Shown here: positions 1-37,462 of the stretch, piece by piece
Layout of the letters: the number at the start of each line of letters is the position of its first letter
How positions within the stretch are numbered: the stretch's first letter is position 1
Assembly: GCA_049975265.1 (NCBI GenBank)
Contig: JBNGDF010000023.1
Coordinates: forward strand, 1-37,462
Length of the DNA stretch: 37,462 nt
Source: Fidelibacterota bacterium
GTDB taxonomy: Bacteria > Fidelibacterota > UBA2242
Reading direction: 5' to 3'
Position numbers and translations under genes: made by a program
The notes under the pieces: model-generated
What the model was told of the DNA's origin: nothing
What the model saw: only the letters and a program-made list of their open reading frames with translations
The model's database searches: none

Positions 1-123
1 TTTGACACTGGGATTGTTTTCCAGGGCGATTTTGCGAGCGGTCTCGAGGTCCAGTTCCAGGGTTTCTGCATGCAACATAAACGCTGTGCATAATGCGGTG
101 ACGCAGATTATTTTTTTCCACAT
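1..123 (-). CDS. 5' part of a probable TolC-family outer-membrane efflux protein (runs off the window)
   Basis: Not in the ORF track. Manual translation from the ATG at 123 gives MWKKIICVTALCTAFMLHAETLELDLETARKIALENNPSVK: a signal peptide plus the 'LxLxxAxxxALxNNP' start typical of TolC/OprM proteins. GGGAG Shine-Dalgarno upstream; directly downstream of a TetR gene. Confidence 0.8.
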   Translation of the reverse strand, partial: MWKKIICVTALCTAFMLHAETLELDLETARKIALENNPSVK

Positions 124-136
124 AGAATAAACTCCC

Positions 137-721
137 TTATTTTCCTACACCTTTGATTAATTGTCCCAGCAACTCTGCGATCTGCGACTCATTCAGCGGC
201 GGATTTCCGTTCATCATCTGATCGCGGGTAAAGAGATTGGCAGTACCGATCAGCGAATATAAAAAGTAGCGGGGATTGATATCGTTTCGGAAGCTGCCTT
301 CTTCAATGCCCTGCTGAATAATCTCCAGGATAATTTTTTCATGTTCGCCGAAAAACTTCTGATGATCGAGTTTGAGAATGTTCTTGACACCATTCAAGAA
401 GACCCGCGACATGAAGCGTTTGATATCAACATTTTGATGAAACGAAAAGCATCTAATTAATAATATTTCCTTTAATTTTTCGACAGCGCTTTTACTGCTG
501 TCTTTGATACTTTGGAGAGCAATTCGAAATTTTTCCATTGTGTAGAGAAAAATACCCTGAAACAGATGTTCCTTGTCGGGAAAATAGTAATAAATCGCCG
601 GCTTGCTGACGCCGGATTTTTCGGCAATCATCCGCATGGAGGTACCGTCGTAGCCGTTTTCGCCGAAGCATTCGATGGCGACCTCGATAATTTTTTCTTT
701 GGTGGATTCTTCGGTGCTCAT
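137..721 (-). CDS. TetR/AcrR-family transcriptional regulator
   Basis: N-terminal HTH 'IIEVAIECFGENGYDGTSMRMIAEKSGVSKPAIYYYFPDKEHL'; C-terminal 'IIQQGIEEGSFRND'; AAGGAG SD. Confidence 0.95.
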   Translation of the reverse strand: MSTEESTKEKIIEVAIECFGENGYDGTSMRMIAEKSGVSKPAIYYYFPDKEHLFQGIFLYTMEKFRIALQSIKDSSKSAVEKLKEILLIRCFSFHQNVDIKRFMSRVFLNGVKNILKLDHQKFFGEHEKIILEIIQQGIEEGSFRNDINPRYFLYSLIGTANLFTRDQMMNGNPPLNESQIAELLGQLIKGVGK

Positions 722-732
722 TTGGTCTCCTT

Positions 733-775
733 ACTTACCGGTCGGTAAGTTAACACAGCACTGCTCAAATTACAA
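733..775 (-). promoter_or_regulatory. Sigma70-type promoter with overlapping palindromic operator for the tetR-tolC unit
   Basis: Minus strand TTGTAA (775-770), 17-nt spacer, TAACTT (752-747). The inverted repeat ACTTACCG-gt-CGGTAAGT (733-750) overlaps the -10/+1 region. Confidence 0.75.
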
Positions 776-863
776 GCAGAAATCTGCTTTGATGTCGATG
801 TTTTTGTATGGTTGTCGGTTAGATTTGATTTAAATCACGGAATGGCAATTATCCTGAGCTTTA

Positions 864-908
864 CGGAGAGGCTCGTCTTCACTCCGTTTCGCTGAGCAAG
901 GAGGAATT
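864..908 (-). repeat. Degenerate remnant of the tRNA-Ser 3' end split by a 29-nt insert
   Basis: Minus strand AATTCCTCC [TTGCTCAGCGAAACGGAGTGAAGACGAGC] CTCTCCG versus tRNA AATCCCTCC|CTCTCCG (15/16 match outside the insert). The match is short. Confidence 0.5.
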
Positions 909-913
909 ATACA

Positions 914-980
914 TTTTTGCGGAGAGGGAGGGATTCCTCCGAAGGAGTTCCTACGGAAGAACCCCCGTCCCGAACGAGTC
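914..980 (-). repeat. Direct copy of the tRNA-Ser 3' half interrupted in the T-loop by a 22-nt double mini-hairpin
   Basis: 914-936 is identical to 998-1020 and 959-980 is identical to 1021-1042. The insert 937-958 is ctcc-gaa-ggag followed by ttcc-tac-ggaa. Confidence 0.92.
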
Positions 981-1003
981 TGCTACACTCCTAATTCTTT
1001 TTG

Positions 1004-1091
1004 CGGAGAGGGAGGGATTCGAACCCCCGTCCCGAACGAGTCGAGAAACGGCTTTCGAGGCCGCCGCATTCAACCACTCTGCCACCTCTCC
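1004..1091 (-). tRNA. tRNA-Ser(CGA)
   Basis: GGAGAGGTGGCAGAGTGGTTGAATGCGGCGGCCT-CGA-AAGCCGTTTCTCGACTCGTTCGGGACGGGGGTTCGAATCCCTCCCTCTCCG: acceptor stem GGAGAGG/CCTCTCC, long variable arm, TTCGAAT T-loop, discriminator G; CCA not encoded. Confidence 0.97.
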
Positions 1092-1105
1092 TGAAAAAGC
1101 GCTGT

Positions 1106-1133
1106 AATTTAAACCAATTGCGTCAATAATCAA
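1106..1133 (-). promoter_or_regulatory. Possible promoter for tRNA-Ser
   Basis: Minus strand TTGATT, 16-nt spacer, TAAATT ending 14 nt before the tRNA 5' end. Confidence 0.45.
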
Positions 1134-1611
1134 TATTGCGACTGGCTTTTCGCATGATTGTAAAAAAGGAATCCAGGATCGCCTGGCATTTATCGGCTTC
1201 TACCCCGCCCTTCACCACCGTTTTGTGATTTAACAGGTTCAGATCGCAGAGATTGTCAACCGACCCACACATTCCTGCCTGTGAATCATAAGCACCGAAC
1301 ACCAGACGTTGGATCCGCGCATTTAAGATTGCCCCGGCACACATGGCGCAGGGCTCCAGGGTCACATACAAAGTACAACGATCCAGTCGCCAGGAGTCCA
1401 GTGTAGCGGCGGCTGAGGTAATGGCGATGATTTCGGCATGGGCAGTCGGGTCTTTGAGACGTTCGCGCATATTATGCCCTCGCCCCACGATCTGATTGTT
1501 CCTGATGATGACCGACCCAACGGGTATTTCCCCCTCCTCAGAAGCCTTTTCAGCCTCTTTGATAGCAAAAGCCATCCAGTGTTTGTCACTATACTGAACG
1601 GTAGGCAACAT
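1123..1611 (-). CDS. tadA: tRNA adenosine(34) deaminase
   Basis: 'EIPVGSVI', 'DPTAHAEI', 'TLYVTLEPCAMCAGAI' zinc-deaminase motifs and 'LNH' near the C-terminus. ATG at 1611; an in-frame TTG lies at 1614. Confidence 0.93.
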   Translation of the reverse strand: MLPTVQYSDKHWMAFAIKEAEKASEEGEIPVGSVIIRNNQIVGRGHNMRERLKDPTAHAEIIAITSAAATLDSWRLDRCTLYVTLEPCAMCAGAILNARIQRLVFGAYDSQAGMCGSVDNLCDLNLLNHKTVVKGGVEADKCQAILDSFFTIMRKASRNIDY

Positions 1612-1617
1612 CAATAA

Positions 1618-2985
1618 TCAGGACAGGCTTTGGTTTTTACGTTCAAAATATTTCTTCGTTTCGCTGGCAATGACGGGTGACAGGGCGATCAGCGCAATCA
1701 GATTCGGTAAAGCCATCAGTCCATTGAATACATCCGCCATTGCCCAGACGAGGTTCAGTTTCAGGACAGCCCCGATTCCCACAAACACTACGAATACCCA
1801 GCGATAGGGAATCACCGCCTTTTCACCCAGCAGATATTCGATGGATTTCTCCCCGTAATAACTCCAGCCAAGCAGCGTGGAGTAGGCAAAAAAAACCAGT
1901 CCCATGGTAACCACTAAATTTCCCCAGTATCCTGGTAAGCCTTGCTGGAAGGCGACGGATGTCAGCGAGGCTCCCGTATCACCGGAATTCCAGACACCGG
2001 TTAAGATCAGAACAAGACCGGTCATGGTACAGACAACGATCGTGTCAATAAACGTCTGGGTCATGGAAACCAGTGCCTGAGACACGGGATTTTTCGTCAT
2101 CGCAGCGGCGGCGGCAATCGGGGCGCTGCCCAATCCCGATTCATTGGAAAATACTCCCCGGGCAATTCCCATCCGCATAGTCAGCATTACGGAAGAACCG
2201 AGAAAACCGCCGATTTTCGCCGTTGGTGTAAAGGCTTTTTCAACAATCAGTCCAAACGCCGCCGGAATATGCTGAATTTTCAGGACTAAAATTACCAGCG
2301 AACCCAGCACATAGGCGACAATCATAATCGGCACCAGTATGCCGGTAACTCTCCCGATACTCTTAATCCCGCCGACGGTGACCATCCCGGTAGCCACCAT
2401 CAGCACGATCCCTGTGATGTAATGCGGTACATGGAAAGTCGATCGTACCGCATCGGCGACCGAATTTGACTGCACCATATTGCCGATCCCGAAAGCGGCA
2501 ATTGAGGCAAAGAGCGCAAACGCCACTCCCAGCCATTTCCAGCCCAATCCCCGGCTGATATAGTACATGGGTCCCCCGCTCATGGAACCATATTTATCCT
2601 GAATACGATATTTAACTGCCAAAACAGCTTCGGAATATTTGGTTGCCATGCCTACCAATCCGGTGATCCACATCCAGAAAAGCGCGCCCGGTCCCCCGGC
2701 GGCGATGGCGGTGGCGACACCGGCGATATTACCCGTTCCGACGGTCGCCGAAAGGGCGGTCATCAGAGCCTGAAAATGGGAGATATCCCCCTCACTATCC
2801 TGCTCCTTGCGCACAATCAGCGCCAGATAGAGAGCATGCCAGAGTTTTCTGAATTGAATTCCCTTCAGTAAACAGGTCAGCCAAATGCCGGTACCCACCA
2901 GGGCAATGATTAAAGGCCAACCCCAGATAAAATTTCCAACCGACGTGAAAAACAGTTCCAGATTGTGTAGAATTTGCTGTGCCAA
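1618..2985 (-). CDS. Alanine/glycine:cation symporter (AGCS/AlsT family)
   Basis: '[30 protein letters not shown]', 'GGPMYYI', '[16 protein letters not shown]', '[11 protein letters not shown]'; many hydrophobic segments; TTG start with GAGGTG SD. Confidence 0.96.
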
Positions 2986-3134
2986 TTACCACCTCATGTT
3001 TGCCAATGTTAACAATCCCGGTTGCCCTCAAATATAGGTTTTCGAATGTTAAATTCAAAAGCGTAATGGCTCATTTATCTGTTGCATTTTAGACAAAAAT
3101 CAATCACTTTCCGTTGTTACTGAAAAAGGTTACG

Positions 3135-3938
3135 ATGACATCGGGTATTTCAATGGAGCAATTATTTAATACCGCTTTGCTTGCGGCACAATCAGCCGGA
3201 CATTACATCTACAGCCACCTTCATGAAACTGTGACGGTGAATTATAAGGGAGAAACCAATCTCGTTACACAGGTCGATCGCAAGGCTGAAGAAATGATCA
3301 TATCGATCATCCGGGAGGCTTTTCCCGAACACCGGATATTGGCGGAAGAGTCGCCGGCACTCGTCAGCGATTCTCCCTATCGCTGGATTATCGATCCGCT
3401 GGACGGCACGACTAATTTTGTCCACGGCGTACCGATATTTTCAGTTTCGATTGCGCTGGAACATCGCGGTGAACTTCTTCTGGGTGTCGTTTACGACCCA
3501 TGTCGTAAAGAAATCTTTTCAGCTATTCGGGGACAGGGCGCTTATGTCAATAAAGAGCCGATTCGCGTGTCCGCTACACCAACACTGATTCGATCCCTGA
3601 CGGCAACCGGTTTTCCCTATGAAAACGGTGCGGTGTTTGACGCCAACATGCAGATATTCAGTGAGGTTTACAGGCGCTCTCAGGGGGTCCGGCGAGCCGG
3701 TTCGGCGGCACTGGATATCTGCTATGTAGCATCAGGTCGTTTTGATGGGTTTTGGGAGTTCAGCCTGAATCCGTGGGACGTAGCCGCCGGGGCGCTGATT
3801 GTCCTGGAAGCCGGTGGCAGAGTCGAAGATTTTGACAGCGGGCAATTTCGCACGGAGAATGCCTCAAGAATCATCGCTACGAACGGATTAATTCACACCG
3901 AATTGCTGAATATCATCCGTCAGCATCTTCCGAAATAG
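3135..3938 (+). CDS. suhB: Inositol monophosphatase family protein
   Basis: 'ILAEES', 'WIIDPLDGTTNFVHG', 'RRAGSAALD', 'PWDVAAG'. Start uncertain: 3114 TTG, 3135 ATG (AAGG upstream) or 3153 ATG. Confidence 0.92.
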   Translation: MTSGISMEQLFNTALLAAQSAGHYIYSHLHETVTVNYKGETNLVTQVDRKAEEMIISIIREAFPEHRILAEESPALVSDSPYRWIIDPLDGTTNFVHGVPIFSVSIALEHRGELLLGVVYDPCRKEIFSAIRGQGAYVNKEPIRVSATPTLIRSLTATGFPYENGAVFDANMQIFSEVYRRSQGVRRAGSAALDICYVASGRFDGFWEFSLNPWDVAAGALIVLEAGGRVEDFDSGQFRTENASRIIATNGLIHTELLNIIRQHLPK

Positions 3939-3966
3939 ACCCTCTTTCAGCAACTTTATCGTTATT

Positions 3967-5451
3967 CTAATAATAAAAATTCAGCGCCAGACCAATTCTG
4001 TTGCCCGTCAGGTTGATCCGTTCCAGATTGCGATCGATACTGGCTGCTTGAAACCGGTCGGTGACTTTATCCATATCCATCAGCTGCATGTCGGCATTTT
4101 TCCGATTCCATTCCAGCGACAATCCGAAGAATCGAATCGGTCGGATTTCAAAGCCGATCCCGTAGATAAAGCCCCAGGACTGATATATCGGTCCACCCAG
4201 TGATTCCTCATCGCGATAGAGATTCATGAGCAGAAGGTTGTAGCCGAAACCGACATCAAAATAGGGGTAAAAAAGCGGGTAGCGAATTGGTGCGATCCGC
4301 AGATTCAGCATCAGCTGTGGACTCCAGGTCACCAGATTATACTCCGCATCGCTCTCCTCCCCCAGCGAAGCAAACCAGTTATCCAGATCGCCGCGATAGA
4401 TACCAAAGCCGAATTCAAATCCGATATTATCATCTACTGAGCTGGAATTATAAATTTCAATACCGTCAAAGGATTTTATATTTGGTAATTCAATCCCATC
4501 GGTGGGTCTTTCCTTAAATAACAGTCGTTGATCAGCATGAAGCATATTAATATTATCAATGATTGTATTAATCTCCTGCGGTGCTCCGGTGGAGATATAT
4601 TTCAGGCGAAACCCCTTGGAAATGGAACGCTTTTGCCTTTTGGGTTCCTGCTCGACAGGCGGCTCAACGATTTTCGAAAGAGTAATATCCACATCCAACT
4701 TTTGACTTGCAAGCAGGGTGATCCGCTTTTCCAGCGTCTCATAGCCTTCGTGTTCGGCTCGCAGGAGATACTCTACATCCGGTTCAAGCTCGATTTTCAG
4801 AGGAGACGTTCCATAGTATTTTCCATCGATATAGATGACTGAATAGGGCGGATCGACGGAGACATTAACCACCGCGGTTTGTGGCTTGGTTTTTAAATCG
4901 GCACCGGTCCTGCCGGATATCTTTTGTGCCACCGAGGGTATGGCTCTGGTCAGAACCTGTCCCAGCGTACCTTCAATATCTTCTATGGCAGTTGCCTCGA
5001 TTTTACTGGTCTCCACATCAATCAATCGGGCACTAACGGTGTAATATTCTCCGACCTTACTGATAGAGCCGGCAATGATTTTTTTCACTCCGATCAGATG
5101 ACCGACCTCGATTGCACACTCGTCGGTGGTACAATCGTTCAACTGAAATTCCATCTCATCCAGAATGCGGTTCATCTTTTCCCGCTCCATGACCTCGTAA
5201 ACGCCAGCATTGAAAATCTCAATCCGCAACCGGTCGGATAGCGCCCGCGCTTCCGAATCGCTCACCCCGTTTGCATCCAGCTCCAGAACAGCAACGGCAG
5301 TTTTTACCGGTTCCTGAATGATCAACGCCGATGTGGTATCGTTTTGAACTTCAAAAGTAGTATCCGGATTGGCAACCCGGAAGGTCTCCTGGGCAGTGAG
5401 CATCCCGCTGATCAGGGAGATGCATGCAAAATAGAGTGATTTTTTAGACAC
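3967..5451 (-). CDS. Exported protein: CsgG/HfaB-like N-terminal domain, PEGA domain, probable C-terminal beta-barrel
   Basis: Signal peptide; 'VAVLEL...VMERExM..ILDE...GSISKVGEYYTVSARLIDVET' CsgG/TolB-N-like pattern; 'VSVDPPYSVIYIDGKYYGTSPL' PEGA; amphipathic strands ending 'IGLALNFYY'. Confidence 0.75.
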   Translation of the reverse strand: MSKKSLYFACISLISGMLTAQETFRVANPDTTFEVQNDTTSALIIQEPVKTAVAVLELDANGVSDSEARALSDRLRIEIFNAGVYEVMEREKMNRILDEMEFQLNDCTTDECAIEVGHLIGVKKIIAGSISKVGEYYTVSARLIDVETSKIEATAIEDIEGTLGQVLTRAIPSVAQKISGRTGADLKTKPQTAVVNVSVDPPYSVIYIDGKYYGTSPLKIELEPDVEYLLRAEHEGYETLEKRITLLASQKLDVDITLSKIVEPPVEQEPKRQKRSISKGFRLKYISTGAPQEINTIIDNINMLHADQRLLFKERPTDGIELPNIKSFDGIEIYNSSSVDDNIGFEFGFGIYRGDLDNWFASLGEESDAEYNLVTWSPQLMLNLRIAPIRYPLFYPYFDVGFGYNLLLMNLYRDEESLGGPIYQSWGFIYGIGFEIRPIRFFGLSLEWNRKNADMQLMDMDKVTDRFQAASIDRNLERINLTGNRIGLALNFYY

Positions 5452-5633
5452 TTTTTGATTCCCTCATATCTGTATTTTCCACTGGACTAATATAAAATAA
5501 TTTCGGTTGCCAATACATTAAATTCAATCGATAAAATCGTGATTACTGTCACTAAATTCAAATAAAAAATTGACCGGCACGCCAATGCCGCTGAAATCGA
5601 TTAAGCAATTCCGTTGAATAATTCACTTGTTGC

Positions 5634-5662
5634 TTGTACCAAAACGATAAAAATGATAAATT
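5634..5662 (+). promoter_or_regulatory. Probable sigma70-type promoter for 5714-8221
   Basis: TTGTAC, 17-nt spacer, TAAATT with a TGn extended -10, in an AT-rich divergent intergenic region. Confidence 0.55.
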
Positions 5663-5713
5663 TATATTTATGATACATTTGATCCTTAATATATCTATTG
5701 CTCCGGAGAGCGG

Positions 5714-7126
5714 ATGATAGGCGAAGTCCAGATACTGGAATTATTAGCCTCCAACTTCAACCTGCTTCGGCTGCAGGACTCACTGAATGAAAAATGTCAG
5801 ATTTTACTGGATACATTACGGAAAAGCGGGTGGGGACGGGTCTCTCTCTCCTTCCTGAACAGTAAGTATGAAACAAAAAAGACACTTTACTCAGGCTACA
5901 GCGACGATTTGATAAAAATTGCCGAAGAGAAAAAACTCAATCCTGCCAAGCGCAAAGAGCTGCTCAGCTCGCTGGTGGAACGCTATCGGATTAGCACTTT
6001 CTATTATTTACCGTGGAAAGATAGTCGCGCCCGAACGATCATTGCCAGCGGGCGGACGACGGAAATACCGATTGATGCCAAGAATCAATGGCACCCCATG
6101 GACCTGCTCTATGCACCACTCTACTATAAATCCCGCCCGGTTGCCGTACTGATCCTGGATGAACCAAAAGATAAGGCTACGCCGGATAAGGTCAAAATGC
6201 GCGTTCCTCAGATTATCCACAGTACCCTGATTCAGGTGATCGCCGAATATATTTCACAGGAATATTTCTCCTACTCCGAAGAACTCAGGGAGGCTATCAT
6301 TGCAAAAGGTACGCTCGGTGTGATTGAGATTGCACACGACGGGAAAATCAGGTCTCTGAATCTCGCCGGTGAACATATTTTGAGATTGCGCTCCAATAAA
6401 ATCGAATCCCTCTATTTTTTAAAAAACTTCAACGACAGATTCGCCAATAAAATTGCCCCTGTTTTTACCGAAGCCCAGGAGTCCCTGCAGCCCCAAACCT
6501 TCACATCGGTTTACTTCTATTCCGACGGCACCAGCCGGGAGCTGGTACTGCAATTTTTCCCCCAGCATGTACTTTATGAATACAGCGGCATGATCTGCAC
6601 GATTTCCTATCCGAAAAGTCAGGATATGTACCAGATCTATGCCGATATCGTCACCCGTCTGAAGGAGATGAGTGAAAGTCTGATCGGCGATTTCCCCGAT
6701 ATCCAGCAGAAAGTGATTTTCTTACTGTGCCGGCAATTCCACTTTCGCTTCCCCCGCATCTACGCCGTTTCCGATGATCAATCGACGCTGAAATGCCTGC
6801 TTACTTTTGACGAAGAGACCCAGGACCTGGAATTTTTCGACCACGCCTACAATCGCAACAGTCTCGGTGCCACGGCAATTATTGACAACCAGATTGTCTT
6901 TACAACCAAAGAAGACAAGCAGATTCGTGATGTCCGGAGAATCTGGCAAAAACTGGATACGCCAGGCGCTATTGCCATTCCAATTTATGTCAACGAAAAC
7001 CGTACCTGTGTCCTGGTCTGCGACTTTCTGGAGCCGGGCTTCGAACTGGACACTGCCAAAGAGATTCTGCTGAAATACTTCGCCCTGGTGCTCGGCATGA
7101 CATTAAAACCCTATTTTTCGAATTAA
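5714..7126 (+). CDS. GAF-like/PAS-like/GAF-like sensory protein with no recognisable output domain
   Basis: 'WHPMDLLYAPL...VAVLILDEPKD..TPD' GAF-like motif; 'GVIEIAHDGKIRSLNLAGEHIL' PAS-like start; 'GAIAIPI...CVLVCD...LLKYFALVLG' GAF-like end; GGAG SD. Confident as a gene, domain calls by eye. Confidence 0.7.
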   Translation: MIGEVQILELLASNFNLLRLQDSLNEKCQILLDTLRKSGWGRVSLSFLNSKYETKKTLYSGYSDDLIKIAEEKKLNPAKRKELLSSLVERYRISTFYYLPWKDSRARTIIASGRTTEIPIDAKNQWHPMDLLYAPLYYKSRPVAVLILDEPKDKATPDKVKMRVPQIIHSTLIQVIAEYISQEYFSYSEELREAIIAKGTLGVIEIAHDGKIRSLNLAGEHILRLRSNKIESLYFLKNFNDRFANKIAPVFTEAQESLQPQTFTSVYFYSDGTSRELVLQFFPQHVLYEYSGMICTISYPKSQDMYQIYADIVTRLKEMSESLIGDFPDIQQKVIFLLCRQFHFRFPRIYAVSDDQSTLKCLLTFDEETQDLEFFDHAYNRNSLGATAIIDNQIVFTTKEDKQIRDVRRIWQKLDTPGAIAIPIYVNENRTCVLVCDFLEPGFELDTAKEILLKYFALVLGMTLKPYFSN

Positions 7127-7183
7127 CCTTTGGATATTGCCAAATTCTCACGTATTTTAAAAAAGTACAATTGGGAATTGCAG

Positions 7184-8221
7184 ATGAAACAATCGCATAT
7201 TGTTCTCCGGATTTTGTTTTTTGCGATCCTGCTTTTTGTATCCAGTTCCTGTGCGCCAAACCTGCGCCTCTCTGTCGTCATTCCGGAGACACCGGCATCG
7301 CAAGAGCGGCAAATCTTTTTAATGACATCCGAAGAATTTGATCGGATTCAGTCAATCACTACCCGCAACAACGAGTATTTCAGCAAAAAATTGAGAAATA
7401 TCTACGACAGTCTCACCGTACTGGACAGGGATTATACTAAAATAGTTACCGAGTTTAAAACCGTTTCGCAGCAGTGTTCCACCCTGCTGGAAGAGCTGCC
7501 GCTTCAGTATTGCGAAAAGATTAAAATCGAACCCGTCCAAATCGCCAAATATGGCGATGTGTGGCGTGTGACAAGCCATATCACAAACCTTGGCGATGAG
7601 GATGTCTGGGGCTTGATCATGTCGGTCAAATTCCAGGACCAATATATTGTCAGGCAGACCGAATTTCCCATATGTATTCAACCCAAACAACGCTTCCTGT
7701 ACCATCAGATAACCTTTGACCTGAGCGATAATATGCCGCTGCAGTATTCCATGGCTACCTACCCCGGCGGTCTGAATGTGTTGCTCCGGGAAGCGCTGAC
7801 CGTGGAGGTTGATTCCGTCCGCTCGATGTTTGTCAATGCCATGGAGGAATGCCAGACAAATCTGACACAGCTGAAACGTCGGATGGAAGCCAAGAGTATC
7901 GAAACAGAGCTCTATAAAGAGAATATCTCCGAATATCTTTACCAAACCGCTATAAATCCGATCAACCGGATCATCGAGCAGAATCTACACAATACCAATT
8001 TTCAGACAAAAGTCAGTGCATCGGATACAATCGTTTTTGAGAATCTGAAAAAGGAAATGTACCAGCTCTTCTCCTATATCGACGTCGACTCCACCGACAG
8101 TCATTACCTCATTCCGGTCGATTTTACATCATCGGATGAATTCATCATTAATATTCAACACCAACGACCCAGAACTCTCTTTTTGGATCGTGACAGATTT
8201 ATCGGCAGGCAGAAACTGTAA
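7184..8221 (+). CDS. Hypothetical lipoprotein with coiled-coil segments
   Basis: The ATG at 7184 gives MKQSHIVLRILFFAILLFVSSSC (lipobox-like; the track starts at TTG 7130). Long ORF on the same strand as the upstream gene; no family recognised. Confidence 0.7.
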   Translation: MKQSHIVLRILFFAILLFVSSSCAPNLRLSVVIPETPASQERQIFLMTSEEFDRIQSITTRNNEYFSKKLRNIYDSLTVLDRDYTKIVTEFKTVSQQCSTLLEELPLQYCEKIKIEPVQIAKYGDVWRVTSHITNLGDEDVWGLIMSVKFQDQYIVRQTEFPICIQPKQRFLYHQITFDLSDNMPLQYSMATYPGGLNVLLREALTVEVDSVRSMFVNAMEECQTNLTQLKRRMEAKSIETELYKENISEYLYQTAINPINRIIEQNLHNTNFQTKVSASDTIVFENLKKEMYQLFSYIDVDSTDSHYLIPVDFTSSDEFIINIQHQRPRTLFLDRDRFIGRQKL

Positions 8222-8233
8222 AATCGCGACCGT

Positions 8234-9694
8234 TTATTCGCTGTTGGTCAGAACTATTTTCAACCCCACCGGTCGGTGATCTGAAATGGTAGTTTCATAA
8301 TCATTCCATCCACCGGGAAAATAATCATCAACCCGGATGGTGATTACGACTGTAGTGATTTGAGTAAAATCATTAAACAACTCATTTGTAATAATGATGT
8401 GATCGATGTGACTTGGCCAGGTGGGATATGACCAGTTCGTACTGCTTCCGAGCGCAATATTCATATCGGCAAATCTAAAATCCTGTGTCCGATCCAAAAA
8501 GGGTAGAAACACGTTGGAGTACTGGTTATCGGTCAGCTCGTCATTAAGATCACCTAAAACAACGACCCTGTCATCGGGAAAATTGGTCTGAATATAGTGA
8601 ACGAGCAGCTCGCTGGCTTCGGCGCGCCGCTCCCGGCTCTCATCGTCGTCATAAGCTTTGTAATGATTATTGATAACAATAATGGGAATAGTCTGCCAGC
8701 GTCCCCGCAACACCAGAGGACTTCGCGGAAAAGCATTTTCTCTTCGGTAAATTTCATAAATCGTATCGACGGCAAACGACTGGATATTGTACAGATAGGC
8801 GAGATTAATGTCGCCATAGGCGGAAGAGGCTCTGAAACCCAAATATTCACTCAGTGAATCTACCAGCGTCAGGAAGTCCGAACCCGATTGAATCTCCTGC
8901 AGGGCGATCAGATCAACATGCAGAGATTTTACGGCACGTGCCAGACTCGTAATCGTGGTGCCGTTTCTCTTTGGGAAATTCTCTATATTCCAGGTCAGCA
9001 CTTCAAAACTGTTCGCACTGCCGAAATAGAGATTCTCCAGACTGAGTTCCGAGCTCAACTTCAATCGGACAACCGGACTCGGCAGTGAAACGCTACTCCC
9101 GGCAACAGCAGAAATGCGGTAGGCAACCGAATCCCGGCTGGAGCCGGCGCGATCCACAAATTCGGTATGGTTGGCGTCAATAAGCTGATAGCCTGAAAGC
9201 CAGTCACCCTCACCGGTCTTTTTATCAATTGCAAAACTCTCTTCGCCGATGCTGTTATCACGCCAGCAGATCAGGAAATCGGTTTCGTCAATCTGCCTGC
9301 CGCAGACCCCGGTCGGTTGGCAGGTAGAGTCAATATAGGCACGGATTTCTGAAAAGTCCGACGTATCGTCCACCGTGTATGCACGCAGACGGAAAGCTAC
9401 GATCCGACCGGGTATCAGCTCCACCGAATCGCTGAAACTAGCTGTTCCGGATGGAAAATTCCGGTAGTAGTCATTCCACGGCTCTTCACCGACTTTGCGG
9501 GAGAGCACGACACCCTCGATCTGTTCACTTTCAGGATTCTGCCATGTAATGTTTAATTCGTGTCCGCTCAAGCGGCTGACTGCAAGTATTGTCGGTGCCG
9601 GTGGTTTTATCTGATTATTCCCATGATGGTCACAGGACGTGGTCAGCATGATTGCGATAATATAAAACCAATAAAAGATTCGATTCATCGGCAA
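8234..9694 (-). CDS. Lipoprotein with two FN3-like domains and an endonuclease/exonuclease/phosphatase (DNase I-like) domain
   Basis: 'LTTSC' lipobox; FN3-like 'PPAP...LNITW...FRLRAY' and 'PTGV...W.DNS..E..F.I...YRISA'; complete EEP motif set TWNIENF, LQEI, NHYKA, GDLND, IDHI, SDHRPV. Start is TTG 9694 or ATG 9688. Confidence 0.92.
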   Translation of the reverse strand: MPMNRIFYWFYIIAIMLTTSCDHHGNNQIKPPAPTILAVSRLSGHELNITWQNPESEQIEGVVLSRKVGEEPWNDYYRNFPSGTASFSDSVELIPGRIVAFRLRAYTVDDTSDFSEIRAYIDSTCQPTGVCGRQIDETDFLICWRDNSIGEESFAIDKKTGEGDWLSGYQLIDANHTEFVDRAGSSRDSVAYRISAVAGSSVSLPSPVVRLKLSSELSLENLYFGSANSFEVLTWNIENFPKRNGTTITSLARAVKSLHVDLIALQEIQSGSDFLTLVDSLSEYLGFRASSAYGDINLAYLYNIQSFAVDTIYEIYRRENAFPRSPLVLRGRWQTIPIIVINNHYKAYDDDESRERRAEASELLVHYIQTNFPDDRVVVLGDLNDELTDNQYSNVFLPFLDRTQDFRFADMNIALGSSTNWSYPTWPSHIDHIIITNELFNDFTQITTVVITIRVDDYFPGGWNDYETTISDHRPVGLKIVLTNSE

Positions 9695-9715
9695 TTATGG
9701 AATGCAGGAACGGAA

Positions 9716-11350
9716 TTAGCCACCAATTTCCTTCCAGCGACCGTCGGTAGATGGGGTAATCGGTGAGTTATTCTTAATATAATCAATCAATGCCTGGCGC
9801 AGCAGAATGCCGGTGTAGTTGATTTTGCTCGGCTCCACTTCCAGCAGGCGGTCATACCCGGAGTTTCCTTCCGCCAGATAGTCGGAAACTGCCAGTGAAT
9901 AGACGCGATCATCTTCAACAGGAGTGCCGTCAATTTGGAAACGGACAACCCTGGAGCGATTGGGTTTTGAGCGGTCTATTTCTATCCGGACACCGGAAAC
10001 CAGCATGCCGCGGCTGCTTCCCGAGACACGATCCTCTACCAGCTCTTTGAGAAAACCGCCGGTCACTTTTACCACGACGATGCGGTTACCGAAAGGCATG
10101 ACAGAAAAGATATGACGCGGTGTGATTGCGCCGGCGGAGATGTCTGCTCTTACACCTCCGAAATTGGAAAAGGCGATGTCGGCGTTGGTGGCGGCGCACA
10201 TGGCATCCACAACCAGATTACCCATGGGTGATTCACCGCTGCCGGCGCGGGAAATCGGTCCGGTAGCCGAACCGATAATTTCATCGAATCCGGCTTCAGC
10301 TTCGCGAACCCATTTGTCAATCTGTTTGGCAATATTTGTATCGGGTAAAAAGTCGTCTTCAAAAAGGGTGAATATCGCCCCTTCATCGCTGACAAAATCG
10401 TAGCCCGCCAGAGTCCCGGTTTCCCGATGAATATACAAATTAACATGTCCCAGATTGCTGCCGTTGGCATAATTCTGAAAAATCAGGGTGTGATTCAGTG
10501 GGTCTTCCCAGGGTTCATAGAATCCGCGGTGCAGATGCCCGGAAAACATGACATCAATACCCGGCACCCGGTGGGCGATCTCCTGGGCGCTGGAGCCATA
10601 ATCGGCAGGCACTTCACCGTCGGCGCGCCGAGCCATCATCGCCTTGTAACCCTCTTCGGGATTGTACGCCAGCCAGGCATGGGTGACCACGATGATCATG
10701 TTGACGCCCTGTTCTCTTAATTCAGGAATATATTTCCGGATTCCTTCCACCTCAGGACGAAAATCCAAACCTTTGACATGCTCCGGAAAACTCATTTCCG
10801 GTGTCGAAGTCAGGGTCGTGCCGATTATTCCGATTTTAATACCCTGAATCTCTTTGATGATGTACGGTTTAACAAAATCAACCAGTTCTCTGCTATCTTC
10901 GTTATAGAGATTGGACGCCAGAAAGGGAAAATTCGCCATTTGTGCCAGTTCACGCAGATTTTCCCAGCCGTTATCGAAATCGTGATTGCCCACCGCCAGA
11001 GCATCATATTCCACGGTATTCATATATTCTATAATGGCTTTACCGGCGGACTTGGTTCCAATCGGTGTGCCTTGATAAATATCACCGGCGTCGAGTAGCA
11101 GAAAGCCCCAGCCGTTTTTCTCAACCTCCGTCCTTTTCTGCAAAATATAGCGTCCGGCAACGGCGCCGCCGCCCAGCATGGGTGGAAAATCGGGATTGAT
11201 AAAACTGGCTTCCCGCCGGTCAATGCCCCCATGAATATCATTGGTAAAAATGGTAACGACTTTTAAAAATTCATCATCGGGGTATTTCTGGCTGAACCCT
11301 GTAACCGGGACAAGAATTAATAAAAATGATATGATGAATATGCGTTTCAT
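9716..11350 (-). CDS. Secreted 5'-nucleotidase / UDP-sugar hydrolase (UshA-like metallophosphoesterase with C-terminal domain)
   Basis: Signal peptide; TNDIHG, DAGD, GNHDFD, SGHLH metal-binding motifs; C-terminal 'ESPMGNLVVDAM', 'NFGGVRA', 'MPFGN', 'DYLAEGNSGY'. Confidence 0.95.
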   Translation of the reverse strand: MKRIFIISFLLILVPVTGFSQKYPDDEFLKVVTIFTNDIHGGIDRREASFINPDFPPMLGGGAVAGRYILQKRTEVEKNGWGFLLLDAGDIYQGTPIGTKSAGKAIIEYMNTVEYDALAVGNHDFDNGWENLRELAQMANFPFLASNLYNEDSRELVDFVKPYIIKEIQGIKIGIIGTTLTSTPEMSFPEHVKGLDFRPEVEGIRKYIPELREQGVNMIIVVTHAWLAYNPEEGYKAMMARRADGEVPADYGSSAQEIAHRVPGIDVMFSGHLHRGFYEPWEDPLNHTLIFQNYANGSNLGHVNLYIHRETGTLAGYDFVSDEGAIFTLFEDDFLPDTNIAKQIDKWVREAEAGFDEIIGSATGPISRAGSGESPMGNLVVDAMCAATNADIAFSNFGGVRADISAGAITPRHIFSVMPFGNRIVVVKVTGGFLKELVEDRVSGSSRGMLVSGVRIEIDRSKPNRSRVVRFQIDGTPVEDDRVYSLAVSDYLAEGNSGYDRLLEVEPSKINYTGILLRQALIDYIKNNSPITPSTDGRWKEIGG

Positions 11351-11355
11351 GAGGT

Positions 11356-12696
11356 TTAAAATGAATATTTTAGGGTTAACATGCCTATCAGATAGGTTTC
11401 GCGAACCGAATCGAATTTCAGCCGCTCCTCACCGACGATGGGAAACAGATCGGGATAGTCGTATTCCGATTTCGCGAAAGCGCCGGAAACATCCAGCGCC
11501 AGGTTGCCCCAGAGATAGCCGGTTCCGGCAGTGAACCAGTTGCGATCCATACCGGCATCAATGGGATTGGGATCGTGATAAAACCCCATTCTGAAAGGGA
11601 CATCGGAGAGAAAGATGTGCTCGACAGCGACATGTATCTTGAGAACGTCTCTTAAAGGATAACTTGAAGTGTATAGATCCACCGGGAAAGAGGATGGAAG
11701 TCCCTCATTCCGAAACTCGTAATCCACCTTCGCCTTTGACCAGGGCTGATAGACGGCTTCCAGATAAAAAGCGGTTTTGATGATATTCTGCGGCTCGTAT
11801 TTCAGGCTCAGGTGCAATTCAGACGGACGCTTATAGTCGGCGCTTTTAATTTGCCGGGTGGAATCGATGGCGAAAACCGGCAGCAGACTCGTCGTATCGT
11901 GGACGAGATGGAACAAGCCGTCTTCAACAGTGGCATCATATCGAGATTTGTAGGCGGCGGCAAGGCTCGTATGGCGGTTGACATCATAGGATATCCCCAG
12001 GATTACATTTTTCAGAGCCGCGATCGTCGGTTTGGAACGGTAGGAAACCGTCTCCTCAGCAGCGAGATTGGTGCTACTTCTGATCACCTCGACTTCGTAT
12101 CGGTCCTCATATTCGGAGGGCAGTTGAATCTGAAAAGTCGCGGCAATCCGGAGCGGATTGAACAGTCGGTAGGCGCTGCCGATGGTCAGCTGCGCATCGT
12201 TGCCGGTACTGCTCAGGCGATGATAACCCACCAGCGGATCACGATTATATTGTCCATAAACCGATCCCCTTACCTCCTCTTCGTAGCGAAAATTCCGGTT
12301 GGCGAATTGCTGAAACGCCAGCCCGAGATGCAAACGATCGAGAAGACGGTAGTTCATACCGATCTGGATCCCCGGATACCAATTGGCATTTACCACATAG
12401 GTATTGTCGGCTAAAAAATCGCCGAAACTGTCCTGAACGGGAAAAGAGCGTTTCTCGTTGATGGAATTGCCGTTCATTCCGAAATAGACAGCTACTTTTC
12501 TGTCGGAAAGGGCGATCAACGCCGGATTTGTGAAAAGCGCCGCCGCCGATCCTGAATTACCCCAGGAGGAAAAACCAACCCCAATCTGCCGGGTACTGGT
12601 AACCGCCGGCAAATCTCCGATCAGGGGACTGAAGAAACTCTGACCCCGGAGCGAAGCCAATAACATTAAAAAGATCATTAATAATCGCTGTTTCAT
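11356..12696 (-). CDS. Outer-membrane beta-barrel protein, FadL/OmpP1/PorV-like
   Basis: Signal peptide; N-terminal hatch-like 'AALFTNPALIAL'; alternating aromatic strands; terminal beta-signal 'LTLKYSF'. Confidence 0.75.
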   Translation of the reverse strand: MKQRLLMIFLMLLASLRGQSFFSPLIGDLPAVTSTRQIGVGFSSWGNSGSAAALFTNPALIALSDRKVAVYFGMNGNSINEKRSFPVQDSFGDFLADNTYVVNANWYPGIQIGMNYRLLDRLHLGLAFQQFANRNFRYEEEVRGSVYGQYNRDPLVGYHRLSSTGNDAQLTIGSAYRLFNPLRIAATFQIQLPSEYEDRYEVEVIRSSTNLAAEETVSYRSKPTIAALKNVILGISYDVNRHTSLAAAYKSRYDATVEDGLFHLVHDTTSLLPVFAIDSTRQIKSADYKRPSELHLSLKYEPQNIIKTAFYLEAVYQPWSKAKVDYEFRNEGLPSSFPVDLYTSSYPLRDVLKIHVAVEHIFLSDVPFRMGFYHDPNPIDAGMDRNWFTAGTGYLWGNLALDVSGAFAKSEYDYPDLFPIVGEERLKFDSVRETYLIGMLTLKYSF

Positions 12697-15288
12697 TTAA
12701 AACCTATAATCGAGTTGAATTCTAAAATCCGACGTGGATCGTTCGTAATATACCTCCCGCACTCCGGGATCGTTTTCATCAACGCCGTCAGCACCGGTGT
12801 CTACCAAGCCGCCGACGATATTGGTCATGGGATCGTGCAGATCGAAACTGTATTTAAGGCGGATGGAGAAATCCCGTGACAGTCGCGAAAAGGCGGATAT
12901 CCAGCCGTGCAGCGCCCGGGTATCGGAATTGAAAATCCTGAAATCCGTATCCTCAAAATTCCATAAAAAACCCTTGTAGGTCATCAGAGAGCCCATAAGC
13001 TTTATCCGCTCATTCACATTATGCGTGAGGGTTAATCCGAGGGCATCACTGGGTGAACCGGCATTTCCGACGTAAGAGGCTTCACCGGTGGCGGCGTTGG
13101 TCACCAGACGCGAACGCGGGGTGAATTCGGTGAAACCCAGCGAATAGAGCACCCGAATCTGGTTATAGTTGGACAGCCGGACAATCGCCTCCAGCCGCGT
13201 CTCATTCGCCTGATAAAACACCGGTGAAAGGGTATTGGTTTTATCCCTATGTTGCCATTTCTGGCGGATTCTAAAGCGGTATTTGAACACCGGTCGGTAT
13301 TCCAGATTGAGTACCGTGCGGTAATACTGGGCGTTGTCGGCAACTCTGCGCCAGATGTCCTGCTCGGCGGTCATGACCAGCGTGCGGTGCATCTGATAGC
13401 GGGTCGTAAAATAGAACCCCCGTTCGGCTTGGGGCTGGGCGCTGGCGGAATAGAGATAACCAAGAACCGGATCTTTCAGATAGTAAACATCTTCGTAGAT
13501 GGTACCTTTGAAACGATGGTAATTGCTGTATGAGCGCTGATAGGGATTATCGAACTCAAGATCATAATCCCGGTACAGGAGCAGAAAATTAAAGTTGTCA
13601 AACTGCATATATCCCGACAGAACCAGTGCGTGAGGATCGTTTTTCCGCTTCGATAATGACAGGTCTTTATCGAGTTCGGCATATTCACCCTGCAGGGATA
13701 CATTCCGCACAACGGACATAAACTCAATGCCATAGACCCGGCGAACCGCCTGCGCCGCTGACCAGAGTGATGATGTTGCAGAAGAAATGTAGGTTGCGGC
13801 GATTTCGGAATCGGCGGAATTCCCGATCTGGGTCAGATAGCGACTGAGTCCGTCGTCGTTCAGGAGCGTTTCTCTGACCTGTAAATCCATTTCCCGGTCG
13901 TACATGCTCTGGTGCAAGGTGAATCCGAGATATGTCCCCGGCAAAAAGGAGTATTTCAGATTGCCGCCGAGCATCAGTTCCCGAACGGAGTTTACCATGG
14001 GCATCGCGATTTCATTGTATAGCCCATGCTGCATCCGTGGATACATCGTGATCAGGGTTGAAAAAGAGCTGTCCGTGTTGACAACGGCATCGCGGGAGGT
14101 GTAGGAGACAAGTCCGCTTCCAATCAGGTTGCCGATTTGCGATTCCAGGGCAACCCCGCGCAGACCATACTGGGTTGTCCGCGAGGCATTCCCACTGATC
14201 CCGTTCAGGCGTTTGCGCCAGCCGTAGCCGGTTTTGCGGGGCATGAAAAAATCGGTGGCTTCAAGAGTCACTCCCTCACCGAAAGAGGCAATATAATCAC
14301 CGACGATAATCCGGTTGAGCCGCATGAACCCGAGGTTGATGTTGTTGGCTTCGAAAAAGGCTTTAAATTCAGGATAATGCCATGATTTTGGAATATATTT
14401 CCCAACTGCATCATCAATCTTTTCATGATTATCAACAAATTTGTTTAATTTATTAAAAGTAATATCATGATAGATTGTCTTTTCGCCCATATTCCGCAAA
14501 TAAGAGGTCTCCAGGCGGTACTTCGTGCCCCAGTGCAAGCGGAGTTTGTAGTAAATATCCAGCGGATGATCCAATTTGATAAATTCGGTATAGGATTCGG
14601 CATCGTCACTGGGTGTCTGACTGAGTGAAATATTTTTTACTACCGACGAATAACTTCCACCGAAAGCGTGCTTATCAACGCCATCTTCATAACGGATAAA
14701 ATCCTCCAGGTTGGAGAAACCGTAGTAAGAAAGATTATTCGTTCCCCTCAGGTCGCTGCGATTGTTGATCTTACCCTGTCTCTGTCGTCTCACCACGGCG
14801 ACAGCATCGATAGGCGACAGCCCGGCTAAATTGAGCAGATCGAAATAGCCGATGGTGTTGACATCCACCGGATTGTTCAGCATATCAATCCAGGTATTGA
14901 CGAAATTTTCGCTGGCGCCGTCGTCGGAAATCCACTGCTCGACCTTGTAGTAATTATCCTCCACCCGCTGTTGTGACTCCGACAGAAATACGGGTGTCAA
15001 CTTTGTCATCTTTTTTAATTGTAGAAAAGTAGCATAATCGATGCTTTTAATTTTCCGCAGATCGTAGATACTCTTGAAAGGTCCGATATATTCACGGTAT
15101 TCGAGAATATCCAGCAGTTGTCTTTCCGTGATGGGCAGTGTGGCGATTTCCGTCTGTGAAGAAGTGTTCAGATCGACCTTTTCCAGCGAATCTGCCAGCA
15201 GAACGCCGGAAATAAGCAATACTGAGCAGGCGATTACCACAAAGAATCCGATGAATGTATGGATGACTTGATTGCGTCTCTGTTTCAT
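12697..15288 (-). CDS. Protein with two ComEA-like helix-hairpin-helix modules and a large probable C-terminal beta-barrel
   Basis: Signal peptide; 'KVDLNTSSQTEIATLP...ILEYREYIGPFKSIYDLRKIKSI' and 'PVDVNTIGYFDLLNLAGLSPIDAVAVV...GKINNRSDL'; about 650 aa rich in amphipathic strands ending 'FRIQLDYRF'. Confidence 0.85.
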   Translation of the reverse strand: MKQRRNQVIHTFIGFFVVIACSVLLISGVLLADSLEKVDLNTSSQTEIATLPITERQLLDILEYREYIGPFKSIYDLRKIKSIDYATFLQLKKMTKLTPVFLSESQQRVEDNYYKVEQWISDDGASENFVNTWIDMLNNPVDVNTIGYFDLLNLAGLSPIDAVAVVRRQRQGKINNRSDLRGTNNLSYYGFSNLEDFIRYEDGVDKHAFGGSYSSVVKNISLSQTPSDDAESYTEFIKLDHPLDIYYKLRLHWGTKYRLETSYLRNMGEKTIYHDITFNKLNKFVDNHEKIDDAVGKYIPKSWHYPEFKAFFEANNINLGFMRLNRIIVGDYIASFGEGVTLEATDFFMPRKTGYGWRKRLNGISGNASRTTQYGLRGVALESQIGNLIGSGLVSYTSRDAVVNTDSSFSTLITMYPRMQHGLYNEIAMPMVNSVRELMLGGNLKYSFLPGTYLGFTLHQSMYDREMDLQVRETLLNDDGLSRYLTQIGNSADSEIAATYISSATSSLWSAAQAVRRVYGIEFMSVVRNVSLQGEYAELDKDLSLSKRKNDPHALVLSGYMQFDNFNFLLLYRDYDLEFDNPYQRSYSNYHRFKGTIYEDVYYLKDPVLGYLYSASAQPQAERGFYFTTRYQMHRTLVMTAEQDIWRRVADNAQYYRTVLNLEYRPVFKYRFRIRQKWQHRDKTNTLSPVFYQANETRLEAIVRLSNYNQIRVLYSLGFTEFTPRSRLVTNAATGEASYVGNAGSPSDALGLTLTHNVNERIKLMGSLMTYKGFLWNFEDTDFRIFNSDTRALHGWISAFSRLSRDFSIRLKYSFDLHDPMTNIVGGLVDTGADGVDENDPGVREVYYERSTSDFRIQLDYRF

Positions 15289-16196
15289 TTTTTCGTAAAT
15301 CGATATCCCAGGCTGAATTGATGCGTTTCCGGTAATACGGGGTGGCTGATATAGGCATAATCGACCATGACACCGAATTTTTCCACTCCAAAGCCAAAGC
15401 CGATGCGGTTCGGCTCGGTATTGACGCCGGCACGCAGCATCAGCCAGGGCGCAATCCGGTACTCAATTCCGGCACGGTACTGGGTTTTGTGATTACCGAT
15501 CGCCTGATAAACCATAAAATCGGTTTTCAAACCGTAATAGGGTTCATACCCGAACCCCACGGCGAGGCTGCGCGGCAGGCGCGAACTGGTAGCGGCGCTG
15601 CCCATTTCCGGACTGTTGATATTTTTGACATAAAGCGCCACCCAGCTGCGTTCGTGCAGGCTGCCGGCGATCGCCAGGTCGACACCAAAAGCGAAACCGC
15701 TGCCCAGATTCAGTCCGTCGCTGCCATCGCCGGTGATACCGGCGGATTTACCGTAATCCACCTGATACAGATTGACCGTATAGCCAAATGCCAGTGTGGA
15801 GATCAAATCCTTTTGCAGATAGAAGGCGTGCGCCATGCTGAAGGCATTTTCCGAACTGAGCAGATGCCCTCCGGAACGGCTGGAGCTGCCCTGATATCCG
15901 ATTGCGACGCTCCCGATTTTCCCAACAGGCAGGGCGATGGCACCCAGCTGCGTCGAGAAAAAGGATAATCCGTAGGGTTTATAAAAAGCCGTCACCACTT
16001 CCACTCCCTGCAGGCGACAGAGACCGGCGGGATTGATGAACAGCGCCCAGGCGTCGTCGGCAGTCGCCAGATTAGCGGAACCTGTCGCACTGACGGTGGG
16101 GGCAATCTCCGTAACTGTGGTAAATACCTGCGCATATCCCGGAAAGAACAGTGCAACTGTCATAAGGGCAATGAATAATTTGTTCAGTTTCATCAA
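15285..16196 (-). CDS. PorV/PorQ/PorP-like outer-membrane beta-barrel
   Basis: Signal peptide; 'DDAWALFINPAGL'; 'GIEYRIAPWLMLRAG', 'VDYAYISHPVLPETHQFSLGYRF'; overlaps both neighbours by 4 nt. Confidence 0.78.
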   Translation of the reverse strand: MMKLNKLFIALMTVALFFPGYAQVFTTVTEIAPTVSATGSANLATADDAWALFINPAGLCRLQGVEVVTAFYKPYGLSFFSTQLGAIALPVGKIGSVAIGYQGSSSRSGGHLLSSENAFSMAHAFYLQKDLISTLAFGYTVNLYQVDYGKSAGITGDGSDGLNLGSGFAFGVDLAIAGSLHERSWVALYVKNINSPEMGSAATSSRLPRSLAVGFGYEPYYGLKTDFMVYQAIGNHKTQYRAGIEYRIAPWLMLRAGVNTEPNRIGFGFGVEKFGVMVDYAYISHPVLPETHQFSLGYRFTKK

Positions 16197-18172
16197 AATT
16201 TTACTCCTATCACAACCGGGGCAATGTCATAGGCGGATTTTCCGGTAGTTCGATTGGTAGATTCCAGATGAAAAATATAGGTACCGGGGCTCACCAGCTC
16301 GTTTAGTTCGTTGCGTCCGTCCCAGGTATTTTCTTTTTTCCAGGAGAGGGCAAAATAATCGTCTTCCAGGGATATTACAAAGCGTCCCGCCATATCATAA
16401 ACCCGCAGTATGACCCGGGAATTCGAGGGATATTCATAGGAATAGTGGATCACTTCGCCGAGTTTCGGTACAAAGGGATACGGCGCCACCGTCAGCTTTG
16501 TTCGCTCCTGACCGGGTTCGCCGGGAATCCAGGGCTGCACGTCCTCCGCGTAACCCAGCAGGATCTGTGCTTCGCTGTTATAAAGACTGACAACGCCTCT
16601 GATCTCTACCATATTTCCCGTCGTCAATAACGAATCCAATTCATCATTGACAATCTCCCTCAGGCTGTTCACCAGTACATTGGCGGAATTCCAGATGCGG
16701 ACAGTGGTGCGACCGGTGACATCCTCGATAATGATATTGGAACCGCCGCCGATATTATCCGCCCGTTCCGCCACAGTGCCGTTGATTGTCAGATAAGTGC
16801 CCTCATAATCGGTGGGAGCGCTGTTCAGCGCCGCAATGGGAACGGTAACGACGCCGGGAATGGGTCTCGAAACGGCAATGACCGTATAATTGGAAGACCA
16901 TCCGGTCAATTCGATGATACCTCCGTATTCTTCAAGAGTACCGGTAATTTCAATAGAATCGCCTCTGGTCAGATCAGTAAGGTTATAATCGAATAGATTC
17001 AAACCTGATCCGGATTGATCCTGCATATAAGCTGAAGTCCGGTCGTTTCGCAAAATACCCGCACCAATGGATACTACGCCGGTCAGCGTGACGGTCTCAC
17101 CCTCCCACTCGTCCCAATTATCTCGAATGGTTTGAATCGTGAGTTCCGGTTGCGGTTCTGCAACAGTGATTTGACCGATATTGGTACTGTTTTCCAGTCC
17201 GGTATCATCAACGGCGCGGATATAGTACGTCAGCACCCCGGCAGAGTTCAGGGGTCCGATGGTTACCTCATAGATACTCCCGACCAAACTCATCTTCGCC
17301 GTCAGCCAGTCGCCATCAAGTTTATAAAACAGCATGACGGTATCAACCGCGCTATCATCAGTAATATTGCAGTAAAATGTGATTTCATCATCCGAGGTCG
17401 GATTTTGCGGAGAGTAATAGGGCTGATCAAGTTGCGGCTTCGTATTAGCGACAGCGACGATCTGCCAGGTCTCCGTAAAGTGTTCGGAGGTTTCATCGTG
17501 CCCGGTGATTCCGTTGCCGCCGGAGGCAATTTCGCTGCCTTCACCATTGATACGCTGAAATTTTTCATCAACAACATGTGCCTCCACGTATTCCTGCTGG
17601 CTGATCGGAGTATCATCATTATAGCCTGAAACGTCACTTTTATCCACACAGTGCAAACGACTGCCCCACACCAGATAATCCACGTCCTTGACTGTCGCGG
17701 CGGTTCCATCCCAGTAAAAAAGAATCAGCGATTCCTGAATGTCGTCGAGATAGACCGGAGCTCCGCCGATGCTATTGGTTCCGTCAACTGCCTGACGGAA
17801 ATTATTCTTAATTGACAGGTCCGCCTTTTCACTGTAGTAATTATTAAACTTCGCGCTGTCAACTGCAACAGTGATACTGCTTCCGGCAGTCAAAATAAAA
17901 CCATCAGGAAAACGAGCCGTAAAATCAGTCGCCGACCCGCTATGGTAATTACTGCCTGACGGTAGATTGTAGTAAAATTTCCCATTGACGGTATCGACAG
18001 CATCGGTCAAATAATAATTGCTCATGTCCACATTCTGACTGGTAGGATTTTTAATCTGAATATATTCCCCATCGCCGGGTGTGATGACGATTTCGGAAAA
18101 AATCAGATGGTCCGGTGCCGCCTGCATGAGCAGCGGAATGAACGTCATTAAAAGGACTGGAGTTTTTTTCAT
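16193..18172 (-). CDS. Secreted protein: lamin-tail-like domain, Ig-like domain, OB-fold pair, FlgD-like C-terminal sorting domain
   Basis: Signal peptide; 'HLIFSEI...GEYIQIKNPT..VDMSNYYLTD' lamin-tail pattern; 'TIQTIR...EGETVTLTGVV...AYMQDQSGSGLNLF...GDSIEITGTLEEYGGIIEL' OB pattern; 'VYDMAGRFV...WDGRNELNELVSPGTYI'. Confidence 0.82.
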   Translation of the reverse strand: MKKTPVLLMTFIPLLMQAAPDHLIFSEIVITPGDGEYIQIKNPTSQNVDMSNYYLTDAVDTVNGKFYYNLPSGSNYHSGSATDFTARFPDGFILTAGSSITVAVDSAKFNNYYSEKADLSIKNNFRQAVDGTNSIGGAPVYLDDIQESLILFYWDGTAATVKDVDYLVWGSRLHCVDKSDVSGYNDDTPISQQEYVEAHVVDEKFQRINGEGSEIASGGNGITGHDETSEHFTETWQIVAVANTKPQLDQPYYSPQNPTSDDEITFYCNITDDSAVDTVMLFYKLDGDWLTAKMSLVGSIYEVTIGPLNSAGVLTYYIRAVDDTGLENSTNIGQITVAEPQPELTIQTIRDNWDEWEGETVTLTGVVSIGAGILRNDRTSAYMQDQSGSGLNLFDYNLTDLTRGDSIEITGTLEEYGGIIELTGWSSNYTVIAVSRPIPGVVTVPIAALNSAPTDYEGTYLTINGTVAERADNIGGGSNIIIEDVTGRTTVRIWNSANVLVNSLREIVNDELDSLLTTGNMVEIRGVVSLYNSEAQILLGYAEDVQPWIPGEPGQERTKLTVAPYPFVPKLGEVIHYSYEYPSNSRVILRVYDMAGRFVISLEDDYFALSWKKENTWDGRNELNELVSPGTYIFHLESTNRTTGKSAYDIAPVVIGVKF

Positions 18173-18174
18173 AA

Positions 18175-20793
18175 TTATTTCAGCAATATGATTTTTTGGG
18201 TTGCCACGTTTCCGTCCGATTCAAGACGGACAAAATACATTCCGGAATGCAATTGATCAGCATGCAATAATGTGGAATATTTACCCGGTTTTGCTTTGCC
18301 GGTTGCCAAAACAGCTACCTCCTGACCCAGCAGATTAAATAGACTTAGCCGAAAATCACCAGCCTGAGCCAGTTGCCAGGCAATAGTCGTCGTCGGGTTA
18401 AAGGGATTCGGATAGGCGGGTTCGAGCCGAAAAGTCAGCGGCTGCCGGATTTGTGCGTCATCAACTCCGGTGCCCGTACGGATATCTTCATCATAAGCAA
18501 CCAGTAACTGGTGTTCGCCTGAATATTGTGAACCGACTCCCCGGAACCAGTAGGATTCATAGTCGTTCAGCAGCGTTACATCCACACCGGTGGTATTCCA
18601 GATCATTACCGAGGTTGTATCGGAAGTATCGCTAATCAACAGCTTGGTTCCATCTGTCATTGTAATGCGCTCCGCCAGTTTTCCGTAAAATTGAATCCAG
18701 GTGCCCTCATTGTCGTCACTGTTGGCACCGGCAATGCTCACACTCTTTGGTGCCGGCAAATCGTTGTTTGTGGATAAGATCTGATACGAAAAATCGGTAA
18801 TTTCAACGGTGGTGTAGTATAATTCTGCATAGCCGACGATTTTAACTTCCGCACCACGCTCCAGATCGCTGTGAAATTCTGAAGAGTAGAGATTCAGACC
18901 GCGCCCCGATTTGTCCTGGACATAACAATCGGTGCGATCATCCCGCAATTTTCCGGCACCGATGGTAATGATGCCTTCAATGGAAACAATCGTTCCTTCC
19001 AGAACGTCAATATTGGCATGGATATCAGCAATATCTGTGAGATTTCCGGCGACCAGAAAGGACTGCACCGTGGATTCACCAATATTACCTTCCGAATCCG
19101 TTGCTACCAGTTTAAACTCGATCCGGCTGTTACCGGGTTGAGTCGGCAGCAATACTTTCCAGATATGCTGATCGGGATCATCCTCCCAGGAATCGGTAGA
19201 CTCATTGATCAAGCTCCCGGATGAACCGTATTTTGCGACAAGTGAACTGATCGTGCCCACCTGCGGGGTAATGATTGCTCTCACCTCTATTTCATTCGCC
19301 GATGTCACAAATTCCGGTGTGTAGCTGATACTGCTGATGACCGGCGCATTGGGATTTGCAGAGTGCATTCCGAGATCGCTGACATCATCCTTTGTCCCGT
19401 AGCTCCATTCATCAAACGTAAAAACCGGATTACCGACACTGACATTGGCATTCCGGCGTAAAACCACATCCTTGATAATATCACTGGCACTTGTGGGGTC
19501 GCCGATAATATCGAATATCACCTCATTGACCATCAGAGCAACAGCATCATTGCCATTAAAATGCACCGGCGATGGATATGTAAATGATGTATCCGGGGTT
19601 GCAGAAAAGGTAAAACCGTCAGATGCCAATACAAGAACGTCTCCAGGTTGAATCAAACCATGGGCGCCCCAGTTTTCAACCTTAATTTCGCTAAAATCAT
19701 TTGATCCATCCGATGAAATGGCAAGAACTATATTTTTTGTATTCAGATCAATTGCTTCTTCGGAGCAGTTGTATATTTCCAGAAATTTATTATTTCCTGT
19801 CGAGCCTTCCACATATTCACTGAAAAACAGCTGCGGAGCTTCGATGGTTTTAACAATAACAGAAACGGTATCGGTATCGCTTGCATCACCATCGTCGGTA
19901 ACCGTCAGTGTAAACACCAGGGTATCTTCACTCGCAGGTGCCGTAAATGTCGTAACCTCATCGGTTGGTGCCGATAGCGTGACAGTACTGCCGGCGATTT
20001 GCGTCCACTGCCAGCCGGTTATTTCACCATCGCTGTCGCTGCTGTTGGAACCGGATAGTGTCACCACTGTTCCCGGTGCTACAACCCGGTCGCTTCCCGC
20101 ATCGGCAGTTGGTGGGATATTGGGTAACTCCCCTTCTGAAACAACCACATAGTCCACATAGAGGACTTCACTGCCTGAATTACAATCGAGTTCAAACCTG
20201 ACCACAACGTGAGATGCACCGGAGACGGTCTGACTGAGACGATTCCACTGACCGACAATTCCCAGATCATCTATATCACTTCCGGTTGAATTGAGTAAGT
20301 CTGTCGTGCCGGCATCTGTCTCGATCCAGATTCTCACATAATCCTCGCTTTCATAGCCCCCGTCCTTCATAAAATAGTGCAGGGAAACCGTGTAGGATTG
20401 GGAGGAATTTAATAGGACGGTATCAACCGTAACCGTTACCATCCCGTCACAATCGGAAAGTTGAAATCCCTGAGAGCCGTCCGGAAAACTGGTCACATCG
20501 CCGGTGAAATTCGTCACCCCAACATAATCGCCATCGGTCAAACCGACATCATTGCGAGTATTTGTGTAATATGATGAAAACCCCAGCTCGGAACCGGTTG
20601 TACCGGGATCGTAATTGACGGCGGCTTGACCGTCATTATTTATCAATGCATGATCTTCGCCGGAATTTCCCGTATCTTTATACTGTTCGCCGGTTTCAGG
20701 CTCTTCAAAACTGGTATATCCTACGATATTTTGCGCCAGCGTAATTCCGGTCATGAAGATTACAAAAATGATTAAAATATTCATTAACTTCAT
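18175..20793 (-). CDS. Secreted protein: PKD-like, lamin-tail-like, Ig-like and OB-fold domains with a T9SS type A-like C-terminal domain
   Basis: Signal peptide; 'PPTADAGSD...VTLSGSNSSDSDG...WQWTQ...FTLTVTD' PKD/K319-like; 'LFFSEYVEGS..NKFLEIYN...FNGNDAVAL' (the lamin-tail type that begins ExeM/NucH nucleases); OB pair; 'AYPNPFNPTT...GMYFVRL...KIILLK'. Confidence 0.85.
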   Translation of the reverse strand: MKLMNILIIFVIFMTGITLAQNIVGYTSFEEPETGEQYKDTGNSGEDHALINNDGQAAVNYDPGTTGSELGFSSYYTNTRNDVGLTDGDYVGVTNFTGDVTSFPDGSQGFQLSDCDGMVTVTVDTVLLNSSQSYTVSLHYFMKDGGYESEDYVRIWIETDAGTTDLLNSTGSDIDDLGIVGQWNRLSQTVSGASHVVVRFELDCNSGSEVLYVDYVVVSEGELPNIPPTADAGSDRVVAPGTVVTLSGSNSSDSDGEITGWQWTQIAGSTVTLSAPTDEVTTFTAPASEDTLVFTLTVTDDGDASDTDTVSVIVKTIEAPQLFFSEYVEGSTGNNKFLEIYNCSEEAIDLNTKNIVLAISSDGSNDFSEIKVENWGAHGLIQPGDVLVLASDGFTFSATPDTSFTYPSPVHFNGNDAVALMVNEVIFDIIGDPTSASDIIKDVVLRRNANVSVGNPVFTFDEWSYGTKDDVSDLGMHSANPNAPVISSISYTPEFVTSANEIEVRAIITPQVGTISSLVAKYGSSGSLINESTDSWEDDPDQHIWKVLLPTQPGNSRIEFKLVATDSEGNIGESTVQSFLVAGNLTDIADIHANIDVLEGTIVSIEGIITIGAGKLRDDRTDCYVQDKSGRGLNLYSSEFHSDLERGAEVKIVGYAELYYTTVEITDFSYQILSTNNDLPAPKSVSIAGANSDDNEGTWIQFYGKLAERITMTDGTKLLISDTSDTTSVMIWNTTGVDVTLLNDYESYWFRGVGSQYSGEHQLLVAYDEDIRTGTGVDDAQIRQPLTFRLEPAYPNPFNPTTTIAWQLAQAGDFRLSLFNLLGQEVAVLATGKAKPGKYSTLLHADQLHSGMYFVRLESDGNVATQKIILLK

Positions 20794-20822
20794 TAGGTCT
20801 CCTCTGGTTCAATTAACGTTAG

Positions 20823-20851
20823 AAATTAGGATTTTGCGGTCTAAATACCAA
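20823..20851 (-). promoter_or_regulatory. Possible internal promoter for the distal seven genes of the cluster
   Basis: Minus strand TTGGTA, 17-nt spacer, TAATTT in the only large (155 bp) gap of the cluster, about 30 nt ahead of the GAGGAG-led ATG at 20793. Confidence 0.4.
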
Positions 20852-20948
20852 ATCATTTAACTTAGATATCACTTCATCTGGAAACGCTACAAATGGTTAA
20901 AACCGGCACTGTTTCTGGAGCAGTCATGCTGATGATTATTTCTGATTT

Positions 20949-22244
20949 TCAGTCGTTGCCGCGGGAGACGTTTTGTTCCGCCAGCACCACATACTGAAAG
21001 CGCACAATTCTGGCATTGCCGGTATCCGCAACGTAGAGAATATTGTCCTCAAAGACCAGCGCTTCAGGACGATCCAAAATATAGCCGACCTCCACCGAAT
21101 CAACCGGTTCGGTGCCGATGTTGCGGATAAATGCGCCGGTCCCGCTGAATGAATGTATATAATTCAGCCCGGCGTCGGCGACATAGATGACACTTCGTGA
21201 ATCAATGCAAATATCCCTGGGGATTCCAAACCGGCTGGTGTTCATGATTTCATCGGCTCCGGGATCGAAAAGGGTTCGGTAGGAACCGCCCGCCAATCCG
21301 TGACAAAGAAAATTGCCACCGGTCTGCGTGTAGTAAATATTCCCGCTGGCGTCAAGGGAAATACTGTTTGGCTCCATCACATATCCGGCACCGCTGCCCT
21401 GCCCGGTGACTACCTCGGAAAAACGGCATCCGTAAGCGAATACGATGGATTGGTCGGATAATCGCAATACATCCCTGATGTAGTAATACCCTTTAATAAT
21501 TCGGTTGTAGCGATAATCCATCAGATACAAACCAGCATCGTAGTCCTGTCCAAATGCGGCAACATCAACGATCCGGGAATTGCGTGGATCACCGTATTCA
21601 TCTTTGAGAATATTTTTAATATCATAGCCATCGTAAAATATATGAACTCCCAGAACCTCGGCGATTCTTTCCTCATTCCGCTCAAATTGCACATCCAAAA
21701 CAGCATAACCCGAATTTGAATAGAACAACAAAGAATCTATCTGCGTCAGTCGGTGTGTGTCGTTGGTTTGACTGTTGAACAGCAGAAGCTCGGTTGCAAC
21801 TGAATCCACTCCCACGTTATTGAAAAACTGGTTCCAGGCGTAGAGCCGATTACTACCGTCGGCGATGATCAGATTCATTTTGCTGTCCTGCGTCAGTCGC
21901 AATGGTTCGATAGCACTGACGCCTGGCACTTCCAGACTCGCCAGACCGGAAAAATCGTTCCCGTAGTCGTCAGATTCTACCAGATTGCCGGCACGATCCA
22001 GCACAATAATCCGGTTGTTGCCGGAATCGGCGATAAACAGGTAACTATCTTCACCAATCAGAATATCTTTGATTGCATTAAATCCGTAAACGGACTGTTC
22101 CCAATTTGGCATGACCTGAATATAGCTGGTATCCGCCTGTTCTGACTCATAAAATGTGGGGAGCGGTTCTTTCGAGACGCAGTCAGACAGTACCATCGTA
22201 AGGACCACCGCCATTACACAGATGATAAAAGTGGTGATTCTCAT
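20949..22244 (-). CDS. NHL-repeat beta-propeller protein, probable lipoprotein
   Basis: Repeats 'LFIADSGNNRI', 'LIIADGSNRL', 'IYVADAGLNYI', 'LYVADTGNARI'; hydrophobic N-terminus followed by Cys22 (atypical Asp at -1). Confidence 0.85.
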   Translation of the reverse strand: MRITTFIICVMAVVLTMVLSDCVSKEPLPTFYESEQADTSYIQVMPNWEQSVYGFNAIKDILIGEDSYLFIADSGNNRIIVLDRAGNLVESDDYGNDFSGLASLEVPGVSAIEPLRLTQDSKMNLIIADGSNRLYAWNQFFNNVGVDSVATELLLFNSQTNDTHRLTQIDSLLFYSNSGYAVLDVQFERNEERIAEVLGVHIFYDGYDIKNILKDEYGDPRNSRIVDVAAFGQDYDAGLYLMDYRYNRIIKGYYYIRDVLRLSDQSIVFAYGCRFSEVVTGQGSGAGYVMEPNSISLDASGNIYYTQTGGNFLCHGLAGGSYRTLFDPGADEIMNTSRFGIPRDICIDSRSVIYVADAGLNYIHSFSGTGAFIRNIGTEPVDSVEVGYILDRPEALVFEDNILYVADTGNARIVRFQYVVLAEQNVSRGND

Positions 22245-23242
22245 AATGCCAGCCTTATTGAAATCCTCTGAATATCAGTAAGATAGACCATTTTGGTAAA
22301 GGAATAATCAAAAATAATTCTTTTCTTTCCCAGAGGCAGTTGTAATCCGATTCCCAGATTGAATCGTTCTTCCCGGTTGTTGATAATTTTTCCCCCTCTC
22401 AGGAACAGATATTTGGCAAAAGCATTTTCCACACCCACGGAAAAGGTCTCGATATTGTCCACAGGATGGTTCAGCTGCCCTGCCAGTGTCAGGCGATTCC
22501 AGTCCACATCGATAATCTCCATCGCCGCACCGAGCCGGAAAATGGTTGGCAGGGGAAAATCTTCGTAATCGGCTCTGACGGTACCCCCTTCGATGACCGG
22601 CTTGTCGTAGCCGCCCCGAAAGGCGACTTCAGGACCGAAATTTGTCAACGAAACAGCGAAACGCAGACTTTTATAGCCGGTCCGGTAGTACGTACCGATA
22701 TCGATCATCGGGGTGTGGCTGCTGACGTCAGCAATATTTTCTTCCACGTATTTCAGGGTCAATCCCCAGGAAAAATGTTCCGTTACCCGCTGGGCTGCAG
22801 ACAGACCGATGAAATAGTCGGAATAGTAGAATTTTTCACCGGTTCCGTGGGGCATATACTCCGTAGTCACGTCCATGGCGTTGGTGTGCAAAAAACCACC
22901 CGAAAGACCGAAGGCAAAATTTGGGGAATACTTATATGCTATTCCAAAGAAGTCGTACTGAATATCAGCCGGCCATTCGATACGTGAGGTATAAAATTCT
23001 GAACCCAACATCTGCGCCAGCCCGGCAGGATTCCAGTAAAGACAGGAAGCGTCGTCGGCAACGCCGATAAAAGCGCTTCCCATGGCTGCGCTGCGGCTGC
23101 CGATGCCGATTTTTAAAAAAGTCAATGCGGAAGTTCCGGCGCGCTGGTAGCCGAGACTTGGAAAAATTTCGATGCCGGAAACCGAACCCCGCAGAAGCAG
23201 AATCAAACCAAGAATAACCGAGGCTTTCATTTTTTGGTACAT
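22241..23242 (-). CDS. PorV/PorQ-family outer-membrane protein
   Basis: 'AGTSALTFLKIGIGSRSAAMGSAF...DDASCLYWNPAGL', 'LPTIFRLG', 'LFLRGG', 'FDYSF...QRISI'; start overlaps the stop of the TonB-dependent receptor (TAATG). Confidence 0.9.
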   Translation of the reverse strand: MYQKMKASVILGLILLLRGSVSGIEIFPSLGYQRAGTSALTFLKIGIGSRSAAMGSAFIGVADDASCLYWNPAGLAQMLGSEFYTSRIEWPADIQYDFFGIAYKYSPNFAFGLSGGFLHTNAMDVTTEYMPHGTGEKFYYSDYFIGLSAAQRVTEHFSWGLTLKYVEENIADVSSHTPMIDIGTYYRTGYKSLRFAVSLTNFGPEVAFRGGYDKPVIEGGTVRADYEDFPLPTIFRLGAAMEIIDVDWNRLTLAGQLNHPVDNIETFSVGVENAFAKYLFLRGGKIINNREERFNLGIGLQLPLGKKRIIFDYSFTKMVYLTDIQRISIRLAL

Positions 23243-25992
23243 TAAAACTTTACCTTCACTCCTATCATTACGTTGCGGGGTTCCTGGTATCGGGAAGGAT
23301 CGGTGGGCGGTAAATCGGTTAAGGAGTCGTACCAGGAACGGGGAATCGGATCACCGGGCTCATAAGCCCGACCGGTGACCGGATTGATCCGGCGGGCGAT
23401 TTTCGCATCCAGCAGATTTTCAATCTGTACAGACAGGTCGAAACCGAGTTTATTCACAGAAAAACCTTTCGTTACTTTCAGGTCCCAGCGTTGCCAGTAG
23501 GGAGACAGCGCCGAATATTCCGCATCGGCATATTTTTCCAGCTCGAGGTCAATGATCGGCGTGTAGCGTTTTCCGGAAGAGACCTGCCAATGAATATATA
23601 TCCCGAAATCACGGGGAAGTGGCAGAAAGCCCAGTTTTGCCCGATTGTCTTTTGGGATATAAAAATTGAAATCCGCCGACATACGCAGAGGAACATCCCA
23701 ACTCATAAAGGTTTCCGCCAGCGATTTTTCCTTGTTGACTGACACCTTATCGAGGGCTTCATTGGGTGATGAACTTTTCCCGGAAGTAATTGAGTAAGTC
23801 CCGTTCAATCTGACAGACAGCAGCTCCGAGAAACGGCGCTGCAGGTAGACCTCCAGACCACGGGAACGGGCATAATCCATATTGAAATACATAAACGGTC
23901 TTTTTTGTCCCGACTCTCCCTGAATCGTCAGTCTTTCCGATGTGGCATAATCGAACAGGTCTTTGTAAAAAGCCGTGATATTGATGATCTGATCTTCGCT
24001 GAATTTATGTTTGATGCCGATTTCATAGGCAACCGTCGTAGTGGGATTTAAATCCGGATTGCCCAGCAACGGACTGGCACCGAGTTTGGTTTTATTCAAT
24101 CCGGCGTAAATGTACTCGTAGTTTGGTCGCTGCGAGAAATGTCCGTAGGAAAAGAACAGGACATCATTATCGGTCAGCGGATGCGAAATTCCCAGTCGCG
24201 GACTCAGGTGGGCTTTGCCTCTTTTCCCGGTGATCCCGAAAGTACCGTCCCTGAAATCTTCCCGAAAATGCTGCGAAAGGTGCGGCGCCAGTTCCTGGTT
24301 ATCAATTAACTCTGTACAGATTTCATCCAGCAGCATGTAGTCAAGCCGGAGACCGATATTGACGATCATCCCGGAATAGACAATTTTATCCTGAATATAC
24401 GCAGCGCCGGCATTCGGCGTGACGGTGTAAATATCCCAGGAGCCGCCAAAACTGTTCTGCACACCGGTCAGCCACGGATCGTCGATATTAATAACCTGCA
24501 GCTCGGTGAATTCGGTTTCGAAACCGGTTTTAAGACGATGATTATTGGACACCTGACTGGTCAGTTCCGTTTTGATCGTCCAGGTGTCGGAATAGTGGTC
24601 ATGCCAGTTCGAGGCGTCGCCGGTATCGTAAAATCCATCCCGTATCCAGACCGATACATCGCCATCGGGAAAATCACTGAAATAGCGAATCGGCTTGATA
24701 TCATTGCGGATATCATATTCATCGAAATATTTTCCCTGTACAGCCGAGTGAACGTTGATGAACACCCGACCGATGTCCATTTCCAAAAATGTCCGCTGAT
24801 TGAAAGAGTGCGTCAATTGCAGATTGTACTGAATACCGTCCCAGGTCATGGTATTGTAATGATCCAGCCAGTACATGTATTCATAAGGAAAATACACCTT
24901 CGTGTTGGCAATTGACTGAAAATAGCCTTGATTAATTTGCAGGGAGCGTTTATAGGTTCCGGAGAGTTTGGTGTTATGATACTTCCAGGTCAGTTTCAGC
25001 AATCCCGACCAGTTGTTTTCCTCCCGCTGGGCAAACGGCTGGTAAGCCTTTTCTGCCGGAATAAGTTCCGATGCCGATGGTAAATAGGTATCCGATATAA
25101 ACATGTACGCATTGGAAAAAAAGGTCAGCGAGCCGGGTAAATTTAAGCCCAGCGCCGGTAATAATCTGGCTGAAAAAGGCTCGGGACCACCCAGCGATAT
25201 TTCCACCACATCGGTATTAAAGTTTTGCACTGATTCGATGAAAATATGATCGGATTTCAGGGCGATACTGCCGTGATATTCCTCACCACCCTCTTTTGTT
25301 TTCACCTCAATGATGCCGGACATCGCCTGTCCGTATTCGGCGTTGAATCCACCGGTGATGACCTCCAGCTCTTCGATGGCATCGGTACTCAGGAAGATGC
25401 CGTAATTCTTACCCGACAGTGGGTCTTTCGTGGAAACACCGTCAATAATATAGAGATTCTCGTCGGCTCGTCCCCCACGGATATGGATCTCATTATCGAC
25501 TTTGACGACCCCCACCTGTTGCTCCAGGATATCATCCATGCTCTCAATTATTTTAGTGTCGATATCATCACTGCTGACCCGCTGCAATGAACTGGTTAAA
25601 TCCGGCTCCAGCAGCGGCTTTTTCCCGATGACAACCACCTCCTGCCCGAACGACAGTATCGTCGGTTCCATCGGAATCTCTAACTCGACCACCGCTGTTT
25701 CATCCACACTGATTCCGGTGTAGAGCTGAACCTTGTAACCAATGGTGCTGACTTCGATATCGTAATCACCGGGACTCAGTCCCGTGATGATAAAATTGCC
25801 GTTCAGGTCTGTAGCGGAACCTTTATATGTGCCTTTGACGATCACATTGGCACCGATGATGGGTGTTTCATTTTCCTTATCATAGACCCTGCCTTTGATC
25901 GTGCCGCCCGCAGCATGGATACTGAATAACAGCAAAAAAATCAATGTTATATTGAGATTGAATTTTTGCTTATTACGAATAGGGATACTCAA
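23242..25992 (-). CDS. TonB-dependent receptor with N-terminal carboxypeptidase-regulatory-like domain
   Basis: 'GTIKGRVYD...PIIGANV...ATDLNGNF'; plug 'IHIRGGRADENLYIIDG' and 'GGFNAEYGQAMSGII'; 'SPRLGISHP', 'GNPDLNP', 'ENLLD'; terminal 'PRNVMIGVKVKF'. Confidence 0.95.
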   Translation of the reverse strand: MSIPIRNKQKFNLNITLIFLLLFSIHAAGGTIKGRVYDKENETPIIGANVIVKGTYKGSATDLNGNFIITGLSPGDYDIEVSTIGYKVQLYTGISVDETAVVELEIPMEPTILSFGQEVVVIGKKPLLEPDLTSSLQRVSSDDIDTKIIESMDDILEQQVGVVKVDNEIHIRGGRADENLYIIDGVSTKDPLSGKNYGIFLSTDAIEELEVITGGFNAEYGQAMSGIIEVKTKEGGEEYHGSIALKSDHIFIESVQNFNTDVVEISLGGPEPFSARLLPALGLNLPGSLTFFSNAYMFISDTYLPSASELIPAEKAYQPFAQREENNWSGLLKLTWKYHNTKLSGTYKRSLQINQGYFQSIANTKVYFPYEYMYWLDHYNTMTWDGIQYNLQLTHSFNQRTFLEMDIGRVFINVHSAVQGKYFDEYDIRNDIKPIRYFSDFPDGDVSVWIRDGFYDTGDASNWHDHYSDTWTIKTELTSQVSNNHRLKTGFETEFTELQVINIDDPWLTGVQNSFGGSWDIYTVTPNAGAAYIQDKIVYSGMIVNIGLRLDYMLLDEICTELIDNQELAPHLSQHFREDFRDGTFGITGKRGKAHLSPRLGISHPLTDNDVLFFSYGHFSQRPNYEYIYAGLNKTKLGASPLLGNPDLNPTTTVAYEIGIKHKFSEDQIINITAFYKDLFDYATSERLTIQGESGQKRPFMYFNMDYARSRGLEVYLQRRFSELLSVRLNGTYSITSGKSSSPNEALDKVSVNKEKSLAETFMSWDVPLRMSADFNFYIPKDNRAKLGFLPLPRDFGIYIHWQVSSGKRYTPIIDLELEKYADAEYSALSPYWQRWDLKVTKGFSVNKLGFDLSVQIENLLDAKIARRINPVTGRAYEPGDPIPRSWYDSLTDLPPTDPSRYQEPRNVMIGVKVKF

Positions 25993-25993
25993 T

Positions 25994-27637
25994 TTAATGA
26001 CCTAAAAACTCCCGGATCACTTCCTTCATATTGCCGTCGCCGTTGGTATTGTGCAGTGTAAAAGACAAAAAGATTAACTTCACTTCTCCTTCCGTGGGAT
26101 ATTTTACACCGATAACCGGTTCACCCGGCCACTCGTTTCGGCTGGATGCGGGCAGCTGATACAACGTATCGGCGTCGGCGCCCACAATCAGTCCGTCAGG
26201 ATTGGAGATGATTTTTCCGCTGGTAACTTTCAAATCCACATAGCTGGAGTCGCGACTGTAAATAATCTGCCCGGGACCGATGCGATAATCACCTGCCTTG
26301 AACCGATACCGGTCCGCAACTATTTCAAATCCATCGGAGGATAAAAAGGCAAATAACGAATCGTTGTTATCAATTGCATTGATGGAGCTTATCAATATAT
26401 GATGATTTCGTTCCGGCTGCAGAATATACGCCAGAATTTCCGGTGATATATTCGGCAGATGCGATTGCCCGTCCGCGTAATAAATAATATAGTTGAAAAA
26501 TGATAAGGTTTCCTCAATGTCAATTTTCGAATAGGGAATCCGGTCTTCGATATGCCAGACGGAGTAATTTTCTGTTCCCAGAATTTCATCCAGAGCTGCC
26601 GGATAAAGTTCATCGCCATCGGTTTTCAAGGCGTAGTCATCAATAAAAAGGGTACCGTTGCGCTTCGGTTCTTCAACGATCCAGGTGCCCTTCTCCCGGG
26701 GAAAACGAATAATTTCGCTGAACTGTCCCGCGATGTCCACCACCGTCAGATAGAATACCCATTCCCCTTCCGGAATGTCGCGCAGTGTAAGCACTCTCTG
26801 GGAACCATCAAGAATGCCGTGAATTTCACAATTTTGAAAATCAGCGAGAGTTGCCGGAGATTCGGACATTTTTCGGTTCAATGCATAATGAAAATTCACA
26901 AGGGTTTCATTCCCGTCGGGATCATAGCCGATCCAGTTGAAAGTCCGGGTAGTAAACGTCCTGGAAGTAAGTGTATCCGGAGGATTGCTGCCATAGACGA
27001 AACTGACTTCCGGCGGGGAATTCTTAATAGGGAAAAGACCAAACGCAGGTGTCGGATCAACGGCGCCGGTCGTATCGGTTGGCGGCAAATTATAAAATTC
27101 ATCACCCCGCAGTGTCGTTAATACGGCGCCAAAGGTGGTCTGAATTCCCGGCGTATCTCCGCGGGACAGAGCAATATCGGTCTCATCATAGATTCTATAT
27201 TGACTGCCAATATCGGCAAAATACTCGTTATCTATGTCTGATTTGGTTGCTTCCTGATAATTCCATTCGGCACAGTTATCGACTGCTTTGATCTTGATCC
27301 AGAAATCATCCGTCAATTGGCGAATCGGGATGTGGAAGGTGTCCGATTCTGCAGTTGTCCAGATACAGGAATCCGGGACAGTTTCGGCAAAGTGACTCCA
27401 CTGATAATAGTAACCCATCACTTCACCATCGGGATCACTGCCCCACCAGTGTAAAATCTGAGTACTGAAGGTAGTATCAAATCCGGCTGCGGTGGGCTGA
27501 ATGAACAGTCTTGTGTCCGGTCTTTGATTGGGATGAGGATTGGATGTCAATCCCTTTTCACAAGAGAAATAGCCAATGGCGCAGACAACCGTGATAGTGA
27601 ATACCGCTGATAACGATTTGCTCAAAGACTCCACCAA
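25994..27637 (-). CDS. Lipoprotein with two related Ig-like modules, function unknown
   Basis: 'GYFSC' lipobox; repeated module 'NQRPDT...LHWWGSDPDGEVMGYYY...IKAVDN' and 'NSPPEV...FNWIGYDPDGNETLVNFHY...VVDIAG'; 1 bp from the receptor gene. Start is TTG 27637, GTG 27634 or TTG 27625. Confidence 0.78.
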   Translation of the reverse strand: MVESLSKSLSAVFTITVVCAIGYFSCEKGLTSNPHPNQRPDTRLFIQPTAAGFDTTFSTQILHWWGSDPDGEVMGYYYQWSHFAETVPDSCIWTTAESDTFHIPIRQLTDDFWIKIKAVDNCAEWNYQEATKSDIDNEYFADIGSQYRIYDETDIALSRGDTPGIQTTFGAVLTTLRGDEFYNLPPTDTTGAVDPTPAFGLFPIKNSPPEVSFVYGSNPPDTLTSRTFTTRTFNWIGYDPDGNETLVNFHYALNRKMSESPATLADFQNCEIHGILDGSQRVLTLRDIPEGEWVFYLTVVDIAGQFSEIIRFPREKGTWIVEEPKRNGTLFIDDYALKTDGDELYPAALDEILGTENYSVWHIEDRIPYSKIDIEETLSFFNYIIYYADGQSHLPNISPEILAYILQPERNHHILISSINAIDNNDSLFAFLSSDGFEIVADRYRFKAGDYRIGPGQIIYSRDSSYVDLKVTSGKIISNPDGLIVGADADTLYQLPASSRNEWPGEPVIGVKYPTEGEVKLIFLSFTLHNTNGDGNMKEVIREFLGH

Positions 27638-27640
27638 GGG

Positions 27641-27672
27641 AAAAGTGCGCCCCGACGATGTCGGGACGCACT
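27641..27672 (-). terminator. Intra-cluster stem-loop with short U-tract (terminator, attenuator or mRNA stabiliser)
   Basis: Minus strand AGTGCGTCCCGAC-ATC-GTCGGGGCGCACT-TTT: 13-bp stem with one G-U pair, 12 nt after the stop of 27685-30258. Confidence 0.75.
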
Positions 27673-27684
27673 AAGTGTTGTTAA

Positions 27685-30258
27685 CTACTTCAAAAGTATC
27701 ATCTTTTTGGATTGTACATAATCACCGGCAACGATCTGGTAGATATACACACCTGCCGGCACAAGCCGGTTGTATTTATCCAATCCGTTCCAGGTAAGCG
27801 TATAATTTCCGGAAGGCTGATTCTTTTGCACTAACGTAATCACCTCTTGACCAATAATATTGTAGACTTTCAGTGTGACGTTACCACTTTTTTCGATTCC
27901 GTAATTGATGGTCGTCGTCGGGTTGAATGGATTCGGATAGTTCTGATCGAGGTAATAGCTGACCGGTACATTGACCTTGTCTTTGTCAATTCCAACAACC
28001 GTGCCGATATCATCATTATCCCTGACGATGATCTCATAATAGCTATAGGAATAGGTTAAATTACCGGTAATAAATTCAATCTGATCGCCGACAACCGGTT
28101 CATAATCATAATTACAGCTTGATTTGTATCCGTTGATTTGAACCACATAGCCATGATCGTCGGTTACTGTCCAGTCACCATTGTCATTTTTCGCGGATAT
28201 AACGGTTACTGAGGGGATTTTAACTAAAACACCTTCGTACTTTTCCGAGATTGTCGAATCACAGGGAATATCTGCTGAGCTGACTTCTACGGCTATGGCA
28301 TCGGTCGTACCGCTTAATTTAGTAATCGAAGCAACATTCCCGATTTCCGTCAATCCGTAATATTCCTGGACGGTGCCGACAACCTCCACGTTATCGCCAA
28401 TTGTCAAGTTCGGATATTCATCGGAGTAAATCATAATTCCGTTCCAAGCTGCGGCAGGATGGCTGGAATTTGAAAAATCCTGAACATGAAAAGACCGGGT
28501 ATACGTGGATGAATCAGATGTAACTGTCCCTGTAAATTTGACAAGTTTACCTTTCAGCGGTGAATCTCCACTGGCATCGTCAGTGAACTGAATATCGTAA
28601 ATCGTGGTCTCTGTCGGTCCTAAAACCATGAATGAATATAAAGAATCCGGAGCCGTCGCCGGGTCAAGACTTTCATTGTTATCATTGTCAGTCGCATGAA
28701 TGAAAAACCGGACCGTATCACCGTTATCCAGCGGGTCAATTTTAGCTTCATAGGCATAACCAGAGGTTTTTATCAGGATCTGTGGGGTAAAAGTACCACT
28801 GTTAACCGAATAATAGAGAGCCGCTTCACTAATCGTACCATCGTCGAGAATAGATGTTGTTACAGTTATGGTATCTTCGGGTTGAGGATTGACCGGATAA
28901 TATCGTGTGCCACTGATGATTGGCGGACCCACCATAACAACGATATCACGATCATACCTCGGTAGTAGCTCATATACGCCCCAGTGATGATACAAAACAC
29001 CGGTAATGGATTCAAACATTGTTCCGACCGCCGGTGCGCCGAGCGATACACTGTCCGAGTAGCCGAAATTAACCCATAAACCACGCCCGCTGGCATCAAC
29101 GACCAGTGGATCGCCATAGTTATTGACACTGTCAACCATGACATTCACAACTTGCATCAGGACATTTTCATACTTTTCCGGTTCATACCCGGGGATGCCA
29201 TCATAGTAGAGGCTGTCATTAAATATACTGGTATTCACAACAACAGGTTCCGGCAAATCGCAGTACATTGCGTGCACCACAATCTCTTCGGTAGCGAAAA
29301 ATTCCGTCGTATTACCGGGATAAGTATTACTCCAGTATTCGCTGACATAACCGGTAACCGAAATAGAGTCTCCTTCGAAAACGGTCGCCACTTCCTCACT
29401 GAAATAATCGTAAATCATAATACCACTCCAGGCACCGCCTCCCGATTGCTGCAGGTAGTATTTTTTTCCATCACCTCCATACATAAGCCCGGACTGAACC
29501 GTCACGATCCCGGTTATCGTCAGTGTATCGCCGTAGAACAACGAACTGTCATTGCCGGCAATCACATCACACTCCCGAACCTGCTGGATGGATTGGATCA
29601 TGGTTGACCCGTTAATCGCTCCAAAATCGTAAGCAGCGCGGGGTTGGATTTCATTGTGACCATAGGATAAAAAGGCGACGCCTACGATCCAGTCAATGAC
29701 ATCACCAACTTTTTGCTTATAGAAGTAATTATCATCGGCTCTGGTACCAATTTTACATTCACCTGAGCCGTCGTCCACCAGCCAGGCATAGGAACCGTCT
29801 GTCTCATCGGTAACGGTTACATTTTTTACTTTGACGAGAACACTTTCGTACTGTTCGGCACTATCAATTCCGGCGGTTGTCCCTTCGACCGGTTCAATCC
29901 ATTTGCAAGAATCCAATTTAACCAGTTCCGTTACGTCAACTATTTCAGTCAGACCGTAATACTCATCTACTTTACCGGTGACTTGGACACTGTCGCCTTC
30001 CATAACTTCATAGGTACTACTCGAACCTATATAGACCTGAATCCCGTTCCAGGGACCGGGCGCATCCTGCATGAAAAAGTAGCCGCTGCTGAAAGTATAA
30101 CGCCCCACCGTCACAATCCCGGAGATAGTAACCACCTGATCTTTTAAGGGAGAATCCCCGGTGGGATCGGTAGTATACTGGATGTCGTAAATGGGCGTGA
30201 TCGTCTGTGCCAGCAACACACTTCCCAGCAATACAATGAATAGTAACGATTTTCGCAT
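27685..30258 (-). CDS. Secreted protein with three tandem-OB-fold repeats, one Ig-like domain and a FlgD/T9SS type A-like C-terminal domain
   Basis: Signal peptide; repeats beginning 'TPIYDIQ...GDSPLKDQVVTISGIVT', 'TMIQSIQ...DSSLFYGDTLTITGIVT', 'TTIYDIQ...GDSPLKGKLVKFTGTVT', each with 'W[NS]GI.IY', 'GD.V.V.G.V.EY', 'E.YE.VL' (YhcR/ExeM-like OB pattern); 'QNYPNPFNPTT...KKMILLK'; GGAGG SD. Confidence 0.87.
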   Translation of the reverse strand: MRKSLLFIVLLGSVLLAQTITPIYDIQYTTDPTGDSPLKDQVVTISGIVTVGRYTFSSGYFFMQDAPGPWNGIQVYIGSSSTYEVMEGDSVQVTGKVDEYYGLTEIVDVTELVKLDSCKWIEPVEGTTAGIDSAEQYESVLVKVKNVTVTDETDGSYAWLVDDGSGECKIGTRADDNYFYKQKVGDVIDWIVGVAFLSYGHNEIQPRAAYDFGAINGSTMIQSIQQVRECDVIAGNDSSLFYGDTLTITGIVTVQSGLMYGGDGKKYYLQQSGGGAWSGIMIYDYFSEEVATVFEGDSISVTGYVSEYWSNTYPGNTTEFFATEEIVVHAMYCDLPEPVVVNTSIFNDSLYYDGIPGYEPEKYENVLMQVVNVMVDSVNNYGDPLVVDASGRGLWVNFGYSDSVSLGAPAVGTMFESITGVLYHHWGVYELLPRYDRDIVVMVGPPIISGTRYYPVNPQPEDTITVTTSILDDGTISEAALYYSVNSGTFTPQILIKTSGYAYEAKIDPLDNGDTVRFFIHATDNDNNESLDPATAPDSLYSFMVLGPTETTIYDIQFTDDASGDSPLKGKLVKFTGTVTSDSSTYTRSFHVQDFSNSSHPAAAWNGIMIYSDEYPNLTIGDNVEVVGTVQEYYGLTEIGNVASITKLSGTTDAIAVEVSSADIPCDSTISEKYEGVLVKIPSVTVISAKNDNGDWTVTDDHGYVVQINGYKSSCNYDYEPVVGDQIEFITGNLTYSYSYYEIIVRDNDDIGTVVGIDKDKVNVPVSYYLDQNYPNPFNPTTTINYGIEKSGNVTLKVYNIIGQEVITLVQKNQPSGNYTLTWNGLDKYNRLVPAGVYIYQIVAGDYVQSKKMILLK

Positions 30259-30269
30259 GTTCTTTCCTC

Positions 30270-32417
30270 CTATTTTATGATTGCGAACTTACCTATTGAT
30301 ATTTTATCATTATCCAAATCTTCAACTGCAAACATATACAGTCCGGCAGCAACCGCCTGGTTATGACGTGTAATCAGGTCCCAGGCATGTTCTCCGCCGG
30401 AAAAAACCGGTTCGGTTCCGAAAGTCACTTCCGCCAGCAATTCTATATCCGATCCGTTATAAGTCGCAGCATCATGCTGAATCACATCGATCAGCTCCCC
30501 GGAAAGTGTATAAATCCGGATTTCCGCCCGGGGAGGCAGATTGGTGAACCAGATCATCCGCTCCCTTTCGCCAAATCCATCCCAGTCGGCGGTTGCCCGA
30601 TAGGGATTCGGATAAACACCGATTTTACGTTCCAGCCTTGGATTGGTCGTAGTTCCCGGAATGGCATATACCTTAGAAGCGGCACTTTCCGAACTTTCGA
30701 TATTATTGGATGCATCACCAAAATCAAAGGCGACGACCGAGTACCAGTTCCGTGCCGGCCAGCCATTTTTAAGATCGTAATCGGTAAATTTATACTGAAA
30801 TTCCATAGAATCACCGTTAATTATAAACCACCGTGAAGATGGATTTCCTTCGGAATCATAGATCCGTGCCTGATCGAGTCCGGTATTATAATTGGTAAAA
30901 CCGATAGGCTGCACCTCAAATTTGTCAATAATATCGTATTGTGCCAACAGGGTGTTCTCTTTCCCGACCCCGGTCTTGCGACCCCCGTAAATCCGATAAC
31001 CTTCGAAATCGATGATTTCGGTAACCGGGTCGTATGCGTCGGGATTATTCGGGTCTTCGGCAGTGTCATCCCAGTATACGGTTATCTGCTGATCGCCGGG
31101 CACCACATGCATGTTCGGCGAGGGCGGCGGACCCGGCAGCTTATACCCCAGATCGTAGGCGCGCTGAGCCCAGGCAGCATTTTCATAGAGCTCCTGGCGA
31201 CGGTCTTCCGTATCATCCTGTGAGTCGGTGGACCACAAACCGCATACAACAGCAAAGGTAATCTCGATCTCCTGACCCGCCTCCCAGACCGTTTCATTGA
31301 ATTCATTTTGCAAATTTCCAAAGGGTCCGGCAGAAATCAGCACCATCCAGCTGGCGGGCTCCGTAATCAGTTCATAACTCGAACCGGGATACAAATGCAT
31401 CCTCTCATACATCGCTTCGTCACCAATGGGTGTGGAGTGGTGATCAACTCCCTGAAGCTCGTTCCCATTCCAGGGCCATTGATCGTAATAGACATCAAAA
31501 TTTGATTCTGCGGCGGAGGGCGATCCCAGATATTTTACACCAAAATAGCTCTGCGCCCAGCCCTGATCACCGTCGAGATCCGTCTGATATGCCAGCGAGA
31601 GTGAATCGATAAAATTGTTGCGGTTATCGTACCAGTCCCAGCCGCCCCCGGGCTCGCAATTACTGGTAAAGTTCATATTCCCCACCGAGGCATCAAACCA
31701 GAGCCCCACATAGGGATCAATGATCTGGTCTTCTGATATATTTTTCAAGCGATAATTCAGGATCACAAAGGAATTGGCATAAGGATAATTCCAACAATAG
31801 GTTTCGAGATGAACTTTAATTCCCAGCGGCTCATGGGGAATCTGGATTTCCGTGCCCGGAATCACCTGGGCAGTATCGGTAAACTCCGCAATCATATCCT
31901 GGTGCGAAACCGCCGCACTGTCATAATGGCTCGCCAACTGTTGAATAACGGGATCGGTGGTCCGTTTGTTGAATGTCGATCGAATCCGGACAATGTCGCT
32001 TGAGTCGGCGGTACTGGAAAATTCTCTGCCTGCCGGTCGGGAACCGTATTCATCAGACACGAATCCGTCGGTGATTGCCGATGAAACCAGAATTTTGTTA
32101 TTCTTTATTCCTCCCACCCAAAGACCGGCGTAGGAAAAATGCTCCACCTGTTCCTGTTTGTATTCCGAATACAATTTATATCGGCAGGATGGCTGGACAC
32201 AGGTCTCATATCCCTCACCCAAAATCCCGTAATTTGTCACCGTCATACCGATCTGACCGGCAAAGGTATAGTGAGTAAAATCGCGGATATTCGGCTTCTG
32301 CAGAATCTGAGACATGGTTTGAACGGAAACGATCAGCCCCACGATCCCCGATAAGATCATGCTGAACAAATAAACAGAGTTGTTTAACCGGCGGTTTTTG
32401 ACCGTTTTCTTAGCCAT
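30270..32417 (-). CDS. Secreted protein with FN3-like domain and 'VYPNPY...WDL...KFAIIK' C-terminal sorting-type domain; function unknown
   Basis: Signal peptide; 'GMTVTNYGILG', 'AGLWVGG', 'PLGIKVHLETYCW', 'PPPSP...VPGDQQITVYWD...DFEGYRIY', 'IGVYPNPY...IWFTNLP...IRIYTLSGELI...WDLIT...AAGLYMFAV'. First gene of the cluster. Confidence 0.8.
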   Translation of the reverse strand: MAKKTVKNRRLNNSVYLFSMILSGIVGLIVSVQTMSQILQKPNIRDFTHYTFAGQIGMTVTNYGILGEGYETCVQPSCRYKLYSEYKQEQVEHFSYAGLWVGGIKNNKILVSSAITDGFVSDEYGSRPAGREFSSTADSSDIVRIRSTFNKRTTDPVIQQLASHYDSAAVSHQDMIAEFTDTAQVIPGTEIQIPHEPLGIKVHLETYCWNYPYANSFVILNYRLKNISEDQIIDPYVGLWFDASVGNMNFTSNCEPGGGWDWYDNRNNFIDSLSLAYQTDLDGDQGWAQSYFGVKYLGSPSAAESNFDVYYDQWPWNGNELQGVDHHSTPIGDEAMYERMHLYPGSSYELITEPASWMVLISAGPFGNLQNEFNETVWEAGQEIEITFAVVCGLWSTDSQDDTEDRRQELYENAAWAQRAYDLGYKLPGPPPSPNMHVVPGDQQITVYWDDTAEDPNNPDAYDPVTEIIDFEGYRIYGGRKTGVGKENTLLAQYDIIDKFEVQPIGFTNYNTGLDQARIYDSEGNPSSRWFIINGDSMEFQYKFTDYDLKNGWPARNWYSVVAFDFGDASNNIESSESAASKVYAIPGTTTNPRLERKIGVYPNPYRATADWDGFGERERMIWFTNLPPRAEIRIYTLSGELIDVIQHDAATYNGSDIELLAEVTFGTEPVFSGGEHAWDLITRHNQAVAAGLYMFAVEDLDNDKISIGKFAIIK

Positions 32418-32761
32418 TTTTTTTATTTAAAAGAGATGAATCGCATGCAACATTACCAAACGATGAAAATCTACAAAACCAAAACGCAAACATAAAGAAA
32501 ATTCTTACTTTCTTTTTACAACTTCCTACAACATATTGTTTATTAATTAATAAAAGATACAAGATAACCGGGCTCTTAAAGCATTTTCTAAGGTTTTTAT
32601 GTTGTTTAATATCTGCCTTAAAAATCTGAATTTTCTGAAGTTTATAAAAGGATTAAGTCTTCATGTTTTGTCAGCTATACGTCGAAAAATGCAATACCTT
32701 TCTATGAGCCTGACTTTCATTCAAATTTTGGTAGATACAGTGACCGGATTCGTAAATCCCC

Positions 32762-32790
32762 TTGACTTAAGGGACGAAAATCTGTAAAAT
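32762..32790 (+). promoter_or_regulatory. Sigma70-type promoter for the 32831-36929 unit
   Basis: TTGACT, 17-nt spacer, TAAAAT; 40 nt upstream of the ATG at 32831. Confidence 0.72.
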
Positions 32791-32830
32791 TTCCTGCTTT
32801 TTTAATTGTTACATCCTAATCCAATTTGCA

Positions 32831-34336
32831 ATGAAAAACCTGACTGAATATATCTTTCAATATGCTGCCGAAAAACCGGATTCACCCTTCATCATTCATG
32901 GTGATTACGCAATTACATTTCAGAAAGCCGCTGCACAGATTTCCGCGATTTCCCAGGAACTGATGGATACCGGTCTGAAATCGGGACAGACTGCGGGCAT
33001 CCTGATGCAGAATTGTCCCGAATTCATTATATGCTATCTGGCTGTGCTGAACGTTGGAGGACTTGCTTCATTGCTGCCTTGGTCCATGTCTGAAGGTGAA
33101 GTTGCAACACTGGCAACCACTACCCGGATCGATGCTCTTTTCTATTCAGTGGATTTTCAGGAGCATAAAAACCAAATCCTAAATCTCTCCAATCACCCGA
33201 TCAGATGTTATGTCCATGGACGCAAGACCGATTCCGAAGCGACCAATATTTACGATATTATTGATCATAAAAAGGTCGGTGATTCTGTCGGTACATCAAC
33301 ATCCCGCGCCAATGCTGTTATTCTGTTCAGCGCCGGCGATTATTCGCATCCGAAATCGCTGGTATTCACGCACGGGAGTCTGATTGCAACTGCTCTAAGC
33401 ATTTCCGAAAACTTTCCGGAATATTACCATGCCCGGATTTATACAAGTTTGCCCTTTTTCCACTATTACCCTTTTACGCTGGTTCTCAATCTTGCCATTG
33501 TCAGGGGTAATACGATTATCATCCCTTCAGACAGCAGCCGCGAACAACTATATAAAGCCATTGCAAAACAGAAAATTAATATCTTTGTCAGCAATAATAG
33601 TTTCATCAGAGAGCTGGTCGGTGAACAGCGCCTCGATCCCGAACTGCTGCCGTCGATTGATTACTTTATACCGGTCAGTAACAGTTTTACGATTGAGACA
33701 AAAAATGTCATTTCCGAGCGCAGCCACGCTTATATTGTTGAAGCATACGGGGTTGCCGAAGCGCCGGTAATCTCCATGAATTGCAATGGTTATTACAACC
33801 ATGTTGCCTCCATTGGAAGACCGCTTTCCTGCTGTGAGGTGAAGATTGTCGATGAAAACGGCAATCGTCTTCGCGAAAACGAACCGGGTTTTTTATGGGT
33901 CAGGGGCAAGAACGTGTTTCACCACTATTTTGATAAATATCCGATCGTTGAGAGAACCCCGGAAGAATGGGTTGATACCGGTGATGTAGCGTTTTTGAAT
34001 GAGGAGGGTTATCTTTTCTGGCAATGCAAACGGAGAGATTGGATTTTGCGAGACGGCTTTCATGTCAATCCAACCGACATCCTGACCGTTGTGCAACAAT
34101 TCCCGGGCGTCAAAGAATCAACCATTATTAAAAAAAATCAGCGCTTCGATGACGACCAGATTGTCCTGGTAGTGACAAAACAGGATGACGTCGAGCTTGA
34201 CATTCAGAATCTGATGACACACTGCCATGAAAATCTGCCGAAATATATGGTTCCCGATTCAATCAGCGTTGTTGCACATTTCGAGCGCAACTGCATTGGC
34301 ATAATTAAAAAATCACATATAACCTTTGAGGAGTAA
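32831..34336 (+). CDS. Class I adenylate-forming (acyl-CoA synthetase-like) protein with degenerate catalytic motifs
   Basis: Full-length ANL layout: 'ILMQNCPEF', 'ILFSAGDYSHPKSLVFTH', 'LPFFH', 'EAYGVAE', 'SIGRPL', 'WVDTGD', 'LPKYMVP'. Confidence 0.88.
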   Translation: MKNLTEYIFQYAAEKPDSPFIIHGDYAITFQKAAAQISAISQELMDTGLKSGQTAGILMQNCPEFIICYLAVLNVGGLASLLPWSMSEGEVATLATTTRIDALFYSVDFQEHKNQILNLSNHPIRCYVHGRKTDSEATNIYDIIDHKKVGDSVGTSTSRANAVILFSAGDYSHPKSLVFTHGSLIATALSISENFPEYYHARIYTSLPFFHYYPFTLVLNLAIVRGNTIIIPSDSSREQLYKAIAKQKINIFVSNNSFIRELVGEQRLDPELLPSIDYFIPVSNSFTIETKNVISERSHAYIVEAYGVAEAPVISMNCNGYYNHVASIGRPLSCCEVKIVDENGNRLRENEPGFLWVRGKNVFHHYFDKYPIVERTPEEWVDTGDVAFLNEEGYLFWQCKRRDWILRDGFHVNPTDILTVVQQFPGVKESTIIKKNQRFDDDQIVLVVTKQDDVELDIQNLMTHCHENLPKYMVPDSISVVAHFERNCIGIIKKSHITFEE

Positions 34337-34350
34337 AAAGGAGGACAATT

Positions 34351-36438
34351 TTGAAAGAATTCCAGACCAATGAAATCCGTAATGTCGCCGTTTTAGGGCA
34401 TGCATCATCCGGAAAAACATCCCTGGTGGAAGCCATGCTTTTTTCCGCCGGTGCCACCAATCGCCTCGGTCGTATAGACGACGGGTCCACCGTTTCTGAT
34501 TACAATGAAGATGAAATCGAAAGGAAATTTTCCATATCCTCATCGCTCCTGAATTGTGAATGGAATAAAGCCAAAATTAATCTGATTGATACACCTGGAT
34601 ATCTGGACTTTATCGGTGAAGCCAAGGCGGTTACGCCGGTGGTGGACTTAGGCTTGGTTGTGATACACGCACAGGCTGGCGTGGAGCTGGGCAGTGAATT
34701 GGTATTTAACTATACCAAAGAAGACCAGATACCGGTTTTCTTTGTTATCAATATGCTGGATAAGGAGCATGCCAATTTTGACAAGACGCTGGAGAGCATG
34801 CAGGAGTCCTTTGGGAAGCAGGTCATTCCTTTCCAGATTCCTCTGAATCAGGGAGTTGATTTTGACTCGGTAATTGATGTGTTGCGCAACAAACTCTATA
34901 CATTTACCAAAGATGGCAAAGGTACGGTGAAAGAGAGTGCCGTTCCGGCTGACCAACAGGCTACCATCAATGCTCTCCGTGAACAGATTATCGAATATGT
35001 CGCCGAATCCGACGACACCTTGCTGGAGAAATTTTTTGAAGAGGGCACATTGAGTGAAGAAGAGATGATGGGTGGTCTGAAAGCCGCCATTGCCAATCGC
35101 AATATCTTCCCCGTTTTTACAACATCAGCCTTTACCAATATCGGTACTGCAACGCTGCTGGATGCCCTGGTCGAATATGCACCGGCGCCTGATTTCAAAG
35201 GACGGGTCAGCGGGATTGTCGGCGATAAAACCGTAGAGCGAAAGATTGACGACAGTGAGGCAACCTCCCTGTTAATTTTCAAAACAAGTAGTGAAAGACA
35301 TATCGGCGAACTCTACTTTTTCAGAGTAATGTCGGGATCGATTCGGGCGGGGATCGATTTATTGAATGTCAATACCAACAGTACCGAACGAATCAGTCAG
35401 ATATTCGTAATCAATGGTCGGGAAAAACATGAAGTTGCCCATCTGCATGCCGGTGATATCGGCGCTGTGGTGAAATTGAAGAACACCCATACCAACGATA
35501 CGCTATCGGATCCAAAGGCACCCATTCACTATTCGGAAATCAAAATGCCCGATCCTGTATTACAGGTGGCGATTGAACCAAAATCCCGGGATGATGAAGA
35601 AAAAATTAATGCCGGTCTGCAGACGCTCACCGATGAGGACCCAACCGCCAGTTTTCATTATGATCCGGAGCTGAAACAGACCATTTTATCCGGACAGGGT
35701 GAACTGCATCTGACGATTTTACTGGAGCGTCTGAAACAGAAATTCAATGTCGACGTCAATCAGTTGCCGCCCCGTATCCCGTACCGTGAAACCATCCGCA
35801 AAAAAGCGGAGTCGAAATATCGTCATAAAAAGCAATCGGGAGGCGCTGGTCAGTTTGCCGAAGTCTGGATGACGGTCGAACCCAACGAACGCGGCAGCGG
35901 TGTCGAATTTACAAACTCCCTTGTCGGTCAGAATGTCGACCGGGTATTTGTTCCCTCAGTGGAAAAGGGTGTTAAAGCTGCCTCGGAAGAGGGGATTTTA
36001 GCAGGTTATCAGGTAACCGACGTGAAAGCCAATTTTTACGATGGCAAAATGCACCCGGTGGATTCAAAGGATATCGCCTTTCAGATTGCTGGTAAAGGTG
36101 CGTTTAAAGAAGCCTTTTTAGCCGCTGATCCAATTCTTCTGGAACCAATCTATGATCTGACGGTCATCGTGCCGGAGGAATTTATGGGCGATATCATGGG
36201 TGACATTTCTGTCCGGCGCGGTAAAATCCAGGGCATAGAGTCCGAAGGTACTTTCCAAAAAATTAAAGCCAAAGTCCCGCTGGCAGAATTATATCGCTAT
36301 AGTACCTCCCTGCGTTCCATGACTCAGGGAAAAGGGATGCATAAACAGAAATTCTCACATTACGAACCGATGCCCCGGGAAATTCAGGATAAAGTTGTTG
36401 CCGAATATAAACGGGAGCGTGAAGAGGAACATTCTTAA
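34351..36438 (+). CDS. fusA: Elongation factor G paralog (EF-G2-type), outside the str operon
   Basis: All five EF-G domains: 'IRNVAVLGHASSGKTSL', 'DTPGYLDF', 'EDPT...SGQGELHL', 'PYRETI', 'KKQSGGAGQF', 'HPVDS', 'LLEPIY', 'LRSMTQG'. TTG start with GGAGG SD; no rpsL/rpsG/tuf neighbours. Confidence 0.93.
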   Translation: MKEFQTNEIRNVAVLGHASSGKTSLVEAMLFSAGATNRLGRIDDGSTVSDYNEDEIERKFSISSSLLNCEWNKAKINLIDTPGYLDFIGEAKAVTPVVDLGLVVIHAQAGVELGSELVFNYTKEDQIPVFFVINMLDKEHANFDKTLESMQESFGKQVIPFQIPLNQGVDFDSVIDVLRNKLYTFTKDGKGTVKESAVPADQQATINALREQIIEYVAESDDTLLEKFFEEGTLSEEEMMGGLKAAIANRNIFPVFTTSAFTNIGTATLLDALVEYAPAPDFKGRVSGIVGDKTVERKIDDSEATSLLIFKTSSERHIGELYFFRVMSGSIRAGIDLLNVNTNSTERISQIFVINGREKHEVAHLHAGDIGAVVKLKNTHTNDTLSDPKAPIHYSEIKMPDPVLQVAIEPKSRDDEEKINAGLQTLTDEDPTASFHYDPELKQTILSGQGELHLTILLERLKQKFNVDVNQLPPRIPYRETIRKKAESKYRHKKQSGGAGQFAEVWMTVEPNERGSGVEFTNSLVGQNVDRVFVPSVEKGVKAASEEGILAGYQVTDVKANFYDGKMHPVDSKDIAFQIAGKGAFKEAFLAADPILLEPIYDLTVIVPEEFMGDIMGDISVRRGKIQGIESEGTFQKIKAKVPLAELYRYSTSLRSMTQGKGMHKQKFSHYEPMPREIQDKVVAEYKREREEEHS

Positions 36439-36440
36439 TC

Positions 36441-36929
36441 ATGCAACGATTATGGGCACCCTGGCGGATTGAATATATTAAGGGACCAAAGGAAAAGGGC
36501 TGCTTCTTCTGTAAGTATAGCCGCGAGCATGACGACCGCAAGAACCTGATTCTGCATCGCGGGAAGTATGCCTTCGTAATGATGAACTTTTATCCTTATA
36601 ACAATGGTCATCTGATGATTGCTCCCTACCGACACACCGCCGAATTAGATGATCTGGATGACGACACAAAGCTCGAAATGATGAACTACATCGGGCATTG
36701 TCAGAGAGCTTTAAGCAAATATTTAACTGCACAGGGATTTAATATCGGCATAAATATTGGCTGTGTAGCCGGTGCCGGCGTTGAAGATCATCTGCACATT
36801 CATATCGTTCCCCGCTGGAACGGTGATACTAATTTTATGCCGGTCTCCGGTCATACCAAGGTCATCAGCCAGGGGCTTGAAGATACGTGGTTGACGTTGC
36901 GTCAATACTTTGAAAATATTGATCTATGA
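36441..36929 (+). CDS. HIT-family hydrolase (FHIT / Ap4A phosphorylase-like)
   Basis: 'LWAPWR..YI', 'CFFC', 'NFYPYNNGHLMI', 'GFNIGINIG..AGAG', histidine triad 'HLHIHIVPRW.GD.NFM'. Confidence 0.95.
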   Translation: MQRLWAPWRIEYIKGPKEKGCFFCKYSREHDDRKNLILHRGKYAFVMMNFYPYNNGHLMIAPYRHTAELDDLDDDTKLEMMNYIGHCQRALSKYLTAQGFNIGINIGCVAGAGVEDHLHIHIVPRWNGDTNFMPVSGHTKVISQGLEDTWLTLRQYFENIDL

Positions 36930-36933
36930 CCGA

Positions 36934-36962
36934 TTGACTATCGCACTTTTTTCTTTTAAATT
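36934..36962 (+). promoter_or_regulatory. Promoter for tRNA-Asn
   Basis: TTGACT, 17-nt spacer, TAAATT about 100 nt upstream of the tRNA. Confidence 0.68.
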
Positions 36963-37061
36963 AGCACGCTTTTTACATGAATCGGATTATTGAAGTCCAG
37001 CAACAACAGGTTGCAGGTTCTCATGAGCATAGCGATCCATTTCGAGTTTTTTTAAATAGAT

Positions 37062-37134
37062 TCCGGCGTAGCTCAATCGGCAGAGCGGGTGGCTGTTAAC
37101 CACTAGGTTGTAGGTTCGAGTCCTACCGTCGGAG
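37062..37134 (+). tRNA. tRNA-Asn(GTT)
   Basis: TCCGGCGTAGCTCAATCGGCAGAGCGGGTGGCT-GTT-AACCACTAGGTTGTAGGTTCGAGTCCTACCGTCGGAG: acceptor stem TCCGGCG/CGTCGGA, canonical D and T arms, discriminator G; CCA not encoded. Confidence 0.97.
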
Positions 37135-37147
37135 CATCAATCAGAAA

Positions 37148-37405
37148 TTACCATATTATCTCTATATTCTATATTCAGAGTCTATTGATCGTTTTTACAT
37201 CGGTATATCTTCTGATCCGGATCGACGATTGGATTATCATAATTCACAACAAAAAGGTTGGACTCGGCGTGGACGCCCATGGCAATTGGTGTATATGAAG
37301 GAATATCAAGATCGACATGACGCTCAACATTGGGAAAATTGGTTGAAAAGGCAGAAATCTCGAGGCATTATAGAACAAATTGTTAGTCTTCAGATAGATA
37401 AATAG
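37148..37405 (+). CDS. Small stand-alone GIY-YIG nuclease (UPF0213-like), no canonical start codon (possible pseudogene)
   Basis: Not in the ORF track. Manual translation: LPYYLYILYSESIDRFYIGISSDPDRRLDYHNSQQKGWTRRGRPWQLVYMKEYQDRHDAQHWENWLKRQKSRGIIEQIVSLQIDK*. Shows YLYIL...FYIG, RR..H N, T...RPW.LVY and A..E..LK. The first codon is TTA, with no ATG/GTG/TTG back to the in-frame TAA at 37097. Confidence 0.88.
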   Translation, partial: LPYYLYILYSESIDRFYIGISSDPDRRLDYHNSQQKGWTRRGRPWQLVYMKEYQDRHDAQHWENWLKRQKSRGIIEQIVSLQIDK

Positions 37406-37406
37406 T

Positions 37407-37462
37407 CGGGTGGCTGTTATCCCGAAATTCGGGATGTAGGTTCGAGTCCTACCGTCGGAGCA
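37407..37462 (+). repeat. Copy of the tRNA-Asn 3' part with a palindrome replacing part of the anticodon arm and variable loop (reaches window end)
   Basis: 37407-37419 is identical to 37086-37098 and 37435-37462 is identical to 37109-37136. The 10 nt ACCACTAGGT are replaced by TCCCGAAATTCGGGA (37420-37434). Confidence 0.93.

Follow-up and report, generated by a model that had tools for sequence, protein, structure and literature searches.

A two-module locus of an uncultured Marinisomatota bacterium with a probable role in scavenging environmental DNA or RNA

SusC/SusD loci combine co-transcribed surface binding proteins, hydrolases and a TonB-dependent transporter (TBDT). The general kind of locus considered here has been described from gut Bacteroidales as ddbABCDEF, which directs DNA utilisation and in which DUF5689 is the domain of DdbD (PMC12478041). 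A pair with TBDT-like and DUF5689 members, RA0C_RS04915/04920 of Riemerella anatipestifer, is described as essential for transformation (PMC8459023). Catabolic nucleases are poorly characterised (PMC8630151). Which organisms of sediments and seawater feed on extracellular DNA is an open question, as is the way in which this DNA passes the outer membrane without a pilus. No description of the particular locus analysed below was found in the literature.

The window, the whole stretch of 37,462 nucleotides that was analysed (contig JBNGDF010000023.1), comes from an uncultured Marinisomatota bacterium. The locus comprises 13 open reading frames, all on the minus strand and running from 32417 to 8234, with intergenic gaps in g1-g13 order of 11, 47, 1, -1, -4, 155, 2, -4, -4, 0, 5 and 21 bp; ORF calls and measured gaps thus agree with an earlier note that had described 13 co-oriented genes, mostly overlapping or less than 25 bp apart, with only two wider gaps of 47 and 155 bp. 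The genes form two six-gene modules (A, g1-g6; B, g7-g12) and a variable EEP gene, g13:

g1, 30270..32417, minus strand: 715 aa; SPI, beta-supersandwich-like N domain, fn3, variant T9SS CTD; module A, generic TonB/PorV trio partner
g2, 27685..30258, minus strand: 857 aa; three tandem-OB (DUF5689/YhcR-like) repeats, Ig-like domain, type A T9SS CTD
Stem-loop, 27644..27672, minus strand: 13 bp, then a short T run, in the 47-bp g2/g3 gap
g3, 25994..27637, minus strand: 547 aa lipoprotein; no Pfam or family match; in module A it invariably immediately precedes the TBDT
g4, 23242..25992, minus strand: 916 aa TonB-dependent transporter with carboxypeptidase-regulatory-like N domain
g5, 22241..23242, minus strand: 333 aa PorV/PorQ-family barrel, scoring above the cut-off of NF033709; predicted to anchor a CTD protein at the surface
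g6, 20949..22244, minus strand: 431 aa NHL beta-propeller lipoprotein; final gene of module A
Gap, 20794..20948, no strand: 155 bp, boundary of modules A and B
g7, 18175..20793, minus strand: 872 aa; PKD, LTD, Ig-like domain, OB region, type A CTD; opens module B
g8, 16193..18172, minus strand: 659 aa; LTD, Ig-like domain, tandem OB (weak DUF5689), variant CTD; g9 is the barrel that likely retains it
g9, 15285..16196, minus strand: 303 aa PorV-like barrel, under the family cut-off
g10, 12697..15288, minus strand: 863 aa; two ComEA-fold HhH domains (~36-98, ~138-202) and a predicted 24-stranded barrel (209-862)
g11, 11356..12696, minus strand: 446 aa FadL/TodX-family barrel; nearly always immediately after g10
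g12, 9716..11350, minus strand: 544 aa UshA/CD73-like 5'-nucleotidase homologue; SPI, no CTD; predicted periplasmic; metal ligands intact
g13, 8234..9694, minus strand: 486 aa EEP-family lipoprotein; motifs intact; putative nuclease or phosphatase; variable member

The domains named in the earlier note were recovered: OB repeats in three secreted proteins (g2 and g8 by profile, g7 via alignment to g8), lamin-tail domains (LTDs) in g7 and g8, a TonB receptor (g4) with three PorV/FadL-like barrels (g5, g9, g11), the full set of EEP motifs in g13 and intact UshA-type metal ligands in g12. Its export signals on all 13 proteins correspond, by a hydropathy heuristic and not SignalP, to an N-terminal hydrophobic stretch preceded by 1-5 basic residues in 13/13; the same heuristic places a lipobox-position Cys in g3, g6 and g13. 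The g2/g3 stem-loop is the strongest of 22 matches in a terminator scan and may set transcript stoichiometry. A promoter scan gave 25 sites against 26.3 expected, and inspection by eye saw no common motif in the regions upstream of g7.

The locus probably serves to scavenge environmental DNA or RNA for nutrients (nucleosides and phosphate) through two conserved outer-membrane modules. Gene content, conserved gene order and intact catalytic motifs are observed; the folds are predicted models. Among the best 80 of 250 GTDB matches, counting only loci with contig room, module B order includes g9 in 71/71, g8 in 63/63, a g7-type gene in 46/46, g11 in 77/77 and g12 in 67/69. In 50 distant metagenome loci, again those with room, g12 is found in 36/36, g11 in 43/45, g9 in 25/39 and an OB-CTD protein in 16/28. 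Order is conserved far above chance. (A FastTree tree served only to pick queries; no gene-transfer claim rests on it.) Nucleases have been recruited beside both modules in relatives: endonuclease I adjoins module B in 3/160 loci, and EEP-LTD-CTD proteins flank module A in two loci (L143 and L154) where module B was not found. NupC and DeoC were found in 0/160 module B loci, which counts against the reading. ComEC, DprA and PilQ were likewise found in 0/160, and in 0/20 module A loci also. The nucleic-acid theme and nutritional role proposed in the earlier note are supported by the constancy of g12-type genes, the recruited nucleases and the 0/160 count for ComEC, DprA and PilQ.

One argument advanced there for nutrition, that pilus, ComEC and DprA genes are missing, is correct for the window and fails for the organism, because the source genome encodes ComEC, DprA, a stand-alone ComEA and a cluster of type IV pilus genes elsewhere. 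The presence of ComEC, DprA and ComEA favours an alternative in which the locus carries out a pilus-independent outer-membrane step of transformation, with or without feeding, intact DNA being passed to ComEA/ComEC as proposed for the Riemerella pair. ComEC in 70/73 g10-positive genomes therefore keeps transformation in contention, and one single-contig genome (G050) has ComEC, g10 and module A, no secretin having been found in it. Against this, the source genome's pilus cluster and stand-alone ComEA are its own, no ComEC, DprA or PilQ adjoins either module in the 160 and 20 loci counted above, the HhH contact residues are absent from g10, and the invariant neighbour of g10 is a nucleotidase homologue. 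Nucleotidases have a salvage role and are not known to act in transformation. Secretin was found in 28/32 g10-positive and 26/32 g10-negative hand-picked genomes, so g10 was rejected as a substitute for the pilus secretin. Among 151 Marinisomatota genomes g10 is patchy (73/151) and ComEC near-core (131/151). Transformation is, on balance, a rather unlikely function.

Modelling predicts g10 to be a 24-stranded outer-membrane barrel with an N-terminal HhH pair and, in searches with the whole model, without a close solved relative. Its two HHH_3 stretches (PF12836, 61.4 bits) have the (HhH)2 fold, and residues 34-98 superpose on Geobacillus stearothermophilus ComEA (8dss) with Z 11.2, rmsd 1.2, 64 residues aligned and 31% identity; g10 scores under the ComEA cut-offs TIGR01259 and TIGR00426. 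The ComEA G-h-G hairpins and DNA-contact lysine (B. subtilis K164) are absent. HhH1 reads LP-ITERQ and KSIDYA; it is acidic, at a median net charge of -6, and has no GIG hairpin. HhH2 has an invariant Asp (D161) at the helix start, the position of the key ComEA lysine, and a conserved GLSYYG motif. The stand-alone ComEA of the source genome retains KIGK and GIGEK. The ComEA-like modules of the earlier note thus stand as to fold, but they form the N-terminal part of a large barrel protein of novel type, and the DNA-contact signature is missing from them; because the contact residues are missing, its extension of dsDNA binding from ComEA to g10 is unsupported. A Foldseek search with the whole 863-residue model placed usher FimD/PapC, MtrB and LptD at the top (TM-query <=0.32, ~9% identity); these are similar in barrel size, the likeness is that of barrels in general, g10 has no usher domains, and no solved chain was closer. 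Candidate look-alikes of the g10 barrel, leads without alignments, occur in Bacteroidota and Cloacimonadota clusters of an atlas.

The non-canonical HhH residues suit a second alternative, in which module B takes up small phosphorylated molecules (nucleotides, NAD, nucleotide sugars or oligonucleotides a few bases long) instead of DNA polymers. Here g10 would be a plugged solute pore, and its HhH fold purely structural. The conserved residues of the barrel are of mixed polarity (28 R/K and 25 D/E among 153 columns), not strongly basic; one distant clade retains g10-g11-g12 without g9 and the upstream OB proteins (25/39 and 16/28 distant loci having these, respectively); and the EEP enzyme could be a phosphatase. 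Yet OB-repeat proteins precede g10 in all 63 Marinisomatota loci with room, endonuclease I has been recruited in three loci, and a 24-stranded barrel would be bigger than small solutes require. Restriction to small molecules is distinctly unlikely.

Returning to nucleic-acid scavenging, g12 joins a metallophosphoesterase domain with intact metal ligands to a 5_nucleotid_C domain, an UshA/CD73-like arrangement, and scores 200.9 bits against the UshA equivalog NF007109 (cut-off 600); it is predicted from its sequence to work like UshA and is not classed as UshA. The two-domain nucleotidase form is found in all 33 full-length distant g12 proteins. In 35/63 Marinisomatota loci g12 has become a degenerate phosphoesterase that carries a fused EEP domain, so that the nucleic-acid theme outlasts gene remodelling. 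The degenerate forms in relatives rule out that every g12 gene encodes an active nucleotidase. The variable g13 is present in 33/53 loci. With the EEP profile, mannosyl-6-phosphatase and sphingomyelinases rank above DNase I among the best solved matches, and a PDB sequence search with g13 alone gave no match; g13 is a putative nuclease or phosphatase.

Module A is one of ten TonB/PorV trios without SusD in the source genome, in which g1 has nine paralogues. Judged by profile, it is the only one of the ten with OB-repeat (DUF5689-like, as in Bacteroides DdbD) cargo: the OB-repeat profile matches only 4 ORFs of the genome and none in the other nine trios. The three tandem-OB units of g2, each ~195 aa, lie at 19-212, 220-439 and 550-750. 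They align with the non-catalytic N-part of ExeM/NucH (95.9 bits, cut-off 300), and g2 matches the N-terminus of the EEP proteins 9sf8/9sf9 in the PDB. No catalytic domain was found in g2, nor a nuclease Pfam domain among its best 120 homologues. PF18942 (DUF5689) gave no match to g2 at E 0.01 and matched g8 at E 0.006 only; two g2 orthologues exceed its cut-off. Two genes away from g4 and a CTD protein, not a lipoprotein, g2 is likely a surface nucleic-acid-binding protein, as predicted from these repeats. Profile searches gave no family match for g3. The transporter g4 reaches 77.6 bits against SusC/RagA TIGR04056 (cut-off 368), in its N-terminal part only, and g5 belongs to the PorV/PorQ family (NF033709, 170.5 bits, cut-off 90). 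The absence of SusD claimed in the earlier note extends beyond the 13 locus proteins, none of which has a SusD-family match: PF07980 was not found in the 95%-complete source genome and was positive in a B. thetaiotaomicron control.

Two further points of that note find no support. LTDs occur also in non-OB TonB modules of the source genome, which makes them unfit as a nucleic-acid marker, and the idea that import runs through the TonB receptor alone is unsupported, there being no TBDT in the conserved core linked to the nucleotidase. Nor are the 13 genes one obligate unit: among 151 Marinisomatota genomes 52 have both modules, 21 module B alone and 35 module A alone, so that modules are solitary in 56/151, and in two single-contig genomes they lie far apart.

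This independence raises the question of whether module A is a cassette for glycans or another polymer, incidentally adjacent to module B. The trio is generic; its paralogues in the source genome adjoin amylase, GH5, GH88/GH43 and peptidase genes, and module A occurs without B in the 35 genomes just mentioned. For the predicted structure of g1 (pLDDT 70.8) the closest likenesses are to GH94/GH116 chains and fn3 proteins (TM-query <=0.26), and a PDB sequence search gave no match; this generic character and likeness to carbohydrate-enzyme sandwich domains count against the scavenging reading. However, A adjoins B in four families (f1, f10, f17, f21) and in two orders, and three distinct module A subtypes share one site ahead of module B copies that are nearly identical. 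In addition, g2 is OB-only, and where module A is solitary it is flanked by EEP-LTD proteins. A cassette for glycans or another polymer is hardly credible. A further point against scavenging is that in B. thetaiotaomicron DNA is described as a poor sole source of carbon, nitrogen or phosphorus despite ddb (PMC12478041).

The ExeM N-part aligns with g7 (E 6e-22; 77.4 bits, cut-off 1300), which has no direct Pfam OB match and aligns to the OB part of g8 (E 1e-33); g8 matches PF01336 (OB, E 5e-8), and a PDB sequence search with it gave weak unrelated matches only. The barrel g9 scores 40.6 bits against NF033709 (cut-off 90; E 2e-10) and is homologous to g5 (hhalign 94%). CTDs above TIGR04183 are found in g2 and g7 and weak variant tails in g1 and g8; these four proteins have signal peptides, and SprA and PorU are encoded above cut-offs in the source genome, as expected of T9SS substrates. 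A complex prediction for the g10 barrel with g9 scored 0.01 and was counted neither for nor against. An outer-membrane ensemble of this kind might instead act at the cell surface, binding extracellular DNA or clearing it (in biofilm matrix, adhesion or defence), with barrels as scaffolds and little import: FadL-family barrels can be structural docks, e.g. BamG (PMC12611786), ExeM-type nucleases are described as affecting biofilms (PMC6085458), and g2, g7 and g8 are non-catalytic. A genuine TBDT and a predicted periplasmic nucleotidase imply that material is imported and then processed, and a surface role with little import is highly improbable.

For scavenging, the following pathway can be proposed. 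After exit through the type IX system, g1 and g8, with their variant tails, would remain on their own PorV-like barrels, g5 and g9 respectively, and g2 and g7 would be exported likewise. Nucleic acid would be held at the surface by the OB repeats of g2, g7 and g8 and cut by the EEP lipoprotein g13 or, in relatives, by endonuclease I or EEP-LTD proteins. Fragments would then have two ways in, one through the TonB transporter g4 and one through the barrel g10. The HhH domains of g10 are more likely to act as a gate of its pore than as a ratchet for dsDNA, and g11 would be a nucleoside channel or docking barrel. Periplasmic g12 would free phosphate and nucleosides, to be used by a CNT transporter and the DeoC pathway. 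Both CNT transporter and DeoC are encoded elsewhere in the source genome. The route is likely to be partly unlike known ones. A tentative proposal, which may well prove wrong, makes g10 the first of a new class of nucleic-acid channels in the outer membrane: 24-stranded, independent of pilus and SusC/D, gated by a repurposed HhH domain, supplied by OB proteins tethered through the T9SS and linked to a periplasmic nucleotidase. If true, many uncultured lineages of the FCB group, about half of Marinisomatota among them, would have a dedicated route for feeding on environmental DNA or RNA. The g10-g11-g12 triad offers a single-copy marker (73/151 Marinisomatota genomes searched, and distant lineages) and can be targeted directly by isotope probing, by transcriptomics and in pore studies in vitro. 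The locus also suggests how SusD-free TonB uptake is built in Marinisomatota, and it adds a case from outside Bacteroidota to the ddb-like loci whose subtypes swap.

Compared with known systems, the locus is like SusC/SusD loci (in part as described in PMC12478041) in that its TonB transporter is accompanied by hydrolases and by proteins for binding at the surface, but SusD was not found in the genome and g4 is far under the SusC cut-off. ComEA (PF12836, 8dss; PMC9747964) has the fold of g10 residues 34-98, whereas in g10 the HhH domains are fused to a barrel and the hairpin glycines and key lysine are not kept. The LTD, YhcR-like OB and EEP domains of ExeM/NucH and YhcR (PMC6085458) are all in the locus but split: g2, g7 and g8 have no catalytic domain, g13 has no LTD or OB, and a single chain with all three above cut-off is not found, the locus proteins being far under family cut-offs. 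In Riemerella, too, a TBDT-like barrel that carries a carboxypeptidase-regulatory-like domain goes with a DUF5689 protein, the putative counterpart of the OB proteins here, and with an HhH protein (RA0C_RS02645), while ComEC and DprA are encoded elsewhere; its HhH protein, however, is described as periplasmic with three HhH domains and not as a barrel fusion, and a nucleotidase, here g12, is not among the transformation genes described (PMC8459023).

By analogy the locus would work like the ddbABCDEF DNA-utilisation loci, of which it is a putative member. In the description of PMC12478041, these are PUL-like, with a non-SusC/D TonB transporter, a DUF5689 tandem-OB binding protein and exported nucleases, and their subtypes swap at one genomic site, as the module A subtypes do. 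Unlike the lipoprotein lid of ddb, the OB proteins here are T9SS substrates with dedicated PorV-like barrels, and the second route, with its HhH barrel, FadL-like barrel and 5'-nucleotidase, is without counterpart in that description and sets the Marinisomatota locus apart.

The host genome (2.86 Mb, 95% complete), of which the window is contig C23, carries the locus as 13 minus-strand ORFs, numbered g1 to g13 in gene order. They are co-oriented and spaced as the earlier note described, and a hydropathy heuristic classes the N-termini of all 13 products as export-type, as it had also claimed. Close homologues carry the label Marinimicrobia, and the host is probably a Marinisomatota bacterium.

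8234-32417, minus strand: the locus, from g1 (32417) to g13 (8234)
27644-27672: gap between g2 and g3, with a strong 13-bp stem-loop
5714-8221: a convergent gene pair without clear family assignment, beside g13 in four loci, with products of 470 aa (GAF/PAS-like by eye) and 363 aa (lipoprotein-like)
3967-5451: fusion protein of CsgG-like, PEGA and small-barrel parts
32831-36929: divergent operon whose genes encode an acyl-CoA ligase-like protein, a paralogue of EF-G and a nucleotide hydrolase of the HIT family

The locus is not the single 13-gene unit first proposed, but two modules that are solitary in many genomes and joined in two orders in others. Module A (g1-g6) ends with an NHL lipoprotein, g6, and module B (g7-g12) is followed by a variable EEP lipoprotein, g13. 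Among 13 relatives fetched around g10, the g7-g12 order is kept up to contig limits, and g1-g6 genes adjoin module B only in genomes G001, G005 and G014. In a GTDB scan of the best 80 of 250 g10 hits, with our own thresholds and with loci that have contig room as denominators, g9 is present in 71/71, g8 in 63/63, a g7- or g2-type protein in 46/46, g11 in 77/77, g12 in 67/69 and g13 in 33/53. Module A, sampled in 19 genomes picked by their g1 hit, is complete and ordered in 16, cut by a contig edge in two and permuted in one. In searches of 151 genomes of the phylum, 73 gave a g10 hit and 87 a g1 hit (52 gave both, 21 g10 alone, 35 g1 alone and 43 neither), where g1 was sought with one protein query at E 1e-60 and a miss means 'not found with this query'. 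A precedes B in family f1 and in G042 (f10), which has all 13 genes in the window's order; B precedes A in G073 and G118 (f17, f21); and in G050 and G058, each assembled as a single contig, the two modules are widely separated.

The same site hosts different module A subtypes, since in G014, G001 and G005 the g8 and g11 products are 81-89% alike but the neighbouring TonB-dependent transporters (TBDTs) merely 40-43%. Subtypes of the Bacteroides DNA-utilisation locus ddbABCDEF likewise replace one another at one site (PMC12478041). In G014 (L037, G014:C23) g10 is broken up into two ORFs, and its matches in G021:C54 and G003:C49 contain in-frame stops, for which decay and assembly error are both possible. 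In family f12, of small genomes (~1 Mb), these searches found g10, g1 and ComEC in none of 12 genomes.

Module A is probably a nucleic-acid version of a generic scaffold. PorV proteins hold T9SS C-terminal domains (CTDs), and nine further trios of TBDT, g1-like CTD protein and PorV, as in g4, g1 and g5, occur in the host genome (L120-L130; contigs C3, C5, C8, C15, C18, C25, C47). Among the 58 non-TBDT, non-PorV ORFs scanned beside them are amylases and CBM20, GH5, GH88, GH43, peptidases, LTD-LamG proteins and phosphodiester-type proteins. No SusD was found genome-wide, in keeping with the original description of the locus. The g1 model (pLDDT 70.8) gives weak matches to GH94/GH116 chains and fn3 proteins.

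What sets module A apart is g2, a protein of three tandem-OB units. Besides g2 itself, its OB profile matches just g8 and two large proteins from other parts of the genome, and nothing in the other nine trios. It aligns with the N-terminus of the solved EEP proteins 9sf8/9sf9 and with the non-catalytic part of ExeM, whose activity requires a YhcR-like OB region (PMC6085458). Two g2 orthologues pass the cut-off for DUF5689, a domain of DdbD (PMC12478041) and of Riemerella RA0C_RS04920 (PMC8459023). No nuclease domain is listed for the top 120 among 509 g2 homologues, whose labelled members include Cloacimonetes, KSB1 and Calditrichaeota. Among the flanking proteins scanned where module B was not found, those beside module A in L143 and L154 are of EEP-LTD-CTD type, and the one in L146 showed just LTD and CTD; four further proteins resemble them in size and position.

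Two other host loci bear similar domains. At L133:3121-10081 (G000:C2), a possible second nucleic-acid locus, adenosine deaminase directly precedes a 1885-aa LTD/OB-repeat CTD protein, with a ROK regulator adjoining. At L134:3809-11413 (G000:C33), a 2534-aa secreted protein joins DUF5689, CBM20 and LamG, which shows that DUF5689 may occur in one protein together with domains that bind sugars.

Module B has what its model presents as a new barrel, g10, 60% identical in the UBA2242 record L048. The model (84 sequences, pLDDT 80.3) comprises two HhH domains and a barrel of 24 strands, counted from the DSSP list; the best Foldseek matches are ushers and MtrB (TM-query <=0.32), and a VIA search returned generic barrels only, plus ComEA for residues 34-98. 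A profile search with an E-value limit of 1e-30 recovers 146 representatives, with members labelled by their sources as Krumholzibacteria, Gemmatimonadota, WOR-3, Elusimicrobiota and Cloacimonadota. From 319 metagenome hits, 80 were kept, some redundant, of which the 50 scoring low against the Marinisomatota profile form a distant set. Here g12 follows in 36/36 and g11 in 43/45 (one miss being a start-call artefact), while g10 is preceded by g9 in 25/39 and by an OB/CTD protein in 16/28. The misses of the last two fall mostly within one low-GC group (L186, L194, L196-L198, L203, L206, L209-L211, L233, L234), which has g10-g11-g12 only. Because g11 and g12 are kept while g9 and OB/CTD proteins vary, the invariant core is g10-g11-g12, which has no TBDT. 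In some lineages exported proteins without a Pfam match follow g12 or g13 (~226 aa in 10 loci, as at L057:9327-10007; 324 aa in 11 loci, as at L093:16542-17516).

The earlier note had reasoned that ComEA-type HhH domains bind dsDNA. DNA binding by ComEA needs K164 (PMC9747964). The first HhH domain of g10 has no GIG hairpin, and its median net charge over 84 sequences is -6. Conservation is high in the second, but there residue 161 is an invariant Asp and the motif GLSYYG occurs. The DNA-contact residues of ComEA are missing from g10, so dsDNA ratcheting by it is unsupported. VIA alignments of g10 to TonB receptors start at model residue 115, against the receptor plug region, and there is a weak hint that the second domain may sit in or under the barrel lumen.

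UshA acts in salvage, and its homologue g12 has the full nucleotidase form in the window and in 28/63 Marinisomatota entries. In the other 35 (L150:5221-7209, L109:11326-13260 and 33 further GTDB loci) it is a degenerate phosphoesterase, its metal ligands gone, fused to an intact-looking EEP domain, and a second EEP gene often comes next; EEP profile comparison does not separate nuclease from phosphatase. Of the 33 distant entries, all with the full form, three are plainly degenerate and several show isolated changes.

Nutrition had been preferred to transformation on the ground that the window has no pilus, ComEC or DprA gene. That argument fails because genes for ComEC, DprA and a stand-alone ComEA, as well as a PilM/PilO/PilQ/prepilin-peptidase cluster, lie elsewhere in the host genome. 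Co-occurrence of ComEC with g10 is uninformative (70/73 g10-positive vs 61/78 g10-negative genomes); secretin is found in 28/32 vs 26/32 hand-picked genomes. Within 160 module B loci, 62 of them >=15 kb, ComEC, DprA and PilQ are found in none, NupC and DeoC in none, and endonuclease I in three. The host genome also encodes a CNT transporter adjoining a uridine-kinase-family gene, DeoC adjoining a phosphomutase, and a secreted endonuclease I. The nutritional reading is favoured by the nucleotidase tie, the patchy distribution and the separate competence set. A dual role in transformation and feeding is a less likely alternative, to which G050 points, as ComEC is present there and a secretin was not found. 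UBA2242 genomes were found in DNA-amended Guaymas cultures, but linked mainly to polysaccharides (PMC8630151).

The locus is real and conserved, and as a nucleic-acid system it probably serves nutrition; one component may be a new channel class. In literature coverage that leaves out most subscription journals, no description was found of the HhH-barrel triad (g10-g11-g12) or of the SusD-less trio of TBDT, g1-like protein and PorV. What the window adds is the joined A+B form, an OB-specific module A and subtype swapping. The closest described system is ddbABCDEF, and by analogy module A would work like it.

Follow-up and report, generated by a model that had tools for sequence, protein, structure and literature searches.

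The 863-aa protein analysed here, termed type A, is a predicted outer-membrane barrel with two N-terminal ComEA-like modules. It is somewhat probable, in our judgement, that it acts as a gated channel for DNA fragments within a DNA-scavenging operon, closed by a plug rather than driven by a ratchet, and serving nutrition. The listing of open reading frames places its gene on the minus strand of a Marinisomatota genome; the window, by which we mean the whole stretch of DNA analysed, comprises 37,462 nucleotides (Table 1). An earlier note on this DNA had read the protein as a single-chain DNA channel with a built-in ratchet. The channel part of that reading (a barrel, a basic wall and DNA as the likely substrate) is supported, the ratchet is not.

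Table 1 Features of the type A protein and of its neighbours in the window
Feature	Position	Strand	Basis or remark
HhH-barrel protein, type A, 863 aa	12697..15288	(-)	ORF, Pfam, structure model, structural matches
Signal peptide, aa 1-32	15193..15288	(-)	hydrophobic N-terminus; putative cleavage site
Outer ComEA-like (HhH)2 module, aa 36-93	15010..15183	(-)	first hairpin Gly deleted; acidic across the type A family
Acidic two-helix linker, aa 99-138	14875..14994	(-)	conserved W-x-S-x-E-G turn
Inner ComEA-like module, aa 139-199	14692..14874	(-)	near-invariant Asp161 at the ComEA Lys63 position; common to type B
Predicted 24-strand outer-membrane barrel, aa 209-863	12700..14664	(-)	structure model, strand count
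Conserved basic motif PRKTGYGWRKR, aa 350-360, in the long loop after strand 5	14209..14241	(-)	
Strand 17, KYRFRIRQKWQHRDK	13246..13281	(-)	R671, R673, R675, K677 and R681 on the putative lumen face (alternation)
PorV/PorQ-like small barrel, 303 aa	15285..16196	(-)	constant partner, upstream in both subfamilies
LTD + OB-fold protein with T9SS-like C-terminal domain, 659 aa	16193..18172	(-)	
PKD + LTD + OB-type T9SS cargo, 872 aa	18175..20793	(-)	resembles the non-catalytic half of ExeM
FadL/PorV/BamG-superfamily barrel, 446 aa	11356..12696	(-)	PF03349, E 2.5e-9, above cut-off
Exported 5'-nucleotidase (UshA-like), 544 aa	9716..11350	(-)	
Putative lipoprotein carrying an EEP nuclease-family domain, 486 aa	8234..9694	(-)	
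Upstream co-directional block	20949..32417	(-)	outside the conserved core

The type A protein and its operon

HHH_3 (PF12836) was the sole Pfam match of the protein, in two stretches and above the cut-off (E 8.7e-17). Its positions at aa 36-93 and 139-199 agree with the two HhH modules that the earlier note had placed in the first ~200 aa, and the signal peptide noted there is seen in the hydrophobic N-terminus. Judging from the N-termini of orthologues, the signal peptide would be cleaved after LLA32. A lipobox-like VIAC within it was set aside, the motif being lost in several close orthologues.

AlphaFold2, run on the mature protein with 89 alignment rows, gave a model (mean pLDDT 89, pTM 0.86) in which an HhH module, two acidic helices, the second HhH module and the strands follow one another. 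The C-terminal barrel of ~650 aa that had been expected is modelled from residue 209 to 863 as 24 antiparallel strands, with short turns (2-6 residues) at one end of the barrel and long loops at the opposite end; the loops after strands 5, 7, 9 and 13 are long and conserved. The last residues are QLDYRF, and relatives likewise keep an aromatic residue at the C-terminus. In prediction it thus combines the signal peptide, the even number of amphipathic strands, the short periplasmic turns and the C-terminal aromatic residue of an outer-membrane barrel. The basic stretches singled out in the earlier note find their place in the model as the loop after strand 5 and as strand 17. With lumen faces assigned by strand alternation, independently of the model coordinates and with the polar face taken as lumen, the wall would carry a charge of +12.5 across the type A family, strand 17 alone accounting for +4.2 (values of the polar strand face, read without control barrels). 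The arginine-rich wall maps to strands 16-18 and 22-3.

In a structural search the first HhH module superposed on ComEA (PDB 8dss; Z 11.5, rmsd 1.4, 65 residues aligned). The barrel matched all large barrels loosely, Occ, AlgE and OprP among them, and its best whole-barrel matches were the protein-export ushers, which have 24 strands (Z 13-16, 370-380 residues aligned, 8-10% identity). A sequence search of the PDB matched only the HhH part and returned no solved relative of the barrel; Pfam and NCBIfam gave no match to PF00593 or PF07715, and the strands number 24, not 22. Coevolution on 255 rows (effective ~150) yielded noise, and the complex predicted for the barrel (aa 204-863) and the 303-aa PorV-like protein scored 0.04 against a mark of 0.32, which speaks neither for nor against an interaction.

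Translational coupling between two barrels, another claim of the earlier note, is evident from an ATGA overlap with the 303-aa PorV/PorQ-like gene (15285-15288) and a TAAATG abutment with the 446-aa FadL-like gene (12694-12699). A promoter scan remained at chance level (20 vs 18.7). The order LTD/OB cargo, PorV-like barrel, type A, FadL-like barrel, 5'-nucleotidase and EEP nuclease is kept in relatives down to 38% identity. Neighbourhoods were counted in 80 of 322 GTDB loci, each gene over the loci with enough flank: the PorV/PorQ-like gene was found in 71/71, LTD-OB in 63/63, the FadL-like gene in 77/77, the 5'-nucleotidase, the most constant enzyme neighbour, in 68/70 and EEP in 36/52. One relative's locus adds a HAD acid phosphatase.

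The 303-aa protein matched NF033709 below the cut-off (E 2.3e-10) and PorV (6h3i) with E 0.025. The 659-aa LTD/OB protein is likely a surface DNA-binding protein. The cargo proteins look like the LTD and OB portion of ExeM, a nuclease, as that is described in the accessible part of its report (PMC6085458); unlike in ExeM, the EEP domain here sits on a separate gene. In one relative's locus the orthologous cargo scores above the cut-off for DUF5689. According to the available text of two studies, this domain occurs in DdbD of the Bacteroides DNA-utilisation locus (PMC12478041) and in the Riemerella transformation protein RA0C_RS04920 (PMC8459023).

The upstream block encodes an NHL lipoprotein, a PorV-family barrel, a TonB-dependent receptor (TBDR), a lipoprotein, a multi-OB T9SS cargo and a 715-aa protein with a PorZ-like tail. 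The conserved core operon is without a TBDR-family gene, and such a gene lies within ~9-10 kb upstream in 3 of the 34 type A loci having at least 9 kb of upstream DNA. Since the window holds a TBDR with an OB-fold cargo 8 kb upstream, and the genome 24 TBDR matches, DNA pieces could enter by another route.

Relatives and their distribution

One protein search found 145 relatives and another 184 representatives at E up to 1e-30; the 145 relatives together with the 322 GTDB loci indicate that the architecture is not a product of chance. Close relatives are labelled Marinimicrobia (Marinisomatota), followed by Calditrichota, Cloacimonadota and WOR-3. A search with the barrel part of a more distant relative led to proteins of 640-720 aa, some labelled Flavobacteriales, Bacteroidota and KSB1. 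The profile of these proteins, a second form termed type B, and that of type A gave an alignment of 619 columns that begins at the acidic helices (HHalign 99.96%, E 5.7e-39). At the level of profile comparison this shows that type A belongs to a wider superfamily including the Bacteroidota-like type B, and the kinship to annotated Bacteroidota proteins suspected in the earlier note is thereby confirmed.

Type B ('HhH-domain protein', Bacteroidota-type) shares with type A the full-length homology, the 24-strand model and the PorV-like partner. It differs in having one HhH module, shorter loops, a housekeeping neighbourhood, a distribution tied to ComEC and DprA, and a separate branch: in a FastTree phylogeny of 53 chosen rows, type A (23 rows) and type B (22 rows) fell on opposite sides of a branch with SH-like 99. 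The host carries a type B copy as well (G000:C21:3751-5574), modelled with the same 24 strands and loop pattern (pLDDT 88.6). The basic wall of type B amounts to +9.1 vs +12.5 in type A, and its acidic N-terminus to -8. In one locus (L133), ComEC directly follows type B.

The constant partner raises a different explanation, in which the barrel is a display or assembly scaffold that, with the PorV-like protein, exports or holds surface proteins of the T9SS type that bind DNA, import being left to a TBDR or to the FadL-like barrel. A PorV/PorQ-like gene precedes the barrel in 71/71 type A loci, in 27/31 Marinisomatota type B loci and in 5 of 8 metagenome loci of the Bacteroidota type, that is in 5/5 with upstream DNA, the other three lacking it (four of these loci are near-identical). 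The best whole-barrel matches, the ushers, also export proteins. The barrel, however, occurs without the partner in records of Bacteroides finegoldii and Prevotella, at a site where Parabacteroides carries the pair. SprA was found in 151/151 genomes and the barrels in 124, which is not the distribution of a T9SS core component, and the usher similarity, at 8-10% identity, reflects strand number. We therefore regard the scaffold as unlikely.

The distribution was examined across Marinisomatota, in 151 genomes of 90% completeness or more. Besides SprA in every genome, these held type A in 64, type B in 105, either form in 124, ComEC in 128, DprA in 125 and secretin in 114. Type B was present in 105/130 genomes with ComEC or DprA vs 0/21 genomes without both. 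When family f11, with its 13 streamlined genomes, is left aside, type B is found in 0/8 genomes lacking ComEC and DprA, and the secretin is kept in 8/8. Counts of type B and of ComEC also agree by family (f15, 2/6; f18, 2/4; f19, 20/22). These genomes are related metagenome-assembled genomes, and ~4-6 independent losses stand behind the co-loss counts, so that Fisher values calculated on them come out too strong.

Type B was missing from an intact locus in all four negative genomes checked (murI was not found in four others). In G091, G108 and G124 the stretch glycosyltransferase-amiA-murI-folC-rho is assembled and type B and its partner are both gone; in G062 a 371-aa gene without significant match occupies the type B site. 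Conversely, type B was not detected in 25 of the 130 genomes with ComEC or DprA, and some of these likely hold copies that are too diverged. In one such case (G025), syntenic genes of 466 and 264 aa, without significant similarity to type B or the partner, are perhaps diverged forms of the two.

Outside f11, type A did not track the competence genes (2/8 genomes without ComEC and DprA vs 62/130 with at least one of them); the co-loss evidence concerns type B, not type A. Both G108 and G124, which are without ComEC and DprA and belong to one genus, retain type A with its whole operon. This persistence, along with the content of the operon, argues for a role of type A in nutrition.

Plug or ratchet

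According to the accessible text on ComEA of V. cholerae, a GIG hairpin with K62/K63 is required for DNA binding and uptake, and K63E or G60E abolishes transformation (PMC3879209). The equivalent residues were counted in 255 full-length rows of the type A family, with the V. cholerae numbering mapped from the motif in that source. Glycine occupies the position of Gly60 in 0/240 rows of module 1 and 0/250 of module 2. At the position of Lys63, K/R is found in 15/243 and 0/250 rows, respectively, and D/E in 245/250 rows of module 2. Net charges have medians of -3.5 (module 1), -5 (linker) and 0 (module 2). The NCBIfam ComEA models scored far below their cut-offs (31.2 vs 152.35 for TIGR01259 and 20.3 vs 53.1 bits for TIGR00426).

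These losses speak against the ratchet of the earlier note, in which a single-chain channel takes up DNA independently of pili; in full, its fused ComEA modules would bind long DNA on the periplasmic side and pull it in for transformation. In its favour are the confirmed ComEA fold, the more basic hairpins kept by the distant relatives P0258, P0263 and P0265, and the conserved second hairpin of the inner module (consensus GLSYYGYRN), which could be a new binding face. In addition, type A occurs with ComEC and DprA in G016, a complete genome in which no secretin was matched and type B is absent from its usual site. In the query protein itself, the residue of module 1 corresponding to K62 is Arg, and the stand-alone ComEA of the host is without the exact K62/K63 pair, keeping GIGEK in its second hairpin only; the loss of ComEA residues therefore makes DNA binding by the modules less probable rather than excluding it, and the argument from lost grip is weakened. 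Against the ratchet stand the acidic N-terminus, the nucleases and nucleotidase of the operon, and the expectation that one or two tethered modules could not load along DNA as free ComEA does. The host also possesses SprA, a type IV pilus locus, stand-alone ComEA, ComEC and DprA. With the pilus and competence genes present, nothing forces a pilus-independent competence role on the type A copy, and the operon points to nutrition instead. A ratchet is accordingly improbable.

The predicted structure fits a plug better. The plug position was read from the residue at which loose superpositions (Z 10-13, rmsd 4-8) begin to align. For TonB-receptor plugs this is at model residues 85-89 in type A (mature numbering) and 1-14 in type B; for the VDAC/Tom40 lumen helices it is near residue 50 in type B. 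The pTM of 0.86 also exceeds the share of the barrel in the chain, 0.79. Together, these starting points and the pTM suggest, indirectly, that in the models the acidic helices and the inner HhH module lie where a plug would. It is likely, going by the model, that the acidic N-terminal helices, including the two-helix linker, and the inner ComEA-like module act as a plug and not as a ratchet. The simple TonB box motif, a loose one, was found near the mature N-terminus in 0/112 sequences.

Proposed function and known systems

A plugged 24-strand barrel with a basic wall would most simply be a conduit, though a basic wall might also be there simply to match the acidic plug, with nucleic acid playing no part. 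In the gated channel that we favour, LTD/OB proteins exported by the T9SS and held at the surface via the PorV-like and perhaps the FadL-like barrel would bind extracellular DNA, which the EEP nuclease would cut. Fragments are predicted to enter along the arginine-rich wall. The incoming polyanion may displace the acidic plug, no TonB box being needed, a step on which our opinion is evenly balanced. The periplasmic 5'-nucleotidase, an enzyme of established activity, would then release phosphate and nucleosides, and their consumption would set the direction. A porin for nucleotides, short oligomers or phosphate, OprP/OprO- or Occ-like and narrowed by loops and HhH modules, is very doubtful: the arginine ladder of strand 17, the long conserved loops, the structural matches to Occ, AlgE and OprP and the constancy of the 5'-nucleotidase agree with it, but it leaves unexplained why type B is lost along with ComEC and DprA, two proteins that require long DNA, and 24 strands exceed the 16-18 of such porins.

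The superfamily is connected with DNA by two independent lines of evidence, the operon of type A and the joint loss of type B, ComEC and DprA; DNA was also the substrate supposed in the earlier note. The superfamily thus likely handles DNA, type A for food, and type B would be a version of this gate linked to competence. More tentatively, the PorV-like and HhH-barrel pair might represent a third outer-membrane route for DNA, a plugged gate distributed throughout the FCB group, with type B as the competence step, also in Bacteroidota without pili, and type A as its DNA-eating sister in marine and sediment lineages. Such a route would stand beside the pilus-secretin and the TonB-dependent DdbC, its gate closed by a repurposed acidic ComEA fold. 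The crossing of the outer membrane by DNA in competent P. gingivalis is stated to be unresolved in the accessible text of PMC11532111; the superfamily offers a specific candidate for this step in competent Bacteroidota, backed by the co-loss with ComEC and DprA. If our reading of type A is true, abundant uncultured bacteria of sea and sediment tap extracellular DNA for phosphorus, nitrogen and carbon, and the wide, basic, plugged barrel is a new natural nucleic-acid pore.

A search of the open literature, subscription journals and supplements lying outside it, returned no description of the family. By the sequence features tested, it appears to be a new outer-membrane protein family, distinct from ComEA, TonB-dependent receptors, ushers and the T9SS core. 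With ComEA/ComE (PF12836, TIGR00426, TIGR01259; PDB 8dss, 8dfk, 2duy) type A shares the (HhH)2 fold, present twice, the periplasmic side and the link to DNA uptake. It differs in its fusion to an outer-membrane barrel, the lost hairpin Gly and Lys, its acidity, its scores below the NCBIfam cut-offs and the separate ComEA of the host. The ushers FimD/PapC have the closest whole-barrel geometry, a plugged 24-strand barrel, whereas type A has no usher Pfam match and no chaperone or pilin neighbours, and its plug would be helical and N-terminal. The likeness to the T9SS barrels PorV/PorQ belongs to the 303-aa partner (NF033709) and stays below the family cut-offs; the large type A barrel is not SprA.

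Riemerella OMP71 and OMP76, considered as family members, are 22-strand proteins in the available descriptions and do not belong to this family. The descriptions available make RA0C_RS02645 of Riemerella a periplasmic protein that has three HhH domains, and PGN_0421 of P. gingivalis a ComEA whose domain lies at 94-165; going by them, neither would be a barrel.

The closest functional parallel is offered by ddbABCDEF of Bacteroidales and the Riemerella pair RA0C_RS04915/04920, which, in the accessible parts of the two reports, also combine nucleases, an outer-membrane transporter and an OB-like DUF5689 protein in one locus (PMC12478041, PMC8459023). As these sources have it, the ddb locus and the Riemerella pair show one machine family serving both transformation and DNA catabolism, and a screen of 3,000 Riemerella mutants found a different outer-membrane protein, a DdbC homologue, to be essential (PMC8459023, PMC12478041). 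The ddb transporter is annotated there as TonB-dependent, whereas type A is a predicted 24-strand HhH barrel with no TBDR or plug Pfam match, and its locus has flanking PorV-like and FadL-like barrels, T9SS cargo and a 5'-nucleotidase. By analogy, and with DdbC known here by description, type A may work like the ddb locus with an unrelated transporter.

Secretin-less genomes

Every one of the 151 Marinisomatota genomes returned a match to SprA, including streamlined genomes of 0.8-1.1 Mb that carry neither ComEC, DprA nor a secretin. The complete chromosome of G016 (loci L139 and L151) encodes ComEC, DprA and a type A HhH-barrel protein, while a secretin search of this chromosome gave no match. 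Secretin was likewise missing in all seven genomes of genus g19. In G016, type B, the sister subfamily, was absent from the amiA site, and a weak match (E 7.5e-5) to one of the syntenic genes at the type B site of G025 was located away from it. G016 represents a test case for pilus-free uptake.

Strand-3 loop and neighbouring genes

The insertion after strand 3 of the type A barrel has a GC content of 0.25 vs 0.48, and its positions were occupied in four of the 255 rows of the family alignment. This surface loop is variable, and phages may be exerting pressure on it.

Coordinates of features in the window and at type B loci
Feature	Position	Remarks
Insertion in barrel loop after strand 3	window 14380-14460	about 26 codons, AT-rich
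494-aa protein	window 3967-5451	CsgG/LpoB-like, PEGA and small beta-barrel domains joined
Two ORFs, 470 and 363 aa	window 5714-8221	converge on operon end
TonB-dependent receptor, PorV-family barrel, two lipoproteins, multi-OB T9SS cargo, 715-aa protein	window 20949-32417	runs into operon
MotA/PomA-like stator gene	G000:C21:2079-2924 (L095)	just upstream of PorV-like and type B pair, in the same genome as the window
371-aa gene at type B site	L150:6293-7405 (G062)	

Pfam and NCBIfam gave no convincing match for the two convergent ORFs. The otherwise unannotated 715-aa protein bears a PorZ-like tail. In other lineages (L059, L068, L080, L082 and L083) the genes for the 715-aa protein and the multi-OB cargo are found on the downstream side of the operon, suggesting that a second DNA-linked module may exist.

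Type B sites and a third group

No stator gene accompanied the PorV-like and type B pair in the four further loci examined. The 371-aa gene, found in a genome without ComEC and DprA, resembles the NExGxYxG motif over 11 residues, a likeness that is not significant; it could be an eroded remnant.

Six relatives (P0243, P0258, P0263, P0264, P0265 and P0285) form a third, intermediate group whose two HhH modules are more basic. These proteins are labelled Spirochaetes and Caldisericota and take the superfamily beyond FCB.

Follow-up and report, generated by a model that had tools for sequence, protein, structure and literature searches.

Behind a tRNA-Asn gene of a Fidelibacterota bacterium lies a compact unit of 326 bp, which pairs a gene for a small GIY-YIG nuclease with a dead copy of the tRNA 3′ part that is split by a hairpin. 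On balance, this unit is probably a minimal selfish element, which would depend on host recombination and a nickase that recognises hairpins, with no need of an integrase. The window analysed here is 37,462 nucleotides long and is the entire contig C23 of the genome under study (G000; assembly GCA_049975265.1).

The unit occupies the right-hand end of the window (Table 1). The GIY-YIG frame is open from position 37100 to a TAG stop at 37403-37405, and the hairpin-split copy, which corresponds to tRNA nt 25-75, starts one base past this stop, at an offset of 326 from the tRNA. Compared with the whole genome, the copy is recovered with a BLAST E value of 6.6e-9. The frame has a G+C content of 36%, whereas the HIT and fusA genes next to it have 45-47%, and only 1.7% of equal-sized windows are this low. 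These results bear out an initial annotation made from the letters alone, which had described an 85-codon GIY-YIG frame directly behind tRNA-Asn, absent from the list of open reading frames and more AT-rich than its neighbours, followed one nucleotide past its stop by 13-nt and 28-nt matches to the tRNA with a palindrome substituted between them. No obvious terminator separates the tRNA from the nuclease frame, as judged by eye. In Rfam, the intact tRNA alone passes, with no passing match for the split copy (E 0.67 and 0.91), and RNA folding of the dead copy does not go beyond that of shuffled sequences (z -1.4 to -1.6).

Table 1. Features of the tRNA-Asn locus and of a second dead tRNA copy in the window (positions are those of the window).
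Feature	Position	Strand	Basis or remark
tRNA-Asn(gtt), intact	37062..37135	+	ARAGORN; sole tRNA-Asn called by ARAGORN in the assembly
ACCACTAGGT, tRNA nt 38-47, the 10 bases exchanged for the hairpin in the copy	37099..37108	+	
GIY-YIG nuclease gene, 89 codons counted from a putative ATC start at the tRNA 3′ end	37136..37405	+	Pfam, alignment A1, dN/dS, structure model
Copy of tRNA nt 25-37, 13-nt exact match	37407..37419	+	
Hairpin TCCCGAAATTCGGGA, insert typical of the Asn type 1 clade	37420..37434	+	Sixth stem pair covaries (31 variants)
Copy of tRNA nt 48-75, 28-nt exact direct repeat of 37109-37136	37435..37462	+	Contig end
326-bp repeat unit	37109..37434	+	Head-to-tail assembly in other samples
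Promoter-like TTGACT-N17-TAAATT, 5′ of tRNA-Asn	36934..36962	+	Consensus likeness only, by eye; relatives have a similar motif in this position
About 70 extra bases between promoter-like site and tRNA-Asn, probably a decayed upstream tRNA-Asn piece	36985..37061, approximate	+	Weak likeness
Dead 3′ tRNA-Ser(cga) copy with the 22-nt T-loop insert of the Ser(cga) clade, no nuclease gene	919..980	-	Behind tRNA-Ser(cga), 1003-1091

Upstream of the tRNA, the distance from the end of the HIT gene to the end of the tRNA is 210 nt, compared with 131-142 nt in the clean loci of relatives. The stretch at 36985-37061 has a weak likeness to tRNA nt 37-66: its alignment to the tRNA was equalled by one of 1000 shuffles, and the score of its alignment to a relative's dead copy was reached by 74 of 1000.

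The window protein is a single GIY-YIG domain of 89 residues (Pfam PF01541, E 1.4e-15). Typical GIY-YIG enzymes carry a separate DNA-binding domain behind this module (PMC11893778); here, such a domain is absent, as the frame ends at residue 89. Residues of catalytic type (Y10, Y21, G23, R31, H35 and E67) are invariant in six homologues (alignment A1). The structure model (pLDDT 89.7) finds its best fold matches in UPF0213 and Slx1 (E 2.5e-4 to 1e-2), while matches to I-TevI and UvrC reach only E values of about 1.7, and the sequence profile agrees in placing Slx1 and UPF0213 nearest. NCBIfam gave no match, and the ESM Atlas gave GIY-YIG clusters only. The protein falls outside the Ssn clade, with four NTS-flanked proteins, used as proxies for SsnA itself and its CDD model, set apart from all tRNA-linked proteins by a branch of 1.08+0.28 (SH-aLRT 99; quick tree, 47 rows).

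In the window gene and four close relatives, no ATG, GTG or TTG lies within 20 codons of the domain, and an ATC or ACG stands six codons ahead of it, exactly at the tRNA end. Consequently, the list of open reading frames contains only an internal piece that starts at a TTG. Across clades, 30 of 65 first units have a standard start codon at a distance of 0-7 nt from the tRNA end. Judged from the dN/dS of 0.06 between the window gene and its counterpart in G001 (silent sites are saturated in the other five pairs), the frame is under purifying selection and is retained as a protein despite its poor start codon.

These properties could also fit an RNA-level or host-useful module resembling toxin–antitoxin or defence systems, in which the protein acts on the tRNA or its precursor and the hairpin piece serves as a decoy, antitoxin or processing signal. 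The gene does sit in the tRNA trailer, with starts close behind the tRNA end, its selection persists in spite of the start codon, and a fusion with TrmH led to the suggestion that a prokaryotic relative of Slx1 works at the RNA level (PMC1564403). However, patchy presence, truncated or broken copies, tandem arrays and nuclease-free dead copies suit a selfish element better. To our knowledge, characterised GIY-YIG enzymes cut DNA, which also counts against a module of this kind. SsnA does not bind RNA (PMC11893778). A role at the RNA level is, in our judgement, quite unlikely.

Beyond the contig end, contig C22 opens with the last 55 nt of C23, and the join between the two rests on this exact overlap. 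Many contig pairs of the assembly overlap alike, so that the overlap alone is no proof of an array. C22 then carries a second GIY-YIG frame, which is about 40% identical to the first and interrupted by stops, and 3′ of it lie a dehydrogenase-like gene and other ordinary-looking genes (labels by eye). The broken frame is 69-79% identical to a second GIY type behind tRNA-Asn in relatives G018 and G023, where it is paired with another hairpin, TCCGGC-N4-GCCGGA, which replaces nt 25-34. From these identities, the tRNA-Asn locus appears to have received two arrivals, with the newer element inserted directly behind the tRNA, ahead of the older one, which is now broken.

Independent samples came from four public runs (X1, X2, X6 and X7) of four studies, out of 20 listed. 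All four hold a contig of 356 nt, that is, 326 nt plus a 30-nt overlap. The joint 37434->37109 is explicit in X1 and X7, and the 356-nt records of X2 and X6 fit the same closure. Because this contig closes head-to-tail, the unit is tandem or circular. Its depth was 26.2, 165.3, 18.7 and 7.7 in the four runs, against 6.6, 65.2, 2.4 and 2 for the upstream flank, although depth cannot be read as copy number. Upstream, X1 and X2 have in addition a 5′ tRNA copy split by a hairpin, which is missing from the window, so such pieces come and go between close strains.

The initial annotation had called the unit integrase-free and explained the contig end as an assembly break in a tandem array, with further units and raised coverage to be looked for in the reads. 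The duplication is present as a head-to-tail contig in all four runs, the unit is deeper than its flank in each, and no tyrosine integrase was found on C23 or C22. The array itself stands in part: head-to-tail units occur in other samples, but C22 carries a different, broken GIY-YIG frame and no identical unit, and the window's own assembly holds a single unit only.

A duplicated tRNA 3′ part is otherwise the signature of integrase-made islands (PMC4383910), and a contig that ends on a repeat would suit either an ordinary att remnant of such an island or an assembly artefact. The search for integrases covered tyrosine recombinases (PF00589), and none of the six matches in the genome lies on C22 or C23. 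In the first 12 kb of C22, ORFs of more than 120 aa look, by eye, like housekeeping genes. Moreover, 326 bp is under the 2-kb floor of Islander, and the repeated fragment has an internal substitution. An integrase island was thus rejected for this locus as covered by C23 and C22, and an artefact was ruled out by the presence of the unit in four independent runs and the recurrence of its layout in dozens of genomes. Both readings are exceedingly improbable.

The design recurs at about ten tRNA or tmRNA loci of the same genome. Most of its 12 GIY-YIG matches lie behind tRNA-Asn, tRNA-Pro(cgg), tRNA-Ser(gct), tRNA-Ser(tga) or tmRNA, and several of these loci are partial tandem repeats. Perfect TCCCG hairpins are likewise concentrated: 17 of 37 lie within 600 nt of tRNA or tmRNA genes, a zone that makes up 2% of the DNA, with one of the 17 counted twice (in the C22/C23 overlap) and one inside a tRNA-SeC call. 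None of 23 control TCCGG hairpins is so placed. A genome-wide search of this kind had been proposed as a check on the first reading of the locus, and its expectation of further tRNA-adjacent nuclease frames and hairpins held. Hairpin-split copies without a nuclease gene stand behind tRNA-Met, -Ala(ggc), -Val(tac), -Ser(gga) and -Ser(cga).

Several side observations concern these loci. Nuclease-free dead copies of tRNA-Val, -Ala and -Met, tandem or single, are found at G000:C6:107260-107620 (-), C13:42746-43100 (+) and C56:137-420 (+), and carry one to several stacked hairpin inserts in the D arm, the anticodon arm and the T loop. Beyond the dead copy at 919-980 of the window there are perhaps the first codons of a lost nuclease gene. 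A further GIY-YIG clade lies 120-210 nt behind tmRNA (L001, at G000:C10:44099-44830, and L037, L038, L040, L263, L268 and L276) and has its own short direct repeats instead of tmRNA-derived copies. Lastly, two tRNA-Ser loci with nuclease units are present on two near-identical contigs with N gaps (G000:C6:1-3000 and C30:26600-29542), a duplication that is likely an assembly effect of arrays.

The association extends to relatives. The survey set comprised G000 and 40 relatives, of which the protein search matched 35 of 41 genomes, and all listed places were taken in, minus three in frames longer than 600 codons. A tRNA or tmRNA gene lies at most 700 nt upstream on the same strand in 67 of 111 small GIY-YIG loci (G000 included). 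Among the remainder, three loci have a tRNA or tmRNA downstream, 19 have no tRNA nearby despite long flanks, and 22 have no tRNA call but less than 350 nt of upstream sequence, many of them showing tRNA pieces by eye. There were 85 near-full units with an upstream tRNA or tmRNA and enough downstream sequence after duplicate records were dropped. Behind the gene, 72 of these carry an exact piece (at least 9 nt) of the upstream RNA, and in 39 a perfect hairpin touches that piece; the short matches include chance ones, and imperfect inserts are missed. Tandem units are directly visible at three loci of relatives (L013, L202 and L255).

Relatives also offer the empty site. Of their 26 tRNA-Asn loci, a few of which end early at contig ends, seven have a GIY-YIG gene within 500 nt, five have a hairpin without such a gene in the stretch covered and 14 have neither, so that clean loci are available for comparison. 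Both the link of homologues to tRNA genes and fragments and the existence of empty loci had been raised for checking in the initial annotation, and both were found. The same link emerges when the search starts from the DNA, with a 16-nt junction pattern. Among the matches listed (n=129), 24 run on into the hairpin; tRNA-Asn is nearby in 16 of these, and a GIY-YIG frame in 13 (two weak). The other 105 among the matches listed do not continue into the hairpin; none has tRNA-Asn, and one has a GIY-YIG frame (weak). A search with the alignment of the Asn type found 31 loci in the genome collection, from Neomarinimicrobiota, KSB1, Bacteroidota and a few others, with isolates of Pedobacter and Parapedobacter among the carriers. 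Narrow searches of viral contigs for a carrier gave no hairpin copies in nine pattern matches and no confirmed A1 relative in 103 candidate stretches.

Some small GIY-YIG genes of relatives have other surroundings. A separate clade (L034, L254, L262, L298, L280 and L297) has no tRNA nearby and short inverted repeats on both sides (TTCACCC.GTT.. / ..AAC.GGGTAAA; TTCAGCCCGT.GGAT / ATCCAACGGGCT), and resembles an insertion sequence whose sole gene is a GIY-YIG nuclease. Other small clades (L277, L278, L295, L292 and L300) lie amid REP-like repeats (GTCACCCTGAG.., GTCATTCTGAG..), with L292 and L300 clustering with the NTS-flanked proteins. Among tRNA-linked loci, the nuclease frame often ends within the tRNA-derived piece (L029, L017 and L019), and the frame of L029 passes through the hairpin.

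GIY-YIG proteins cluster by tRNA species. On a FastTree tree of 74 rows, the tRNA label changes 17 times, against a mean of 48.6 for shuffled labels, and none of 300 shuffles was as low. The same holds for the 56 rows from relatives only (15 changes against 40.6; 0 of 300). Host genus carries no such signal (39 changes against 41.4; 37 of 300 as low), and host family a slight one (13 against 16.1; 2 of 300). All trees were quick or FastTree trees built from few alignment columns. Since the alignment is short and kin share labels, the pattern shows fidelity to the tRNA and not its cause.

The inserts follow the proteins. Asn type 1, Pro and Asp clades use TCCCG..CGGGA, each at its own site, while the Ser(cga), Ser(tga), Ser(gct) and Glu clades have other inserts in the T loop. 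Among 31 Asn hairpin variants, 30 have a Watson–Crick sixth stem pair, in four pair types, and the seventh pair is unconstrained, which indicates that both the structure and the core sequence of the hairpin are maintained. Inserts of the Ser type are not confined to Ser copies: dead copies assigned to Asn, Met, Val and Pro carry them too, at the identical base following GGTTC, so that these inserts move apart from their home tRNA. Across loci, the length of the replaced stretch ranges between 0 and about 17 nt and does not always correspond to an entire tRNA arm, so that one cutting rule is not evident.

This correspondence of insert and protein bears on the idea that REP-like hairpins are moved by some other enzyme and that GIY-YIG genes merely hitch-hike in duplications of tRNA 3′ ends. 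Nuclease-free split copies exist in this genome behind the Met, Ala, Val, Ser(gga) and Ser(cga) tRNAs, and 20 of the 37 perfect TCCCG hairpins are not near tRNAs, as this idea would predict. Yet insert type would not be expected to follow protein clade, GIY-YIG frames accompany 13 of 24 junctions with the hairpin (two weak) but one of 105 without it (weak) among the matches listed, and other small GIY-YIG clades likewise adjoin repeats of their own. We find hitch-hiking very doubtful.

A different question is posed by the tRNA alleles. In 78 units, the 3′ end of the downstream copy matches the host's own allele in 39, another known allele in two and neither in 37. The proposal that every arriving element supplies a tRNA of its own and splits the gene already present was rejected, as a clear allele mismatch was found only in three genomes of one genus, and is kept as a lead; the greedy screen for mismatches gave many false flags. 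In these genomes (L046/L029 in G018, L048 in G023 and L050 in G008), dead flanking tRNA-Asn pieces match another allele than the intact gene. Alleles of tRNA-Asn are also patchy within genera, hinting at swaps of whole tRNA genes.

A free-standing homing endonuclease could leave such traces. It would cut both strands of the intact tRNA-Asn gene on a chromosome that lacks the element, and the hairpin copy would be a form of the target immune to cutting. SegB is a precedent that cuts inside tRNA genes and cuts donor alleles inefficiently (PMC13096335). The gene is present at 7 and both gene and hairpin are lacking at 14 of the 26 tRNA-Asn loci in relatives, clades follow tRNA species, a fixed 10-nt stretch is replaced by the hairpin in the Asn clade, and the differing dead flanks in three genomes look as if a donor had replaced the resident tRNA. 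Against this, an intact target lies directly upstream on the same chromosome, the bare 89-aa domain is closer in fold to Slx1 and UPF0213 (E 2.5e-4 to 1e-2) than to I-TevI (E 1.7), allele mismatch is rare (2 of the 78 units), and a break leaves the writing of hairpins into copies of other tRNAs unexplained. Homing of this kind is unlikely.

The preferred reading, a minimal selfish element with a hairpin-recognising nickase, can be set out in four steps. Firstly, the gene would be read from the tRNA promoter and weakly translated, in the window probably from a near-cognate ATC. Secondly, the single-domain Slx1-like protein would recognise the hairpin of its own element, in DNA that is single-stranded or extruded, and nick beside it, as Ssn enzymes do. 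SsnA, a bare GIY-YIG domain, cuts single-stranded DNA specifically at its hairpin (PMC11893778); since the protein studied here falls outside the Ssn clade, this step is only an analogy. Thirdly, the tRNA-derived arms that flank the hairpin would pair with the tRNA gene, and a crossover in the shared 3′ part would set the unit behind the gene and leave the gene intact. Further crossovers between the 28-bp repeats would give tandem arrays or circles; in a phage system, cutting of tRNA genes by SegB causes a tRNA-segB unit to amplify in tandem (PMC13096335). Such a crossover would explain the observed layout, the arrays, the circles and accretion. Lastly, spare tRNA copies would acquire the hairpin through repair; the absence of hits from the only functional tRNA would follow from their lethality. 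Of the minimal selfish element first suggested for this locus, which was to amplify in tandem, the integrase-free tandem or circular units at tRNA genes are upheld, but C22 shows no second identical unit.

A wider claim can be made tentatively, and we hold it to be a possibility rather than an expectation. These loci may represent a new class of integrase-free mobile element, built on a GIY-YIG protein of 85-90 aa. The hairpin-split tRNA copy would act as both handle and template, with the hairpin bound by the protein and the arms pairing with the target gene. Clade-specific inserts of 15-40 nt would be placed base-precisely into tRNA loops, and the element would move as a 326-nt circle, swapping tRNA alleles between genomes.

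No description of the tRNA-linked layout of GIY-YIG gene and hairpin-split copy was found in the open literature. The pairing of an enzyme with a hairpin and the action of GIY-YIG enzymes at tRNA genes are each already known; their union as a tRNA-specific, integrase-free cassette whose inserts act on other tRNA copies was not found described. If true, it would give a role to the very common group of ‘GIY-YIG nuclease family proteins’ without assigned function, and would account for the frequent breaks at tRNA genes, and for the pseudo-tRNA arrays, in draft genomes of these phyla. At 326 bp, the unit would be about the smallest thinkable that propagates itself, with its home inside essential transcription units. 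The matching of clade, tRNA and insert supplies ready test pairs for targeting by protein versus base pairing, and if targeting is by base pairing, the result would be a tiny programmable system for nicking or insertion.

Among known systems, the best sequence and fold matches of the window protein are Slx1 and UPF0213 (PDB 1zg2, 1ywl, 6seh and 7cq2). Slx1 cuts branched DNA together with a partner protein, and UPF0213 proteins are listed as hypothetical. A tRNA link of either was not found in the literature passages covered, except for one TrmH fusion (PMC1564403). Integrase islands, as catalogued by Islander, share with the present locus an intact tRNA, a cargo, a displaced 3′ fragment in the same orientation and tandem accretion (PMC4383910). 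The present unit differs in having no tyrosine integrase, a size of 326 bp and a conserved hairpin inside the fragment. RAYTs are Y1 (HUH) transposases and not GIY-YIG enzymes, and REPs are extragenic and do not lie in tRNA loops. The REP/RAYT systems, derived from IS200/IS605, are alike in combining an enzyme gene with cognate hairpins and in having non-autonomous hairpins elsewhere (in part from PMC11893778).

The closest likeness in enzyme and hairpin is to Ssn (SsnA, cd10448; Chenal et al. 2025, PMC11893778), a single-domain GIY-YIG protein of about 90 aa encoded beside its cognate hairpin. The core of the Ssn NTS also has TCCCG...CGGGA, and the Tyr/Tyr/Glu spacing matches (Y6/Y17/E64 in Ssn, Y10/Y21/E67 here). 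Only this core is shared: the present hairpin is without the non-palindromic NTS/SRM flanks and is embedded in a tRNA copy, and the NTS-flanked proteins lie across a long branch (SH-aLRT 99) from the tRNA-linked ones. The words ‘tRNA’ and ‘tandem’ do not occur in the Ssn paper (PMC11893778). The closest likeness in location is to SegB, a free-standing GIY-YIG homing endonuclease of phages T4 and T6, whose gene also lies in a tRNA locus and where recombination drives the tandem amplification of a 718-bp unit of tRNA plus nuclease (PMC13096335). SegB, however, is a phage enzyme that makes double-strand breaks at many sites, and its amplified unit contains a working tRNA (PMC13096335), whereas the nuclease studied here is a bare domain encoded on a chromosome, what is repeated is a tRNA copy that is dead and split by a hairpin, and every clade is faithful to a single tRNA.
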